From positions 3,519,319 through 3,583,318 of the forward strand of contig CM082594.2 in assembly GCA_040954595.2 (NCBI GenBank): DNA of 64,000 nucleotides. Direction: 5' to 3'. Under the pieces are notes generated by a model. The model had not been told where the DNA came from. It did not search any database and saw only the letters and a list, made by a program, of their open reading frames with translations. The stretch comes from Balanoglossus misakiensis (Eukaryota; Animalia; Hemichordata). The translations under genes were made by a program, and so were the position numbers. Position 1 is the first letter of the stretch. Every line of letters begins with the position of its first letter. Below, piece by piece: positions 1-64,000 of this stretch.

Positions 1-173
1 AAACCTATGTATGGCGAATTCTTTCAGACCTTGCAGTGATCTGACACTGATGCCTAGCCTCTATTATAGAGTGCTCATCAAATACATGTCCTCAAGTAGT
101 AAGTACCACACATCGCAATTCCAAGAGATATACTGGGTCAGTTTTCAAGCAGTAATATGCATTAAATTTTTAC

Positions 174-363
174 CATGTTGACTCCAACTTCTTGGTCCTA
201 TTCTGAACTTCAGTTGCTGACTCCCTAACACGTCAGCCAGGGATGGGATTGTCCAGTTCATACACGGCCAGTCGGATACCATGTCTTTAAACACCACCGG
301 GAGTGCCAGTGTCTTCATCACCAGGCTATTGGCAACATCGGGGGGAAACGGTTTCTTGCTCAT
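174..363 (-). CDS. HSPBAP1: Coding exon of an HSPB1-associated protein 1-like JmjC-family gene; the gene continues off the left end
   Basis: Translation MSKKPFPPDVANSLVMKTLALPVVFKDMVSDWPCMNWTIPSLADVLGSQQLKFRIG matches the HSPBAP1 N-terminal pattern as I recall it (KPF.P..A...IM.L..P.IF..MV.DWP...W....L..VL....IRFRMG). A pyrimidine tract and CAG acceptor lie just upstream of the ATG (exon from 369), and a G|GTAAA donor at 173-172. Confidence 0.8.
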
Positions 364-2177
364 GTTGTTCTGAGTACAAAGAATAGTAAGATATAGGGGT
401 TACCGGGTAGTCAAAGAGATGAAGCTATAGTAATGTGCACCACCAAAAATATAGGGCTCTGCCACCAGTTAACTTAGCTGAAGTGAAATGGTCCACTTTT
501 GAAACCATGGCAACAAGTATTAACACCATCATGAAGTACTTCCTAGTTTCTGTCACTAATCATATGACTCGCCTACAATATTTCAACACATCTACAGCAT
601 GATTGCCATACAACCATTGAACTCCAAGTCGGCATCTTACTCAGTTAGTGTATCCATGGGGCTACCACAAAATTATGGATCACTTCTAATTCTATTTCTG
701 TAACAATATCATGGTACCTATATATTACAGATCGAGAACGTTTATCATGGATGGGTTGAAGCGAGTTCATTCACTGACAGGTGACGTGTGTTGAAGTTCT
801 GATGAACATTGCCTCGGATTCGTAGCCCTACCTCCCCAGTGGTAATTACTGGACACACTGAGTCTGCTAAATTCGCATTGAATCGCGTACGTACGCCAGT
901 ATGAAGAGACGAGACACACGGTAATCATCACACAGTCTGCACAGGCCTAGCCTGGGTACAACTGAAAACCATGACTGAAAACGAAAGAACCTCCACGAAG
1001 AACGCCCCCAAGCGACGAATCTTGCATTCTGTTGCATTGATTGGTCTTACGAAACGTATAGTAACAGAAGTGCAGTTTTTGACATACTTATCTGATAAAG
1101 TCAATTATTTATCAAATTTTCACCGGTTTTCAAAGATTAAAATTCCGTGGAGCAAATATTACCCAATAAAACTAGACAATTATTTTCCATTTTTGAAATA
1201 TGCTGCCTGTTTTATAAATTGTGTCTGTCAACGTTGAGCAATGGCAAATTACAAATTGTCGGTTTAAATGACACCTTTCCCATTGTCAGACAATCTGAAC
1301 TGCACTACTAAAGTACATGTATATTTTGGGGAAATAAACAGTGTTGTGAGGGTGTACGTTTTACACGATTTACACTGCTTGAAATAGCCCTTGCAGCACA
1401 TGATCAATAAATTACTAGGGAAATGCCCATCGAAGAGTCCGCTGCACACAAACAATGGTATAGTAGAGATAGAGATGAGCTGAAGCGCGTCCTTTACGCA
1501 TTCTATGATTAATAAGAAGCATACACGCTTCGTCGAGTTTGAGTTCGCAATTAACATGATTAACCGAGTGCGGCATGTAACAATGATGCAACTACATGTA
1601 TATACATTGCTCTAAATACCGTCTGACAATGTGAGACTGGGTCTCAGTACGCTCTCGACCCCCGGTCTCGACCTAGTCAGGGTGTTTCAAAAGTTGGACA
1701 GGGCCAATATAACTGACCCAAATGACCAGGGTAAAAACAACAACAAACGGACAAAAGAATCATAAAAAATACAGACTCAAAAGGACCCAACTTTACACTA
1801 ACACGGCCCAGAGCATTATGGTACCGGTTCAAACCGCCCAAAATGAGAAACAAGGCTTTACTTTTGCCACTTAAAGTTAGCATCGGTTGGGTGGGATGGT
1901 AAGTAGTCTAGATCTGCCCTGGTACACTAGACAAACCAGCCAATAAATGAAATGTGGCGAAGATTGAAGGGGGTGGGTGTGGGACGGTGTGTCCCCCTCC
2001 CACATTAGAAAATGTTGTAAAATAAAGTCCTCGAAACTGCAATTTTGTGGACTCAAAAGCAAACGCTGGGGAGCAAAAGTATGTGACCCCCTAAAGGTTT
2101 CAAAAAAAGATCACACTCCCCCCGTTTGGATTTCAAAATTTAAGTTACCCCCCTGGATTTTGCCCCCCCCCCCCGGC

Positions 2178-3130
2178 CGTTCAGCGTGTCGTGTACCACA
2201 GGAAAGCTTTGTATGAATGTTGGCACGAACGTAAGACGCGCGTTGAGTCAGCAACTTTCACTTTGAAAACTCTATAGACAAACATGCACTCATTTGATAA
2301 TCGAAAACTTTTCAAAGTCGAAAACAAAATAAATTTCTGGCAGAGAATCGTGTTAGCAAAAGCTCGACTTTCGTTTCACTTGTATACATTGGTGTCTTGG
2401 TTTAATGGTGTACAACAATCAAAACCGATCAATAATACTCAGATGGTATGTCGGAGCCCCTGGTTCAGGTCACGCATGCACACATTACTTAAGGTTTGTG
2501 ACGTCGATCCCAGAAGCACATGCATACTAAAAAGGGCGTTGGGCACGTTGTTTCGAAAAGAAGTCACTTTTACAGTCGCCATGTTCATTGCGGTTCTTCA
2601 ACAAGGATATTGCCGTTGACAAAACAGGGTGACTCCAGAAATGGCGCCTTCGGGAGCCGCAAGGCTGCTTTGTGGATTCACGCTTGTGCTTAGCGTGTCG
2701 TGTACCACAGGTAAGCTTTTTTATGAATGTTGGCGCGAACGTAAGACGCGCGTTGAGTCAGCAACTTTCACTTTGAAACTCTATAAAAAAAACATGCACT
2801 CATTTGAGAATCGAAAAATATTTCAAAGCCGAAAACATGCTTCCAGCGTTTATACCAGTGGTCCCACAGTGTGGTTTTCTGGTATAAAATAAAAGTACAA
2901 AACCACTAGTTAAACTTTAGTAGACCACCCCACGACACTTTGAAGCAATCTTTAGCTGGAAGGTATTTGTATCTTTCACCAGTGTGATACACCACACCCC
3001 GTCTCTAAGTAACACGTATCGATACACCTGCGTAATGTTGGTTTGGCAAAGACGAGAAAGCATATCAGGAAACAAATACAATGAAGTTTTTGTGGTCAAC
3101 AGGAGCAACGATACCAACAAATTTCTGGGT
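2178..3130. repeat. Interspersed repeat, copy A (~0.8-0.9 kb), with an internal partial duplication (2178-2325 resembles 2690-2835)
   Basis: Near-identical to 6676-7550, e.g. aaataaatttctggcagagaatcgtgttagcaaaagctcgac and gtgactccagaaatggcgccttcgggagccgcaagg occur in both. Confidence 0.85.
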
Positions 3131-5361
3131 CGCAATTCGTTGGTTCCTAGTAGACGTTTAGACCAGTGCGGAGATTATATCCCACATCTTCCCGTGAATA
3201 TTGGACGAGATATTGTACCAATATCTCACTAAAGCCTTTTTATGGCCTTTGCTCGCATAAAAAGTTTGGGAAATAGTTGTTGACGGATGGCAGCTTTGGA
3301 CAGTCGAATGCTGAGACTTAATCGGCAATGATCTTTTCCATAACCATACTCGTTGATGAAAATAACACCGGCGGTAGACTGAGATATAGACTTCCGTTCA
3401 TGTCACCTCAATGACAAAAATCAGCTGCAGAGAAAGCTACGCTTTGCTTTGATTTGTTTTGCATGGCTTGGCTTGGTTCCTGTTCTTGTTCTTCCGTTTC
3501 CCTATCTCTACACCTAACTAACTATGGCAATGTAATCAATACCGAACAATTATACTGTGGTCTGTCGGAGCAACACATTTTATGTTTACTCTATACGCTA
3601 CTCCACTCTTCAAAGGTGACCCAATCAAAGCAGAGGTAAAATGGGACCCTCGCTCTGTGACAGATTTTTTGAAATATGGCAAGCCCGCGAATTCCTGCTG
3701 CCCACCCCCCTTAACAAGTTTGAATCAATCTGCCCAAGACGCTTCTCCGGGTAACACACAACCAATGATTGATGTTGGGTGGTTCCGAATAGTTCTAGAC
3801 CACTGGCCATGCATGACTCAATACCTGCTATAGGTGAAGTGGTTATTACAAATAAATTACGGCATCTATCACTGCGGGTATCATAGTGGCTTTGTGTCCT
3901 TTAACTCCAACCAGACAACCATAACGTTCATAATGGATGAATAATATATGAGATGTAAAACCCGTAATTTGTGGATTCCTGTTTACTACGTTTTATTGAA
4001 CGCATGTTTTCAGTAGTGAATGATTAGGGCTACCTGTAGGCTTTTCGATATTTACTAGGGAGGCATTGCAGAAGATTTGTTTTTATTCTTCCACGCGTGC
4101 CATCTGCCAGCTATTCCCCCCCCCAGAATTCAAATGGTTTTCCCCTTATTGTAATACGAATAGTAGATCTCTAGTACTTTTTGTAAATGTGAAATGATCC
4201 CAGGTGTGCAATTTTCACATACGACCTACAGAGCCCATGCTTGGGCTGACTCTAGACAAAAACAGAACCTGTATTGGGTGTTATATTACTCCCTCATTCT
4301 TTCGTTCTTTCAATGTCAAACCGACCCCAACGATCAACCAGTACCAGTCGCATGACCCTTTCTGACCGGTAATGAAACGGCGTGGACCGAGGAGTATATT
4401 ATAACTTTTGCAAGTACAGTAAGATCTCAGGTTTGGCTAAAACCCAGTCTCCACACCCCAGAAATTAACCCTCAAGGCAAATTAAATCGACTGCATTCGT
4501 TTTGACACCATTTACCCAATTTCGCAGAAAATGACGTCTTTAGTTTAGATCCCCCAGGTGTGCGGACTTCTACATTGTGACAGTTTTTGTTGAATTGGTA
4601 GACTGCCACGGATTCAGAATCTACCCAGCTTCAATAAGATTAGGGATCTTAAACTAACTGATGAATATTAAGCTGTTCATAGATATTAATGATGGACCCT
4701 CCCCTGGGACCTGCATGCCAAATTTCAGACCGATTTGACGGCTGGAGTATGAGTTTTCGATTGAACAAGGCACATGTTGCCAAAGTGAAATACAGCACGG
4801 TGGATTTTAACAAATCTCCCTTAAAAGTTAGAAAGATATCCCCCGCCAGTCGGTGGTGGTCGGCCCTGTCCGGTGCTCAGAACAAGAGCAGAAGTAACGA
4901 GTTGCCGTCCACCACCACCGAATGTGATAGATGGCAATTCGTTTGGGCTTGGTTGGATTAATTTCTCTATTTTTCAGCTGTTGTTTTCTCCATTTCTTTG
5001 TTTCACCATTTCGCTGAACGAGGCAAAATATTGCCAAAGTGAAATACGGTACGTCAGTAGTGCAGAACGTATTCCGCACCACCCAACATTCTTTTCAGTG
5101 ACACCGACCTGTTTAGTAAGAGTTGTTTGTTCACATCAAGGTGATTTGTGTGCATGTCTTTCCTGGTAATTATGAATATGAACAAAAACTCGGTTGGTCG
5201 GAACTAAGCTTGCAATAACATGTGTACGGATACTGCATGAAAATGCTGGCCTCAAACAAGTTAACTAAATGGGTCATTGCACCCCTTTAACAGCAGAGTG
5301 CGGGTACTAAGAATTGTACCAGAAGACTCCCTAGTCTAAATTTAGTAGTGTATACTGCATT

Positions 5362-5479
5362 CAATCTGATTAAAATCAGATGTAGGGAACGGCGACTTGG
5401 TTATTTTTTATGCTGTCGTGAGGCGACAGCATAAAAAAAGCTAAGTCGCCGTTCCCTACATCTGATTTTAATCAGATTG
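5362..5479. mobile_element. 118-bp foldback MITE-like element
   Basis: Almost perfect palindrome caatctgattaaaatcagatgtagggaacggcgactt...aagtcgccgttccctacatctgattttaatcagattg with a 5-nt loop. It is flanked by tactgcatt / cactgcatt, a 9-bp direct repeat with one mismatch that is a probable TSD. Confidence 0.8.
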
Positions 5480-6210
5480 CACTGCATTCTGCTTCCCCGC
5501 GAATATGCACACCATTCAACCAACTTAGTTGCTTTTCAAAGTACAACTGAAACGAAAGTTGAGCTGTTGAGATTTGGAACTTGATTACACGATTCTCTCG
5601 AAGTGTTGAGATATACAGAGATCAAAATGTACGTACTGAACACTAGCTCACCAGCTGCTGCACACGTAACTTGAATCTCATTGGTTGATACGATGCCAGA
5701 TAGTTAATTTCTGATTCCTCTACGGCGGACATGTACAAAAGTCTACATTTCACAGTCTAGTGTTGTTTTCATCGACATGAATAGGGCTTTTAGTGTTCGC
5801 GCCACGTTTGGCAGTGGAAACTTTTTAAGGTTGGGAGAGCTGTCTTGATGCTAACGACTAAAAACAATGGCTGATCTTGGGTTCCAAATAGTTCCGTATC
5901 ATCGATCGTCCATGAATGCCTGCAACCGGAGACTGTCAATTTCCAGACAGGCAGTACTGGTTCTGCTTTACTTTTAACAATTAGATGAATGCAATGTCGT
6001 GACAAACAAAAAGGTCATGTACACATTTTTTTTCTAAACTGACACAGAGATCGGCGGTCATTTTTGAATTACAAATTTGAGACAGTTTGGCTTTCTCTCC
6101 TACAATTTTGCGAGGTGACAACATTTTTATTGATTCTCGTTTTTTTAAAAGAGAGTCAAGTTTCCTTAGGAAAAACATGAGAAAAACATAAAGACTTTCG
6201 AGGTATTTAA

Positions 6211-6561
6211 AGCCCTAAGAGCTGACACATTTTGCATTATGTTCATTATTTTACTTTTCAATTTAGATTGGTCCATCTATAAAAGCTTGCTGATAGGTAT
6301 ACTCGAACATCTTTGCGACGCCACATTGTGGCTTCATGTTGCAGTTTGAAGAAGTGATATATTAAACGCGTGCCGCACCCGTTTAATCAGCCTCCATACA
6401 AAGAGTACATATCTATCGTGGTATGCGTCGCCAAAAGATAACAAACTGATGCAAATACAAGTAATATGGATTAATGGCGAGGATTTTAACGGATAGGGAG
6501 AATATATGGAGTATTTTATTATAGAAAAAACACATGAGAAAATTTGGCAGCTCGTGGGGCT
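6211..6561. mobile_element. Non-autonomous Kolobok-like DNA transposon
   Basis: TTAA on both sides (6207-6210, 6562-6565). Terminal inverted repeats AGCCCTAAGAGCTG / CAGCTCGTGGGGCT match at 12 of 14 positions. A TTAA TSD with AG...CT termini is the Kolobok pattern. Confidence 0.65.
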
Positions 6562-6675
6562 TTAATGTTGTCATGGACTGGGTCGATTAGAATACAACTG
6601 AGCACTAGCAAAATTCGCACAAGTGACAAGGTACCTCTCATGTGCGTACTCGCCACGTTGCACTTGCAGCGAACC

Positions 6676-7550
6676 AAATAAATAAATTTCTGGCAGAGAA
6701 TCGTGTTAGCAAAAGCTCGACTTTCGTTTCACTTGTATACATTGGTGTCTTGGTTGAATGGTGTGCAAACATTTACAACAATCAAAACTGAACAATAATA
6801 CTCAGATGGTATGTCGGAGCCCCTGGTTCAGGTCACGCATGCACATTTACTTAAGGTTTGTGACGTCGATCTCAGAAGCACATGCATACCAAGTAGAGCG
6901 TTGCGCATGTTGTTTCGACAAGAAGTCACTTTTACAGTCGCCTTGTTCAGTGCGGTTCTTCAACAAGGATATTGTCGTTGACAAAACAGAGTGACTCCAG
7001 AAATGGCGCCTTCGGGAGCCGCAAGGCTGCTTTGTGGATTAACGCTTGTGTTCAGCGCGTCGTGTACCACAGGTAAGCCTTTTTATGAATGTTGGCGCGA
7101 ACGTAAGACGCACGCTGAGTCAGAAACTTTCACTTTGAAACTCTATTGGAAATCATGCACTCATTTGAGAATCGAAAAATATTACAAAACCGAAAACATG
7201 CTTCCAGGGGAATGCAAACGTGCACGTGCGTTTGTGCCAGTGGTCCCACAGTGTGGTTTTCTGGTATAAAATGAAAGTAAAACCCCTTCGTATAAACTTT
7301 AGTAGGCCAGCCCTCTTTAAAACAATCTTCAGCTGGAAGGTATTTGTATCTTTCGCCAGTTTGGAACACCACACCCCGTCTCACAATAGCTATACACGTA
7401 TCATTCTGTAAAAAGACGTCTAGCATGGTCTTAATTTCAAATGTTCAACTATATGAAAAATTAGCCAGGTAGGTGAAAGCGTAACGGGAAACCTAGTTTG
7501 TGTGGTCAACAGGAGCAATGACCACCAACAAATTTCTGAGTAGCAAATCG
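6676..7550. repeat. Interspersed repeat, copy B (paralog of 2325-3130)
   Basis: Direct sequence similarity with 2325-3130, with small indels. Confidence 0.85.
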
Positions 7551-8195
7551 GTGGTTTCTGCGGAGGCTGTCCCATATCTTCCCGAAAATGTTTTGGTAAG
7601 CAAAACAAGATATTTTGTTGTTACACAGACAAAAATAATTAAACAAAACCTTACGGCTACTGTCCTGTGTGATGACACTTTCTAAATATGTTGTTCGATC
7701 AGATATCTGAAGAAAATAGGGTAGGTAGGTAGGTAAATTTGTTATTTTGCAATTTTATTACATCTTTGGCCGCCATAGTGTAGAAGAATGACGTCATAGT
7801 TCTTGCGTGATTCTCGTAATTTCCATATTTTTTTTATATTTGACGTTTTTTCTACTTCCTGTTTAGGATTCTTTAAAAAGTTTAGTGTCGGCGGGCTAAA
7901 ATTAGGGTTGGTCGGGTAAACGGAACAGCGCATATTTTTTTTTTCATCTGGCCTCATGCCCGTGTAATAACATTAATTAATTATGAAACCAGATTTACGC
8001 ATTATCCAGAGAAAGAAAGTAAAAATTCGTTTATTCTAGCCAAACAACCACGGAAAGCACCACATTGGCGGCACAATTGCCTATTTATGCAATTTACCCG
8101 TTTATTTCACAGCACCATTGTCGTTTAAATCTCTGAATGGTTTTGCACCAGTCCTGCTTGCTTGCGTCTGACATTTTTGTGTACATTTGAGATGG

Positions 8196-8240
8196 GGGAG
8201 GATATGCTAATTACCCAGCGGATAATTAGCATATCCTCCC
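8196..8240. repeat. Perfect 18-bp inverted repeat (hairpin)
   Basis: gggaggatatgctaatta, 9-nt spacer, taattagcatatcctccc. Confidence 0.85.
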
Positions 8241-9424
8241 TCGGCGGAACAGCTGCGTTTCCACAGCACAGTCAGACGTAAACAACCGCTCCTCTCAGAC
8301 ACTACGAAGAGATGTCAAATATCCTCACTCCATCATCATTAATGCAGTCGAAAATCGAACCGTTTCACAGTGGTCTGATTCGATATTAAAGGCTTTGTTT
8401 GTAATATTGCTGATTTAAAACAGGTTAATTTTCAATCTGGATCATCGCGCGATGTCCACGATGTTGATTGTTGTCGCAATTTTACATAATCACTAATGCT
8501 ATGCAATGGAGCTTCACATCGATCGACTCTGCGAGTTGTGAATGAAGCCAGATTACAAGGAGAATGAAACATCAATGCGCCAGGCGGAATATAATATTTC
8601 TTTTTTTTTATTTCGAACACAAGAAAAACAAAAGCAAGAACAGACCCACAGCAAAGGAAAGAGAATTAATTATTAGGCCTGATGATGGCGCTCTCTGACT
8701 TTTGATTTTGTGAAATACAATTTGAAACATTTAGATAATATTTCAAATTTTCAAACCAAGCTCCATAGTTCGGAAGTTTATTTGCAAATCTACAATAATA
8801 TATGTATTTTTGTTAGAAGACATACAAGATTCCAGTCATGGACAATATTTTCAATATTTCTTATTCCAAGGATTATCTCGATTTTAGTTAAATTCACTTT
8901 GCATCAGTCTCGGATAACATTCCAAATTAGTCGTACATAATTACACCTGTAAAATAGGTGACGAATAGTTTCTGTTTGTTCATTGCAAAAGTACATTTTT
9001 CGTTATCAGAAAGCTGACGAAGAAATAAAAACCATTTTGTACAATATAGGCCTATGATAGAAGATTTTAAATTGCAAAGATTGCATAGCCACATCGCCTG
9101 TAGCTGCAATAATTGTAGCCTTGGTGGGTTAGTTGACCGCTGACGGGGGGTTGATCGCTGACGGCCCAACCAGGGTTACAAGGCGTTCCTATACTTTCGT
9201 ACGTAAAAGCGCACTGCTGATCCGCAGTGCGCGGACAAGGCAAACTCTGGGGCCCATCAGCAGCGAATATCACCTTACCGTTTGAAAATATAACCGTAAT
9301 CCTGCTCCCGGATAATGTTAGCAGCGTTGTAACCCCATATCGACAGACAAATGTACTCCTTGCAGTTGAAAAATGACAGTTTAATCACTCGGACACAAAG
9401 TCAATTCAAACTCCACCGCCATTT

Positions 9425-10460
9425 TGTTAAACGTTTACGCTCAAAAGAATAAATGTTGTTCGTGGTGGCCGCTAGTCTTGCTCCAAGACTGTGTGATACT
9501 GAAAAAGAAATGCGCGTCCGCGTTGCGTATAGAACATGACGCGACGCTAATCACGCGTAAAATAATTTCGAAGTCTCGCGTAATTTGGCGTGATTTCGAT
9601 TTCGCGTGATTTCGCGTGATTCAATATGGCGCCGAATATCGGGCTCTCGAAAACAGTCCTGAAAGTTTCTGAAACGCCACTAAATTTCATTTTCCAACTT
9701 AATTTTCCACCGTCTTTGATGGTCTTGTGGTCGGTGTACATTTCTGAGTAGGATTTGCGATGCATAACGACATTGGTTTTACGCTTTAGGGAAGAGATCA
9801 AATTAATGGATGCCCGGGTATAGGAACAGCGCACGACGCACTTTTCGAACTCGTAGGTATATAGAGATAATATGTAACAGGTTTGACCTGAGTGCGAGCG
9901 CAGCAAGCTAGCGTGTATATATTGTCAACACTCCACTTTCCACATGAATGCTTCATCAACTTTCTCTTGGTCTACTGAAGGCTAGATCACGTGATTGATA
10001 GTAAAGAATACTTTGCCAAAGACGTTCCATTCTCTGATAGCTTCAGATTATCTATTTATCGGTGGGTTTCATTCTTACAAGGTCTTTGTGGTAGTCTTGT
10101 TGTGGTTAAACGTTTAGGCTCATAAAGAATAAATTTTGTTGGTGGTGGCCCCTTACATGCGTAAAGTAATTTCGAAGTCTCGCGTGATTTTGCGTGATTA
10201 AGATTTCGCGTGATTCAATATGGCGCCGACCGTCGAGCTCTCGAAAACGGTCCAGAAAGTGCCCAGAAACGCTACTAAATTTCATTTTCCAACTTAATTT
10301 TCCACCGTCTTTGATGGTCTTGTGGTCGGTGTACATTTCTGAGTAGGATTTGCGATGAATAAGGACATTGGTTTTACGTTTTAAGGAAGATATCAAAATT
10401 AATGGCTGCCCCCATAGATACAGGACGCACTTTTCGAACTCGTGGGTATAGAGATATACA
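9425..10460. repeat. Two diverged direct copies of a ~350-450 bp repeat (about 9425-9870 and 10105-10460)
   Basis: Shared blocks such as gtgattcaatatggcgccga and actaaatttcattttccaacttaattttccaccgtctttgatggtcttgtggtcggtgtacatttctgagtaggatttgcgatg. Confidence 0.85.
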
Positions 10461-10649
10461 TTCTATTTCCCATAATCCCTCATTCTCGTACACGTGCTAT
10501 CTAAAGTGCTCGCTACGCGAGCGGCCTCCGGCCGCTCGTGCTGCGCTCGCTATAAATTCTATTTTCCATAATCCCTCATTATCGTACATTATCGCTACAT
10601 TAGCGCTATGCGAGCGGCCTTCGGCCGCTCATGCTGCGCTCGCTAATAT

Positions 10650-11302
10650 AATCAATCAATCAACAAAGTTTATATAGCGCCAAAATCCAAAAAGAAATTT
10701 TGCCCAATGACGCTCATGGTTAAACCACACTGTATGCTCTTTCGAACATATGAGTTTTAAGTTTTCTTTTGAAAGTCTCCAGGTTTGTTGATTCCCTGAT
10801 ATCAAGAGGTAGTGCGTTCCACAGTTTAGGGGCAGCATAAGAGAAGGCACGGCCGCCATAGGTCTTGTTTTTGTAGGTTGTACATGTTAAGAGTTTCTTG
10901 GTGGATGAACGCAGTGTACGAGTGGGAGTGTATGGCTGCAGTAGATCACTGATGTAAGCTGGAGTCTGGTTTTGGATAACTTTGAAAGTTATCAACAAAA
11001 TTTTGTAGTCGATCCTTAGACTTACTGGTAACCAATGGAGCTGGGCAAGAACTGGAGTGATAGGCGTGAGTTTCCTAGTGCGCATGACTATTCTGGCTGA
11101 AGTATTCTGAGCTCTTTGAAGTAGGGCGATTGTGTTTTCTGGGAGACCATACAGGAGTGAGTTACAGTAGTCAAGTTTGGCAGATAGAGTTGCATGTACT
11201 AAGGTTTGGCAAGTCTCGTTGGTGATGTAACGTCGTATAGATCCAATTCGGCGGAGGAGACTGTAGATCGATTTGCAGGTGTACTTTATGTGCTGACTGA
11301 AT
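10650..11302 (-). mobile_element. 5'-truncated non-LTR retrotransposon (L2/Crack-like, CR1 group): C-terminal end of ORF2 plus 3' UTR
   Basis: Minus-strand open frame ...RRIGSIRRYITNETCQTLVHATLSAKLDYCNSLLYGLP...LQRAQNTSARIV...ITPVLAQLHWLPV...GGRAFSYAAPKLWNALP...FKRKLKTHMF is the hallmark post-RT region of L2-clade LINEs. It ends in a short (TTGA)n tail near 10650-10662. Confidence 0.9.
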
Positions 11303-11870
11303 TTAATTAAACAATAACCCCCAGGCGGGTATACGGGAAATTTGGGTACAATTCAAGACATATAGCCTGAGCCGTGGAGCGAATTGTACCCAAATCGAGT
11401 GTATACCCGACTGAGGCGGGGGTTATTGCTATTATATTATATCAACAGTTGTTTTTGTGGCAAATCAGTGTCATTTTCTTACCGAAACGGCGTCAGAAAG
11501 AGAAATTACGATCGTAAACCAACATGGCGACGATGAATGTAAACACGAGCGGCCCGGGATCGAGCATTAAACATGAAGCAGACGACAAAAAGTGACAAGA
11601 CGGGCATCGCGCGTGGCAAAGTGACAAATATTTCCACAGAGCAGTTCCAAAAAAAACGTCCGTTAATTCAACAGTATTTTTGTTTTATTTATTTGGTTTA
11701 AACACGCGCGACTGTGGTTTACCCGCACATTTTTGCTGTCGTATGCTAGTTCAGGGGCCCGTTTTAGCACTGCCCGCAGTGCTATATGACTATTTTAGCA
11801 TCACTGGATTGAGCTCTCGTCCAATCACAATGGCGGATGGTAGCATTATATAATATAATTTGGTATAATA
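11303..11870. mobile_element. Probable non-autonomous repeat with a long imperfect hairpin at its left end
   Basis: caataacccc...gggtatac...atttgggtacaattc pairs with gaattgtacccaaat...gtataccc...ggggttattg (11312-11428). It abuts the truncated LINE. Family not identifiable. Confidence 0.45.
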
Positions 11871-11938
11871 GGTTTGATGGAATGATTGATGGGAAATTAT
11901 TAACACTGTTAAATTTATTGATTGTCTATACCATTCAG

Positions 11939-12118
11939 CTCTGCCATGTTCTCCCTTACTTACTCCAACATCTGGATATGTGGACTGTACAAACGGATCC
12001 CTTTACAATAGCACATGTATATTCAGCTGTGATGAAGGATTTGAAGGAAGTGGTACTGTATCTAGAACTTGTCAATCAAACCAAGAATGGGATGCATCGG
12101 ACAACTTTACATGTGCAG
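11939..12118 (+). CDS. Sushi/CCP exon (180 nt, phase 1-1)
   Basis: ttcag|CTCTGCCATGT...ACATGTGCAG|gtgag; encodes [36 protein letters not shown]...TCQSNQEW. Confidence 0.85.
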
Positions 12119-15100
12119 GTGAGTGTTAACTTATTCATCGCTTGATAGATGCATTACGATAATACTATTAATTACATGAATGGACTGGACGATGTAAGGA
12201 TTTATATGATACATTGTAAATTTATGGCTGAATTTAACTTTTGAGGAATTGGTTTGATGGATTGAAGGATGATACATTTTTAACATTTTTATGCTTTTTT
12301 GTCTATTTACATCATTCAGCTCTGTCATGCCCAGCCTTACCTAATCCAACATCTGGTTATGTGGACTGTACAAATGGATTCCTCTACAACAGCACATGTA
12401 CATTCAGCTGTGATGCGGGATCTGAAGGAAATCACACAGTATCTATAACTTGTCAATCGAACAAAGCATGGTATCCACCCGATGACTCTTCTTGCAGAGG
12501 TGAGTGTAGTGCTAACAAAGTATGTCATTTACTGTCCAATCCAAGCACAGTTATTATGAAAAAAAATAGCGTCAAGGACACTGTGTTCCATTTGAGGATT
12601 ATGCGGAAACAGTGACACACCAGAATAAAAATTACAGGTGACATTGCAAGCAGATATGATCTTACGATAAAGAAATATGGAATGTAAAAAAAATAACAAG
12701 GAACATGCCCAATAATCTGTCATGTGTCATGGCAGTCTTACAAGTGGTGCTAGAAAAAAATGACCAAAAATTGTCTGTACAAACACATATGAGAAGCACC
12801 TTCTTTCAGTCAGCCCTGGAACAGACAGACAGACAGACACTGACCTGCCACTGGTAATTAAAAATTTAATAGCCGGTGGTCTCTGTAACAGCTGGCCTAT
12901 TAAAATTGTGTAAACATGTCTAAGTTGGGGGTAACAACTCCTTGTAAACAGTAACTTTCAAAACAACTGGACAATTGGTTTAGGAAAAGATTTGCTAACC
13001 AAAAACAAAGAAATTTACAAAAATAACTCGCTAAATGCTGAATATTTATGATATTATAAATAAATAATAATATTCTATTTATAAAGCGTCAGTATCCACA
13101 AAAATGTGATCAATGACGCTAAAAGCAAATAATACACTACAACAATTGGCTAAAAGCAGATTTAAAAAGTAAAGTTTGAACATTTGATTTAAAAACAGAT
13201 AAGTTTGATGCCTGAATTTGGTGCCTGTATCAGAATCAAATAAAAGTTGCACATACACATGTATGTGTTATAAACTTTATCCTAAATTTCAAAGCAATCA
13301 TAGAAAAACAAATTTCAAAGCAATCCAACAAGCAGTTTCAGAGAAAATATTTGTTCAAAAGTGGCAAAAACACAAATATGCAAATATCCCCAAAATTGTA
13401 CAATATCTTACTTCAATCACTACAAGGAACATGCTGCCAAAGTTCAATGCAATATGACAAGCGGTTTCAGAGAAAACAATTTTTGACAAAAATTGCTAAA
13501 GTTTCCCCGATAACACATTTATGAAAATATCACATTTTTATAACATATTACTTAAGTTACCCCTACGAACATGCCTACCAAATTGCAAAGCAATCTGGCA
13601 TGCGGTTTTAAAGAAAAAAATATAGCTGCAAGCAGCAATAGCGGGCCCAAGCCAACATAGCAAATAGCAACATAGCAATAAGCATATCTGCTCTGGATGC
13701 CAAGATATGGAAAAGTAGGTCAAAGGTCACCTGAGGTCATGCAAAATTTGGGCAAGAAATTTTGACCCTATACTGGTCCATGTTCAACAAAAACCAAACC
13801 TATAGCCCTATTGGTTAGCCTGGAATTAGGTATGCACATAATTAATGAGACGTGCATGTGTCATAGGTGACCCCCAATTTTGGCTTTTCAATTTTAGTCC
13901 CAACCCTCCAAACGCCAAGTCTGTACCTGCTCTGGATGCCAAGATATGGTAAAGTAGGTCAAAGGTCACCTGAGGTCATGCAAAATTTGGGCAAGAAATT
14001 TTGACCCTATACTGGTCCATGTTCAACAAAAACCAAACCTATAGCCCTATTGGTTAGCCTGGAATTAGGTATGCACATAATTAATGAGACATGCAGGTGT
14101 CACAGGTGACCCCCAATTTTGGCTTTTCAATTTTAGTCCCAACCCTCCGAACGCCAAGTCTGTACCTGCTCTGGATGCCAAGATATGGTAAAGTAGGTCA
14201 AAGGTCACCTGAGGTCATGCAAAATTTGGGCAAGAAATTTTGACCCTATACTGGTCCATGTTCAACAAAAACCAAACCTATAGCCCTATTGGTTAGCCTG
14301 GAATTAGGTATGCACATAATTAATGAGACATGCAGGTGTCACAGGTGACCCCCAATTTTGGCTTTTCAATTTTAGTCCCAACCCTCCGAACGCCAAGTCT
14401 GTACCTGCTCTGGATGCCAAGATATGGTAAAGTAGGTCAAAGGTCACCTGAGGTCATGCAAAATTTGGGCAAGAAATTTTGACCCTATACTGGTCCATGT
14501 TCAACAAAAACCAAACCTATAGCCCTATTGGTTAGCCTGGAATTAGGTATGCACATAATTAATGAGACATGCAGGTGTCACAGGTGACCCCAATTTTGGC
14601 TTTTCAATTTTAGTCCCAACCCTCCGAACGCCAAGTCTGTACCTGCTCTGGATGCCAAGATATGGTAAAGTAGGTCAAAGGTCACCTGAGGTCATGCAAA
14701 ATTTGGGCAAGAAATTTTGACCCTATACTGGTCCATGTTCAACAAAAACCAAACCTATAGCCCTATTGGTTAGCCTGGAATTAGGTATGCACATAATTAA
14801 TGAGACATGCAGGTGTCACAGGTGACCCCCAATTTTGGCTTTTCAATTTTAGTCCCAACCCTCCGAACGCCAAGTCTGTACCTGCTCCGGATGCCAAGAT
14901 ATGGTAAAGTAGGTCAAAGGTCACCTGAGGTCATGCAAAATTTGGGCAAGAAATTTTGACCCTATACTGGTCCATGTCCTACAAGAATGAAACCTCTAGC
15001 CCTATTAGTTAGCCCGGAATTAGGTATGCACATAATTAATATGCTAAGCAGGTGTTACAGGTGAGCCCAAAAATTTGCCTTTTATTTTGGCCCCATTGTG

Positions 15101-18100
15101 CTCACTGACCAATAGACAGTCACTGTACAGAACTATTGCACAGACCAGAATTCCACAATAAGACGTGGACATAGCTTAACCATAGAGGTATAAGTAAAGG
15201 TATAAATTTAATAAAAAGACTAAAAAATTCATAAAAAAAAAAAAAAACATCCATGATATTAACTTAACACTTACAGGTCGATGTGAGGTTGACATAAGGT
15301 ACATGCATACCAATTTTTAAAGCAATCTGACCAGTAGTTGTTGACTTTCAGAGTTTTGATAAATTTCATATTTTATAGGCTAATTTGCATATTTTTGGGC
15401 CTGGCAACTTCGTTTGAACAAACTCCCATCTACAGCCCTGCCTGCATCTGCACACCAAATATCAAGGTGATACGTGCAGCGGTTTTCAAGTTTTTGATGT
15501 TGACGGACATACAGACATACATACATCCATCCATCCATACATACATACATACATACATACATACATACATACATACATACATACATACATACAGACGCAA
15601 CCGATCCCATAAGGTCCTAACCAATGGGACCTAAACATGATCTTAAAGGGAAGTTACCTTACAATTGACTCAATGTAGTGATATCATATGTATAGTATTT
15701 GAATGCCAGTTTCCCTTGATTGCTTTCAATTTTCATGTCGGGTTTTGTGTATATTTATTTACATGGTCTATCGTTGTTACATGTCATTTGAATCACCAAA
15801 CTTAGTTCAATCGTCCTAAAATTATGCACATACTGCCAATGCTTCTCATAAAAAAGTGATCATAACAACATAATTTATAGCAGATTAATAACACACTTAG
15901 ATATAGGGATACTGAGTTAATCTGGCTGTGCAAGAATATTCCATTGTAGGATTGCCTCTTACTTGCTAACCTCGATTGTCTGGGATAAAGGAGAATCGCA
16001 TTGATGTATACATTTGTTGTATTACTTTAACAGATCCATGTGATAGTGATCAATGTCTAAATGGTGGCACCTGCAGAAACGAGTACTACCTCGCTTACTA
16101 CTGCATCTGTCCCCCAGGCTGGACTGGAACACGCTGTGAACATGGTAAGCTACGTGGCACATTTTGGGTTTTCTAGCTCCACCCCCAAGTACTGTATACA
16201 GAGCATGCCCAAGTCTGAATGACAGGACACCAAACAAACCCACGGAAAGAGTACAAAAGAAAGAGTTCGCAGTCGACAAACAAATATTGCCATTGTAATG
16301 TTAACATATCTTAATGCATACCTGAAGACCTGTAGGCACAATTTCTAAGTTATCATACAAATAGGTGTGACAACAGAATACAGTATCAGCATCACTATAA
16401 CATTTTTTTTCATAATTGTCTCAAGGAACCTGCCTTGGCGTTCAGATTTTTTGACTAACCAATCTCAAAAGGAAAGCATGTTTTCTCTATAAAAATTATA
16501 ATTACAACTAAGAATGAACAAGTTAAATTGTACATGAAGACAAACTAGTAATTTACCTTGATTGCACAATATCTCTATGGAAAGGCTAACCAAAGTCAAT
16601 ATTTTATCTGTACACTTAAGCACTGATTTTGATTTCCTATGTATTAAGGATACCGCTTTCGCGCTGACATTCTAAATGTGCAATGAGCCATGATTTATGA
16701 TAATAAACGGCATATTGTGTACATATTGGGATGGGAATCTGAAATTTAGATTTTAATTCTGGTTCTAGAACATAAATGTAACAATGGCGACACAGAGAAC
16801 CTGACTGCTGTTCCTGTTATTAAATTTGCATATGTAATATATGCGAAAGAGATTGAAAAAATACACTCAAATCAAGTTATTAACTTTCTCGAATATATCC
16901 ATTGTGTTGATGCCTTAATATATTTTTTTCTCTAACCAACTACATTACCACCAACTACAATAAAAACAACAGAAGAGACAACTATTGCACCACATACTAT
17001 AGTGCCAATACCACGACGGCCAACTACCGTACGTACACCAATTATATTAGAAACAACAGAAGAACCAACTACATTACCACCAACTACAATAAAAACAACA
17101 GAACGGCCAACAACATTACCACCACCTACAATAAAAACAACAGAAGAGACAACTATATCACCACATACTATAGTGCCAATACCACGACGGCCAACTACCG
17201 TACGTACACCAATTATATTAGAAACAACAGAAGAACCAACTCCATTACCACCAACTACAATAAAAACAAGAGAAGAACCAACTACTTTACCACCTACTGC
17301 AGCGAAAACAAGAGATAAGCCTACTACATTAATACCAACTATAACAGAAACAGGTATCGATATATTATTAAACACATAAGTTTTGGCCAAAAAGTTGTAA
17401 ACGTAATAACCCAATTCACAATAAAACGAAAACATTAAAGTTGGTCAGGTGAAGGAAAATGGCGTCTTTTAGGGTGGAGCCTGGCCGTAGCTTATGTCGC
17501 AAACTAAGATTCTTCAAACATTTCTTTGTAACAACCTTTCTGAAAACCTTAAAGTTAGTCTGAACATTCCTTCTGAAAATGGTGTGGTAGGTCGGGTTCA
17601 AATCAAATAAAAACAATATGATTTGTAAACCGTATTAACTCAACAACTGTTCTGACAACAGCAGTTACTACGACACCACAGCCTCCAACAAATTCACTGA
17701 CAACAGAAGGGGATAAAACACAAGCTCTTCCAACAACTTTGCTGACAACAGAAGGGACAACAACACAAGCTCTTCCAACAACTGTGCCTACAACTGAAGG
17801 GGCGACAACACAACCTATTCCAACAACTGTCCTGACAACAGAAGGTGATACGACACAACAGCCTCCAACAACTTTACTTACAATTGAAGGCAAAATGATC
17901 TGTGCTATATTTCTACTATAACAGCACATTTAGCAGGCTTTGATGAATGTGGTCTATTTATACAATTTAGTCTTGAAATGTCCTGCCTTACTTTCTCCAA
18001 CATATGAAAATCTGGAATGTACAAATTGATTCCTCAAATGCAAAGCCCTAATTACTTCTTGTAACTCACTTTTACGTTTCTTCTTCGAATTATTATTCTG

Positions 18101-21100
18101 CAAACACAGAACCACCCGTGTTTCTAGACTGTCCCGATAACATCACCATATATATCGACCCTGGACAAACTGAGGCCAACGTTACATGGACGGAACCAAC
18201 TGTAACTGATACCAGCGGACAAACACCTTTGGTTAACCAGACACACTCACCTGGGGCAATATTTTATATTGGAATTACCTGCGTGAGATATTATTTCATA
18301 GATAGAGCAGGCAACCTGGTTGAATGCAGATTTTACGTTATTATCATCGGTAGGATTTATAACAATCTACTCCCATGCCGATAATTTGCTACTGACATTG
18401 TTTACATTGGGTATTTATATTTTGGTTTGATTGATTGATTCATAATATTTCACCTGTGTGATTTAACTAAATTTCAAAACTATTATGTTTATCCAATTAG
18501 TCAAGATTGAAATAACAACAGCTTCTTCAATAACTGAAGGCGTAACAACTGTTGTAACAACACCAGCTGACACAACCGTTGGAGCTACCACTGTACCGGC
18601 AAGGACGGAAATAACGACGGCTGCCCTAACATCCGAAGGCGTAACAACTGTTAAAACTACATCAGCTGACACAACTTCTGAAGTTGCAACTACAACTCAA
18701 TCGGCAACAACTACACAAGATATACCAACTACAGCGGTCGTAGGAACAACAACTAAAGGTAAATATGACTGTTTGTTTTTGGAAGGTTCTTTTATATTAC
18801 AGATGCCATGAATAAGATTCTCATTAAAGTGGTAGTGACAGGAATCGATATGTTGTTTCAACGTTTCGAACTTGTCCAGACACCCATCCACGGAATGAAA
18901 CAGAAAAGTTTACACGCACAGGAAGGGAAAACTGATGAATGATGGCATTCATTTGCTTTAACATATTTTTTTTCCAGTTTTGACATGTCCAGACCTATCT
19001 GACCCAATAGACGGAAATGTTACCTGTACCGATGGTTTCTATTACAACAGCACATGTACATTCAGCTGTGATGAGGGATTTGTAGGAAATGGTACAATAT
19101 CTAGAACTTGTCAATCAAACCAAGAATGGGGTGCATCCGATAGTTTTGCTTGTATAGGTGAGTGTAGTGCTAGCAAAGAATGCCATTTACTATCCAATCA
19201 AAGCACAGCCATTATGAAAAAAGTTTATCTTAATGAAAAATTACCTTTCAATGTTGTGATATCATATGTATAGTATTTTACATATTTGATGAAAACGTAT
19301 ACCTTATCTATCTTTGGAAGTTATGAAACATTCTAACAATCGATATTTTGGCATTTTGATAATACTTGTGCCCAGCTCACGAACGATACCATCATTTGCT
19401 TTTAGTCAATAACAGACATTGTCAACAGAGAAAGAGAGGTATTTATTATCATGCCCGTACAGGATGCAGAATGATTTGTGTCATAAGGTGAATGAGTATA
19501 TTTTAGTGATCATAACAACCTAATTTACAGCAGATTATTATCATTGTTAGATACAGGGTTACTGAGTAAATCTGGCCGAGGAAAATGAATATTCCACTGT
19601 CGCATTGCATTTTACATGCCAATATCGATTATTAGGGATAAAGGAGAATCGCATTGATGTATACATGTTTGTTACTTTAACAGATCCATGTGAACCTAAT
19701 CGATGTCTAAATGGTGGCACCTGCGAATACATATTCGATGATATAAATCGCGTCATTGATTACTATTGCATCTGTCCCAGCGGCTGCACTGGAAAACATT
19801 GTGAATGTGGTAAGCTACGTGGCACAGGTTGAGTTTTCTAGCACACCCCCCCCCCCACCCAACAGTATACAAAGCAATAACATGTCGACGTCTGAATGAC
19901 AGGACACCCACCAAATCAATAGAAGGAATATCAACATGTTTTCTTATTCGTCGTTGTTTCACAGACTCACGATTGGATTGGGGGAGATAGAAATTGATTT
20001 ATACATTGTTTACTGTTACTTTTGAATAATAGGTTTGACAGATTGATTGATTGATTGATTGATTGATTGACGGGACATTATTAACACTTCTAAATTTATT
20101 TTACTTGCCTATACCATACAGGTCTGCCGTGTCCTCCACCCCTTGTCCCAATATTTGGAAATGTGAACTGTACAAACGGATTCCTTTACAATAGCACATG
20201 TACATTCAGCTGTGATGAAGGATTTGAAGGAAGTGGTACTTTATCTAGAACTTGTCAATCAAACCAAGAATGGGATGCATCCGATAACTTTACATGTTCA
20301 GGTGAGCCATTATTATCAAACGGAAATATATGTTAACTTATAATTCGCTTGATAGATGCATTATGAAAATAAAAGCTTATTTCATTAAGAGGTTGGAGGA
20401 GATAGGAATTTATTGATACATGGAAAATGTATAGGTTTATTAACTTTACCTGGAATCGGTCATTCAATTCACTGGAGACACATAGACAGACAAAATATCA
20501 ATTTAAGGACTAGGCAATTTTCTCGGCCTGAGGTCGTTGGATTTGTGGGGAACACCCGGTAATGCACGATATGGTTAGGATCAATGGGTTCTTGGCTGTG
20601 AGCGAGTACAGATGTTATAACTAACTAGACCACAATTACTACAAGCAAACATCTTTGCACAGTTTAGTACACAAAATAATGGCCAAAACGCACAAGCGGC
20701 TGTCGACAGTGCATGCAATCATAAACCAATGTTAAAACAGAAGCTCCCTCAAAATTGAATTCAACAGTTCACATCCCTACAAGTGTACTTGGACATTGCA
20801 CATTCATTAATGGCATTAAAGAGATGCATCGACAGGGTAATACGCAAAAAAGTACACAAACACTATATCATGGGTGGTACATGGGTGATATATACTGCAT
20901 GGGACAACGATGGAAACGAGGCTGAATGTAAATTTGTCGTTAAAGTCCAAGGTAATTTTGCCCCTGTGAATGAACTTACAATGTCTCTTAAGTGTCTGAA
21001 GTTGCAAATCTGTAACCACTGTGGGTTTTACACACATGTCTCATTGAGAGTGGATTTGTAACATATTGTAACATATGGAGGGAAAGGCAAAAAAGCCAAT

Positions 21101-24100
21101 TGAATTTCACTTGTATGAATTTTTCATTATGCCATGCTCATTTTGCAGATATCGAACCACCCGAGTTTACAAATTGTCCTGAAAATATTACTACAACAAC
21201 TGATCCTGGACTAAGTGTCGCCAATGTCTCCTGGACCGAACCTAGTGTACCTGATTATTCAGGACAAATGCCAACAGTTTAAATAGATGTTAGCAGGGCA
21301 CCTAATATTTTTTTGAAAATAATCATTTTGCAGATATCGAACTACCCGATTTTACAAATTGTCCTGACAATATTACTACCACAACGGATCCCGGACTAAG
21401 TGTCGCCAATGTCTCCTGGACGGAACCTAGTGTATCTGACAACTCAGGACAAATGCCAACAGTTACACAAACACATTCCCCTGGAAGTCATTTTACCATT
21501 GGCAGTACATGGGTGACATATACTGCAGAGGACATGGCTGGAAATCAAGCTGAATGCAGATTTGTCGTTAACGTCCAAGGTAATTTTGACTGTATGAATA
21601 AATTTCATTGTGCATAAAGCATCTCAAGTTGCGTATATGTATCCAGTCTGGTCTGTACACACATTTACCACAATTGTGCTGCTCGTAGAGGGGAAAAGCA
21701 CTACGAATTTCCTTTGTATTAACTTTCACTGTGCACTTATTTTGTTACAGACATGGAACCGCCCGTGCTTACGTTTTGTCCCGGTAACATTACTGCAACA
21801 ACTGATCCTGGACTGAGTACAGCCACTGTCTTCTGGACAGAACCAAATGTAACTGATAACAGCGGACAAACGCGTATGGTTAACCAGACACACTTATCTG
21901 GGGAACAGTTTTCCATTGAAATTACCTGCGTGATATATATTTTCATAGATGATGCAGGCAACCTGGTTGTATGCCATTTTTACATTATTACCATAGGTAG
22001 GATTTATTACAAGCTACTCTTCTTAATTCGGCCACCTGTGTAACCTCCCATGCTGATAATTTCATCCCGACATTGTCTACATTGCACATGTATATCACGC
22101 TTTTATTAAATCATGCTTTTTTACCTGTGTTGTTTGAATAAAGTCCAAAACTGCTATAATTTAGCCAAGATTGGTGTAAGAGTGCCATCAATTTCAACTT
22201 GTTGAGTTTGGAATCATAGTTTAGTGAACTCTTTCGGTGACCACTTCAGTTTTACTTTTGGAAATTACATTTATTTGAATGAATATACAAATCTTTACGA
22301 TTTTTAATGTGAGAAAACAATAGTGACATGGAAGAAGAGGACAAGAAAGCCAACTGAATATCACGTGCATAAATTTTCACTGTGTAATAATTAAGTTGCT
22401 GTCACACCCGAGTTTACGTTCTGTTACCCAACGTTACTACAATCACGATAAATTTAGCCTGTATAAATGTTTCATTATGCCATTTTTATGTTGCAGATAT
22501 TGAACCACCTGAATTTACTTTCTGTCCCGACAACATTACAACAACAACTGATCCTGGACTAAGTGTCGCCAATGTCTCCTGGACAGAACCTGTTGTATCT
22601 GACAATTCAGGGCAAACACCAACAGTTACACAAACACATTCCTCTGGAAGTCATTTTACCACGGAAAGTACATGGGTGACATATACTGCAGAGGACATGG
22701 CTGGAAATCAAGCTGAATGCAGATTTGTCGTAAACGTCCAAGGTGAGTTTGACCGTGAGAAAGAACTTAAAATCTGTTTGAAGTATCTGAAATTCCATAG
22801 CTGTAACTCATTTTATGAATGTTTTATAATGGAGTGTGCATCGGTGACTTATAATGAGAATGAGGAAGAGGTCGACAAAATCGAACTATATTTTCTTCAT
22901 TTAATTTTAACTGTGGAATAATTGTATTTCAGACACGGAACCACCTGAGTTTACCTTCTGTCCCGACAACATAACTACAACAACTGATCCTGGACTCAGT
23001 GTCGCCAATGTCTCCTGGACGGAACCTGTTGTATCTGACAATTCAGGACAAATGTCTTACATTTCCCAAACACACTTGCCTGGTTCTCATTTTGCCATTG
23101 GTAGTACATGGGTGACATATACTGCAGAGGACATTGCTGGAAATCAAGCTGAATGCAGATTTGTCGTAAACGTCCAAGGTGAGTTTGACCGTGAGAAAGA
23201 ACTTAAAATCTGTTTGAAGTATCTGAAATTCCATAGCTGTAACTCATTTTATGAATGTTTTACAATGGAGTGTGCATCACTGACTTATATTGAGAATGAG
23301 GAAGAGGTCAACAAAATCAAATGATTTTTTCTTCATTTAATTTTCCCTGTGGAATAATTATATTTCAGACATGGAACCACCCGAATTTACCATCTGTCCC
23401 GACAACATTACTTCAACAACTGAACCTGGACTAAGTGTCGCCAATATCTCTTGGACGGAACCTGTTGTATCTGACAATTCAGGACAAATGTCTTACATTT
23501 CCCAAACACACTGGCCTGGTTCTCATTTTGCCATTGGTAGTACATGGGTGACATATACAGCATGGGACAATGATGGAAATGAGGCTGAATGTAGATTTGC
23601 CGTTAACGTTCAAGGTAATTTTGCCACTGTAAATGAACTTATAATGACACATAAGTATCTAAACTTGCATATATGTAACCACTGTGGGTTTTACAGATAT
23701 TACTGATTGATAGTGGATTTGTTACATATAGTGACGTACTACGGAGGAAGGGAAAAAACCAAATGAACTTCCCTTGCATTAATTTGCACTGTGTAATGAT
23801 TATGTTGTAGACATGGAACCACCAGAGTTTACCTTTTGTCCCGACAACATTACTATAACAACTGATCCCGGACTAAGTGTCGCCAATGTCTCCTGGACGG
23901 AACCTGTTGTATCCGACAATTCAGGACAAATGCCAACAGTTACACAAACACATTCACCTGGAAGTCATTTTACTATGGGTAGTACATCGGTAACATATAC
24001 TGCAGAGGACATGGCTGGAAATCAAGCTGAATGTGGATTTGTAATTAACGTCGAAGGTGAGTTTGACCGTGAGCAAGACCTTACAATGTGTCTGAAGTTT

Positions 24101-27100
24101 CTGAAGTTTCATATCTGTAACAACTCTGGTTTTTGCAGACATTTACCATTGAGTGTGGATTGGTGACATATAGTTACATATTCAGGAAGAAGACAACATA
24201 GCTCAAAGTATATTCCTTGTATTAATTTTCCCTGTGTAATTATTATGTTGCAGACATGGAACCACCCGAGTTTACTTTCTGTCCCGACAACATTACTACA
24301 ACAACTGATCCTGGACTAAGTGTCGCCAATATCTCCTGGATGGAACCTGTTGTATCTGACAATTCAGGACAAATGCCAACAGTTACACAAACATTTTCTT
24401 CTGGAAGTCATTTTACCATGGGTAGTACATGGGTAACATATACTGCAGAGGACATGGCTGGAAATCAAGCTGAATGCGGATTTGTCGTTAGCGTCGAAGG
24501 TGAGTTTGACCGTGAGGAAGAACTTAAAATCTGTTTGAAGTATATGAAATTCCATAGCTGTAACTCATTTTACGAATGTTTTACCAAATTAATTTTCATT
24601 GCATTAATTTGCACTGTGTAATGATTATGTTGTAGACATGGAACCACCAGAGTTTACCTTCTGTCCCGACAACATTACTATAACAACTAATCCCGGACTA
24701 AGTGTCGCAAATGTCTCTTGGACGGAACCTGTTGTATCCGACAATTCAGGACAAATGCCAACAGTTACACAAACACATTCACCTGGAAGTCATTTTACTA
24801 TGGGTAGTACATGGGTGACATATACTGCAGAGGACATGGCTGGAAATCAAGCTGAATGTGGATTTGTAGTTAACGTTGAAGGTGAGTTTGACCGTGAGAA
24901 AGACCTTACAATGTGTCTGAAGTATCTGAAGTTTCATATCTATAACAACTCTGGTTTTTGCACACATTTACCATTGAGTGTGGATTGGTGACATATAGTT
25001 ACATATTCAGGAAGAAAACAACATAGCTCAAAGTATATTCCTTGTATTAATTTTCCCTGTGTAATTATTGTGTTGCAGACATGGAACCACCCGAGTTTAC
25101 TTTCTGTCCCGACAACATTACTACAACAACTGATCCTGGACTGAGTGTCGCCAATATCTCCTGGACGGAACCTGTTGTATCTGACAATTCAGGACAAATG
25201 CCTTACATTTCCCAAACACACTGGCCTGGTTCTCATTTTGCCATTGGTAGTACATGGGTGACATATACTGCATGGGACAACTATGAAAACGAGGCTGAAT
25301 GTAGATTTCTCATTAATGTTCAAGGTAATTTTGACACTATGAATAAACTTATAATGTCACTTATGTATCTAAAGTTGCATATATTTAACCACTGTGGGAT
25401 TTACAGATATTCCTCATTCATAGTTGATTTGTTACATGTAGTGACGTATTGAGAAAGAGCAAAAAATCCAAATGAATTTCCTTGTATTAATTTGCACTGT
25501 GTAATTATTGTGTTGTAGACATGGAACCACCCGAGTTTACCTTCTGTCCCGACAACATTACTACAACAACTGATCTTGGACTCAGTGTCGCAAATGTCTC
25601 CTGGACAGAACCTGGTGTATCTGACAATTCAGGACAAATGCCAACAGTTACACAAACACATTCACCTGGAAGTCATTTTACCATGGGTAGTACATGGGTG
25701 ACATATACTGCAGAGGACATTGCTGGAAATCAAGCTGAATGCAGATTTGTCGTTAACGTCCAAGGTGAGTTTGACCGTGAGAATGAACTTAAAATCTATT
25801 TGAAGTATCTGAAATTCCATCGCTGTAACTCATTTTATGAATGTTTTATAATGTAGTGTGCATCGGTGACTTATATTGAAAATGAGAAAGAGGTGAACAA
25901 AATCAAACTATTTTTTCTTCACTTAATTTCAACTGTGGAATAATTATATTTCAGACATAGAACCACCTGAGTTTACCTTCTGTCCCGACAACATAACTAC
26001 AACAACTGATCCTGGACTCAGTGTCTCCAATGTCTCCTGGACGGAACTTGGTGTATCTGATAATTCAGGACAAATGCCTTACATTTCCCAAACACACTTG
26101 CCTGGTTCTCATTTTGCCATTGGTAGTACATGGGTGACATATACTGCATGGGACAACTATGAAAACGAGGCTGAATGTAGATTTCTCATTAATGTTCAAG
26201 GTAATTTTGACACTATGAATAAACTTATAATGTCACTTATGTATCTAAAGTTGCATATATTTAACCACTGTGGGATTTACAGATATTCCTCATCATAGTT
26301 GATTTGTTACATGTAGTGACGTATTGAGAAAGAGCAAAAAATCCAAATGAATTTCCTTGTATTAATTTGCACTGTGTAATTATTGTGTTGCAGACAAGGA
26401 ACCACCCGAGTTTACCTTCTGTCCCGACAACATTACTACAACAACTGATCTTGGACTCAGTGTCACAAATGTCTCCTGGACAGAACTTGGTGTATCTGAC
26501 AATTCAGGACAAATGCCAACAGTTACACAAACACATTCACCTGGAAGTCATTTTACTATGGGTAGTACATGGGTGACATATACTGCAGAGGACATTGCTG
26601 GAAATCAAGCTGAATGCAAATTTGTCGTTAACGTCCAAGGTGAGTTTGACCGTGAGATAGACCTTCCAATGTGTCTGAAGTAACTGAAGTTGCATATCTG
26701 TAACAACTTTGGTTTTTACACACATTTACCATTGAGTGTGTATTGGTGACATATAGTAACAAATCCAAGAAGAAGACACCATGGCTCAAAGTATATGCCT
26801 TGTATTAATTTGCACTGTGTAATTATTGTGTTGTAGACATGGAACCACCCGAGTTTACCTTCTGTCCCGACAACATTACTACAACAACTGATCTTAGACT
26901 CAGTGTCGCAAATGTCTCCTGGACAGAACCTGGTGTATCTGACAATTCAGGACAAATGCCAACAGTGACACAAACACATTCACCTGGAAGTCATTTTACC
27001 ATGGGTAGTACATGGGTGACATATACTGCAGAGGACATTGCTGGAAATCAAGCTGAATGCAGATTTGTCGTTAACGTCCAAGGTGAGTTTGACCGTGAGA

Positions 27101-30100
27101 ATGAACTTAAAATCTATTTGAAGTATCTGAAATTCCATCGCTGTAACTCATTTTATGAATGTTTTATAATGGAGTGTGCATCGGTGACTTATATTGAAAA
27201 TGAGGAAGAGGTCAACAAAATCAAACGGTTTTTTCTTCACTTAATTTCAACTGTGGAATAATTATATTTCAGACATAGTACCACCTGAGTTTACCTTCTG
27301 TCCCGACAACATAACTACAACAACTGATCCTGGACTCAGTGTCTCCAATGTCTCCTGGACGGAACCTGGTGTATCTGATAATTCAGGACAAATGCCTTAC
27401 ATTTCCCAAACACACTTGCCTGGTTCTCATTTTGCCATTGGTAGTACATGGGTGACATATACTGCATGGGACAACTATGGAAACGAGGCTGAATGTAGAT
27501 TTCTCATTAACGTTCAAGGTAATTTTGACACTATGAATGAACTTATAATGCCACTTATGTATCTAACGTTGCATATATGTAACCACTATGGGTTTTACAG
27601 ATATTCCTAATTCATAGTTGATTTGTTACATGTAGTGACGTATTGAGAAAGAGCAAAAAATCCAAATGAATTTCCTTGTATTAATTTGCACTGTGTAATT
27701 ATTGTGTTGTAGACATGGAACCACCCGAGTTTACTTTCTGTCCCAACAACATTACTACATCAGCTGATACTGGACTCAGTGTCGCCAATGTCTCCTGGAC
27801 AGAACCTGGTGTATCTGATAATTCAGGACAAATGCCTTACATTTCCCAAACACACTTGCCTGGTTCTCATTTTGCCATTGGTAGTACACGGGTGACATAT
27901 ACTGCATGGGACAACTATGGAAACGAGGCTGAATGCAAATTTGTTGTTAACGTCGAAGGTGAGTTGCCCGTGAGAATGAATTTACAAAGTGCATAGAGTA
28001 TCTCAAGTTACATATCCGTAACATGTTACAGTCCGTTTTTCACACACATTTACCATATGGGTCGGATTTGTGACACATAGTTACATATGGAGGAAGATAA
28101 CAATAAAGCCAAATCAATTTCCCTTATATTAAATTGCACAACCGAATTATTATGATGCAGATTTGGAATATCCCGAGTGCATTGGGGAGATAAGATTTTA
28201 TTCATATATTGTAAAATTTAAGGCTGAATTTAGATTTTTTTTAAAATTGTTTGAGGGGTTGAAGGAAAATAATTTTTTAACCCTTATATATTTTTCATTG
28301 TGTGTTTATACCATTCAGCTCTGCCATGTCCTGTCTTACTCACTCCAACATCTGGATATGTGGACTGTACAAATGGATTCCTTTACAATAGCACATGTAT
28401 ATTCAGCTGTGATGAAGGATTTGAAGGAAGTGGTACTGTAGTTAGAACTTGTCAATCAAACCAAGAATGGGATGCATCAGACAACTTTACATGTTTAGGT
28501 GAGTAATCATTCTTAAATGGAAAGATGCGTTAACGTACATCGCTTGACAGATTTACTGTGAAAATAACACTTAATATTGGAGGATATAATAATTTATTTG
28601 ATTTAAAGGGTCAACAGATAACAATCGAATGTTTATCCCTTATGTACTTTCCCTGTGTTTTGATCCCATTCAGCTCTGCCATGTCCTGTATTACTTACTC
28701 CAACATCCGGACATGTGGACTGTACACATGGATTCCTTTACAATAGCACATGTATATTCAGCTGTGATGAAGGATTTGAAGGAAGTGGTACTGTAGTTAG
28801 AACTTGTCAATCAAACCAAGAATGGGATGCATCGGACAACTTCACATGTTCAGGTGAGTAATTATTATCAAATGGAAGGATATGGTTACATACATCGCTT
28901 GATAGATTCACTGTGAAAATAACAGTTTGTGTCTAGAACAGATTGGAGGATATAGGGATTTATTTCAAATGTTTAACCCTTATATGCTTTTCCCCATGCA
29001 TTTATACCATTCAGCCCTCCCATGTCCTGTCTTACTCACTCCAACATCTGGATATGTGGACTGTACAAATGGATTCCTTTACAATAGCACATGTTCATTC
29101 AGCTGTGATGAAGGATTTGAAGGAAGTGGAACTATAGTTAGAACTTGTCAATCAAACCAAGAATGGGATGCATCGGACAACTTCACATGTTTAGGTGAGT
29201 AATTATTATCAAATGGAAGGATATGGTAACATACATCGCTTGATAAATTCACTGTGAAAATAACAGTTTGTGTCTAGAACAGATTGGAGGATATAGGGAT
29301 TTATTTCAAATGTTTAACCCTTATATGCTTTTCCCTATGTATTTATACCATTCAGCCCTCCCATGTCCTGTCTTACTCACTCCAACATCTGGATATGTGG
29401 ACTGTACAAATGGATTCCTTTACAATAGCACATGTATATTCAGCTGTGATGAAGGATTTGAAGGAAGTGGTACTGTAGTCAGAACTTGTCAATCAAACCA
29501 AGAATGGGATGAATCAGACAACTTTACATGTTCAGGTGAGTAATCATTCTTAAATGGAAAGATAAGTTCACGTACATCGCTTGATAGATTTACTGTGAAA
29601 ATAACACTTAATATTGGAGGATATAATAAATTTATTTGATTTAAAGGATTCACAGATACAATTTTTTAACCTTTATATGTTGTTACTTGTCTATTTATAC
29701 CATTCAGCTCTGCCATGTCCTGTCTTACTTACTCCAACATCTGGATATGTGGACTGTACAAACGGATTCCTTTACAATAGCACATGTATATTCAGCTGTG
29801 ATGAAGGATTTGAAGGAAGTGGTACTGTAGTTAGAACTTGTCAATCAAACCAAGAATGGGATGCATCAGACAACTTTACATGTTTAGGTGAGTAATCATT
29901 CTTAAATGGAAAGATGCGTTAACGTACATCGCTTGACAGATTTACTGTGAAAATAACACTTAATATTGGAGGATATAATAATTTATTTGATTTAAAGGGT
30001 CAACAGATAACAATCGAATGTTTATCCCTTATGTACTTTCCCTGTGTTTTGATCCCATTCAGCTCTGCCATGTCCTGTATTACTTACTCCAACATCCGGA

Positions 30101-33100
30101 CATGTGGACTGTACAAATGGATTCCTTTACAATAGCACATGTTCATTCAGCTGTGATGAAGGATTTGAAGGAAGTGGTACTATAGTTAGAACTTGTCAAT
30201 CAAACCAAGAATGGGATGCATCGGACAACTTCACATGTTTAGGTGAGTAATTATTATCAAATGGAAGGATATGGTAACATACATCGCTTGATAAATTCAC
30301 TGTGAAAATAACAGTTTGTGTCTAGAACAGATTGGAGGATATAGGGATTTATTTCAAATGTTTAACCCTTATATGCTTTTCCCCATGCATTTATACCATT
30401 CAGCCCTCCCATGTCCTGTCTTACTCACTCCAACATCTGGATATGTGGACTGTACAAATGGATTCCTTTACAATAGCACATGTTCATTCAGCTGTGTTGA
30501 AGGATTTGAAGGAAGTGGTACTGTAGTCAGATCTTGTCAATCAAACCAAGAATGGGATGAATCAGACAACTTTACATGTTCAGGTGAGTAATCATTCTTA
30601 AATGGAAAGATAAGTTCACGTACATCGCTTGATAGATTTACTGTGAAAATAACACTTAATATTGGAGGATATAATAAATTTATTTTATTTTTAATTATTC
30701 ACAGATACAATTTTTTAACCTTTATATGTTGTTACTTGTCTATTTATACCATTCAGCTCTGCCATGTCCTGTCTTACTTACTCCAACATCTGGATATGTG
30801 GACTGTACAAACGGATTCCTTTACAATAGCACATGTATATTCAGCTGTGATGAAGGATTTGAAGGAAGTGGTACTATAGTTAGAACTTGTCAATCAAACC
30901 AAGAATGGGATGCGTCAGACAACTTCACATGTTCAGGTGAGTCATCATTCTTAAATGGAAAGATGCGTTAACTTACATCGCTTGTTAGATTCACTGTGAA
31001 AATAACACTTTGTGTCCAGAATAGATTGGAGGATATAATTATTTATTTGATTTGAAGGATTGACAGATACAATTTTTTAACCCTTATATGTTTTTAATTG
31101 TGTATTTATACTATTCAGCTCTGCCATGTCCTGTCTTACTTACTCCAACATCTGGATATGTGGAATGTACAAATGGATTCCTTTACAATAGCACATGTTC
31201 ATTCAGCTGTGATGAAGGATTTGAAGGAAGTGGTACTGTAGTTAGAACTTGTCAATCAAACCAAGAATGGGATGCATCGGACAACTTCACATGTTCAGGT
31301 GAGTAATTATTATCAAATGGAAGGATATGGTTACATACATCGCTTGATAGATTCACTGTGAAAATAACAGTTTGTGTCTAGAACAGATTGGAGGATATAA
31401 TTATTTATTTGATTTGAAGGATTGACAGATACAATTTTTTAACCCTTATATGTTTTTAATTGTGTATTTATACTATTCAGCTCTGCCATGTCCTGTCTTA
31501 CTTACTCCAACATCTGGATATGTGGACTGTACAAATGGATTCCTTTACAATAGCACATGTTCATTCAGCTGTGATGAAGGATTTGAAGGAAGTGGTACTA
31601 TAGTTAGAACTTGTCAATCAAACCAAGAATGGGATGCATCAGACAACTTCACATGTTTAGGTGAGTAATTATTATCAAATGGAAGGATATGGTAACATAC
31701 ATCGCTTGATAAATTCACTGTGAAAATAACAGTTTGTGTCTAGAACAGATTGGAGGATATAGGGATTTATTTCAAATGTTTAACCCTTATATGCTTTTCC
31801 CTATGTATTTATACCATTCAGCCCTCCCATGTCCTGTCTTACTCACTCCAACATCTGGATATGTGGACTGTACAAATGGATTCCTTTACAATAGCACATG
31901 TATATTCAGCTGTGATGAAGGATTTGAAGGAAGTGGTACTGTAGTCAGAACTTGTCAATCAAACCAAGAATGGGATGAATCAGACAACTTTACATGTTCA
32001 GGTGAGTAATCATTCTTAAATGGAAAGATAAGTTCACGTACATCGCTTGATAGATTTACTGTGAAAATAACACTTAATATTGGAGGATATAATAAATTTA
32101 TTTGATTTAAAGGATTCACAGATACAATTTTTTAACCTTTATATGTTGTTACTTGTCTATTTATACCATTCAGCTCTGCCATGTCCTGTCTTACTTACTC
32201 CAACATCTGGATATGTGGACTGTACAAACGGATTCCTTTACAATAGCACATGTATATTCAGCTGTGATGAAGGATTTGAAGGAAGTGGTACTGTAGTTAG
32301 AACATGTCAATCAAACCAAGAATGGGATGCGTCAGACGACTTCACATGTTCAGGTGAGTAATTATTATCGAATGGAAAGATATGATAACGTACATCGCTT
32401 GACAGAATCACTATGAAAATAACAATTTGTGTCAGGAATAGATTGGAGGATATATGGATGCATTTGATTTACTTGATTGATTTATTTTAATCAGACAATA
32501 GCGCAGCACATCGCAGTCCGCTACGCGTCGGGCGATACCAGGCACTTATGTCCTAGTGCATACTTTACGATATTATCGTAATAACCTCATTTTATTATGC
32601 ATCTTACATATCCATTACTTCTTGTGTTGCATGTTACTTGGCTTTCAAAACGCCCAAAATGCCGATACAATCGATGGAAAACCGCTCAGCTGAAGCAATG
32701 AGCAGCCATCTTTCATTTTTGTTTACATGCGTTGGATTGGGGGTGATTTGAAACCGTCCGCGCCTTGAAACTTAAAACGTATTAAACACGCGTTCCATAC
32801 GTACCGTTTTTAGAGCACGCAAAATTCTATTGTTCTCGGTGCCAGATGTATAATAACAACTTGTATCTTGCTTTTATGTTTCTATTTCAATTTATTATTT
32901 TGCAGACGCTGAACCACCTGTGTTTCTAGAATGTCCTGATAACATCACCATATATATCGACTTGGGACAAACTGAGGCCAACGTTACTTGGACTGAACCA
33001 AATGTAACTGATAACAACGGAAAAACACCTTTGATTAACCGGACACACTCACCTGGGTCAAATTTTTCCATTGGAATTACCTCTGTGACATATACTGTTA

Positions 33101-36100
33101 TATTTGAAGGAGGCATCGTGGTTGAATGCAGATTTTACATTATTGTCATAGGTAGGATTTATAACGAGCTACTCTTCTTAATTCGTCAACGTGTGTAACG
33201 TGCCATGCTGAAAAATTGATAGTGACATTATTTATATTTGACATCTCATCATTGTGGTTTAATTGATTCATAACGTTTCACCTGTGTGATTGGAATACAG
33301 TCCAAAACTATTATGATTATCCATTTAGTCAAGATTAAAAAACAACGGCTGCTTCAATAACTGAAGGCAAAACAACTGTTAAAACAACAGCTGCTGACAC
33401 AACTTCTTAAGTTACAACTACATACCACTGAATCTAGCTTTTATGTTTCTATTTCAAATTGTTATTCTACATATTATTAACCACATGTTTTTCTAGACTG
33501 TCCTGGTAACAGCATCCTATTTATCAACCCGGGACTAACTGTGGTCATCGTTACGTGGACGGAATCAGCTTTAAAAGGTGGCGATGGACTATTACTTTCA
33601 TGGACACACTCTCCTGGATCACAGTTTCCACTTGGAATTACCTACGTGACATATACTTTTATATTTGAAGTAGGCATCGTGGTTGAATGCAGATTTTACA
33701 TTATTGTCATAGGTAGGTTTACAACGAGCTACTCTTCTTAATTCATCAACGTGTGTAACCCCCCAAGCTTATAATTTGATAGTGACATTGTTTATAATTG
33801 ACATCTCATTATTGTGGTTTAATTGATACATATCATATCACCAGTGTGACTTGAATAAAGTCCAAAACTATTATGATTATCCATTTTGTCAAGATTGAAA
33901 AAACAAACGGCTGCTTCAATAACTGAGGGCGTAACAACTGTTGTAGCAACAGTACCTTACACGACATCTGACGTTACAACTACCACTTAATCTTGCTTTT
34001 ATGTTTTATTTTAATCATTATTTTGCATTCACTGAACCATCTGTGTTTCTAGACTGTCCAGCTGACATCATCATAATTATCAAATCGGGACTAACTGTTG
34101 TTATCGTCACGTGGACGGAACCAGTTGTTAAAGATGAGAACGGAACCTCAGCTATAGCTAGCCAGTCACACTCACCAGGGTCACAATTTCCAATTGGAAT
34201 TACCACCGTGACATATACTTTCAAATTTGAAGCAGGCATCATGCCTGAATGCAGATTTTCCATTATTGTCATAGGTAGGATTTATTTAAGCTACTCTTCT
34301 TAATTTGTCCACCTGTGTAACTTCCCAAGCTGATAATTTGATAGAAACATTGTTTTTGTTTGACATCTCATTATTGTGGTTTAATTGATACATTGCATAT
34401 CACCTGTGTGACTTGAATAAAGTCCAAAACTATTATGATTATCCATTTAGTCAAGATTGAAATAACAATAGCAACTTCTATAACTGAAGGTTTCACAACT
34501 GTTGAAACAACAGCAGCTGACATAATATCTAAAGTTACAACTACCACTTAATCTCGCTTTAATGTTTCTATTTCTAATTTTTATTCCACATACACTGAAC
34601 CACCTGTGTTTCCAGACTGTCCTGATAATATCACCATATATATTGACCCGGGACAAACTGAGGCCAACGTTACGTGGGCGGAACCAAATGTAACAGCTTT
34701 GGTTAACCAGACACACTCATCTGGGTCACAGTTTCCAATTGGAATTACCAACGTGAAATATACATTCATATTTGAAGCAGGCATCGTGGCTGAATGCAGA
34801 TTTTACATTACTGTCATAGGTAAGATTTATTACGAGCTACTCATTATGCGAGACAAAACTCCGGTACATGTATTTTCAGACAATTTCATACACACGTACT
34901 TTAAGAACACCCAATACCTTGCAGAGACAAACAATGACAAGATGTTATAACTAAATCATACAAAACGATGTAAACGGACCGACACACGTTTAAATCCATT
35001 TCATTTGTCATTAAATCATTCAAAAAGACATGACTCTCCTCTGAGCCCTACAAAATTTAATAACTCCCACATTTTTATATGTATCACCCTCTTATTGTAA
35101 AACATTTCATTAAAAGAGTAATATTCTTCATACAGTTCTTTAGAACAACCTTTCTGAAAACTCAAAATGAGTCAACATTCCTGCCTTCTGAAATTGGTGT
35201 GTGGTAGGTCTGGGTTTGAATCCGATGTAAAATAACATGATTTGTAAACATTACTAACTCAACCTCCAACAACTGTCCTGACAAGAGCAGGTGCTTCGAC
35301 ACCACAGGCTCTAACCACTGAACTCAAACCACTGCAAAAACAACTCAGCAACCTTCTTCTCTTGTCTCATCTGCCTACCACAGCGAATTCAACTACTGAA
35401 TCAACAACTCAATCTCCAACAACTGTCTTGACAACAGAAAGGGCGACGACACAACCTCTTCCAACAACTGTGCTGACAACAGAAGGGGCGACAACACAAC
35501 TTCTTCCAACAACTGTGCTGACAACAGAAGGGTATACAACACAACCTCCTCCAACAACTGTGCTGACAACAGAAGGGGCAACAACACCACAGCCTCCAAC
35601 AACTGTGCTGACAACAGAAAGGGCGACAACACAACCTCTTCCAACAACTGTTCTGACAACAGTAGGCGAACCACCTGTGTTTCTAGAATGTCCTGATAAC
35701 ATCACCATATACATCGACCCGGGACAAACTGAGGCCAACGTTACGTGGATGGAACCAACTGTAAATGATACCAGCGGACAAACACCTTTGGTTAACCAGA
35801 CACACTCACCTGGGTCAAACTTTTCCATTGGAATTACCTCTGTGACATATACTTTTATATTTGAAGATGGCATCGTGGTTGAATGCAGATTTTACATTAT
35901 TGTCATAGGTAGGATTTATAACGAGCTACTCTTCTTAATTCGTCAACGTGTGTAGCCTCCCAAGCTGATAATTTGATAGTGACATTGTTTATATTTGACA
36001 TCTCATCATTGTGGTTTAATTGATTCATAACGTTTCACCTGTGTGATTGGAATAAAGTCCAAAACTATTATGATTATCCATTTAGTCAATATTAAAAAAC

Positions 36101-39100
36101 AACGGCTGCTTCAATAACTGAAGGCGAAACAACTGTTGAAACAACAGCTGCTGACACAACTTCTTAAGTTACAACTACATACCACTGAATCTCGCTGTTA
36201 TGTTTCTATTTCAAATTGTTATTCTACATATTATTAACCACATGTTTTTCTAGACTGTCCTGGTGACAGCGTCATATTTATCAACCCGGGACTAACTGTG
36301 GTCATCGTTCCGTGGACGGAATCAGCTTTAAAAGGTGGCGACGGACTATTACTTTCATGGACACACTCTCCTGGATCACAGTTTCCACTTGGAATTACCT
36401 ACGTGACATATACTTTTATATTTGAAGTAGGCATCGTGGTTGAATGCAGATTTTACATTATTGTCATAGGTAGGTTTATAACGAGCTACTCTTCTTAATT
36501 CGTCAACGTCTGTAACCCCCCAAGCTTATAATTAGACAGTGACATTGTTTATGATTGACATCTCATTATTGTGGTTTAATTGATACATATCATATCACCA
36601 GTGTGACTTGAATAAAGTCCAAAACTATTATGATTATTCATTTTGTCAAGATTGAAAAAACAAACGGCTGCTTCAATAACTGAGGGCGTAACAACTGTTG
36701 TAGCAACAGTACCTTACACGACATCTGACGTTACAACTACCACTTAATCTTGCTTTTATGTTTTATTTTAATTATTATTTTGCATTCACTTAACCATCTG
36801 TGTTTCTAGACTGTCCAGCTGACATCATCATAATTATCAACCCGGGACTAACTGTGGTCATCGTTACGTGGACGGAATCAGCTTTAAAAGGTGGCGACGG
36901 ACTATTACTTTCATGGACACACTCACCTGGATCACAGTTTCCACTTGGAATTACCTACGTGACATATACTTTTATATTTGAAGTAGGCATCGTGGTTGAA
37001 TGCAGATTTTACATTATTGTCATAGGTAGGTTTACAACGAGCTACTCTTCTTAATTCATCAACGTGTGTAACCCCCCAAGCTTATAATTTGATAGTGACA
37101 TTGTTTATAATTGACATCTCATTATTGTGGTTTAATTGATACATATCATATCACCTGTGTGACTTGAATTAAGTCCAAAACTATTATGATTATCCATTTT
37201 GTCAAGATTGAAAAAACAAACGGCTGCTTCAATAACTGAGGGCGTAACAACTGTTGTAGCAACAGTACCTTACACGACATCAGACGTTACAACTAACACT
37301 TAATCTTGCTTTTATGTTTTATTTTAATCATTATTTTGCATTCACTGAACCATCTGTGTTTCTAGACTGTCCAGCTGACATCATCATAATTATCAAATCG
37401 GGACTAACTGTTGTTATCGTCACGTGGACGGAACCAGTTGTTAAAGATGAGAACGGAACCTCAGCTATAGCTAGCCAGTCACACTCACCAGGGTCACAAT
37501 TTCCAATTGGAATTACCACCGTGACATATACTTTCAAATTTGAAGCAGGCATCATGCCTGAATGCAGATTTTCCATTATTGTCATAGGTAGGATTTATTT
37601 AAGCTACTCTTCTTAATTTGTCCACCTGTGTAACTTCCCAAGCTGATAATTTGATAGAAACATTGTTTTTGTTTGACATCTCATTATTGTGGTTTAATTG
37701 ATACATTGCATATCACCTGTGTGACTTGAATAAAGTCCAAAACTATTATGATTATCCATTTAGTCAAGATTGAAATAACAATAGCAACTTCTATAACTGA
37801 AGGTTTCACAACTGTTGAAACAACAGCAGCTGACATAATATCTAAAGTTACAACTACCACTTAATCTCGCTTTAATGTTTCTATTTCTAATTTTTATTCC
37901 ACATACACTGAACCACCTGTGTTTCCAGACTGTCCTGATAATATCACCATATATATTGACCCGGGACAAACTGAGGCCAACGTTACGTGGGCGGAACCAA
38001 ATGTAACAGCTTTGGTTAACCAGACACACTCATCTGGGTCACAGTTTCCAATTGGAATTACCAACGTGACATATACATTCATATTTGAAGCAGGCATCGT
38101 GGCTGAATGCAGATTTTACATTACTGTCATAGGTAAGATTTATTACGAGCTACTCATTATGCGAGACAAAACTCCGGTACATGTATTTTCAGACAATTTC
38201 ATATACACGTACTTTAAGAACACCAAATACCTTGCAGAGACAAACAATGACAAGATGTTATAACTAAATCATACAAAACGATGTAAACGGACCGACACAC
38301 GTTTAAATCCATTTCATTTGTCATTAAATCATTCAAAAAGACATGACTCTCCTCTGAGCCCTACAAAATTTAATAACTCCCACATTTTTATATGTATCAC
38401 CCTCTTATTGTTAAACATTTCATTAAAAGAGTAATATTCTTCATACAGTTCTTTAGAACAACCTTTCTGAAAACTCAAAATGAGTCAACATTCCTGCCTT
38501 CTGAAATTGGTGTGTGGTAGGTCTGGGTTTGAATCCGATGTAAAATAACATGATTTGTAAACATTACTAACTCAACCTCCAACAACTGTCCTGACAAGAG
38601 CAGGTGCTTCGACACCACAGGCTCTAACCACTGAACTCAAACCACTGTAAAAACAACTCAGCAACCTTCTTCTCTTGTCTCATCTGCCTACCACAGCGAA
38701 TTCAACTACTGAATCAACAACTCAATCTCCAACAACTGTCTTGACAACAGAAAGGGCGACGACACAACCTCTTCCAACAACTGTGCTGACAACAGAGGGG
38801 GCGACAACACAACCTCCTTCAACAACTGTGCTGACAACAGAAGGGGCAACAACACAACTTCTTCCAACAACTGTGCTGACAACAGAAGGGTATACAACAC
38901 AACCTCCTCCAACAACTGTGATGACAACAGAAGGGGCAACAACACCACAGCCTCCAACAACTGTGCTGACAACAGAAAGGGCGACAACACAACCTCTTCC
39001 AACAACTGTTCTGACAACAGTAGGCGAACCACCTGTGTTTCTAGAATGTCCTGATAACATCACCATATACATCGACCCGGGACAAACTGAGGCCAACGTT

Positions 39101-42100
39101 ACGTGGATGGAACCAACTGTAAATGATACCAGCGGACAAACACCTTTGGTTAACCAGACACACTCACCTGGGTCAAACTTTTCCATTGGAATTACCTCTG
39201 TGACATATACTTTTATATTTGAAGATGGCATCGTGGTTGAATGCAGATTTTACATTATTGTCATAGGTAGGATTTATAACGAGCTACTCTTCTTAATTCG
39301 TCAACGTGTGTAACCTCCCAAGCTGATAATTTGATAGTGACATTGTTTATATTTGACATCTCATCATTGTGGTTTAATTGATTCATAACGTTTCACCTGT
39401 GTGATTGGAATAAAGTCCAAAACTATTATGATTATCCATTTAGTCAAGATTAAAAAACAACGGCTGCTTCAATAACTGAAGGCGTAACAACTGTTGAAAC
39501 AACAGCTGCTGACACAACTTCTTAAGTTACAACTACATACCACTGAATCTCGCTGTTATGTTTCTATTTCAAATTGTTATTCTACATATTATTAACCACA
39601 TGTTTTTCTAGACTGTCCTGGTGACAGCGTCATATTTATCAACCCGGGACTAACTGTGGTCATCGTTACGTGGACGGAATCAGCTTTAAAAGGTGGCGAC
39701 GGACTATTACTTTCATGGACACACTCTCCTGGATCACAGTTTCCACTTGGAATTACCTACGTGACATATACTTTTATATTTGAAGTAGGCATCGTGGTTG
39801 AATGCAGATTTTACATTGTTGTCATAGGTAGGTTTACAACGAGCTACTCTTCTTAATTCATCAACCTGTGTAACCCCCAAGCTTATAATTTGATAGTGAC
39901 ATTGTTTATAATTGACATCTCATTATTGTGGTTTAATTGATACATAACATATCACCTGTGTGACTTGAATTAAGTCCAAAACTATTATGATTATCCATTT
40001 TGTCAAGATTGAAAAAACAAACGGCTGCTTCAATAACTGAGGGCGTAAAGCAACAGTACCTTACACGACATCTGACGTTACAACTACCACTTAATCTTGC
40101 TTTTATGTTTTATTTTAATCATTATTTTGCATTCACTGAACCATCTGTGTTTCTAGACTGTCCAGCTGACATCATCATAATTATCAAATCGGGACTAACT
40201 GTTGTTATCGTCACGTGGATGGAACCAGTTGTTAAAGATGAGAACGGAACCTCAGCTATAGCTAGCCAGTCACACTCACCAGGGTCACAATTTCCAATTG
40301 GAATTACCACCGTGACATATACTTTCAAATTTGAAGCAGGCATCATGCCTGAATGCAGATTTTCCATTATTGTCATAGGTAGGATTTATTTAAGCTACTC
40401 TTCTTAATTTGTTCACCTGTGTAACTTCCCAAGCTGATAATTTGATAGAAACATTGTTTTTGTTTGACATCTCATTATTGTGTTTTCATTGATTCATAAC
40501 ATTTCACCTGTGTGATTTGAATAAAGTCCAAACTGTTATGATTATCCATTTAGTCAAGATTGAAATAACAATAGCAACTTCTATAACTGAAGGTTTCACA
40601 ACTGTTGAAACAACAGCAGCTGACATAATATCTAAAGTTACAACTACCACTTAATCTCGCTTTAATGTTTCTATTTCTAATTTTTATTCCACATACACTG
40701 AACCACCTGTGTTTCCAGACTGTCCTGATAATATCACCATATATATTGACCCGGGACAAACTGAGGCCAACGTTACGTGGGCGGAACCAAATGTAACAGC
40801 TTTGGTTAACCAGACACACTCATCTGGGTCACAGTTTCCAATTGGAATTACCAACGTGACATATACATTCATATTTGAAGCAGGCATCGTGGCTGAATGC
40901 AGATTTTACATAACTGTCATAGGTAAGATTTATTACGAGCTACTCATTATGCGAGACAAAACTCCGGTACATGTATTTTCAGACAATTTCATACACACGT
41001 ACTTTTAGAACACCCAATACCTTGCAGAGACAAACAATGACAAGATGTTATAACTAAATCATACAAAACGATGTAAACGGACCGTCACACGTTTAAATCC
41101 ATTTCATTTGTCATTAAATCATTCAAAATGACATGACTCTCCTCTGAGCCCTACACAATTTAATAACTCCCACATTTTTATATGTATCACCCTCTTATTG
41201 TAGAACATTTCATTAAAAGAGTAATATTCTTCATACAGTTCTTTACAACAACCTTTCTGAAAACTCAAAATGAGTCAACATTCCTGCCTTCTGAAATTGG
41301 TGTGTGGTAGGTCTGGGTTTGAATCCAATGTAAAATAACATGATTTGTAAACATTACTAACTCAACCTCCAACAACTGTCCTGACAAGAGCAGGTGCTTC
41401 GACACCACAGGCTCTAACCACTGAACTCAAACCACTGCAAAGACAACAAAGCAACCTTCTTCTCTTGTCTCATCTGCCTACCACAGCGAATTCAACTACT
41501 GAATCAACAACTCAATCTCCATCAAGTGTGCTGACAACAGAAGGGGCAACAACGGACCCTCTTGCAACAACTGTTCTGACAACACGAAGGGTTACGACAA
41601 CACAGCCTCCAACAACTGTTCTGACAACAGAAGGTGATATGACAACACAGCCTCCAACAACTGTTCTGACAAGAGAAGGTGATATGACACCACAGCCTCC
41701 AACAACTGTTCTGACAACAGGAGGGGTTACGACGACTCAGCCTCCAACATCTGTTCTGACAACAGAAGGTGATATGTTACCACAGCTTCCAACAACTTTA
41801 CTGACAAATGAAGGCAAAATGAACTGTACAAATGATTTCTACTACAACATTGTGGGCACATTCAGCTGTGAAACAGGCATTGATGAATATTGTCTATTTA
41901 TACGATATAGTTCTGACATGTCCTGTCTTACTTACTCCAAATCTAAAAATCTAAAATGTACAAACGGATTCCTCAAATGAAAAGCTCTAACTTACTTCTT
42001 GCATCTTGCTTATAATGTTTCTATTTCAAATTATTATTCTGTAGACACTGAACCACCTGTGTTTCTAGACTGTCCAGCTGACATCATCATATATATCGAC

Positions 42101-45100
42101 CCGGGACAAACTGAGGCCAACGTTACTTGGACGGAACCAAATGTAACTGATAACAACGGACAAACAGCTTTGTTTAACCAGACACACTCACCTGGGTCAC
42201 AGTTTCCAATTGGAATTACCAACGTGACATATACTTTTATATTTGAAGCAGGCATCATGGCTGAATGCAGATTTTACATTGCTGTCATAGGTAGGATTTA
42301 TTTCTAGCTACTCTTTCTTAATTTGTCCACCTATGTAACTTCCCATACTTATAAATTGATATTGACATTGCTTATATTTTGCATCTTATTATTGTGGTTT
42401 GATTGATTCACAATATTTCACCTGTGTGCTTTGCAAAAAGTCTAAAATTATTATGATTATCCATTTCTTGAAATAACAAAGACTGCTTCAATAACTAAAG
42501 GTGTAACAACTGTTGAAACAACAGCAGCTGACACAACATCTGAAGTTGCAACTACCACTTAATCTCACTTTCTTGTTTCCATTTCAAATTATTTTTCTGC
42601 ATACACTGAACCACGCGTGTTTCTAGACTGTCCAGGTAACATCTTCGTATATATCGACTCGGGTCAAACTCAGGTCTCCGTTACGTGGACGGAACCATTT
42701 GTACCTGATGACAGCGGACTATCACCTTCAGTTACCCGGACACACTCTCCTGGGTCACTGTTTCCCATTGGAATTACCTGCGTGAGATATACTTTCACAT
42801 TTGAAGCAGGCATTGTGGTTGAATGCATATTTTACATTATTGTCATAGGTAGGATTTATTACAATCTTCTGTTCTTTATTTGTCAAATTTTGTAACCTCC
42901 CATGATGATAATATAATACTGACATTGTTTATATGAGACATTAATGTTATGGTTTGATTGATTAACAATATTTCACCTGTGTGATTTGAATAAAGTCTAC
43001 ACCTATTATGATTATCCATTTAATCGAGATACAAATAACAAAGGCTGCTTTAATAACTAAAGGTGTAAGAACTGTTGAAACAACAGCAGCTGACACAACA
43101 TTTTGAGTTACAGCTATATATAGCACTTAATCTCGCTTTAATGTTTCTTTTTCAAATTATTATCTTGCATTCACTGAACCACCCGTGTTTCTAGACTGTC
43201 CAGAGGACATCATCATGTATATTGACCCGGGACAAACTGAGGCCAACGTTACTTGGACGGAACCAAATGTAACTGATACCAGCGGACAAACAGCTTTGGT
43301 TAACCAGACACACTCACCTGGGTCAAACTTTTCCATTGGAATTACCTGCGTGAGATACACTTTCATATTTGAAGCAGGCATCGTGGTTGAATGCAGATTT
43401 TGCATTACTGTCATAGGTAGGATGTATTACAAGCTACTCTTCTTTATTTGTCAGACTATGTAACCTGCGATGCTGATTTTATACTGACATTGTGTATATA
43501 AAGCATTCATTTTATGGTTTGATTGATTCATAATATTTCACCTGACCAATTTCACTTTGACCAATCCACTGTAAAAAGTCAAGGATTAATAATAATAATT
43601 TATTGCGTTTCAAGACCTCGGGTCCAAATGCATGGAGAACATCCCGTTCTCAAATAAAGTGAACCATCGCACAAATACAGATTGAGTGCTAATTTCAGAA
43701 TTACAGAGAAAGTTAAACAATGTAATACACTCTATGCAGGACAGGTGGCTGTTCTCACAGCCATAGCTTTATAGACATAGTGGCAAATGTTCAGTAGTAC
43801 CAGTGGATCTGTGGAGCTCATAAGCCTTTTGGATTTGTCGTAGTTTGGGTCAAGGAAAGCAAAAAAGTCAAGGAATGCCTTAAGGAGTGCAAGTGAAATT
43901 GTCAAACATCGGCAGTCGGAAATTGCTGGAAAAGAAAAACATTTTCAAGAAAAAGTGTTCCACAACACTGTACCCTTTATTTACCATCATTTCAATAATT
44001 TCAATGAGTGTCAACTAAAATATACTTCTGCATTTAGCTAAATGGTAGATAAACTTTTCTGTCGATTAACGGCCCTGGGCGGTTGATTAGCTCTATATGT
44101 ACACCATACAATGTAGCCATTTTCTGTATAACGGCCCTAGGCGAGTTCTCAGAAAAATCCGGTAAGTGGCATATTGTGTACATTGGGACGTCTATCTGAA
44201 ATTTAGTTTTTACTTCTGGTTATGGAACATATATGTAACAATGACAACAGAGAATCCCTGACTACCGTATAGTACCATCTACAATAATAACATAAAAAAC
44301 TACTTCTGTACCACCTACTACAGTGAAAACAACAGTTCAGCCAACTACATTACAAGCAAGTACACTAATAATATCAACAGAAGAACCAACTACTGTAGCA
44401 GATATAACAGAGAAAACAACAGAAGAACCAACTGCTGTACCACCTTCTACAGAGAAAACAACAGAAGAACCAACTACTGTACCACCATCTACAATAAAAA
44501 CAACAGAAAAACCAACTACATTACCACCAACTACAGTGCAAACAACAGAAAAACCAACTACGGTACCATCTACTACAGTGAAAACAACAGAAAAACCAAC
44601 TACATTACCACCAACTACAGTGAAAACAACAGAAGAACCAACTACTGTACCACCTACTACAGTAAAAACAACAAAACGGCAAACTACATTACCACCAATT
44701 ACAGTGCAAACAACAGAAGAACCAACTACGGTACCACCAACTACAGTGAAAACAACAGAAGAACCAACTACGGTACCACCAACTACAGTGAAAACAACAG
44801 AAGAATCAACTACGGTACCACCAACTACAATAAAAACAACAGAAGAACCAACTACTGTACCACCTACTACAGTAAAAACAACAAAACGGCAAACTACATT
44901 ACCACCAATTACAATAAAAACAACAGAAGAACCAACTACTGTACCACCTACTACAGTAAAAACAACAAAACGGCCAACTACATTACCACCAACTACAATA
45001 AAAACAACAGGAGAACCAACTACTGTACCACCTACTACAGTAAAAACAACAAAACGGCCAACTACATTACCACCAACTACAATAAAAACAACAGGAGAAC

Positions 45101-48100
45101 CAACTACTGTACCACCTACTACAGTAAAAACAACAAAACGGCCAACTACATTACCACCGACTACAATAAAAACAACCGTCAGGCCATCAACTCTACCACC
45201 AACAACCATGAAAACAACTAGAAAACCCACTACTGTTCTGCCTACTATAACAGTTTCAACCATGTCAACATTAACAACAACACCGGCAGCGGAAGATGAA
45301 TGTCCACCATTAGGCATTGGTAAGCATCTGATAACATATGCTTGAGTTTACAAATGTTATGTATTACAAACCAGTACTTTCTGAACTAGTACACAAAAAT
45401 GTATCCTGGAAACTAGTAACAGTTTTCCTTGGACTGAGACAGAGGGAAGGTAAATGAACTAACACGTTACCTCGAAAAGGATTAACTTTTTTCTATAACC
45501 AAAGAATTTCGTTAATCATAAAACTTTGTAAACACTTTCACTATTTGTTTCATCATGGCACTTCATATTGAAAAACGAGTGTTCAAGGGGACACCGCCGG
45601 TCACTTTCACATAATATTGGAATTTTAGTTGATTGCTTAATATGTTCTCATTGAACTAAATCCAGTGGCAGTTTCTGGCATCTCAACTAACTTCCTGTTT
45701 ATCGACGTAACACATGAAAGATACTATCAGTTAATTTTGGTCCATAAAAAAACATTGTCGACACCGAAATAGTGGTATTTTCTATCATGCCCATATAGGA
45801 TGTAAAATTTGTGTCATAAGGTGAATGAGTATATATCAGTGATCATAACATAATTTATAGCAGATTAATATCACTGTTAGATACAGGGCTACTGAGTAAA
45901 TCTGGCCGAGGAAAATGAATTATAGGATTGTCCGTTACATGCTAACCTCGATTATCCTGATAAAGGAGAATCGCATCGATGTATATTTGTTGTGTTACTT
46001 TAATAGATGCATGTGACAGCGATCCATGTGAAAATGGTGGTACCTGTCAAAACACAGCCTCAGGCATCTCTTACCGTTGCATCTGTCCTAAAGGCTGGGT
46101 TGGAAGAAACTGTCAACTTGGTAAGCTACGTGGCACATGTTGAGTTTTCTAACTCCCCTCCATGACAGTATTATAAAGGAGCAGTAATATAATATGTCCT
46201 TATAACAGGACAACCAACATATCCACAGAAAGAAATAAGGCAGAAACAGTTTACAATCGACAAACACATATTGCGATATCTATCTTAGACAAATTATGAT
46301 CACATTTTGTAAACATTATCAGATAGTAGCAAAATATTGATTTTTATGTTGTATTCTGATATATCAACTTACGTTATTTACTCGTTGTGCAAGCGAGCGT
46401 AAATGTCCTGTTTTTGATTTTCAGTTTACGCATAATGTCATGACTGGGTTAGTGTTCTGGAATATGACTGATGCCTGCTGTGAATTTGTCAGTCAGAAAT
46501 AACCTCCTCTTTGGCATGTATCGCCATATTTATTTTAGTGAAAAATTGGTGTTCAGATGATCCTCAAGTTTGTCGAAATGGAGGTACTTGTAGAAGTGAT
46601 AGAGATGATTTCAGATGTGACTGTTTGCCTGGATACAGTGGGACTACCTGTAGAGATTGTAAGTAGAACGTTAGTTTTGCACCGAGTACATTTCAAAATG
46701 AATTATGCGACAAGCTTTCAGGATGAAACTAGCAGTGAGTTTTTGCTTACACACCAGCTCTAAGACATCATCATTTCCGATCACTGAAATATTCTACCAT
46801 AGTATGTAAAACGTGCGAAGTTGTATCTCTACTAACCATGGTCTTGTGTCCTATACAGATAAACCAGAGTGTAGTCTAAGGTGTCTTTTCGGATCCTGTG
46901 AAATCAAGGATGGCAAAACACCGACCTGTCATTGTTATAGCGGTTTTCAGAAATTAATCGTGAACAACATTGCTCTCGACATTTGTTTAGGTAAGTTGGT
47001 ATTTATCAATGTGTACATTGTTTTGTCCGTGTGGATCTATTCAACGCCTGTGTACAGCCCTTTTCAAGTGAAAATACTAACGGGTGGTCAAGCTCTAATG
47101 TTCAAGTCAAATAATCGGTTTGCCACAAAATCCCATCTTTAGGCTTGCATTTTGCATTATATGGTTCTACTGATATCTCAAATACCGTTTTTCACAGTAT
47201 GGCCATAATGCACCTTGTAACTTTTGCATAAACAGCAAAACATACAGACTTGATGGTGCAGGCGTCGTATTGGTTACATAGTAAATTTTAGCTTACCATT
47301 TTCGTTTGATAAATCTAAAAATGTCGCCTTCACAGTAAAATATGTTGTAGGCCATTTTTGTGAAAACCAAAAACACCACCACTATCACCACCAAGTCAAT
47401 ACTTATCTCCTCAATATTAAACGAAGTCTTTGTATCCTTTTCAGCCATGAATGAATGTGCTACAGGCCTGAATAACTGTTCACAAAAATGTGTCAGTCTA
47501 CCTGGGTTCCACCTTTGCTTCTGTGATGCTGGCTATGAGTTAGAGGAGGACGGCATAACCTGTACTGGTAAGTATTTCCGATTCCAGAGCTTTCTCAGGG
47601 CAAAACAAGACTCATTCAGTTTTACAATTATAGATGTGACTTATGATAAAGAGCATTCACGTGATTCTTTAAACGGATTATAGTATTAAATTCTTATTGT
47701 TACTTTTTCCATGTGGTAGTGTTCAACTTTTGCAAATCATTCCCACACGTTAAATAAGCCCATGTTGAGTGGTGGGTACGATTTGTCAGGTCGCCGGAAA
47801 AATATATCTTTCCTAAACATTCCTGACCTTTGACCTTACATATGATTAAACACTACGCCGTATGGGACATTTTTGCATAAACAGAGGTATATCTCTGAAT
47901 GTTTATTTCAAAACAGAGATTGATGAGTGTGAATCAAATCCATGTGTACACGGAGTGTGTAAAGATCTGCTGAATTCATACGAATGTGACTGTTGCCCAG
48001 GGTATACTGGTGACACGTGTGATACAGGTAAGTTATATGGCTAAACCTTAAATATTGTCATTGTTCAAAATGCAAGTCGCAGCATGAATTTTTGCCACGT

Positions 48101-51100
48101 CATGTACACATATATAGAAACTCACATGTTACGAATAACCATCAGATGTGAACCTTGCTAATAATATTCCTTAACACCTGCTAATTATTTTTAAGTTTTG
48201 AGTCTGCGGGAAATTAAACTGATGTTTGCCGCCAGACAGTCAGGTACAATGAACCATGTGCATGAATTTGGTTAGATATAAGTCGACTGCCCCAAATCTA
48301 CCTTAACAAACTCTTGTACGTGTATTATTTAATTTCTTGGTTGCAGACATTAACGAGTGCGAGTCCGACCCTTGTGTATATGGTAACTGCACTGATCTTG
48401 TCAATGCCTACGAGTGTGACTGCTTGGCCGGATTCGAAGGAACTAACTGCGATAAAGGTAATAGTCAATAGTTTGTAGTTCTGAGTTCTATATCATCGCT
48501 CCTAAACAACAGTACAGCGTAATAAGCGACATAATCCTGGTGAGGAATCATGTGACACTGTAAATCTCAAAAAGACACTAGCCGAGAACAGACAATTTTC
48601 AAAAAATTCGGCCAATATGAAACATAATCAATTTCAATTGTGGACACGGTATTGATCGTCTGATGCCATTTTAGAGATTCCAACATCTTTGTTTGACATT
48701 TCTGCTGTCAGATATTCATGCAAGCGTTTATGTTACATGCTGTTACATACAAAATGTAAGTGTGATAGCGTTGGTGTATGGGTTCTCTTATACATGTGCA
48801 GGGTATAATATGTTGTCACCTTGTGCATACAACTGCTGTTATCGTTCAGCACGCACGAGCTGTGTTTCCCAGAATCGAATAACCGTTTTGACGAAAATAC
48901 AAACACGTGTTGGGAAAGGAGGAGGCCAATGTAATTTTGTTAAACCAAAAGGATGGGTCACAGTTTAGGTAGTGAATAATTTGCCTGCTTCCATTACTTA
49001 CCAGTATATCAGATTGTATCGATTTACATGACTTATATACAGGTTTTAATATAATAACCCCAATGGAGATTATGTATTAATATGTAGACATTGATGAATG
49101 CAAGAACCAACCGTGCAAGAACGGCGCCACATGCATGAATCTCAGAGCAAGGTATCTGTGTAGGTGTGCCCCTGGGTGGATAGGCTTCAACTGTACTGAA
49201 GGTAAATATTGATGCCAAGGAGAGACCATGATTGATGGTTTTGCCGTGTGGCAAGTCTTTTAAGACCTCGATAGATATGTTTTGGCATAGCTGCTTATAA
49301 GGGTGCATGTGTATGTATGTCTCCCATTGATGATGCGACATTCGCTTGCTTTCACTCTGAAATATTCTTTGTAGATATCGACGAATGTCTGACTGGTGAA
49401 AATAACTGTGACAGTATTTGTGTCAACGTAAATCGAACACAAGATAACCGAGGCTACAACTGTCTTTGTCACCCTGGTTACGAACTTGACAGCGACCAAG
49501 GAACTTGTATCGGTAAGTCTCATGCAAATAGCCGCCTGCTAACAACATCACTGTTCTCTATCTGACGAAGTAGATTGAAGCAATTAACCAATTCATTCCA
49601 AGAAAGTCGTATTCCCTTATAGTATATCTGTCAAAATCTCATTTTAAGCAACGAATCAAATTTAACCTGGGGCTTTCTTTGCACATTGTCAATCGATGCT
49701 TCCCGCTTAAGTTCACTTTCTTATAATTGAACTCTCATCGTGGTCCGATATGCCTTATAAAAGCAATACGAAACACTTACGGATGATATTCAAGACCCAG
49801 TACAACAACACGAAGCTAAAAGTTTGGGACGTGTACAATTCAATACACTATACACGTTATCAGACTATGTGAATATAGCAAACTAATTCAGAAAAGGCAA
49901 TGTATACCTGTGGTCTCTTTGAACAAGGCTGTCACGACCACAACCAGTTTCAATCCTGATTTGACCTTACTGTGGTTGGGGTATTTCAGAGTTCCAGAGT
50001 TAATCATGAAACAAAACGTAAGAAGACTCTGACTGTATTAATATAAAACCTCGTCAAATGTGTTTCCACCTCGTATGTATATTTTGATCATGTGTTATTC
50101 TATTGCACTCAGTATCAACGATGTTGCCATTTGTGCATCTTAACATTCGGTAGCAGAGTTGGTTGATTGCAATTTAACAATATTCCATCAAAACAGTAAA
50201 GTAAACGTGTGGGGCGACATTCTTCTTTTCATTCTGAAATCTGTGTACTTTATAGATATAAATGAATGTGAGACTGATGAAAATGACTGTGGCAGTAGTT
50301 GTGTTAACGTAAATCGAACACAAGATGACCGAGGGTACTACTGTCGTTGTCACCCTGGCTACGAACTTGACAGCGACCAAGAAACGTGTATCGGTAAGCC
50401 TCATGCAAATAGACTCCTGCTAACCCAACATCACCGTTCTCTATCTAATTGCAGATTGTCAATTGATGCTTCCCGCCTAAATTCACTTTCTTAAAAATTA
50501 ATTGTCATCATTATTAGAAGTAAATTTTGAACTCAAAGAAGTCAGGGGTAAATGCTTTAAGCATGCAAAAATATAATTAGTTAGTGACCAGTTGTCTCTC
50601 TGAACAAAGCCACCACTTTTTGAGCTTCCTGTGTTTGGGGTATTTCGAAGTTTCAGAGTTAGAGCATGGTATTAGATTGAGCATCATACACTTGTACAGT
50701 AGCCAGCCAAAGTTAATTGTGTGCCATTTGTCAGGATTGCCTGGACTGATTCAGTCCACTGCAGTCTCTGTTTATTTCAATTAGTCATACTCTCAATAAA
50801 GCATTTACATGTTGCTTTATATTTCTGAAGGAAATTCTGTGTATTATGAACAAACTTATGATTCCAAACGAGAGTAAAACACTTCATTCAACTTGCATTT
50901 TTTTGTTTTCCTTTATACACTGTATTTAGACACCGACGAGTGTGTTTATAATTTACATAACTGTCACGAGTATGCAAATTGCACTAATCAAGACGGAAGT
51001 TACTACTGTACTTGTCGTGAAGGCTATAGAGGCGACGGAGTCGACTGTAAAGGTATGTTAGAATAATTAAACTTGCTGACTGTCATCTCGCGATTATCTT

Positions 51101-54100
51101 TTTTATTTACAGTGCATGAAATTATATGCTATGTTTGGGTTTTACCTGGTGTTTTAGTGGATTGTTAAAGTAACTCATGCTTCCATATGTTCCAATTGAA
51201 ACAACATTCTTGACTTTCACCGTTGCAGAGGTGATAATGTTTCCTTTCGGAGACGAAGAAGGGGACCAAAGACTGCGAGAGAGATATGACAGGGACGCAT
51301 CTCCGCGCCCTTCATTTGACCTTGTCAGTGAAACTATTACATACCTAACAGGTTTCCCATTCTGGAGAAACTTCTACAGCAACATTTATGTAAGTAACAC
51401 ACATGTATTTTTGGTTCAATTCATCAAGCCTACACTACCAGGGTACCAACAGACATACAATCATAGACATACAATATCAACCACCCACTTACTGAACAAC
51501 TTAATTCCCACTCACTTATACATGCTCGCTCGCTCGTTCTCTCCTCCACCAAACCAAAGAGGCGATTATTCACTTATTTTATAATCAATCAATAGATTCA
51601 CGAGACCGATGAATGCAACAAACATGTATATGTGTAATTTCAATGACTGTTTCTAATGTGAAGAAAATGTATATGCGTTGATGTTTTTGTAGGTTTGCAC
51701 ATTGTGAAATACAGATGCCAGCTCTTAATCAGCAAAAGGGTACTCCTTCCATCACACTACGTACCAGTAGTTGCCCCCCCCCCCCCCCAGCTGCCATTAA
51801 ACGATTATGTGACTTGCAACTGCATCCTCATTATTTAATATACGGTTAATTTAAAAACTCATCATGTTTCTTTGGTGTATTCCTTTTTAAAAGTTTACCG
51901 ACAATGGCTTGATTGTATTCAAGAACACATACGATGAGAAGTACGCTTTCCCCAACCCCTTCAAGAATGGATTCAACACTCTCAACGATTCCCTCTCTAT
52001 GCCTATGATGGCTGTATTTTGGGACGATGTTGATGTGTCCGATCCGACTGTTGGCGAAGTCTTCTATCACGTAAGTAAAGAAAATTTAAAGTAAACATAA
52101 AAAAACAGGCACTCTGGTATATTTGGTGACTTGTGTCATAGAAGAAATTATCTGTGTGTGGAGAAGAGTACGCAAATAATCTGAAAATTTCAGGTACAGA
52201 GCTGCAGAGGAAACATAAAATAGGCCTAGGATCAAATTAGGTGGCTCCACTGTGTTAGTGATGGTCAGCTACTCGAGGCATGGTCCAAATGAATGTTGAC
52301 AGCTGAATTTTTTTATCGAGAGTCATGGAAGAATGTGCAATTTCAAACATTGTGAAGCAGTAACTATATACAATAAATATATACCTCCTCTCCTTGTGAC
52401 AGGTGTACGATCGCAGTCCCGGAAAAAATGCAACTGCTAAAGACCACGAAATGTTGGACCGAGTTAGTCAATACGTCAGAGACAACCGAGACGCCTACCC
52501 ACGTCCTCATAGATACTACTGGCACTGGTACTGGTACTACTATGATCCCAGATTTTACAACTTCAGGGCCGAGTGGATGCTGTTGATAACGTGGTATCAA
52601 GTACCGGCTGTACCCGTGGCCTATACAAAGTCAAATGTATGTATTGTCCGGAACATTGCGCAAAAATTAAGCTTAGTATTGTGGCTATAGTCCATTCTAA
52701 CCTGATCAGGAGTTTGGAATATAAAGCCAACATAATTATTCTTATTTAGGATATGCGTTGTAGAACTCCATTGTTAGTTAGACCCAATACGATTTAATAA
52801 CCATTACATTCTTCACCGAGGAAAACCTTCGGTTAACAGAATGACTATCCTTATGTTTGATTGTTTTGTTGTTCCTTAGACAAATACCTTCCAGGCAGCA
52901 TTAGTAACAGATGGCATCTACGGATTCGTGGTCGTGAACTACATGGAAGACGAAATGAAATGGAACTATAGAGTGCGCGAGAACAACGACGTCATCATCG
53001 GTTACCATGGAATCTACAGCTACTATTGGAGCTCCTATAAATATCACTACATCCGTAACGTACAGAAATCAGAGCTGGCATCGCTCGGTCAGAAATACCG
53101 ACCTGATCAGTACAACGGGAACACAAATAAGAAGGGGAGGTGGATATTCCGTGTAGAAAACCACTACAGATACACCGTGAATCCAAAAAAGCACTGTCTG
53201 GATTGGTACTATCAACAACCAGACCCTGATACTTGGAGCTGGGGATTGGGAACTTGTCCGTGTGGATTTGGACAGGGACGGCAGGATAACTCCTTCGCTG
53301 GCGGCAACGATGGTGATGAAGGGATTGCTAGAAATTTCAGAGATCAAGATATTGATCCAAATTTACTTGCACGGATCAATAGACGACAAGGCAAGAGTCT
53401 CTACGATTTCCTAATCATATACGAACGTTTTTGGCTTTTGTAGGCAACAGTATTGTAACAGAAATCCCACTTTGGCATTTATCTTTCTTGCTGTCATAGC
53501 AATGCAATGGACACACTTGGGAATAGGAAACCGCATTAATTGAAAACTTCCCGTACCAATGGATTAATTGCAATCAACTGGTGTACAGTCACTTTCTGGT
53601 CAGGGGATTTGCCAGCTTTTGTGTAATAATTATTATCACCACCAACGCAACATGTCCTACAATCAGAAACAAAAATTGCTTTTCACTTCGCGAGAAGACA
53701 CTGTTGAAGTCAGTCAGCAGAATTCTCAACATGCAACTGTTTTCCATTTCCTTACTTCAGGGAGCAGTTTTACAATTCAGACGAGTTTTCCAAACCCTTA
53801 CGGAGCAGGTCAGAGATGTCGATACCGGCCTGATCACACCCTTGTCGAAGGATACGGCAGATATGCGTGGGATAGTAGTTTTACGGAACGTTGGCAATTT
53901 TCAGGACGCTTTTGGTGGTGGAGCTGGTTTCATTGGGAGCTCTACAGGCTTTGGCTATGTAAGTATGGTTAACAGTCGTTGTAGGCGATGGGGAACATGT
54001 AAACTGTTTTCATTTGGAACAGGTCAGTGATGGAATAAGTGCATGGGCACGTGACCTTACCATCATACCTTTGGACACGCTTGTAATTTCAAAATCGGGT

Positions 54101-57100
54101 ACAAACGTAACCACCTATCAAGGTCATATGAATATTTGGCATGACACTAGTTTACTGTATATTTTATCGTTTTTTATGCTACACGTGTTGAGACAATTTA
54201 TTATGTATTGCAAGCTCTATATAAGAATTGGCGTGAGACTAAGAACAATCTTAGCTCATATTCTTGAAAGAAATATGTATGAACCTCCAGCAAAACGACG
54301 ACGAAGTGATATCAGATGTTCGAAAATAGTAAGCGAACCCTGCCCATTGTGTTGCACCCAACTTTAGTTTCAAGGCAAAAACGTGACATTGTATCCTATA
54401 CTTTGAATGTTATTTTAATTGTCATTCCCACGATATGCAGATGACGATTATTTGCCACGTTATTACTGCTGCCAGTATTCACGAGACCCCTATTTCTGTG
54501 ACTTGTATTCTGAGAAGAGACCCCCCGGAACGTGTGATGGATATTTCCCTCCAATATGGGGTAAGTGATGGAATAAGACTAGTGTGTAGCTCGAGAGTTT
54601 CCTGCTTGAGAGCCATGGTTTGTTCATTGCTTAATCACCCATTCTTGCCCAGAAATCCAACAGTTAATGACAAGTACCTTATTTTAATGACCTTATACTC
54701 AAAAATCGACATTATGGGGTCACCTACCCAAAAGTATTCAACAAAATGTTGTTTAAAATGGCCGAAGGATGTAATTGACGATAGGCATTTAAACGTGGAG
54801 AACAGTACGGGACTGAACTTACAATCAAACGAACGATTGTCTTGTTTGATAATGTGATTGCGTGATGTATAAATAAGAATATAGTACAACTTTCAAGACA
54901 CTGAAAATGAATTTCAGTTATATGGCAACGCTTATAAAATATCCGAATATATTTTATTAGCCATTATTCATGCAATAATACCGTTTCATATCCCCTTGAC
55001 TTGAATATAGGATGGATGCTTGGGGATCCCCACATCACAACTCTTGATGGCGTTTCATACACATTCAACGGACATGGCGAGTACACACTGGTAAAAGTCG
55101 ACGATGATGCCTTCAATCTACAAGGAAGAACTGCGAGAGCGGAAACAAAGAACGGCACAGAAAGCCAGGCCACTGTGTTTGTGGCATTTGCTGCAAAAGA
55201 GGAGAACAGTTCCACGGTATGTTGGGGGCATCAGGAAGGGTGTAGTAATATGTTGTTACTCAGTTTCATCGATGTTGAAACGGTTGCGTTTACTAGATCA
55301 TTGGGCTTGTATATGGCAAAAGAGGATATAGCAGTTATTATTGCATATGAATTGCAGATCATTCCGTCGTTCACTACTTCATAATTTAGTATTGCCACCA
55401 ATTAAAGTGAACATGGTGAAAAATAGTCCCTTTAAGAATTCAATTTTGTTGAATAAACTGTCGAAAAGCAAGTACTATTTTAAACTTTCTGTTCCAGTTC
55501 TGCCATATGGCAGTTCAGATTAAATAGTCACGTAATAGACTGTTTATTATAATTGATGTTGATCAATGTTAATGGCGTTACTGCTATGTCACTATCTAGA
55601 TTCACGTTCAGCTGACGGAAGACGGTACAGACTACGATATATGGATCGACGGAGAGCCTTTTAATAAAACCTTTCTGGATTACCGTGAGTTTTGTTATTT
55701 TAATATCTGAATTGTTGCGTGCTGATTTTTAATAGTTAAAGTATGCCCCATGCCTTATCTACGTTGCAAGGAGTTATCATGATGTACACAAATACGGAAA
55801 ACATAAATACATCAAGATATATTGTCTTTGTTGATGTGAAACTCGGGACTCATTAATAAGTATTGTAATAATATTTGCCGTGGTAATTACCGTACCATAA
55901 CCTTACCTAATCAGTCCTGTCCTTCTGTCCCTCCCCTCCCACAAATGCGCAATAGATCCATGTTCGCCAGGTAGACTAACCGTATATATGTTGCGGTATT
56001 TAGATGAACAAGGTTGCTTAAAAATGATGTCTGGCACGCATGACAAACGTATAGTGCAAAAGGCACGTTTATAACTGTAATGGGCGGTGTTGACAACTCT
56101 GCCGCAAGAAACCAACTGGCGGAATAATTCCAAAAGTTACTATTGAACATGAGGCGAACGTAATAACAAGCACCAATTGCTACATTTGAGTAGGCGAGCT
56201 GAAATTTGATTGGGCAAAGTAAAGGAAGTGCCTGATTGGCCAAAAGTGATCTGCATCAGGATCCGCATGGCGATGCAAGGTTTTATATACTATAATTGTT
56301 CAAATAATAGTTATTTGTTCTCCGACAATATCATCTTTTTGTGTCTAGTGGCCTACACACCGAACGGAACAAATCTTTCACTGTCATTGAAGCAAGATGA
56401 TTCCTCGACCGGGTCCACTGAGAAGGTCAGATTTGTTGTGTCCTTTCCATCGAAGATAGCGATATCAATTGGAGTTGCAGAGCAAATGCTGGACGTTCTG
56501 TTTTCGGCACCAGACGTGTTCAAAGGTCGCGTTTCCGGCTTGTTAGGTAAATATTTATATCTTCACTACAAATTCCCTGACAGGTGAAAGCTAAATAATA
56601 ATTTTATGAAATCCAAACACAGGCATGGTGGATGACATTTAAATGGCGATTTTGGCCACATTTTGCCCTACTGTATATAAGTCTAATGGGTATTTTCATG
56701 TGTGTTCCCGGGTGATTCAGTTATTGGCAGTGTAATCGGTCACCGCCAAGCATTTTCACGCTATAGAAATAACGGTATCATTACTTGGAAACATTAAAAT
56801 AACGAACACAATATTTACTGACTGTTAACACACTTGAGGGATAGGAATTGTAATTCAGAACATTATGTCAACTCGTATGTCTTCATGGCCACCACAGGTT
56901 TCTGGGATGATGACCCCGCTCATGAGTTTAAATTACCGGATGGTTCGTTCAAACAACCAACTGGAGAGAACTTCACCGACGCTGAATATTTCGAGTTCGG
57001 CCAGCAGTGTAAGTATGGCAGTAATGGGAAAGTGGGGGATCTGTGTCAGATATTTGTTTGCCACATGCACTGACGCGATCAGTTAGAGTTCGAAACCCGT

Positions 57101-60100
57101 GATATATAAAGGTAATTTGGGCCTAAGGAGATTGTTTAAAAGGTTGATTACCCAAATGCAACTGGTTTTCAATTTCAATTTCAAGTCCAAATGTCATAAC
57201 CCACTGAGTCAACTATTATATACCATAGCTAAATGTAGCTTGACAAATATATTTTCTTCTCATAAAATTAACTTATGAAATGTAATACACCAACTTCTTT
57301 TGTTAATTCCTTGCAAATTTACCTTATAGGGAATATCTCCGCCGAAGATTCACTCTTTTGGTACGAAGTGGGCAAGTCGTGGTCGGACTACAACGAACCA
57401 GACTTCGTGCCCAAATTTTTAGACGAACTCATCGAGAAGTACACCACAGACGATCCTGAATATTTAAATAAAATCCGATCAAACTGCGGCGATGACCAGC
57501 AATGTCTTTTCGATTCTTTGGCAACCGAGAGAGAAGACATCGGGTTGCTCACCAAGGACTCGTCCAATCAAATAAAACAACAGCAGAATGATTTAGGTAG
57601 GGCACCTTAAAGTCATGCGGCAGTCGACTAACTGTTTAACTAGTTTCATGTATTTATGTGTACATTTTAAGTCTGTCTGTCTGTCTGTCTGTTTTTCTGT
57701 GAGTTGATGTACCAAGATCGCGTGAGTGAGGGCCAGGCGTGCTCAAGGCTAACCTGAGCTATTTGAAACACCTGGTTGGGCGATGTGGATTTTTAGCCCA
57801 ATGGTTTTGCACGCAGATCTGCTTACTACTTGAATTGGTGTAGTAGGTTTGTGATCGAATTTCTTAAAATACAAGTCGAGTCGAGCTTATTATTTTACAT
57901 GCTATGATTATTTCCCTTCCGTCTAGATAACTTCCCTCCAAACGTCACCATTCGGGGTAGTTCACTCTTAGAGGTGGAAGTGGGACGACCCGTGTCATTT
58001 CAGTTACAAGCAACCGATCCCAATGGAGACGACATCGAATTTAAACTTCAGGATAATGTACTCGGGGCTTCCATTTCCCAGGGTAAGTAACAGGCAGGCA
58101 ATGAACATGTAATTTGCCAGTCGCCATGTTAGGGTATGGCCCACTTTGCATATTGGAGATCTCAGTACATCATTTACACCATCTGTTTTGTGGGTTATCT
58201 ATGCAATCATATCGTAAATCACCAAGGAAGAAATCGTTTAGTTGGCTTAGAAGGCATTCGTTATGTACTTACTTAGTCAAAACTATTTCTTACAGCTTTG
58301 AAAGGTGTAGAAAAGGGGGATTGATAACACACACTACTCATTTGTTCTAAGACATATGTGAATGACAAGTATAATTAGAATGCTCCATCTGAGCAATGGT
58401 GATTAAATGTGTGCTTTGCATTGTACATTTAAACTGCACTAATTTTTTTCACTGGTGATTGAAATGAGGTCAAAAGTACATGTATGTAATTTTCAATGTA
58501 GATGGAAATTTCACATGGACCCCCGCAGACAAAGAAATGGTCAACATCTCAATTATCGTTACTGATGGCATGGCCAGCACTGCTGTAGTACCACTAATCA
58601 AAGTATGTGAATGTCAAAATGGCGGCAGCTGCAACTATAACGTGTCAGTAGACGGATACGACGTGAACAATGACAAATTTGCGGTATGTTCTCTTTATGG
58701 CGCTGTAAAATTCAAACTGCGTTTTTAACACGTGTGGTGAAAATACCGACAGAGACAACTGTACATTTTGTTTCCAAACATTTGAAGTAAGGGACCCCTA
58801 TTGATCCCGCAATTACCACTCGACAGAAAACCTCGTGTTTATCGATACTCTTCCTGGTTGTTTCACTTCTGAGAAATATATTTTTGTTCAAACACCAGGT
58901 GTCATTTTTTATCTCATGATAACTAGTCACTAATAACTGCTCCTCATAACTAATTTCTTGTGATTGTATTATTTAATGTATGCAGGTAGTGACATGCACA
59001 TGTCCATCTGGCTACACGGGTGACTTCTGTCAGAACGACTACGACGCCTGTTTAGACAATCCTTGTTTTCCCGGTGTGAACTGCACGGACAAATCACCCG
59101 ACGAGGGCGCTGCGTTTGAATGCGGGGACTGTCCAGATGGTCTGATTGGAAACGGCACCAAGTGTTTTGGTAAGTTTAATGTGTGTAAGAATGACGCGTG
59201 ATATGGGAAGAGGTGAGTTCATGTAACCCCAATCGACGAGAACCCATAACTATATCCTGGTTCATAGGTTAAGGTTAATCAAATTGTACCTTGTTTGTAG
59301 CACATCTTTTCGCTATGAATACAATATACATTTAACTGTAAAATAAAATAAAATGTTGTTTTCAAGTATGCTTGCGGTACGATGCCAGCTTTCACACATC
59401 CTGTTCGTAATTGAGTTTCAAAGCAAGGGTTTGTGCCTTTGATAGACTCCCGCATTGTACATCTTTTAGAAGGTACAAAGGTCGGTCTTATTGCATGGGT
59501 TAAAATGAAAAGACCGAAGGAAGTAATTTTCACGCCCGTACACGTTGACATTGATGATAAGCCAGACATTAGGGACATCAAGTATAATTGTTTATAGCAC
59601 ACACCTTCAATCATCATCGTGAAAGTGGGTACAATGTAGGAATGCAAATCGAAGTGGTTTGCACGTGAGTTGAATTAGTCCTATTTAGCAGCTCTTCTAA
59701 CATTTTGTTGGTGGTGGTGATATTTCAGACTTCGACGAGTGTGAAGAGGGGAGGGATTTCGATCCAAGTCAATCGTTTTGTGACCAAATCTGTGTAAACA
59801 CTCTTCGAAGTTATTCATGCCGTTGTTTCGAGGGTTATCGTCTCAATGAAGACAAAAAGGGATGTACAGGTAACATCATTTAAATGTCTTAATTATCAAC
59901 CCAGGTTCAGATATTTTCATGGCATTTCAAAGCAATGTTGCTAAAAAACTACATACCTTAACATATACAATTACTAAAAATACTGTGTTCTATTTATGAG
60001 TGTTTTGACAAGCCATTCTCCTGCCAGAGAATAGCTGCGTGTTTTGAACTTTGCGAATGTTTCACTATTTGGCAAATATACAATCCACATTTAATTTTAC

Positions 60101-60369
60101 GACTGGCTAGAAGAAACTAGAATAGACTGTCTTAATATACCTCTTCCTACTCCATATACAAAGTGCAAAGTTACATTAATTTCTTTCAGACATTGATGAA
60201 TGCGCCGAAAACATCGATGACTGTCACCAGAAGGCAACGTGCATCGACACTGACGGTGGATTCAACTGCAGTTGCAATGCTGGCTACAGGGGAGTCGATG
60301 GAAATAGAACATTGTGTGAAGGTAAGACATTTACGAAAATGAAGATTTTTTTATTTGTCTGTGTTGTCT

Positions 60370-60400
<31 letters not shown>

Positions 60401-63400
60401 TTTCAGATATCAATGAATGTTTGGATTCTCCGTGTGGTGAAAATGCAGCATGTGGAAATATTGTAGGAAGTTACAAGTGTACATGTTTGGATGGTTATGA
60501 ATTTGAGAGTGACAATATATTCAATTGTACAGGTAAGACATCGCATCACATCACATCACTAACGGCATGCCACACTACACCATATACCACATAACATCAC
60601 ATCACACTGCAACGTTTTGTACAAAAACCATTTCAAAGTTTCATTGCAAACAGTCAAATACCCCACCGTTGAGGCACACTGAATAAACGTGGAATTGTCT
60701 CCTTATTTGTCACCCTTTTATCGGACCTTTTCAGTATAACACGCACGTGAGATATATGACATATTTTAGAAGTCTAAATCCATATGGTGTATGTTATTTG
60801 CAGATATTGACGAATGCGAGAGACGCAATGATAATTGCTATCCTGAGGCCACTTGCACCAACACCGACGGCTCCTTTGAATGTCAGTGCAACGACGGATG
60901 GACAGGAGATGGGATCACTTGCTCTGACGTCAAAGAATGTGATGACGTCACATTGAATGACTGCCACCCAAGGAGGGCTAACTGCATTGAACTTGACGGC
61001 AGTTACTCGTGTTCGTGTAGGGATGGGTATGTCGGAGACGGCAAAACATGCGACGGTAAGACATGACCTGCGCAGAAGCATGAATATGTCCACTTGTCTT
61101 ATTGTATGTCCACATTCAATGCTATACAGTTTGTATACAAATGTGGCGTTAAACGCATGTCGTTGTAGTTTATTTTTTCTGTAAATTGGCAAATACCAAG
61201 TACAGGTATATCGAAATATTTACAGCAAGAACCACATATTGCAAGGAAAACCTGTGCATGAAACAAATCCTGTACTTTTCGAAGTTAAAATATTGGAAGC
61301 AGAGATTTCGTAACATGTTATGGGTTGTGAACATGTATATTTCCAATGTAACTTCCGGTAAAAAAATCCTTGGCCACAGCTGTAGAAATCACAATTCTAT
61401 GTATCGATAACATTATCTTGTTCTTTCTAAAGTTCCCATTATATTTCTAGGTAAATTGCAACATGTATGACGTTTACGAACCAATGATATTAAGTGCAGT
61501 TAATTGAAAATCTGGACCTGTATTGTTGTTGTTTTGTAGACACGGATGAGTGCACCACTGGCGACTACCAGTGTTCAGCGACAGGATCTGAATGTGTGAA
61601 CACGGTTGGGTCGTACCGCTGTGTGTGTGCAAACGGCTACATTGGTGGTGGAACTAGTTGTGAAGGTAAAATGCTATAAAAGTATACAGACATGTTAACC
61701 ATGAGAAACTACAATGCGTACACTAAGAGAATGGGTGTTGCATTGATCTTATACTATTCTTAGATAAGTGCCTTAACTGTACCATTACTCCTCCATTCCT
61801 TCATTAGGCCTAATTCTCAGCCTACAAGTAGATGAGACATTTCGTTTCCTTTCGTAGGTGAACTTTGAATAGTGTTGCAAATTTTGTGTTCTATCAAACC
61901 GATGTTCTCACTTTAACTGAAGTGGAAAAATCTAAATGTAACAAGCCAAAAGAATTGAACCACGGTCTTGGTTCAAGAGATCCCCTTCCTGCTTACTGGT
62001 CCGCGCCAATGTTTTGTACTTTAAGTGTTTAGCCCATGTTAGCCTTGGGGTCAAGTTACAACAAAGTGTAAACTTTAACCCTTTCACCCCCAGTTCCCTC
62101 TTTAGAGGTCCAACTTTACCATAAAAAACAAAGGGTTTTGACAGAACCAAGGTAGTGGATGGGTTAAACCCTTAAACGTCGTTGCTCTCAGTTGCTTGAT
62201 GAGCCATTTCAAATTATGCAAATGTTTCCATTCATCATGAACACAGGCAGTTAACTTGCATTAATGCCATATTTAATGTTTCTGCGACTAACACTTAACT
62301 TGAAGATATCAACGAATGTGCCGACAATACCACGAACACATGCTCGCCAAATGCAAGATGTGAGAATGTGGAAGGATCGTACACATGCGATTGTAGAACT
62401 GGTTACCTGGGAGATGGTCGAATATGTTCAGGTAGGATTGCTAAAAGGACTGATCCGTCATTCAGATTTGGAGTCCTCGATGTCTGGAAGATGTCCTAGA
62501 TCTTGGTGGTTTCCATTTTTTATACAAATGTCTTGAAAGTGAAGCGAGGCGGGCTTTGTCTGAACAATTATCTGTTGTTTTTTTTCACCCAGATGTTGAC
62601 GAATGCGCTCATGGCGATGAGAGCAACTGTCACGATGACGCTACCTGCGTGAACACATTGGGTAGTTTTATGTGCCTCTGTAATACCGGGTATACAGGCG
62701 ATGGAACTAACTGCACAGGTTAATGTTCTTTTTATGTTATAATTTTAACACATTTGTCAAGTGTAGAAAAGTTATACTTTATTATAATATTTGTTGAAAA
62801 ACACGTCAGCCCCTCTTATGAATACATACACACACTCAATCCAATACTCAACTGCTCGAGACACTTACGTTTATTGATCGTTTATGGTCGTTGAAAATTC
62901 ATATGAAACTTGAAGAGAATTGTCATATTAAAACAGCACTTGCCCGTAGTTGTGTCAAGAATGTTAATTTTCTAAGCATTTGTATCGTGATGTATGTGGG
63001 ACTATCCTCGAATGGCCCAATGGTATAAAACAATTGAATTTATTTCTAAAACTGCTTTTTATTGAACTTCAATGCATATTCTGCCACAAGAGTCTAGCAG
63101 TTCTGACTGTTGTGTTTTTAATCTCAAATGCCAAATTTGTGTGGATAATTTTGCAGATGTGGACGAATGTAATGATAATATCTGCAATCAGACCTGTACA
63201 AATACTATCGGAGATTATGAGTGCTCTTGCCAAGAAGGTTTCATTATCAACCCCGACGGACTACGCTGCGATAGTAAGAGAAAGTTAACCCATTTCATAG
63301 TTGAATACAATGGATATTGTTTATCTATAGCTGGGATATGGGAAACACTTCCCTATTCGGCTTGGTAATATCTCAACTCCGTAGGACTCGTAAAACATTC

Positions 63401-63659
63401 CCTTTGCGAGTTAGGCCTACCATTTACAGATGCACGTTTTACACTGGTCGTGAGCGACTCATGTCTACTTATTAAGTCCCCTCAGAGTTAACGCTATTGA
63501 ATTACTATTCTTTTACAGCCATCAATGAGTGTACGTACAAAACAGACAATTGTTCCCAACTTTGCACTGACACCGATAGCACAGATTCAAGTTTGGCCTC
63601 ATACATATGCAGCTGTATCGATGGATTTTATCTCGAAGAAGACGGGTTCACTTGTACAG
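11939..63659 (+). CDS. Giant multi-exon mucin-like extracellular protein gene (MUC4/SUSD2-type NIDO-AMOP-VWD-EGF core with Sushi, HYR and PTS arrays); 5' start not found, continues past the window end
   Basis: About 90 exons with AG/GT boundaries and compatible phases, all on the + strand. Domain motifs: Sushi (C-P..L..P..G.V.C....YNSTC.FSC.EGF.......TC.....W), HYR (EPP.F..CP.NI......A.VSW.EP...DNSG.....HSPGS.F..G.T.VTYTA.D..GN...C.F.V.V), cbEGF (DIDEC), NIDO ([34 protein letters not shown]), AMOP (CLDW, CPC, YCC, RP..C) and VWD ([10 protein letters not shown]). That the arrays and the core form one transcript is inferred from phase compatibility. Confidence 0.85.
12320..12499 (+). CDS. Sushi/CCP exon (180 nt, phase 1-1)
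   Basis: ttcag|CTCTGTCATGC...TGCAGAG|gtgag; four-Cys Sushi pattern with Trp. Confidence 0.85.
13623..15633 (+). mobile_element. Helentron/DINE-type (HINE-like) element carrying a satellite-like central array, in an intron
   Basis: Layout is a short left segment, ~5.8 tandem 239-bp units, a unique segment, a (CATA)n microsatellite (about 15505-15592) and a terminal palindrome aggtcc..ggacct, inserted in an A-rich site. This matches the DINE-1/Pearl/Tsp-type architecture. Confidence 0.7.
13688..15090. repeat. Tandem repeat, 239-bp unit, five full copies plus one diverged partial copy
   Basis: The motif ctgctc(t/c)ggatgccaagatatgg recurs at 13688, 13927, 14166, 14405, 14643 and 14882. Confidence 0.95.
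16034..16144 (+). CDS. EGF exon (phase 1-1)
   Basis: cag|AT CCA TGT...; [37 protein letters not shown]; gtaag donor. Confidence 0.85.
16973..17353 (+). CDS. Thr/Pro-rich mucin (PTS) exon; 5' boundary uncertain
   Basis: Open frame of [14 protein letters not shown]-type repeats and a CAG|GTATC donor at 17353. The pyrimidine tract at 16921-16933 is not followed by AG; the first in-phase AG is at 16971-16972. Confidence 0.55.
17662..17889 (+). CDS. Second-type PTS mucin segment (15-aa TTEG..TQ..PTTVL repeat); possibly a pseudo-exon
   Basis: Open repeat frame, but splice sites are weak (possible GT donor after 17844 or GC donor after 17889) and it runs into a decayed Sushi relic. Confidence 0.4.
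18110..18349 (+). CDS. HYR exon (type 2); ancestral acceptor mutated (CAA), in-phase AGs at 18109 and 18127
   Basis: [30 protein letters not shown]...[18 protein letters not shown]; G|gtagg donor. Confidence 0.65.
18501..18758 (+). CDS. Thr-rich linker exon (258 nt, phase 1-1)
   Basis: ttag|TC AAG ATT GAA...ACT AAA G|gtaaa; [26 protein letters not shown]... Confidence 0.7.
18978..19157 (+). CDS. Sushi/CCP exon (180 nt)
   Basis: tttccag|...TGTATAG|gtgag; [34 protein letters not shown]. Confidence 0.85.
19684..19809 (+). CDS. EGF exon (paralog of 16034-16144)
   Basis: [42 protein letters not shown]; flanking introns are similar to those of the 16034 and 46007 EGF exons. Confidence 0.8.
20038..20070. 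repeat. (GATT)n microsatellite
   Basis: Read directly from the sequence. Confidence 0.9.
20122..20301 (+). CDS. Sushi/CCP exon (180 nt)
   Basis: atacag|GT CTG CCG TGT...TGT TCA G|gtgag, open frame. Confidence 0.85.
20870..21280 (+). pseudogene. Two broken HYR exon relics (3' half at 20870-20951; 5' half at 21149-21280)
   Basis: The first lacks its 5' half and acceptor (unrelated DNA upstream). The second stops after ...SGQMPTV* with no donor. Confidence 0.75.
21334..27958 (+). CDS. Array of 15 HYR exons (type 1), each 246 nt, phase 1-1
   Basis: Exons at 21334-21579, 21751-21996, 22497-22742, 22933-23178, 23369-23614, 23811-24056, 24254-24499, 24636-24881, 25079-25324, 25519-25764, 25955-26200, 26394-26639, 26837-27082, 27273-27518, 27713-27958. 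All have AG/GT boundaries and open frames; the exon+intron period is about 440 bp. Confidence 0.9.
28319..32353 (+). CDS. Array of 12 near-identical Sushi/CCP exons, each 180 nt, phase 1-1
   Basis: Exon starts 28319, 28674, 29015, 29356, 29708, 30063, 30404, 30757, 31119, 31481, 31822, 32174. Consensus [27 protein letters not shown](I/S)[12 protein letters not shown](V/I)[11 protein letters not shown](A/E)SDNFTC(L/S); ttcag acceptors and gtgag donors. Confidence 0.92.
32906..43416 (+). CDS. Array of 16 type-2 HYR units plus PTS exons, organised as three copies of a ~2.8-3.3 kb cassette
   Basis: Canonical-acceptor exons: 32906-33151 and 42045-42290. PTS+HYR fused exons: 35384-35908 and 38697-39266. 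PTS exon from 41487 (donor uncertain, 41768 or 41813). Shifted-acceptor candidates: 33497-33712, 34053-34274, 34616-34819, 36254-36469, 36810-37025, 37366-37587, 37929-38132, 39612-39827, 40157-40378, 40719-40922, 42627-42848, 43195-43416. All HYR units end ATAG|GTAGG or ATAG|GTAAG. Confidence 0.6.
44324..45319 (+). CDS. Large mucin PTS exon (996 nt) with about 20 copies of a 14-aa (42-bp) [14 protein letters not shown] repeat
   Basis: ORF 44323-45345; in-phase acceptor ctactacag|TG and donor TTG|gtaag; ends with [11 protein letters not shown]. Confidence 0.8.
46007..51052 (+). CDS. Ten EGF/cbEGF exons upstream of NIDO
   Basis: Phase 1-1 exons 46007-46120, 46539-46658, 46859-46990, 47445-47567, 47917-48027, 48347-48457, 49088-49201, 49375-49512, 50256-50393, 50930-51052. 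Six-Cys EGF spacing; D(I/T)(D/N)EC calcium-binding motif in most. Confidence 0.9.
51229..53390 (+). CDS. NIDO domain and start of AMOP (4 exons)
   Basis: Exons 51229-51389, 51894-52070, 52403-52636, 52880-53390. Motifs [69 protein letters not shown]. Confidence 0.9.
53761..54560 (+). CDS. AMOP domain exons (53761-53958, 54441-54560)
   Basis: GAGQRCRY ... [35 protein letters not shown] matches the AMOP C-terminal pattern of MUC4/SUSD2 (P..WCC......C.LY...RP...C..Y.PP). Confidence 0.88.
55011..57596 (+). CDS. VWD domain with GDPH motif and following Cys-containing region (5 exons)
   Basis: Exons 55011-55216, 55600-55684, 56349-56546, 56898-57008, 57330-57596. Motifs [34 protein letters not shown]|[28 protein letters not shown]; exon phases join correctly. 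Confidence 0.92.
57927..59169 (+). CDS. Cadherin/Ig-like module and two EGF domains (57927-58082, 58502-58683, 58986-59169)
   Basis: NFPP...[13 protein letters not shown]...GNFTWTP...IIVTDG, then CECQNGGSC...[28 protein letters not shown]. Confidence 0.88.
59729..63659 (+). CDS. C-terminal cbEGF exon block (9 exons, 10 EGF domains; gene continues)
   Basis: Exons 59729-59869, 60190-60321, 60407-60532, 60804-61055 (two EGF), 61540-61665, 62306-62431, 62593-62718, 63157-63273, 63519-63659; all phase 1-1 with a DxDEC/INEC motif. Confidence 0.92.
60370..60403. repeat. (TTTA)n microsatellite forming the acceptor tract of a cbEGF exon
   Basis: Read directly; lies immediately before ttcag|ATATCAATGAATGT. 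Confidence 0.9.
62079..62163. mobile_element. Short piggyBac-like MITE in an intron
   Basis: TTAA|CCCTTTCAC ... GTGGATGGG|TTAA: TTAA TSD and CCC/GGG termini with an imperfect TIR. Confidence 0.55.
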
Positions 63660-64000
63660 GTAAGGCCAAAGATTAGGGTGTCAACAAATACATAGAGGAA
63701 TATCTCACTTTAACTGTTCAGTTCAAATTATTTATCCAATGGTCACTTACATGTATATCGGACATGGCTTCCTTGTATACACATGACCTATGCACTGAAC
63801 GCTATCATTCAGAAAATCTGACGTCTTTCATGCGAGTCACGTTTTACTAATGAGAGTTTGGATTAGCTGCAGCGTTTATACGCAAATCAAGTTTGACTGT
63901 CTTGTTCGATCCGTAGTGAACGCAACTCGCAATTGTTCTTTGGATATGTGCATCAATGGTACCTGCTACAATAACAGTGATGACGCCGAAGTGTGCTATT

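Follow-up and report, generated by a model that had tools for sequence, protein, structure and literature searches.

The tandem arrays of Sushi, HYR, EGF and PTS exons and the MUC4-type core that follow one another in a 64,000-nucleotide stretch of Balanoglossus misakiensis DNA (the window) are probably one MUC4-like mucin gene, with an N-terminal stalk of tandem single-domain exons that turns over by unequal crossing-over. The predicted surface stalk measures 4,000 to 6,000 residues and, by analogy with its relatives, the mucin is likely membrane-anchored. Mucin genes that are giant and rich in repeats usually come out fragmented in assemblies and gene models. Here a single stretch displays the birth-and-death cycle of a stalk in full, with fresh, uniform arrays that evolve under purifying selection, with remnants, and with a block that appears to have outlived the loss of its acceptors and diversified afterwards. 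The locus lends itself cleanly to testing two questions: do weak rescued acceptors make alternative cassettes out of tandem exons, and have ambulacrarians repeatedly recruited HYR repeats as fast-evolving recognition surfaces, as in the sea-urchin EBR1_5? According to PMC4729200, mucus serves acorn worms in feeding and burrowing, and they have an expanded set of VWD glycoprotein genes.

Layout of the array region

We begin with the region upstream of the core, which contains 16 Sushi, 32 HYR and 2 EGF exons and several PTS exons (Table 1). An earlier note on this DNA had counted 16 Sushi exons of 180 nt in phase 1-1, about 32 HYR, and introns amplified along with the exons. All three statements agree with our analysis: every Sushi exon is 180 nt long, lies between AG and GT and is phase 1-1; the HYR tally is 32 full coding units plus two half copies (20861-20950 and 21149-21279); and intron and exon repeat together with periods of 341-362 bp and 436-443 bp, the 3.3-kb units sharing 92-95% identity. 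Nearly all Sushi and HYR-a copies carry 2-3 N-glycan sequons per domain.

The 53 array exons that we can delimit are all multiples of three and phase 1-1, as such modules usually are; alone this is no evidence of alternative splicing. The picture of some 55 clean cassettes, each HYR a phase 1-1 exon of 246 nt, cannot be kept, because AG stands at the 246-nt acceptor position in only 20 of the 33 HYR starts (AT in 12, AA in one) and strong acceptors are found in just 35 array exons. With these 35 the predicted protein reaches 4,223 aa by the end of the window; the length of over 6,000 aa that was proposed is reached (6,075 aa) only when all 18 weak array exons are included. Absent from the earlier reading are the signal exons, the loss of 12 acceptors and the difference in selection from block to block.

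Contigs of sequencing runs X1 and X2 come from one sample, which may also have been used for the assembly, and cannot count array copies; their bin depth across the arrays varies from 6 to several hundred. One contig joint (25136-27842) is not counted as a copy-number variant, as it has 26 letters on its short side and joins look-alike units. Run X3 matched only high-copy repeats of the window, and HSPBAP1-like and LINE-like frames are also present, without Pfam match.

Table 1. Features of the window, in order of position
Feature	Position	Strand	Remarks
Predicted first exon, copy 1	2641..2710	+	ATG, 23-residue signal-peptide-like segment, phase-1 GTAAGC donor
Predicted first exon, copy 2	7003..7072	+	66/70 nt as in copy 1; inside 0.7-kb local duplication
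Sushi exons 1-2	11939..12499 (11939-12118, 12320-12499)	+	180 nt each, phase 1-1
EGF exon	16034..16144	+	with introns, 75% copy of EGF exon at 46007
PTS stretch	16934..17353	+	tract end without AG; next in-frame AG, 16971-72, weak; GT donor intact
PTS stretch without GT donor	17620..18065	+	runs into Sushi remnant with stop
HYR-b exon, 240 nt	18110..18349	+	old acceptor AA; new in-frame AG 6 nt on
PTS exon, 258 nt	18501..18758	+	phase 1-1
Sushi 18978-19157, EGF 19684-19809, Sushi 20122-20301	18978..20301	+	
Two broken HYR halves	20861..21279	+	one 3' half only; other 5' half, then stop
HYR-a array, 15 exons x 246 nt	21334..27958	+	all acceptors strong; dN/dS 0.40
Sushi array, 12 exons x 180 nt	28319..32353	+	period 341-362 bp; protein identity 90-100%; purifying selection
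HYR-b block, 16 copies	32906..43416	+	nested repeats of 567 bp and 3.3 kb
Canonical HYR-b copies (2)	32906, 42045	+	
HYR-b copies fused to PTS stretch (2)	35384-35908, 38697-39266	+	
HYR-b AT copies 1-6 of 12	33497, 34053, 34616, 36254, 36810, 37366	+	AT at old acceptor, in-frame AG 24 nt on
HYR-b AT copies 7-12 of 12	37929, 39612, 40157, 40719, 42627, 43195	+	AT at old acceptor, in-frame AG 24 nt on
PTS stretch without GT donor	41487..41950	+	fused to Sushi remnant
Main PTS VNTR	44324..45319	+	42-bp unit x 22; 331 codons, 60% P/T/S
Ten EGF exons	46007..51052	+	111-138 nt, phase 1-1
Core, 14 mixed-phase exons	51229..59169	+	one GC donor at 53390
Nine further EGF exons (one double)	59729..63659	+	gene continues beyond window's end; no membrane anchor seen up to there

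Probable linkage of the arrays to the core

The view put forward in the earlier note, that one gene joins a constant core to an amplified stalk, is supported from three sides. Signal-like first exons are found only upstream of the arrays: a hydropathy scan gives just two predicted exons that run from ATG to a phase-1 donor in 420-11930, the second of which joins the first Sushi exon in frame, and none in 12500-16030 or 43416-51229. Both array EGF exons, introns included, are 75-77% copies of the first core-side EGF exon. Finally, relatives have HYR or Sushi ahead of the same core. The signal exon is not a dispersed repeat, since its depth in X1 is 67-100 versus thousands in true repeats.

The core and its relatives

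MUC4 and MUC4-like proteins have the domain order NIDO-AMOP-VWD-EGF-TM. The 14 core exons join without a stop and encode NIDO, an AMOP-like segment, VWD with a GDPH site in the joined frame, C8-3_MUC4, an Ig/cadherin-like segment and EGF. No self-match occurs inside the core (51.2-59.2 kb), as expected of the single copy claimed earlier. Pfam recognizes Sushi, HYR, EGF, NIDO (E 1e-10 and 6e-6 in two exons), VWD (1e-7) and C8-3_MUC4 (5e-13). The NIDO, VWD and EGF of the NIDO-AMOP-VWD-EGF core described before are thus identified, while AMOP has no Pfam match in the exon pieces, in the P. flava relative or in 19 relatives. The segment at its position can be aligned without interruption to 'mucin-4-like' proteins, at 32% over 752 aa in a salamander and 67% over 36 aa in P. 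flava.

The core groups with three hemichordate proteins (support 99/99) and has 44-48% identity to MUC4-like relatives. The hemichordate models compared are XP_070549842 and XP_070537209 (P. flava 'mucin-4-like') and XP_077993148 (Glandiceps). Shared with MUC4 and these models are the core order, GDPH, C8-3_MUC4, the flanking EGF runs and upstream PTS; among seven long relatives checked, GDPH is present in all and a C-terminal hydrophobic span in six. What sets this locus apart is its 16 Sushi and 32 HYR in young exon-plus-intron repeats.

HYR or Sushi before a MUC4-type core already occurs in acorn-worm and echinoderm models, with 2-6 HYR. P. flava XP_070549842 reads HYR4-EGF-NIDO; Anneissia XP_033114121 has 2 HYR ahead of the core; Patiria XP_038062365 has 6 by a custom profile, of which 3 pass Pfam at 1e-5; and Anneissia XP_033095614 has Sushi (two modules by eye). 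The maximum is 6 HYR per relative in the 151 proteins scanned, and Pfam finds Sushi in one of 18 long relatives. No relative combines Sushi and HYR ahead of the core, among the same 151 (the 18 long ones by Pfam). The earlier note knew of no MUC4-type core behind 16 Sushi and about 32 HYR. Weak searches of proteins up to 2000 aa with one exon each gave 2 matches among 36 candidates for HYR-a, neither named as animal, and none among 18 for Sushi; a search for solved HYR relatives gave none at E<=0.001 by fold and none below E 0.6 by sequence. Varied N-terminal domains (CUB, ZP, FN3) are described for cnidarian MUC4-like proteins in PMC9080433.

Lost acceptors in the HYR-b block

We turn to the twelve HYR-b copies with AT at the old acceptor. 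Acceptors are scored with a weight matrix trained on 33 single-copy acceptors of the window (mean 2.5, sd 3.3). All 16 Sushi, all 15 HYR-a, two EGF and two HYR-b acceptors score above 98% of decoy AGs, and the AT copies have fallback AGs in the range -3.1 to +0.3. In each of the twelve copies this AG is the first after the pyrimidine tract. The skipped 24-nt lead has a stop in four of the twelve, which disfavours AT as a genuine non-canonical acceptor. The contigs spanning three of the twelve sites list no difference there, so that assembly error is not the explanation that we adopt.

The bodies of the AT copies contain no stop (P 0.005 if neutral; P 0.0005 for all HYR-b), and the only two exon deletions in HYR-b are of 6 and 18 nt. 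Invariant columns in the AT copies number 32 versus 20.5 expected (P 0.003), and they match positions that 14 HYR domains from relatives also conserve (Fisher P 0.003). In the block as a whole, invariant columns show silent change of 0.156, near the intron value of 0.165. The shortened domain is modelled as a beta-sandwich with pLDDT 94, from an alignment that holds intact copies. Given the open frames, the retained HYR fold residues and the in-frame AG, the AT copies are likely still spliced in as shortened domains. A gene finder would likely mis-model these twelve exons.

Selection across the blocks

The Sushi and HYR-a arrays are coding and under purifying selection, with exon versus intron distances of 0.046 versus 0.118 (dN/dS 0.52) and 0.124 versus 0.258 (dN/dS about 0.40-0.41); in the HYR-b block these distances are 0.179 and 0.165, and dN/dS in the HYR-b/PTS block is 1.08-1.19. 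Exons that diverge as fast as introns are also what decay produces. The HYR-b block has a site class at dN/dS 2.2-2.3 (M2a versus M1a: 2dL 10.0, p 0.007 for HYR-b; 2dL 10.5, p 0.005 for the AT copies), which is absent in HYR-a (p 1) and Sushi (p 0.11). The test covers 73 codons in our own implementation, with one recombinant copy left out and a tree that gene conversion may distort; its one-ratio likelihoods equal those of IQ-TREE for Sushi and HYR-a. Part of the fast-site signal is regional, as the silent distance in HYR-b is 0.195 in the 5' half versus 0.130 in the 3' half.

Proposed model and alternatives

In the model that we propose, a signal exon (2641 or 7003) would splice to the Sushi exon at 11939 and on through the arrays to the core. 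Array copies would multiply and decay by unequal crossing-over, and such turnover would be cheap, since every module is phase 1-1 and gain or loss of any unit leaves the frame intact. The Sushi and HYR-a arrays would form a long, uniform, glycosylated rod that may raise the tip above the glycocalyx or thicken a mucus coat. Cleavage of MUC4 at GDPH is reported in PMC8660890; a similar cut in the core would leave the stalk attached to a membrane subunit but able to be shed. The HYR-b block would have undergone an early AG-to-AT change that was rescued by the first downstream AG, the resulting HYR domains lacking 8 residues but still folding. Splicing probably includes these weak exons only part of the time, so that stalk length would vary as a by-product, and their non-core positions seem to evolve above the neutral rate, as would suit a surface in contact with microbes, sperm or substrate.

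A further step, which we consider unlikely, is that the twelve exons make up a built-in facultative cassette: one old acceptor mutation, weak in-frame rescue, amplification, positive selection and stochastic inclusion would provide every cell or individual with its own set of binding domains on a constant stalk, a Dscam-like output without docking machinery. The changes that this cassette would owe to positive selection are altered surface residues, lost glycans and raised hydrophobicity. Some HYR-b copies have no N-glycan sequon at all and have turned hydrophobic; such drift is judged from the hydropathy spread (P 0.06, not significant) and not from branch-by-branch direction.

It is improbable that the arrays serve programmed diversity, as cassettes for combinatorial or mutually exclusive splicing or as a copy-number polymorphism, with many recognition isoforms on a constant core. 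The phase symmetry, the 18 weak or shifted acceptors that invite skipping, the fast HYR-b class and the two candidate first exons would all suit it, as would the sponge aggregation factors, putative allorecognition genes for which PMC5400394 gives 154 of 155 introns in phase 1. Steric exclusion of neighbouring exons, however, needs introns shorter than those here (136 nt or more), and the 25 longest of 117 inverted repeats are AT-rich pairs, 71-83% complementary and none of docking type. Sushi and HYR-a acceptors are uniformly strong and the copies alike (HYR-a 70-99% in protein identity), and with a twelve-copy Sushi array at 90-100% the choice of copy would alter length and not specificity. 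Programmed Dscam-like choice shows no positive sign.

We give similarly little credence to a dead HYR-b/PTS block (33-45 kb) of skipped pseudo-exons, whose open frames and conserved fold residues predate the loss, the working protein being signal-Sushi-HYR-a-Sushi-EGF-core of about 4,200 residues or more. The lost acceptors and their weak fallbacks, the PTS and Sushi remnants and the raised dN/dS all lie there, and the loss of sequons in hydrophobic copies would fit as well. Against this, AT is shared by five lineages that have since come to differ in flanks and bodies (pairwise dN about 0.1-0.3), yet no body has a stop or frameshift, and stops arose in the skipped lead while the bodies stayed open. 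Death would require a late spread of AT by conversion or a recent end of all five lineages.

The PTS-rich VNTR upstream of the core, with its 22 units, has an uncertain acceptor: 44324 scores -2.4, compared with -7.7 for the PTS acceptor at 16973 (that at 18501 was not properly scored). A high-copy repeat lies just upstream of it, at 43.55-44.1 kb. While this repeat and the first AG before the PTS frame (44271-72, followed by an in-frame TAA after six codons) could suggest two products, a secreted Sushi/HYR polymer that ends at this stop and a core whose transcript skips the PTS or starts elsewhere, this is very improbable, as the AG scores -3.5, no better than 44324, the PTS frame is open for all its codons to an intact phase-1 donor, no signal-like first exon lies in 43.4-51.2 kb, and relatives join HYR or PTS to the core.

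Comparison with other known systems

Arthropod Dscam1 also has tandem duplicated single-domain exons in a surface protein, made mutually exclusive by docking-selector pairing. No such pairing is seen here in the 25 longest inverted repeats, and symmetric phase allows any number of exons. SVEP1/polydom and SRPX combine Sushi, HYR and EGF modules in one extracellular protein, with a small fixed HYR number, VWA/pentraxin modules and no MUC4 core. Their repeats are ancient and divergent, whereas those here are young and near-identical, and neither a VWA nor a pentraxin exon appears among the open frames or exon sets between 11.9 and 64 kb.

The sea-urchin EBR1_5, with TM, SEA and seven HYR, resembles this locus in having tandem HYR in a membrane protein with selection limited to some repeats, three of the seven as PMC5521101 reports; that account describes no NIDO-AMOP-VWD core. 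There the selection acts between species, here between copies of one gene. No egg expression or bindin link is known for the present locus.

All-phase-1 modular genes are already known. PMC5400394 describes the Amphimedon genes AqAFA-E as large and modular, almost all of their introns being phase 1 and their internal exon-plus-intron repeats having about 85% identity; exon shuffling is proposed for them and alternative splicing considered possible. These aggregation factors differ from our locus in their Calx-beta, Wreath and VWA domains, and allelic polymorphism has been shown for them in the same source.

Arrays and core

The expansion of the MUC4-like mucin stalk at this locus is real and extreme, although familiar in its mechanism. 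Exons were inventoried by an unbiased listing of open phase 1-1 exons between AG and GT, together with tblastn using the window's own domains. Between 11.9 and 45.3 kb, Sushi is represented by 16 intact exons, each 180 nt long, and by two remnants, HYR by 32 full coding units and two half copies, and EGF by two exons; Pfam confirms those of the Sushi, HYR and EGF exons that were sampled. Copying took in the introns as well, the units repeating every 341-362 or 436-443 bp, and 3.3-kb repeat units, introns included, are 92-95% identical. The core has 14 mixed-phase exons, whose joined frame contains no stop and encodes NIDO, an AMOP-like segment, VWD with GDPH, C8-3_MUC4 and EGF. Beyond 45.4 kb, self-matches are limited to the EGF exons and their introns. 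The inventory of arrays and core given in the earlier note is thus borne out in its count. Up to the window end, the predicted chain measures 4,223 aa if only the array exons with strong acceptors (35) are counted, and 6,075 aa once 18 weak exons are added.

Features of the locus (window positions; plus strand unless stated)
Feature	Position	Remark
Exon starting MSKKPF	178-363, minus	Head to head with mucin gene; no Pfam match; resembles HSPBAP1 N-terminus (JmjC)
Partial third copy of signal-exon region	2179-2326	ATG absent; donor GAAAGC
Signal exon, copy 1	2641-2710	
Signal exon, copy 2	7003-7072	
210-codon frame	10723-11352, minus	High-depth repeat DNA in predicted first intron; no Pfam match; resembles the terminal part of a LINE reverse transcriptase
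Tandem repeat	13688-15083	Long intron after Sushi exon 2; 239-bp unit, 5.8 copies, 97% identity
EGF exons	16034, 19684, 46007	
PTS (Pro/Thr/Ser-rich) stretches	16.9, 17.6, 18.5, 35.3, 38.6, 41.4, 44.3 kb	
HYR-a	21334-27958	15 exons
HYR-b	32906-43416; 18110	16-copy block; outlying copy
Hydrophobic HYR-b lineages	33497-33712, 34053-34274	
Fused PTS+HYR single exons	35384-35908, 38697-39266	Intervening intron lost
High-copy repeat	43550-44130	Directly upstream of main PTS exon, whose 5' end is degenerate
Core	51229-59169	
Aromatic core stretches	52403-52636, 53761-53958	
GC donor in core	53390-53392	Frame passes through without stop

In a hydropathy scan, signal-like exons running from an ATG to a phase-1 donor occur at two places in 420-11930, and none occurs in 12500-16030 or 43416-51229. 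The two copies, predicted first exons, are identical at 66 of 70 nt inside a local 0.7-kb duplication, and their depth in genomic contigs is near single-copy, unlike that of the true repeats around them. When joined, copy 2 is in frame with the first Sushi exon. The two EGF exons among the arrays are, with their introns, 75-77% copies of the third listed in the table, and this likeness links the arrays with the part of the locus on the core side. The simplest reading of the sequence is a single predicted gene containing both arrays and core.

Lost acceptors and selection on the copies

The HYR exon had been described as a uniform 246 nt, which does not hold: at the acceptor position for that length, AG stands in 20 of 33 HYR starts, AT in 12 and AA in one. 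All 12 AT acceptors lie inside the HYR-b block, at 33.4-43.4 kb. Three of these sites are spanned by contigs of a single sample (two runs), possibly the one from which the assembly was made, and no difference is listed there. In all 12 copies, the next AG beyond the pyrimidine tract is in frame and 24 nt on, and the lead that is skipped with this fallback AG contains a stop in four. A weight matrix built from 33 single-copy acceptors within the window rates the acceptors of 35 array exons strong; those of the fallback sites and of the PTS stretches come out weak. The AT copies would be spliced at the AG at +24, probably incompletely.

Codon models were applied to distinct copies (15 of 16 Sushi, 15 of 15 HYR-a, 15 of 17 HYR-b and 11 of 12 AT copies) and give dN/dS of 0.52, 0.41, 1.08 and 1.19, respectively. 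The models reject a ratio of one in Sushi (2dL 9.8) and in HYR-a (33.5), and exon distances are lower than those of homologous introns (0.046 vs 0.118 and 0.124 vs 0.258); both arrays are under purifying selection. For HYR-b a ratio of one is not rejected (0.2), and the exon distance is 0.179 vs 0.165 for introns (six copies with homologous introns). Taken alone, these two measures say that the HYR-b block is decaying. However, no HYR-b body, the coding part after the lead, contains a stop (neutral-simulation P 0.0005 for all copies, 0.005 for AT copies only), and each of the two deletions has a length divisible by three. Invariant amino-acid columns are in excess (24 vs 11.7 expected in HYR-b, 32 vs 20.5 in AT copies) and fall on positions that 14 HYR domains from relatives conserve (Fisher P 0.018; AT copies, 0.003), silent change at the invariant HYR-b columns being 0.156. 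Also against decay, site models favour a class at dN/dS 2.2-2.3 covering about half of the codons (HYR-b p 0.007, AT only p 0.005), the recombinant copy 36810 having been excluded. Against this result count the 73 codons it is computed on, possible conversion among the copies, the use of our own code, and a 5' half that is faster than the 3' half in silent change as well (0.195 vs 0.130). Site models of HYR-a and Sushi contain no class with dN/dS above one. From an alignment of 16-17 window copies, AlphaFold gives a beta-sandwich for both a full HYR-b copy (pLDDT 88) and a shortened hydrophobic one (pLDDT 94). HYR-b has retained its frame and fold, and the 12 HYR exons appear to have outlived the loss of their acceptors and to be diversifying, an unexpected feature of the locus.

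Mean hydropathy is 0.6-1.0 in two HYR-b lineages and their copies, canonical copies being near 0.1, and these lineages have 0-1 N-glycan sequons where canonical copies have 3-5; the spread of hydropathy in HYR-b is not significant against neutral expectation (P 0.06).

Relatives and precedents

The largest core exon matches P. flava XP_070549842, of architecture HYR4-EGF-NIDO, at 54%, and has 166 representatives at E<=0.001, the best 150 of which were retrieved. In a tree of 19 rows the core groups with three hemichordate proteins (support 99/99), which makes an acorn worm the likely source of the window. Profiles built from the window place HYR before the core in six of 151 proteins, with 2-6 copies, and after it in one; three of the six have no Pfam HYR match at 1e-5. 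The window-built Sushi profile, which was too narrow, found no match in the 151 relatives; by Pfam, one long relative of 18 has Sushi, namely a crinoid 'mucin-like protein'. Other long relatives carry PTS, CUB, LDLa or somatomedin B on the N-terminal side of the core, and six of seven long relatives have a C-terminal hydrophobic span. Because the domains before the core vary so among relatives, a swappable N-terminus on a MUC4 core is a family habit; cnidarian MUC4-like proteins are likewise varied, according to the available part of PMC9080433. Sushi or HYR precedes such a core in relatives too; what is new here is the scale and youth of the arrays.

No title or abstract describing Sushi/HYR arrays before a MUC4-type core was found in a search covering few subscription papers and no supplements. 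The accessible portions of PMC4948705 and PMC10381214 do not mention the architecture, and in that of a coral paper the relevant domains are named in legends only (PMC7853314). Parallels, as far as the accessible texts go, are found in sea-urchin EBR1_5, with positive selection on three of its seven HYR repeats (PMC5521101), in the modular sponge aggregation factors, nearly all of whose introns are phase-1 (PMC5400394), and in abalone VERL, with domain repeat expansion and concerted evolution (PMC8830517).

Mechanism and possible function

Sushi and EGF modules are ordinarily of class 1-1. That the arrays serve programmed exon choice has no positive sign, the 25 longest inverted repeats being weak and introns at least 136 nt, and genomes in general have an excess of symmetric exons (PMC3632108, in the part available). 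Unequal crossing-over would gain and lose frame-neutral units. Sushi and HYR-a copies, with mean identities of 95% and 83%, mostly carry 2-3 sequons each and may build a glycosylated rod. Cleavage at GDPH, known for MUC4 (PMC8660890), would permit shedding. Because of the protein family and of hemichordate biology, as treated in the available parts of PMC4729200 and PMC13554239, we infer a putative role in mucus or glycocalyx. It seems unlikely that the AT exons are a variable HYR cassette, whose stochastic inclusion would mix binding domains on a constant stalk.

Two core stretches are very aromatic ([10 protein letters not shown] in [13 protein letters not shown], AMOP-like segment). The first, compared by eye, looks like roughly 17 inserted residues relative to the P. 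flava protein, and both are possible adhesive or ligand-binding loops.
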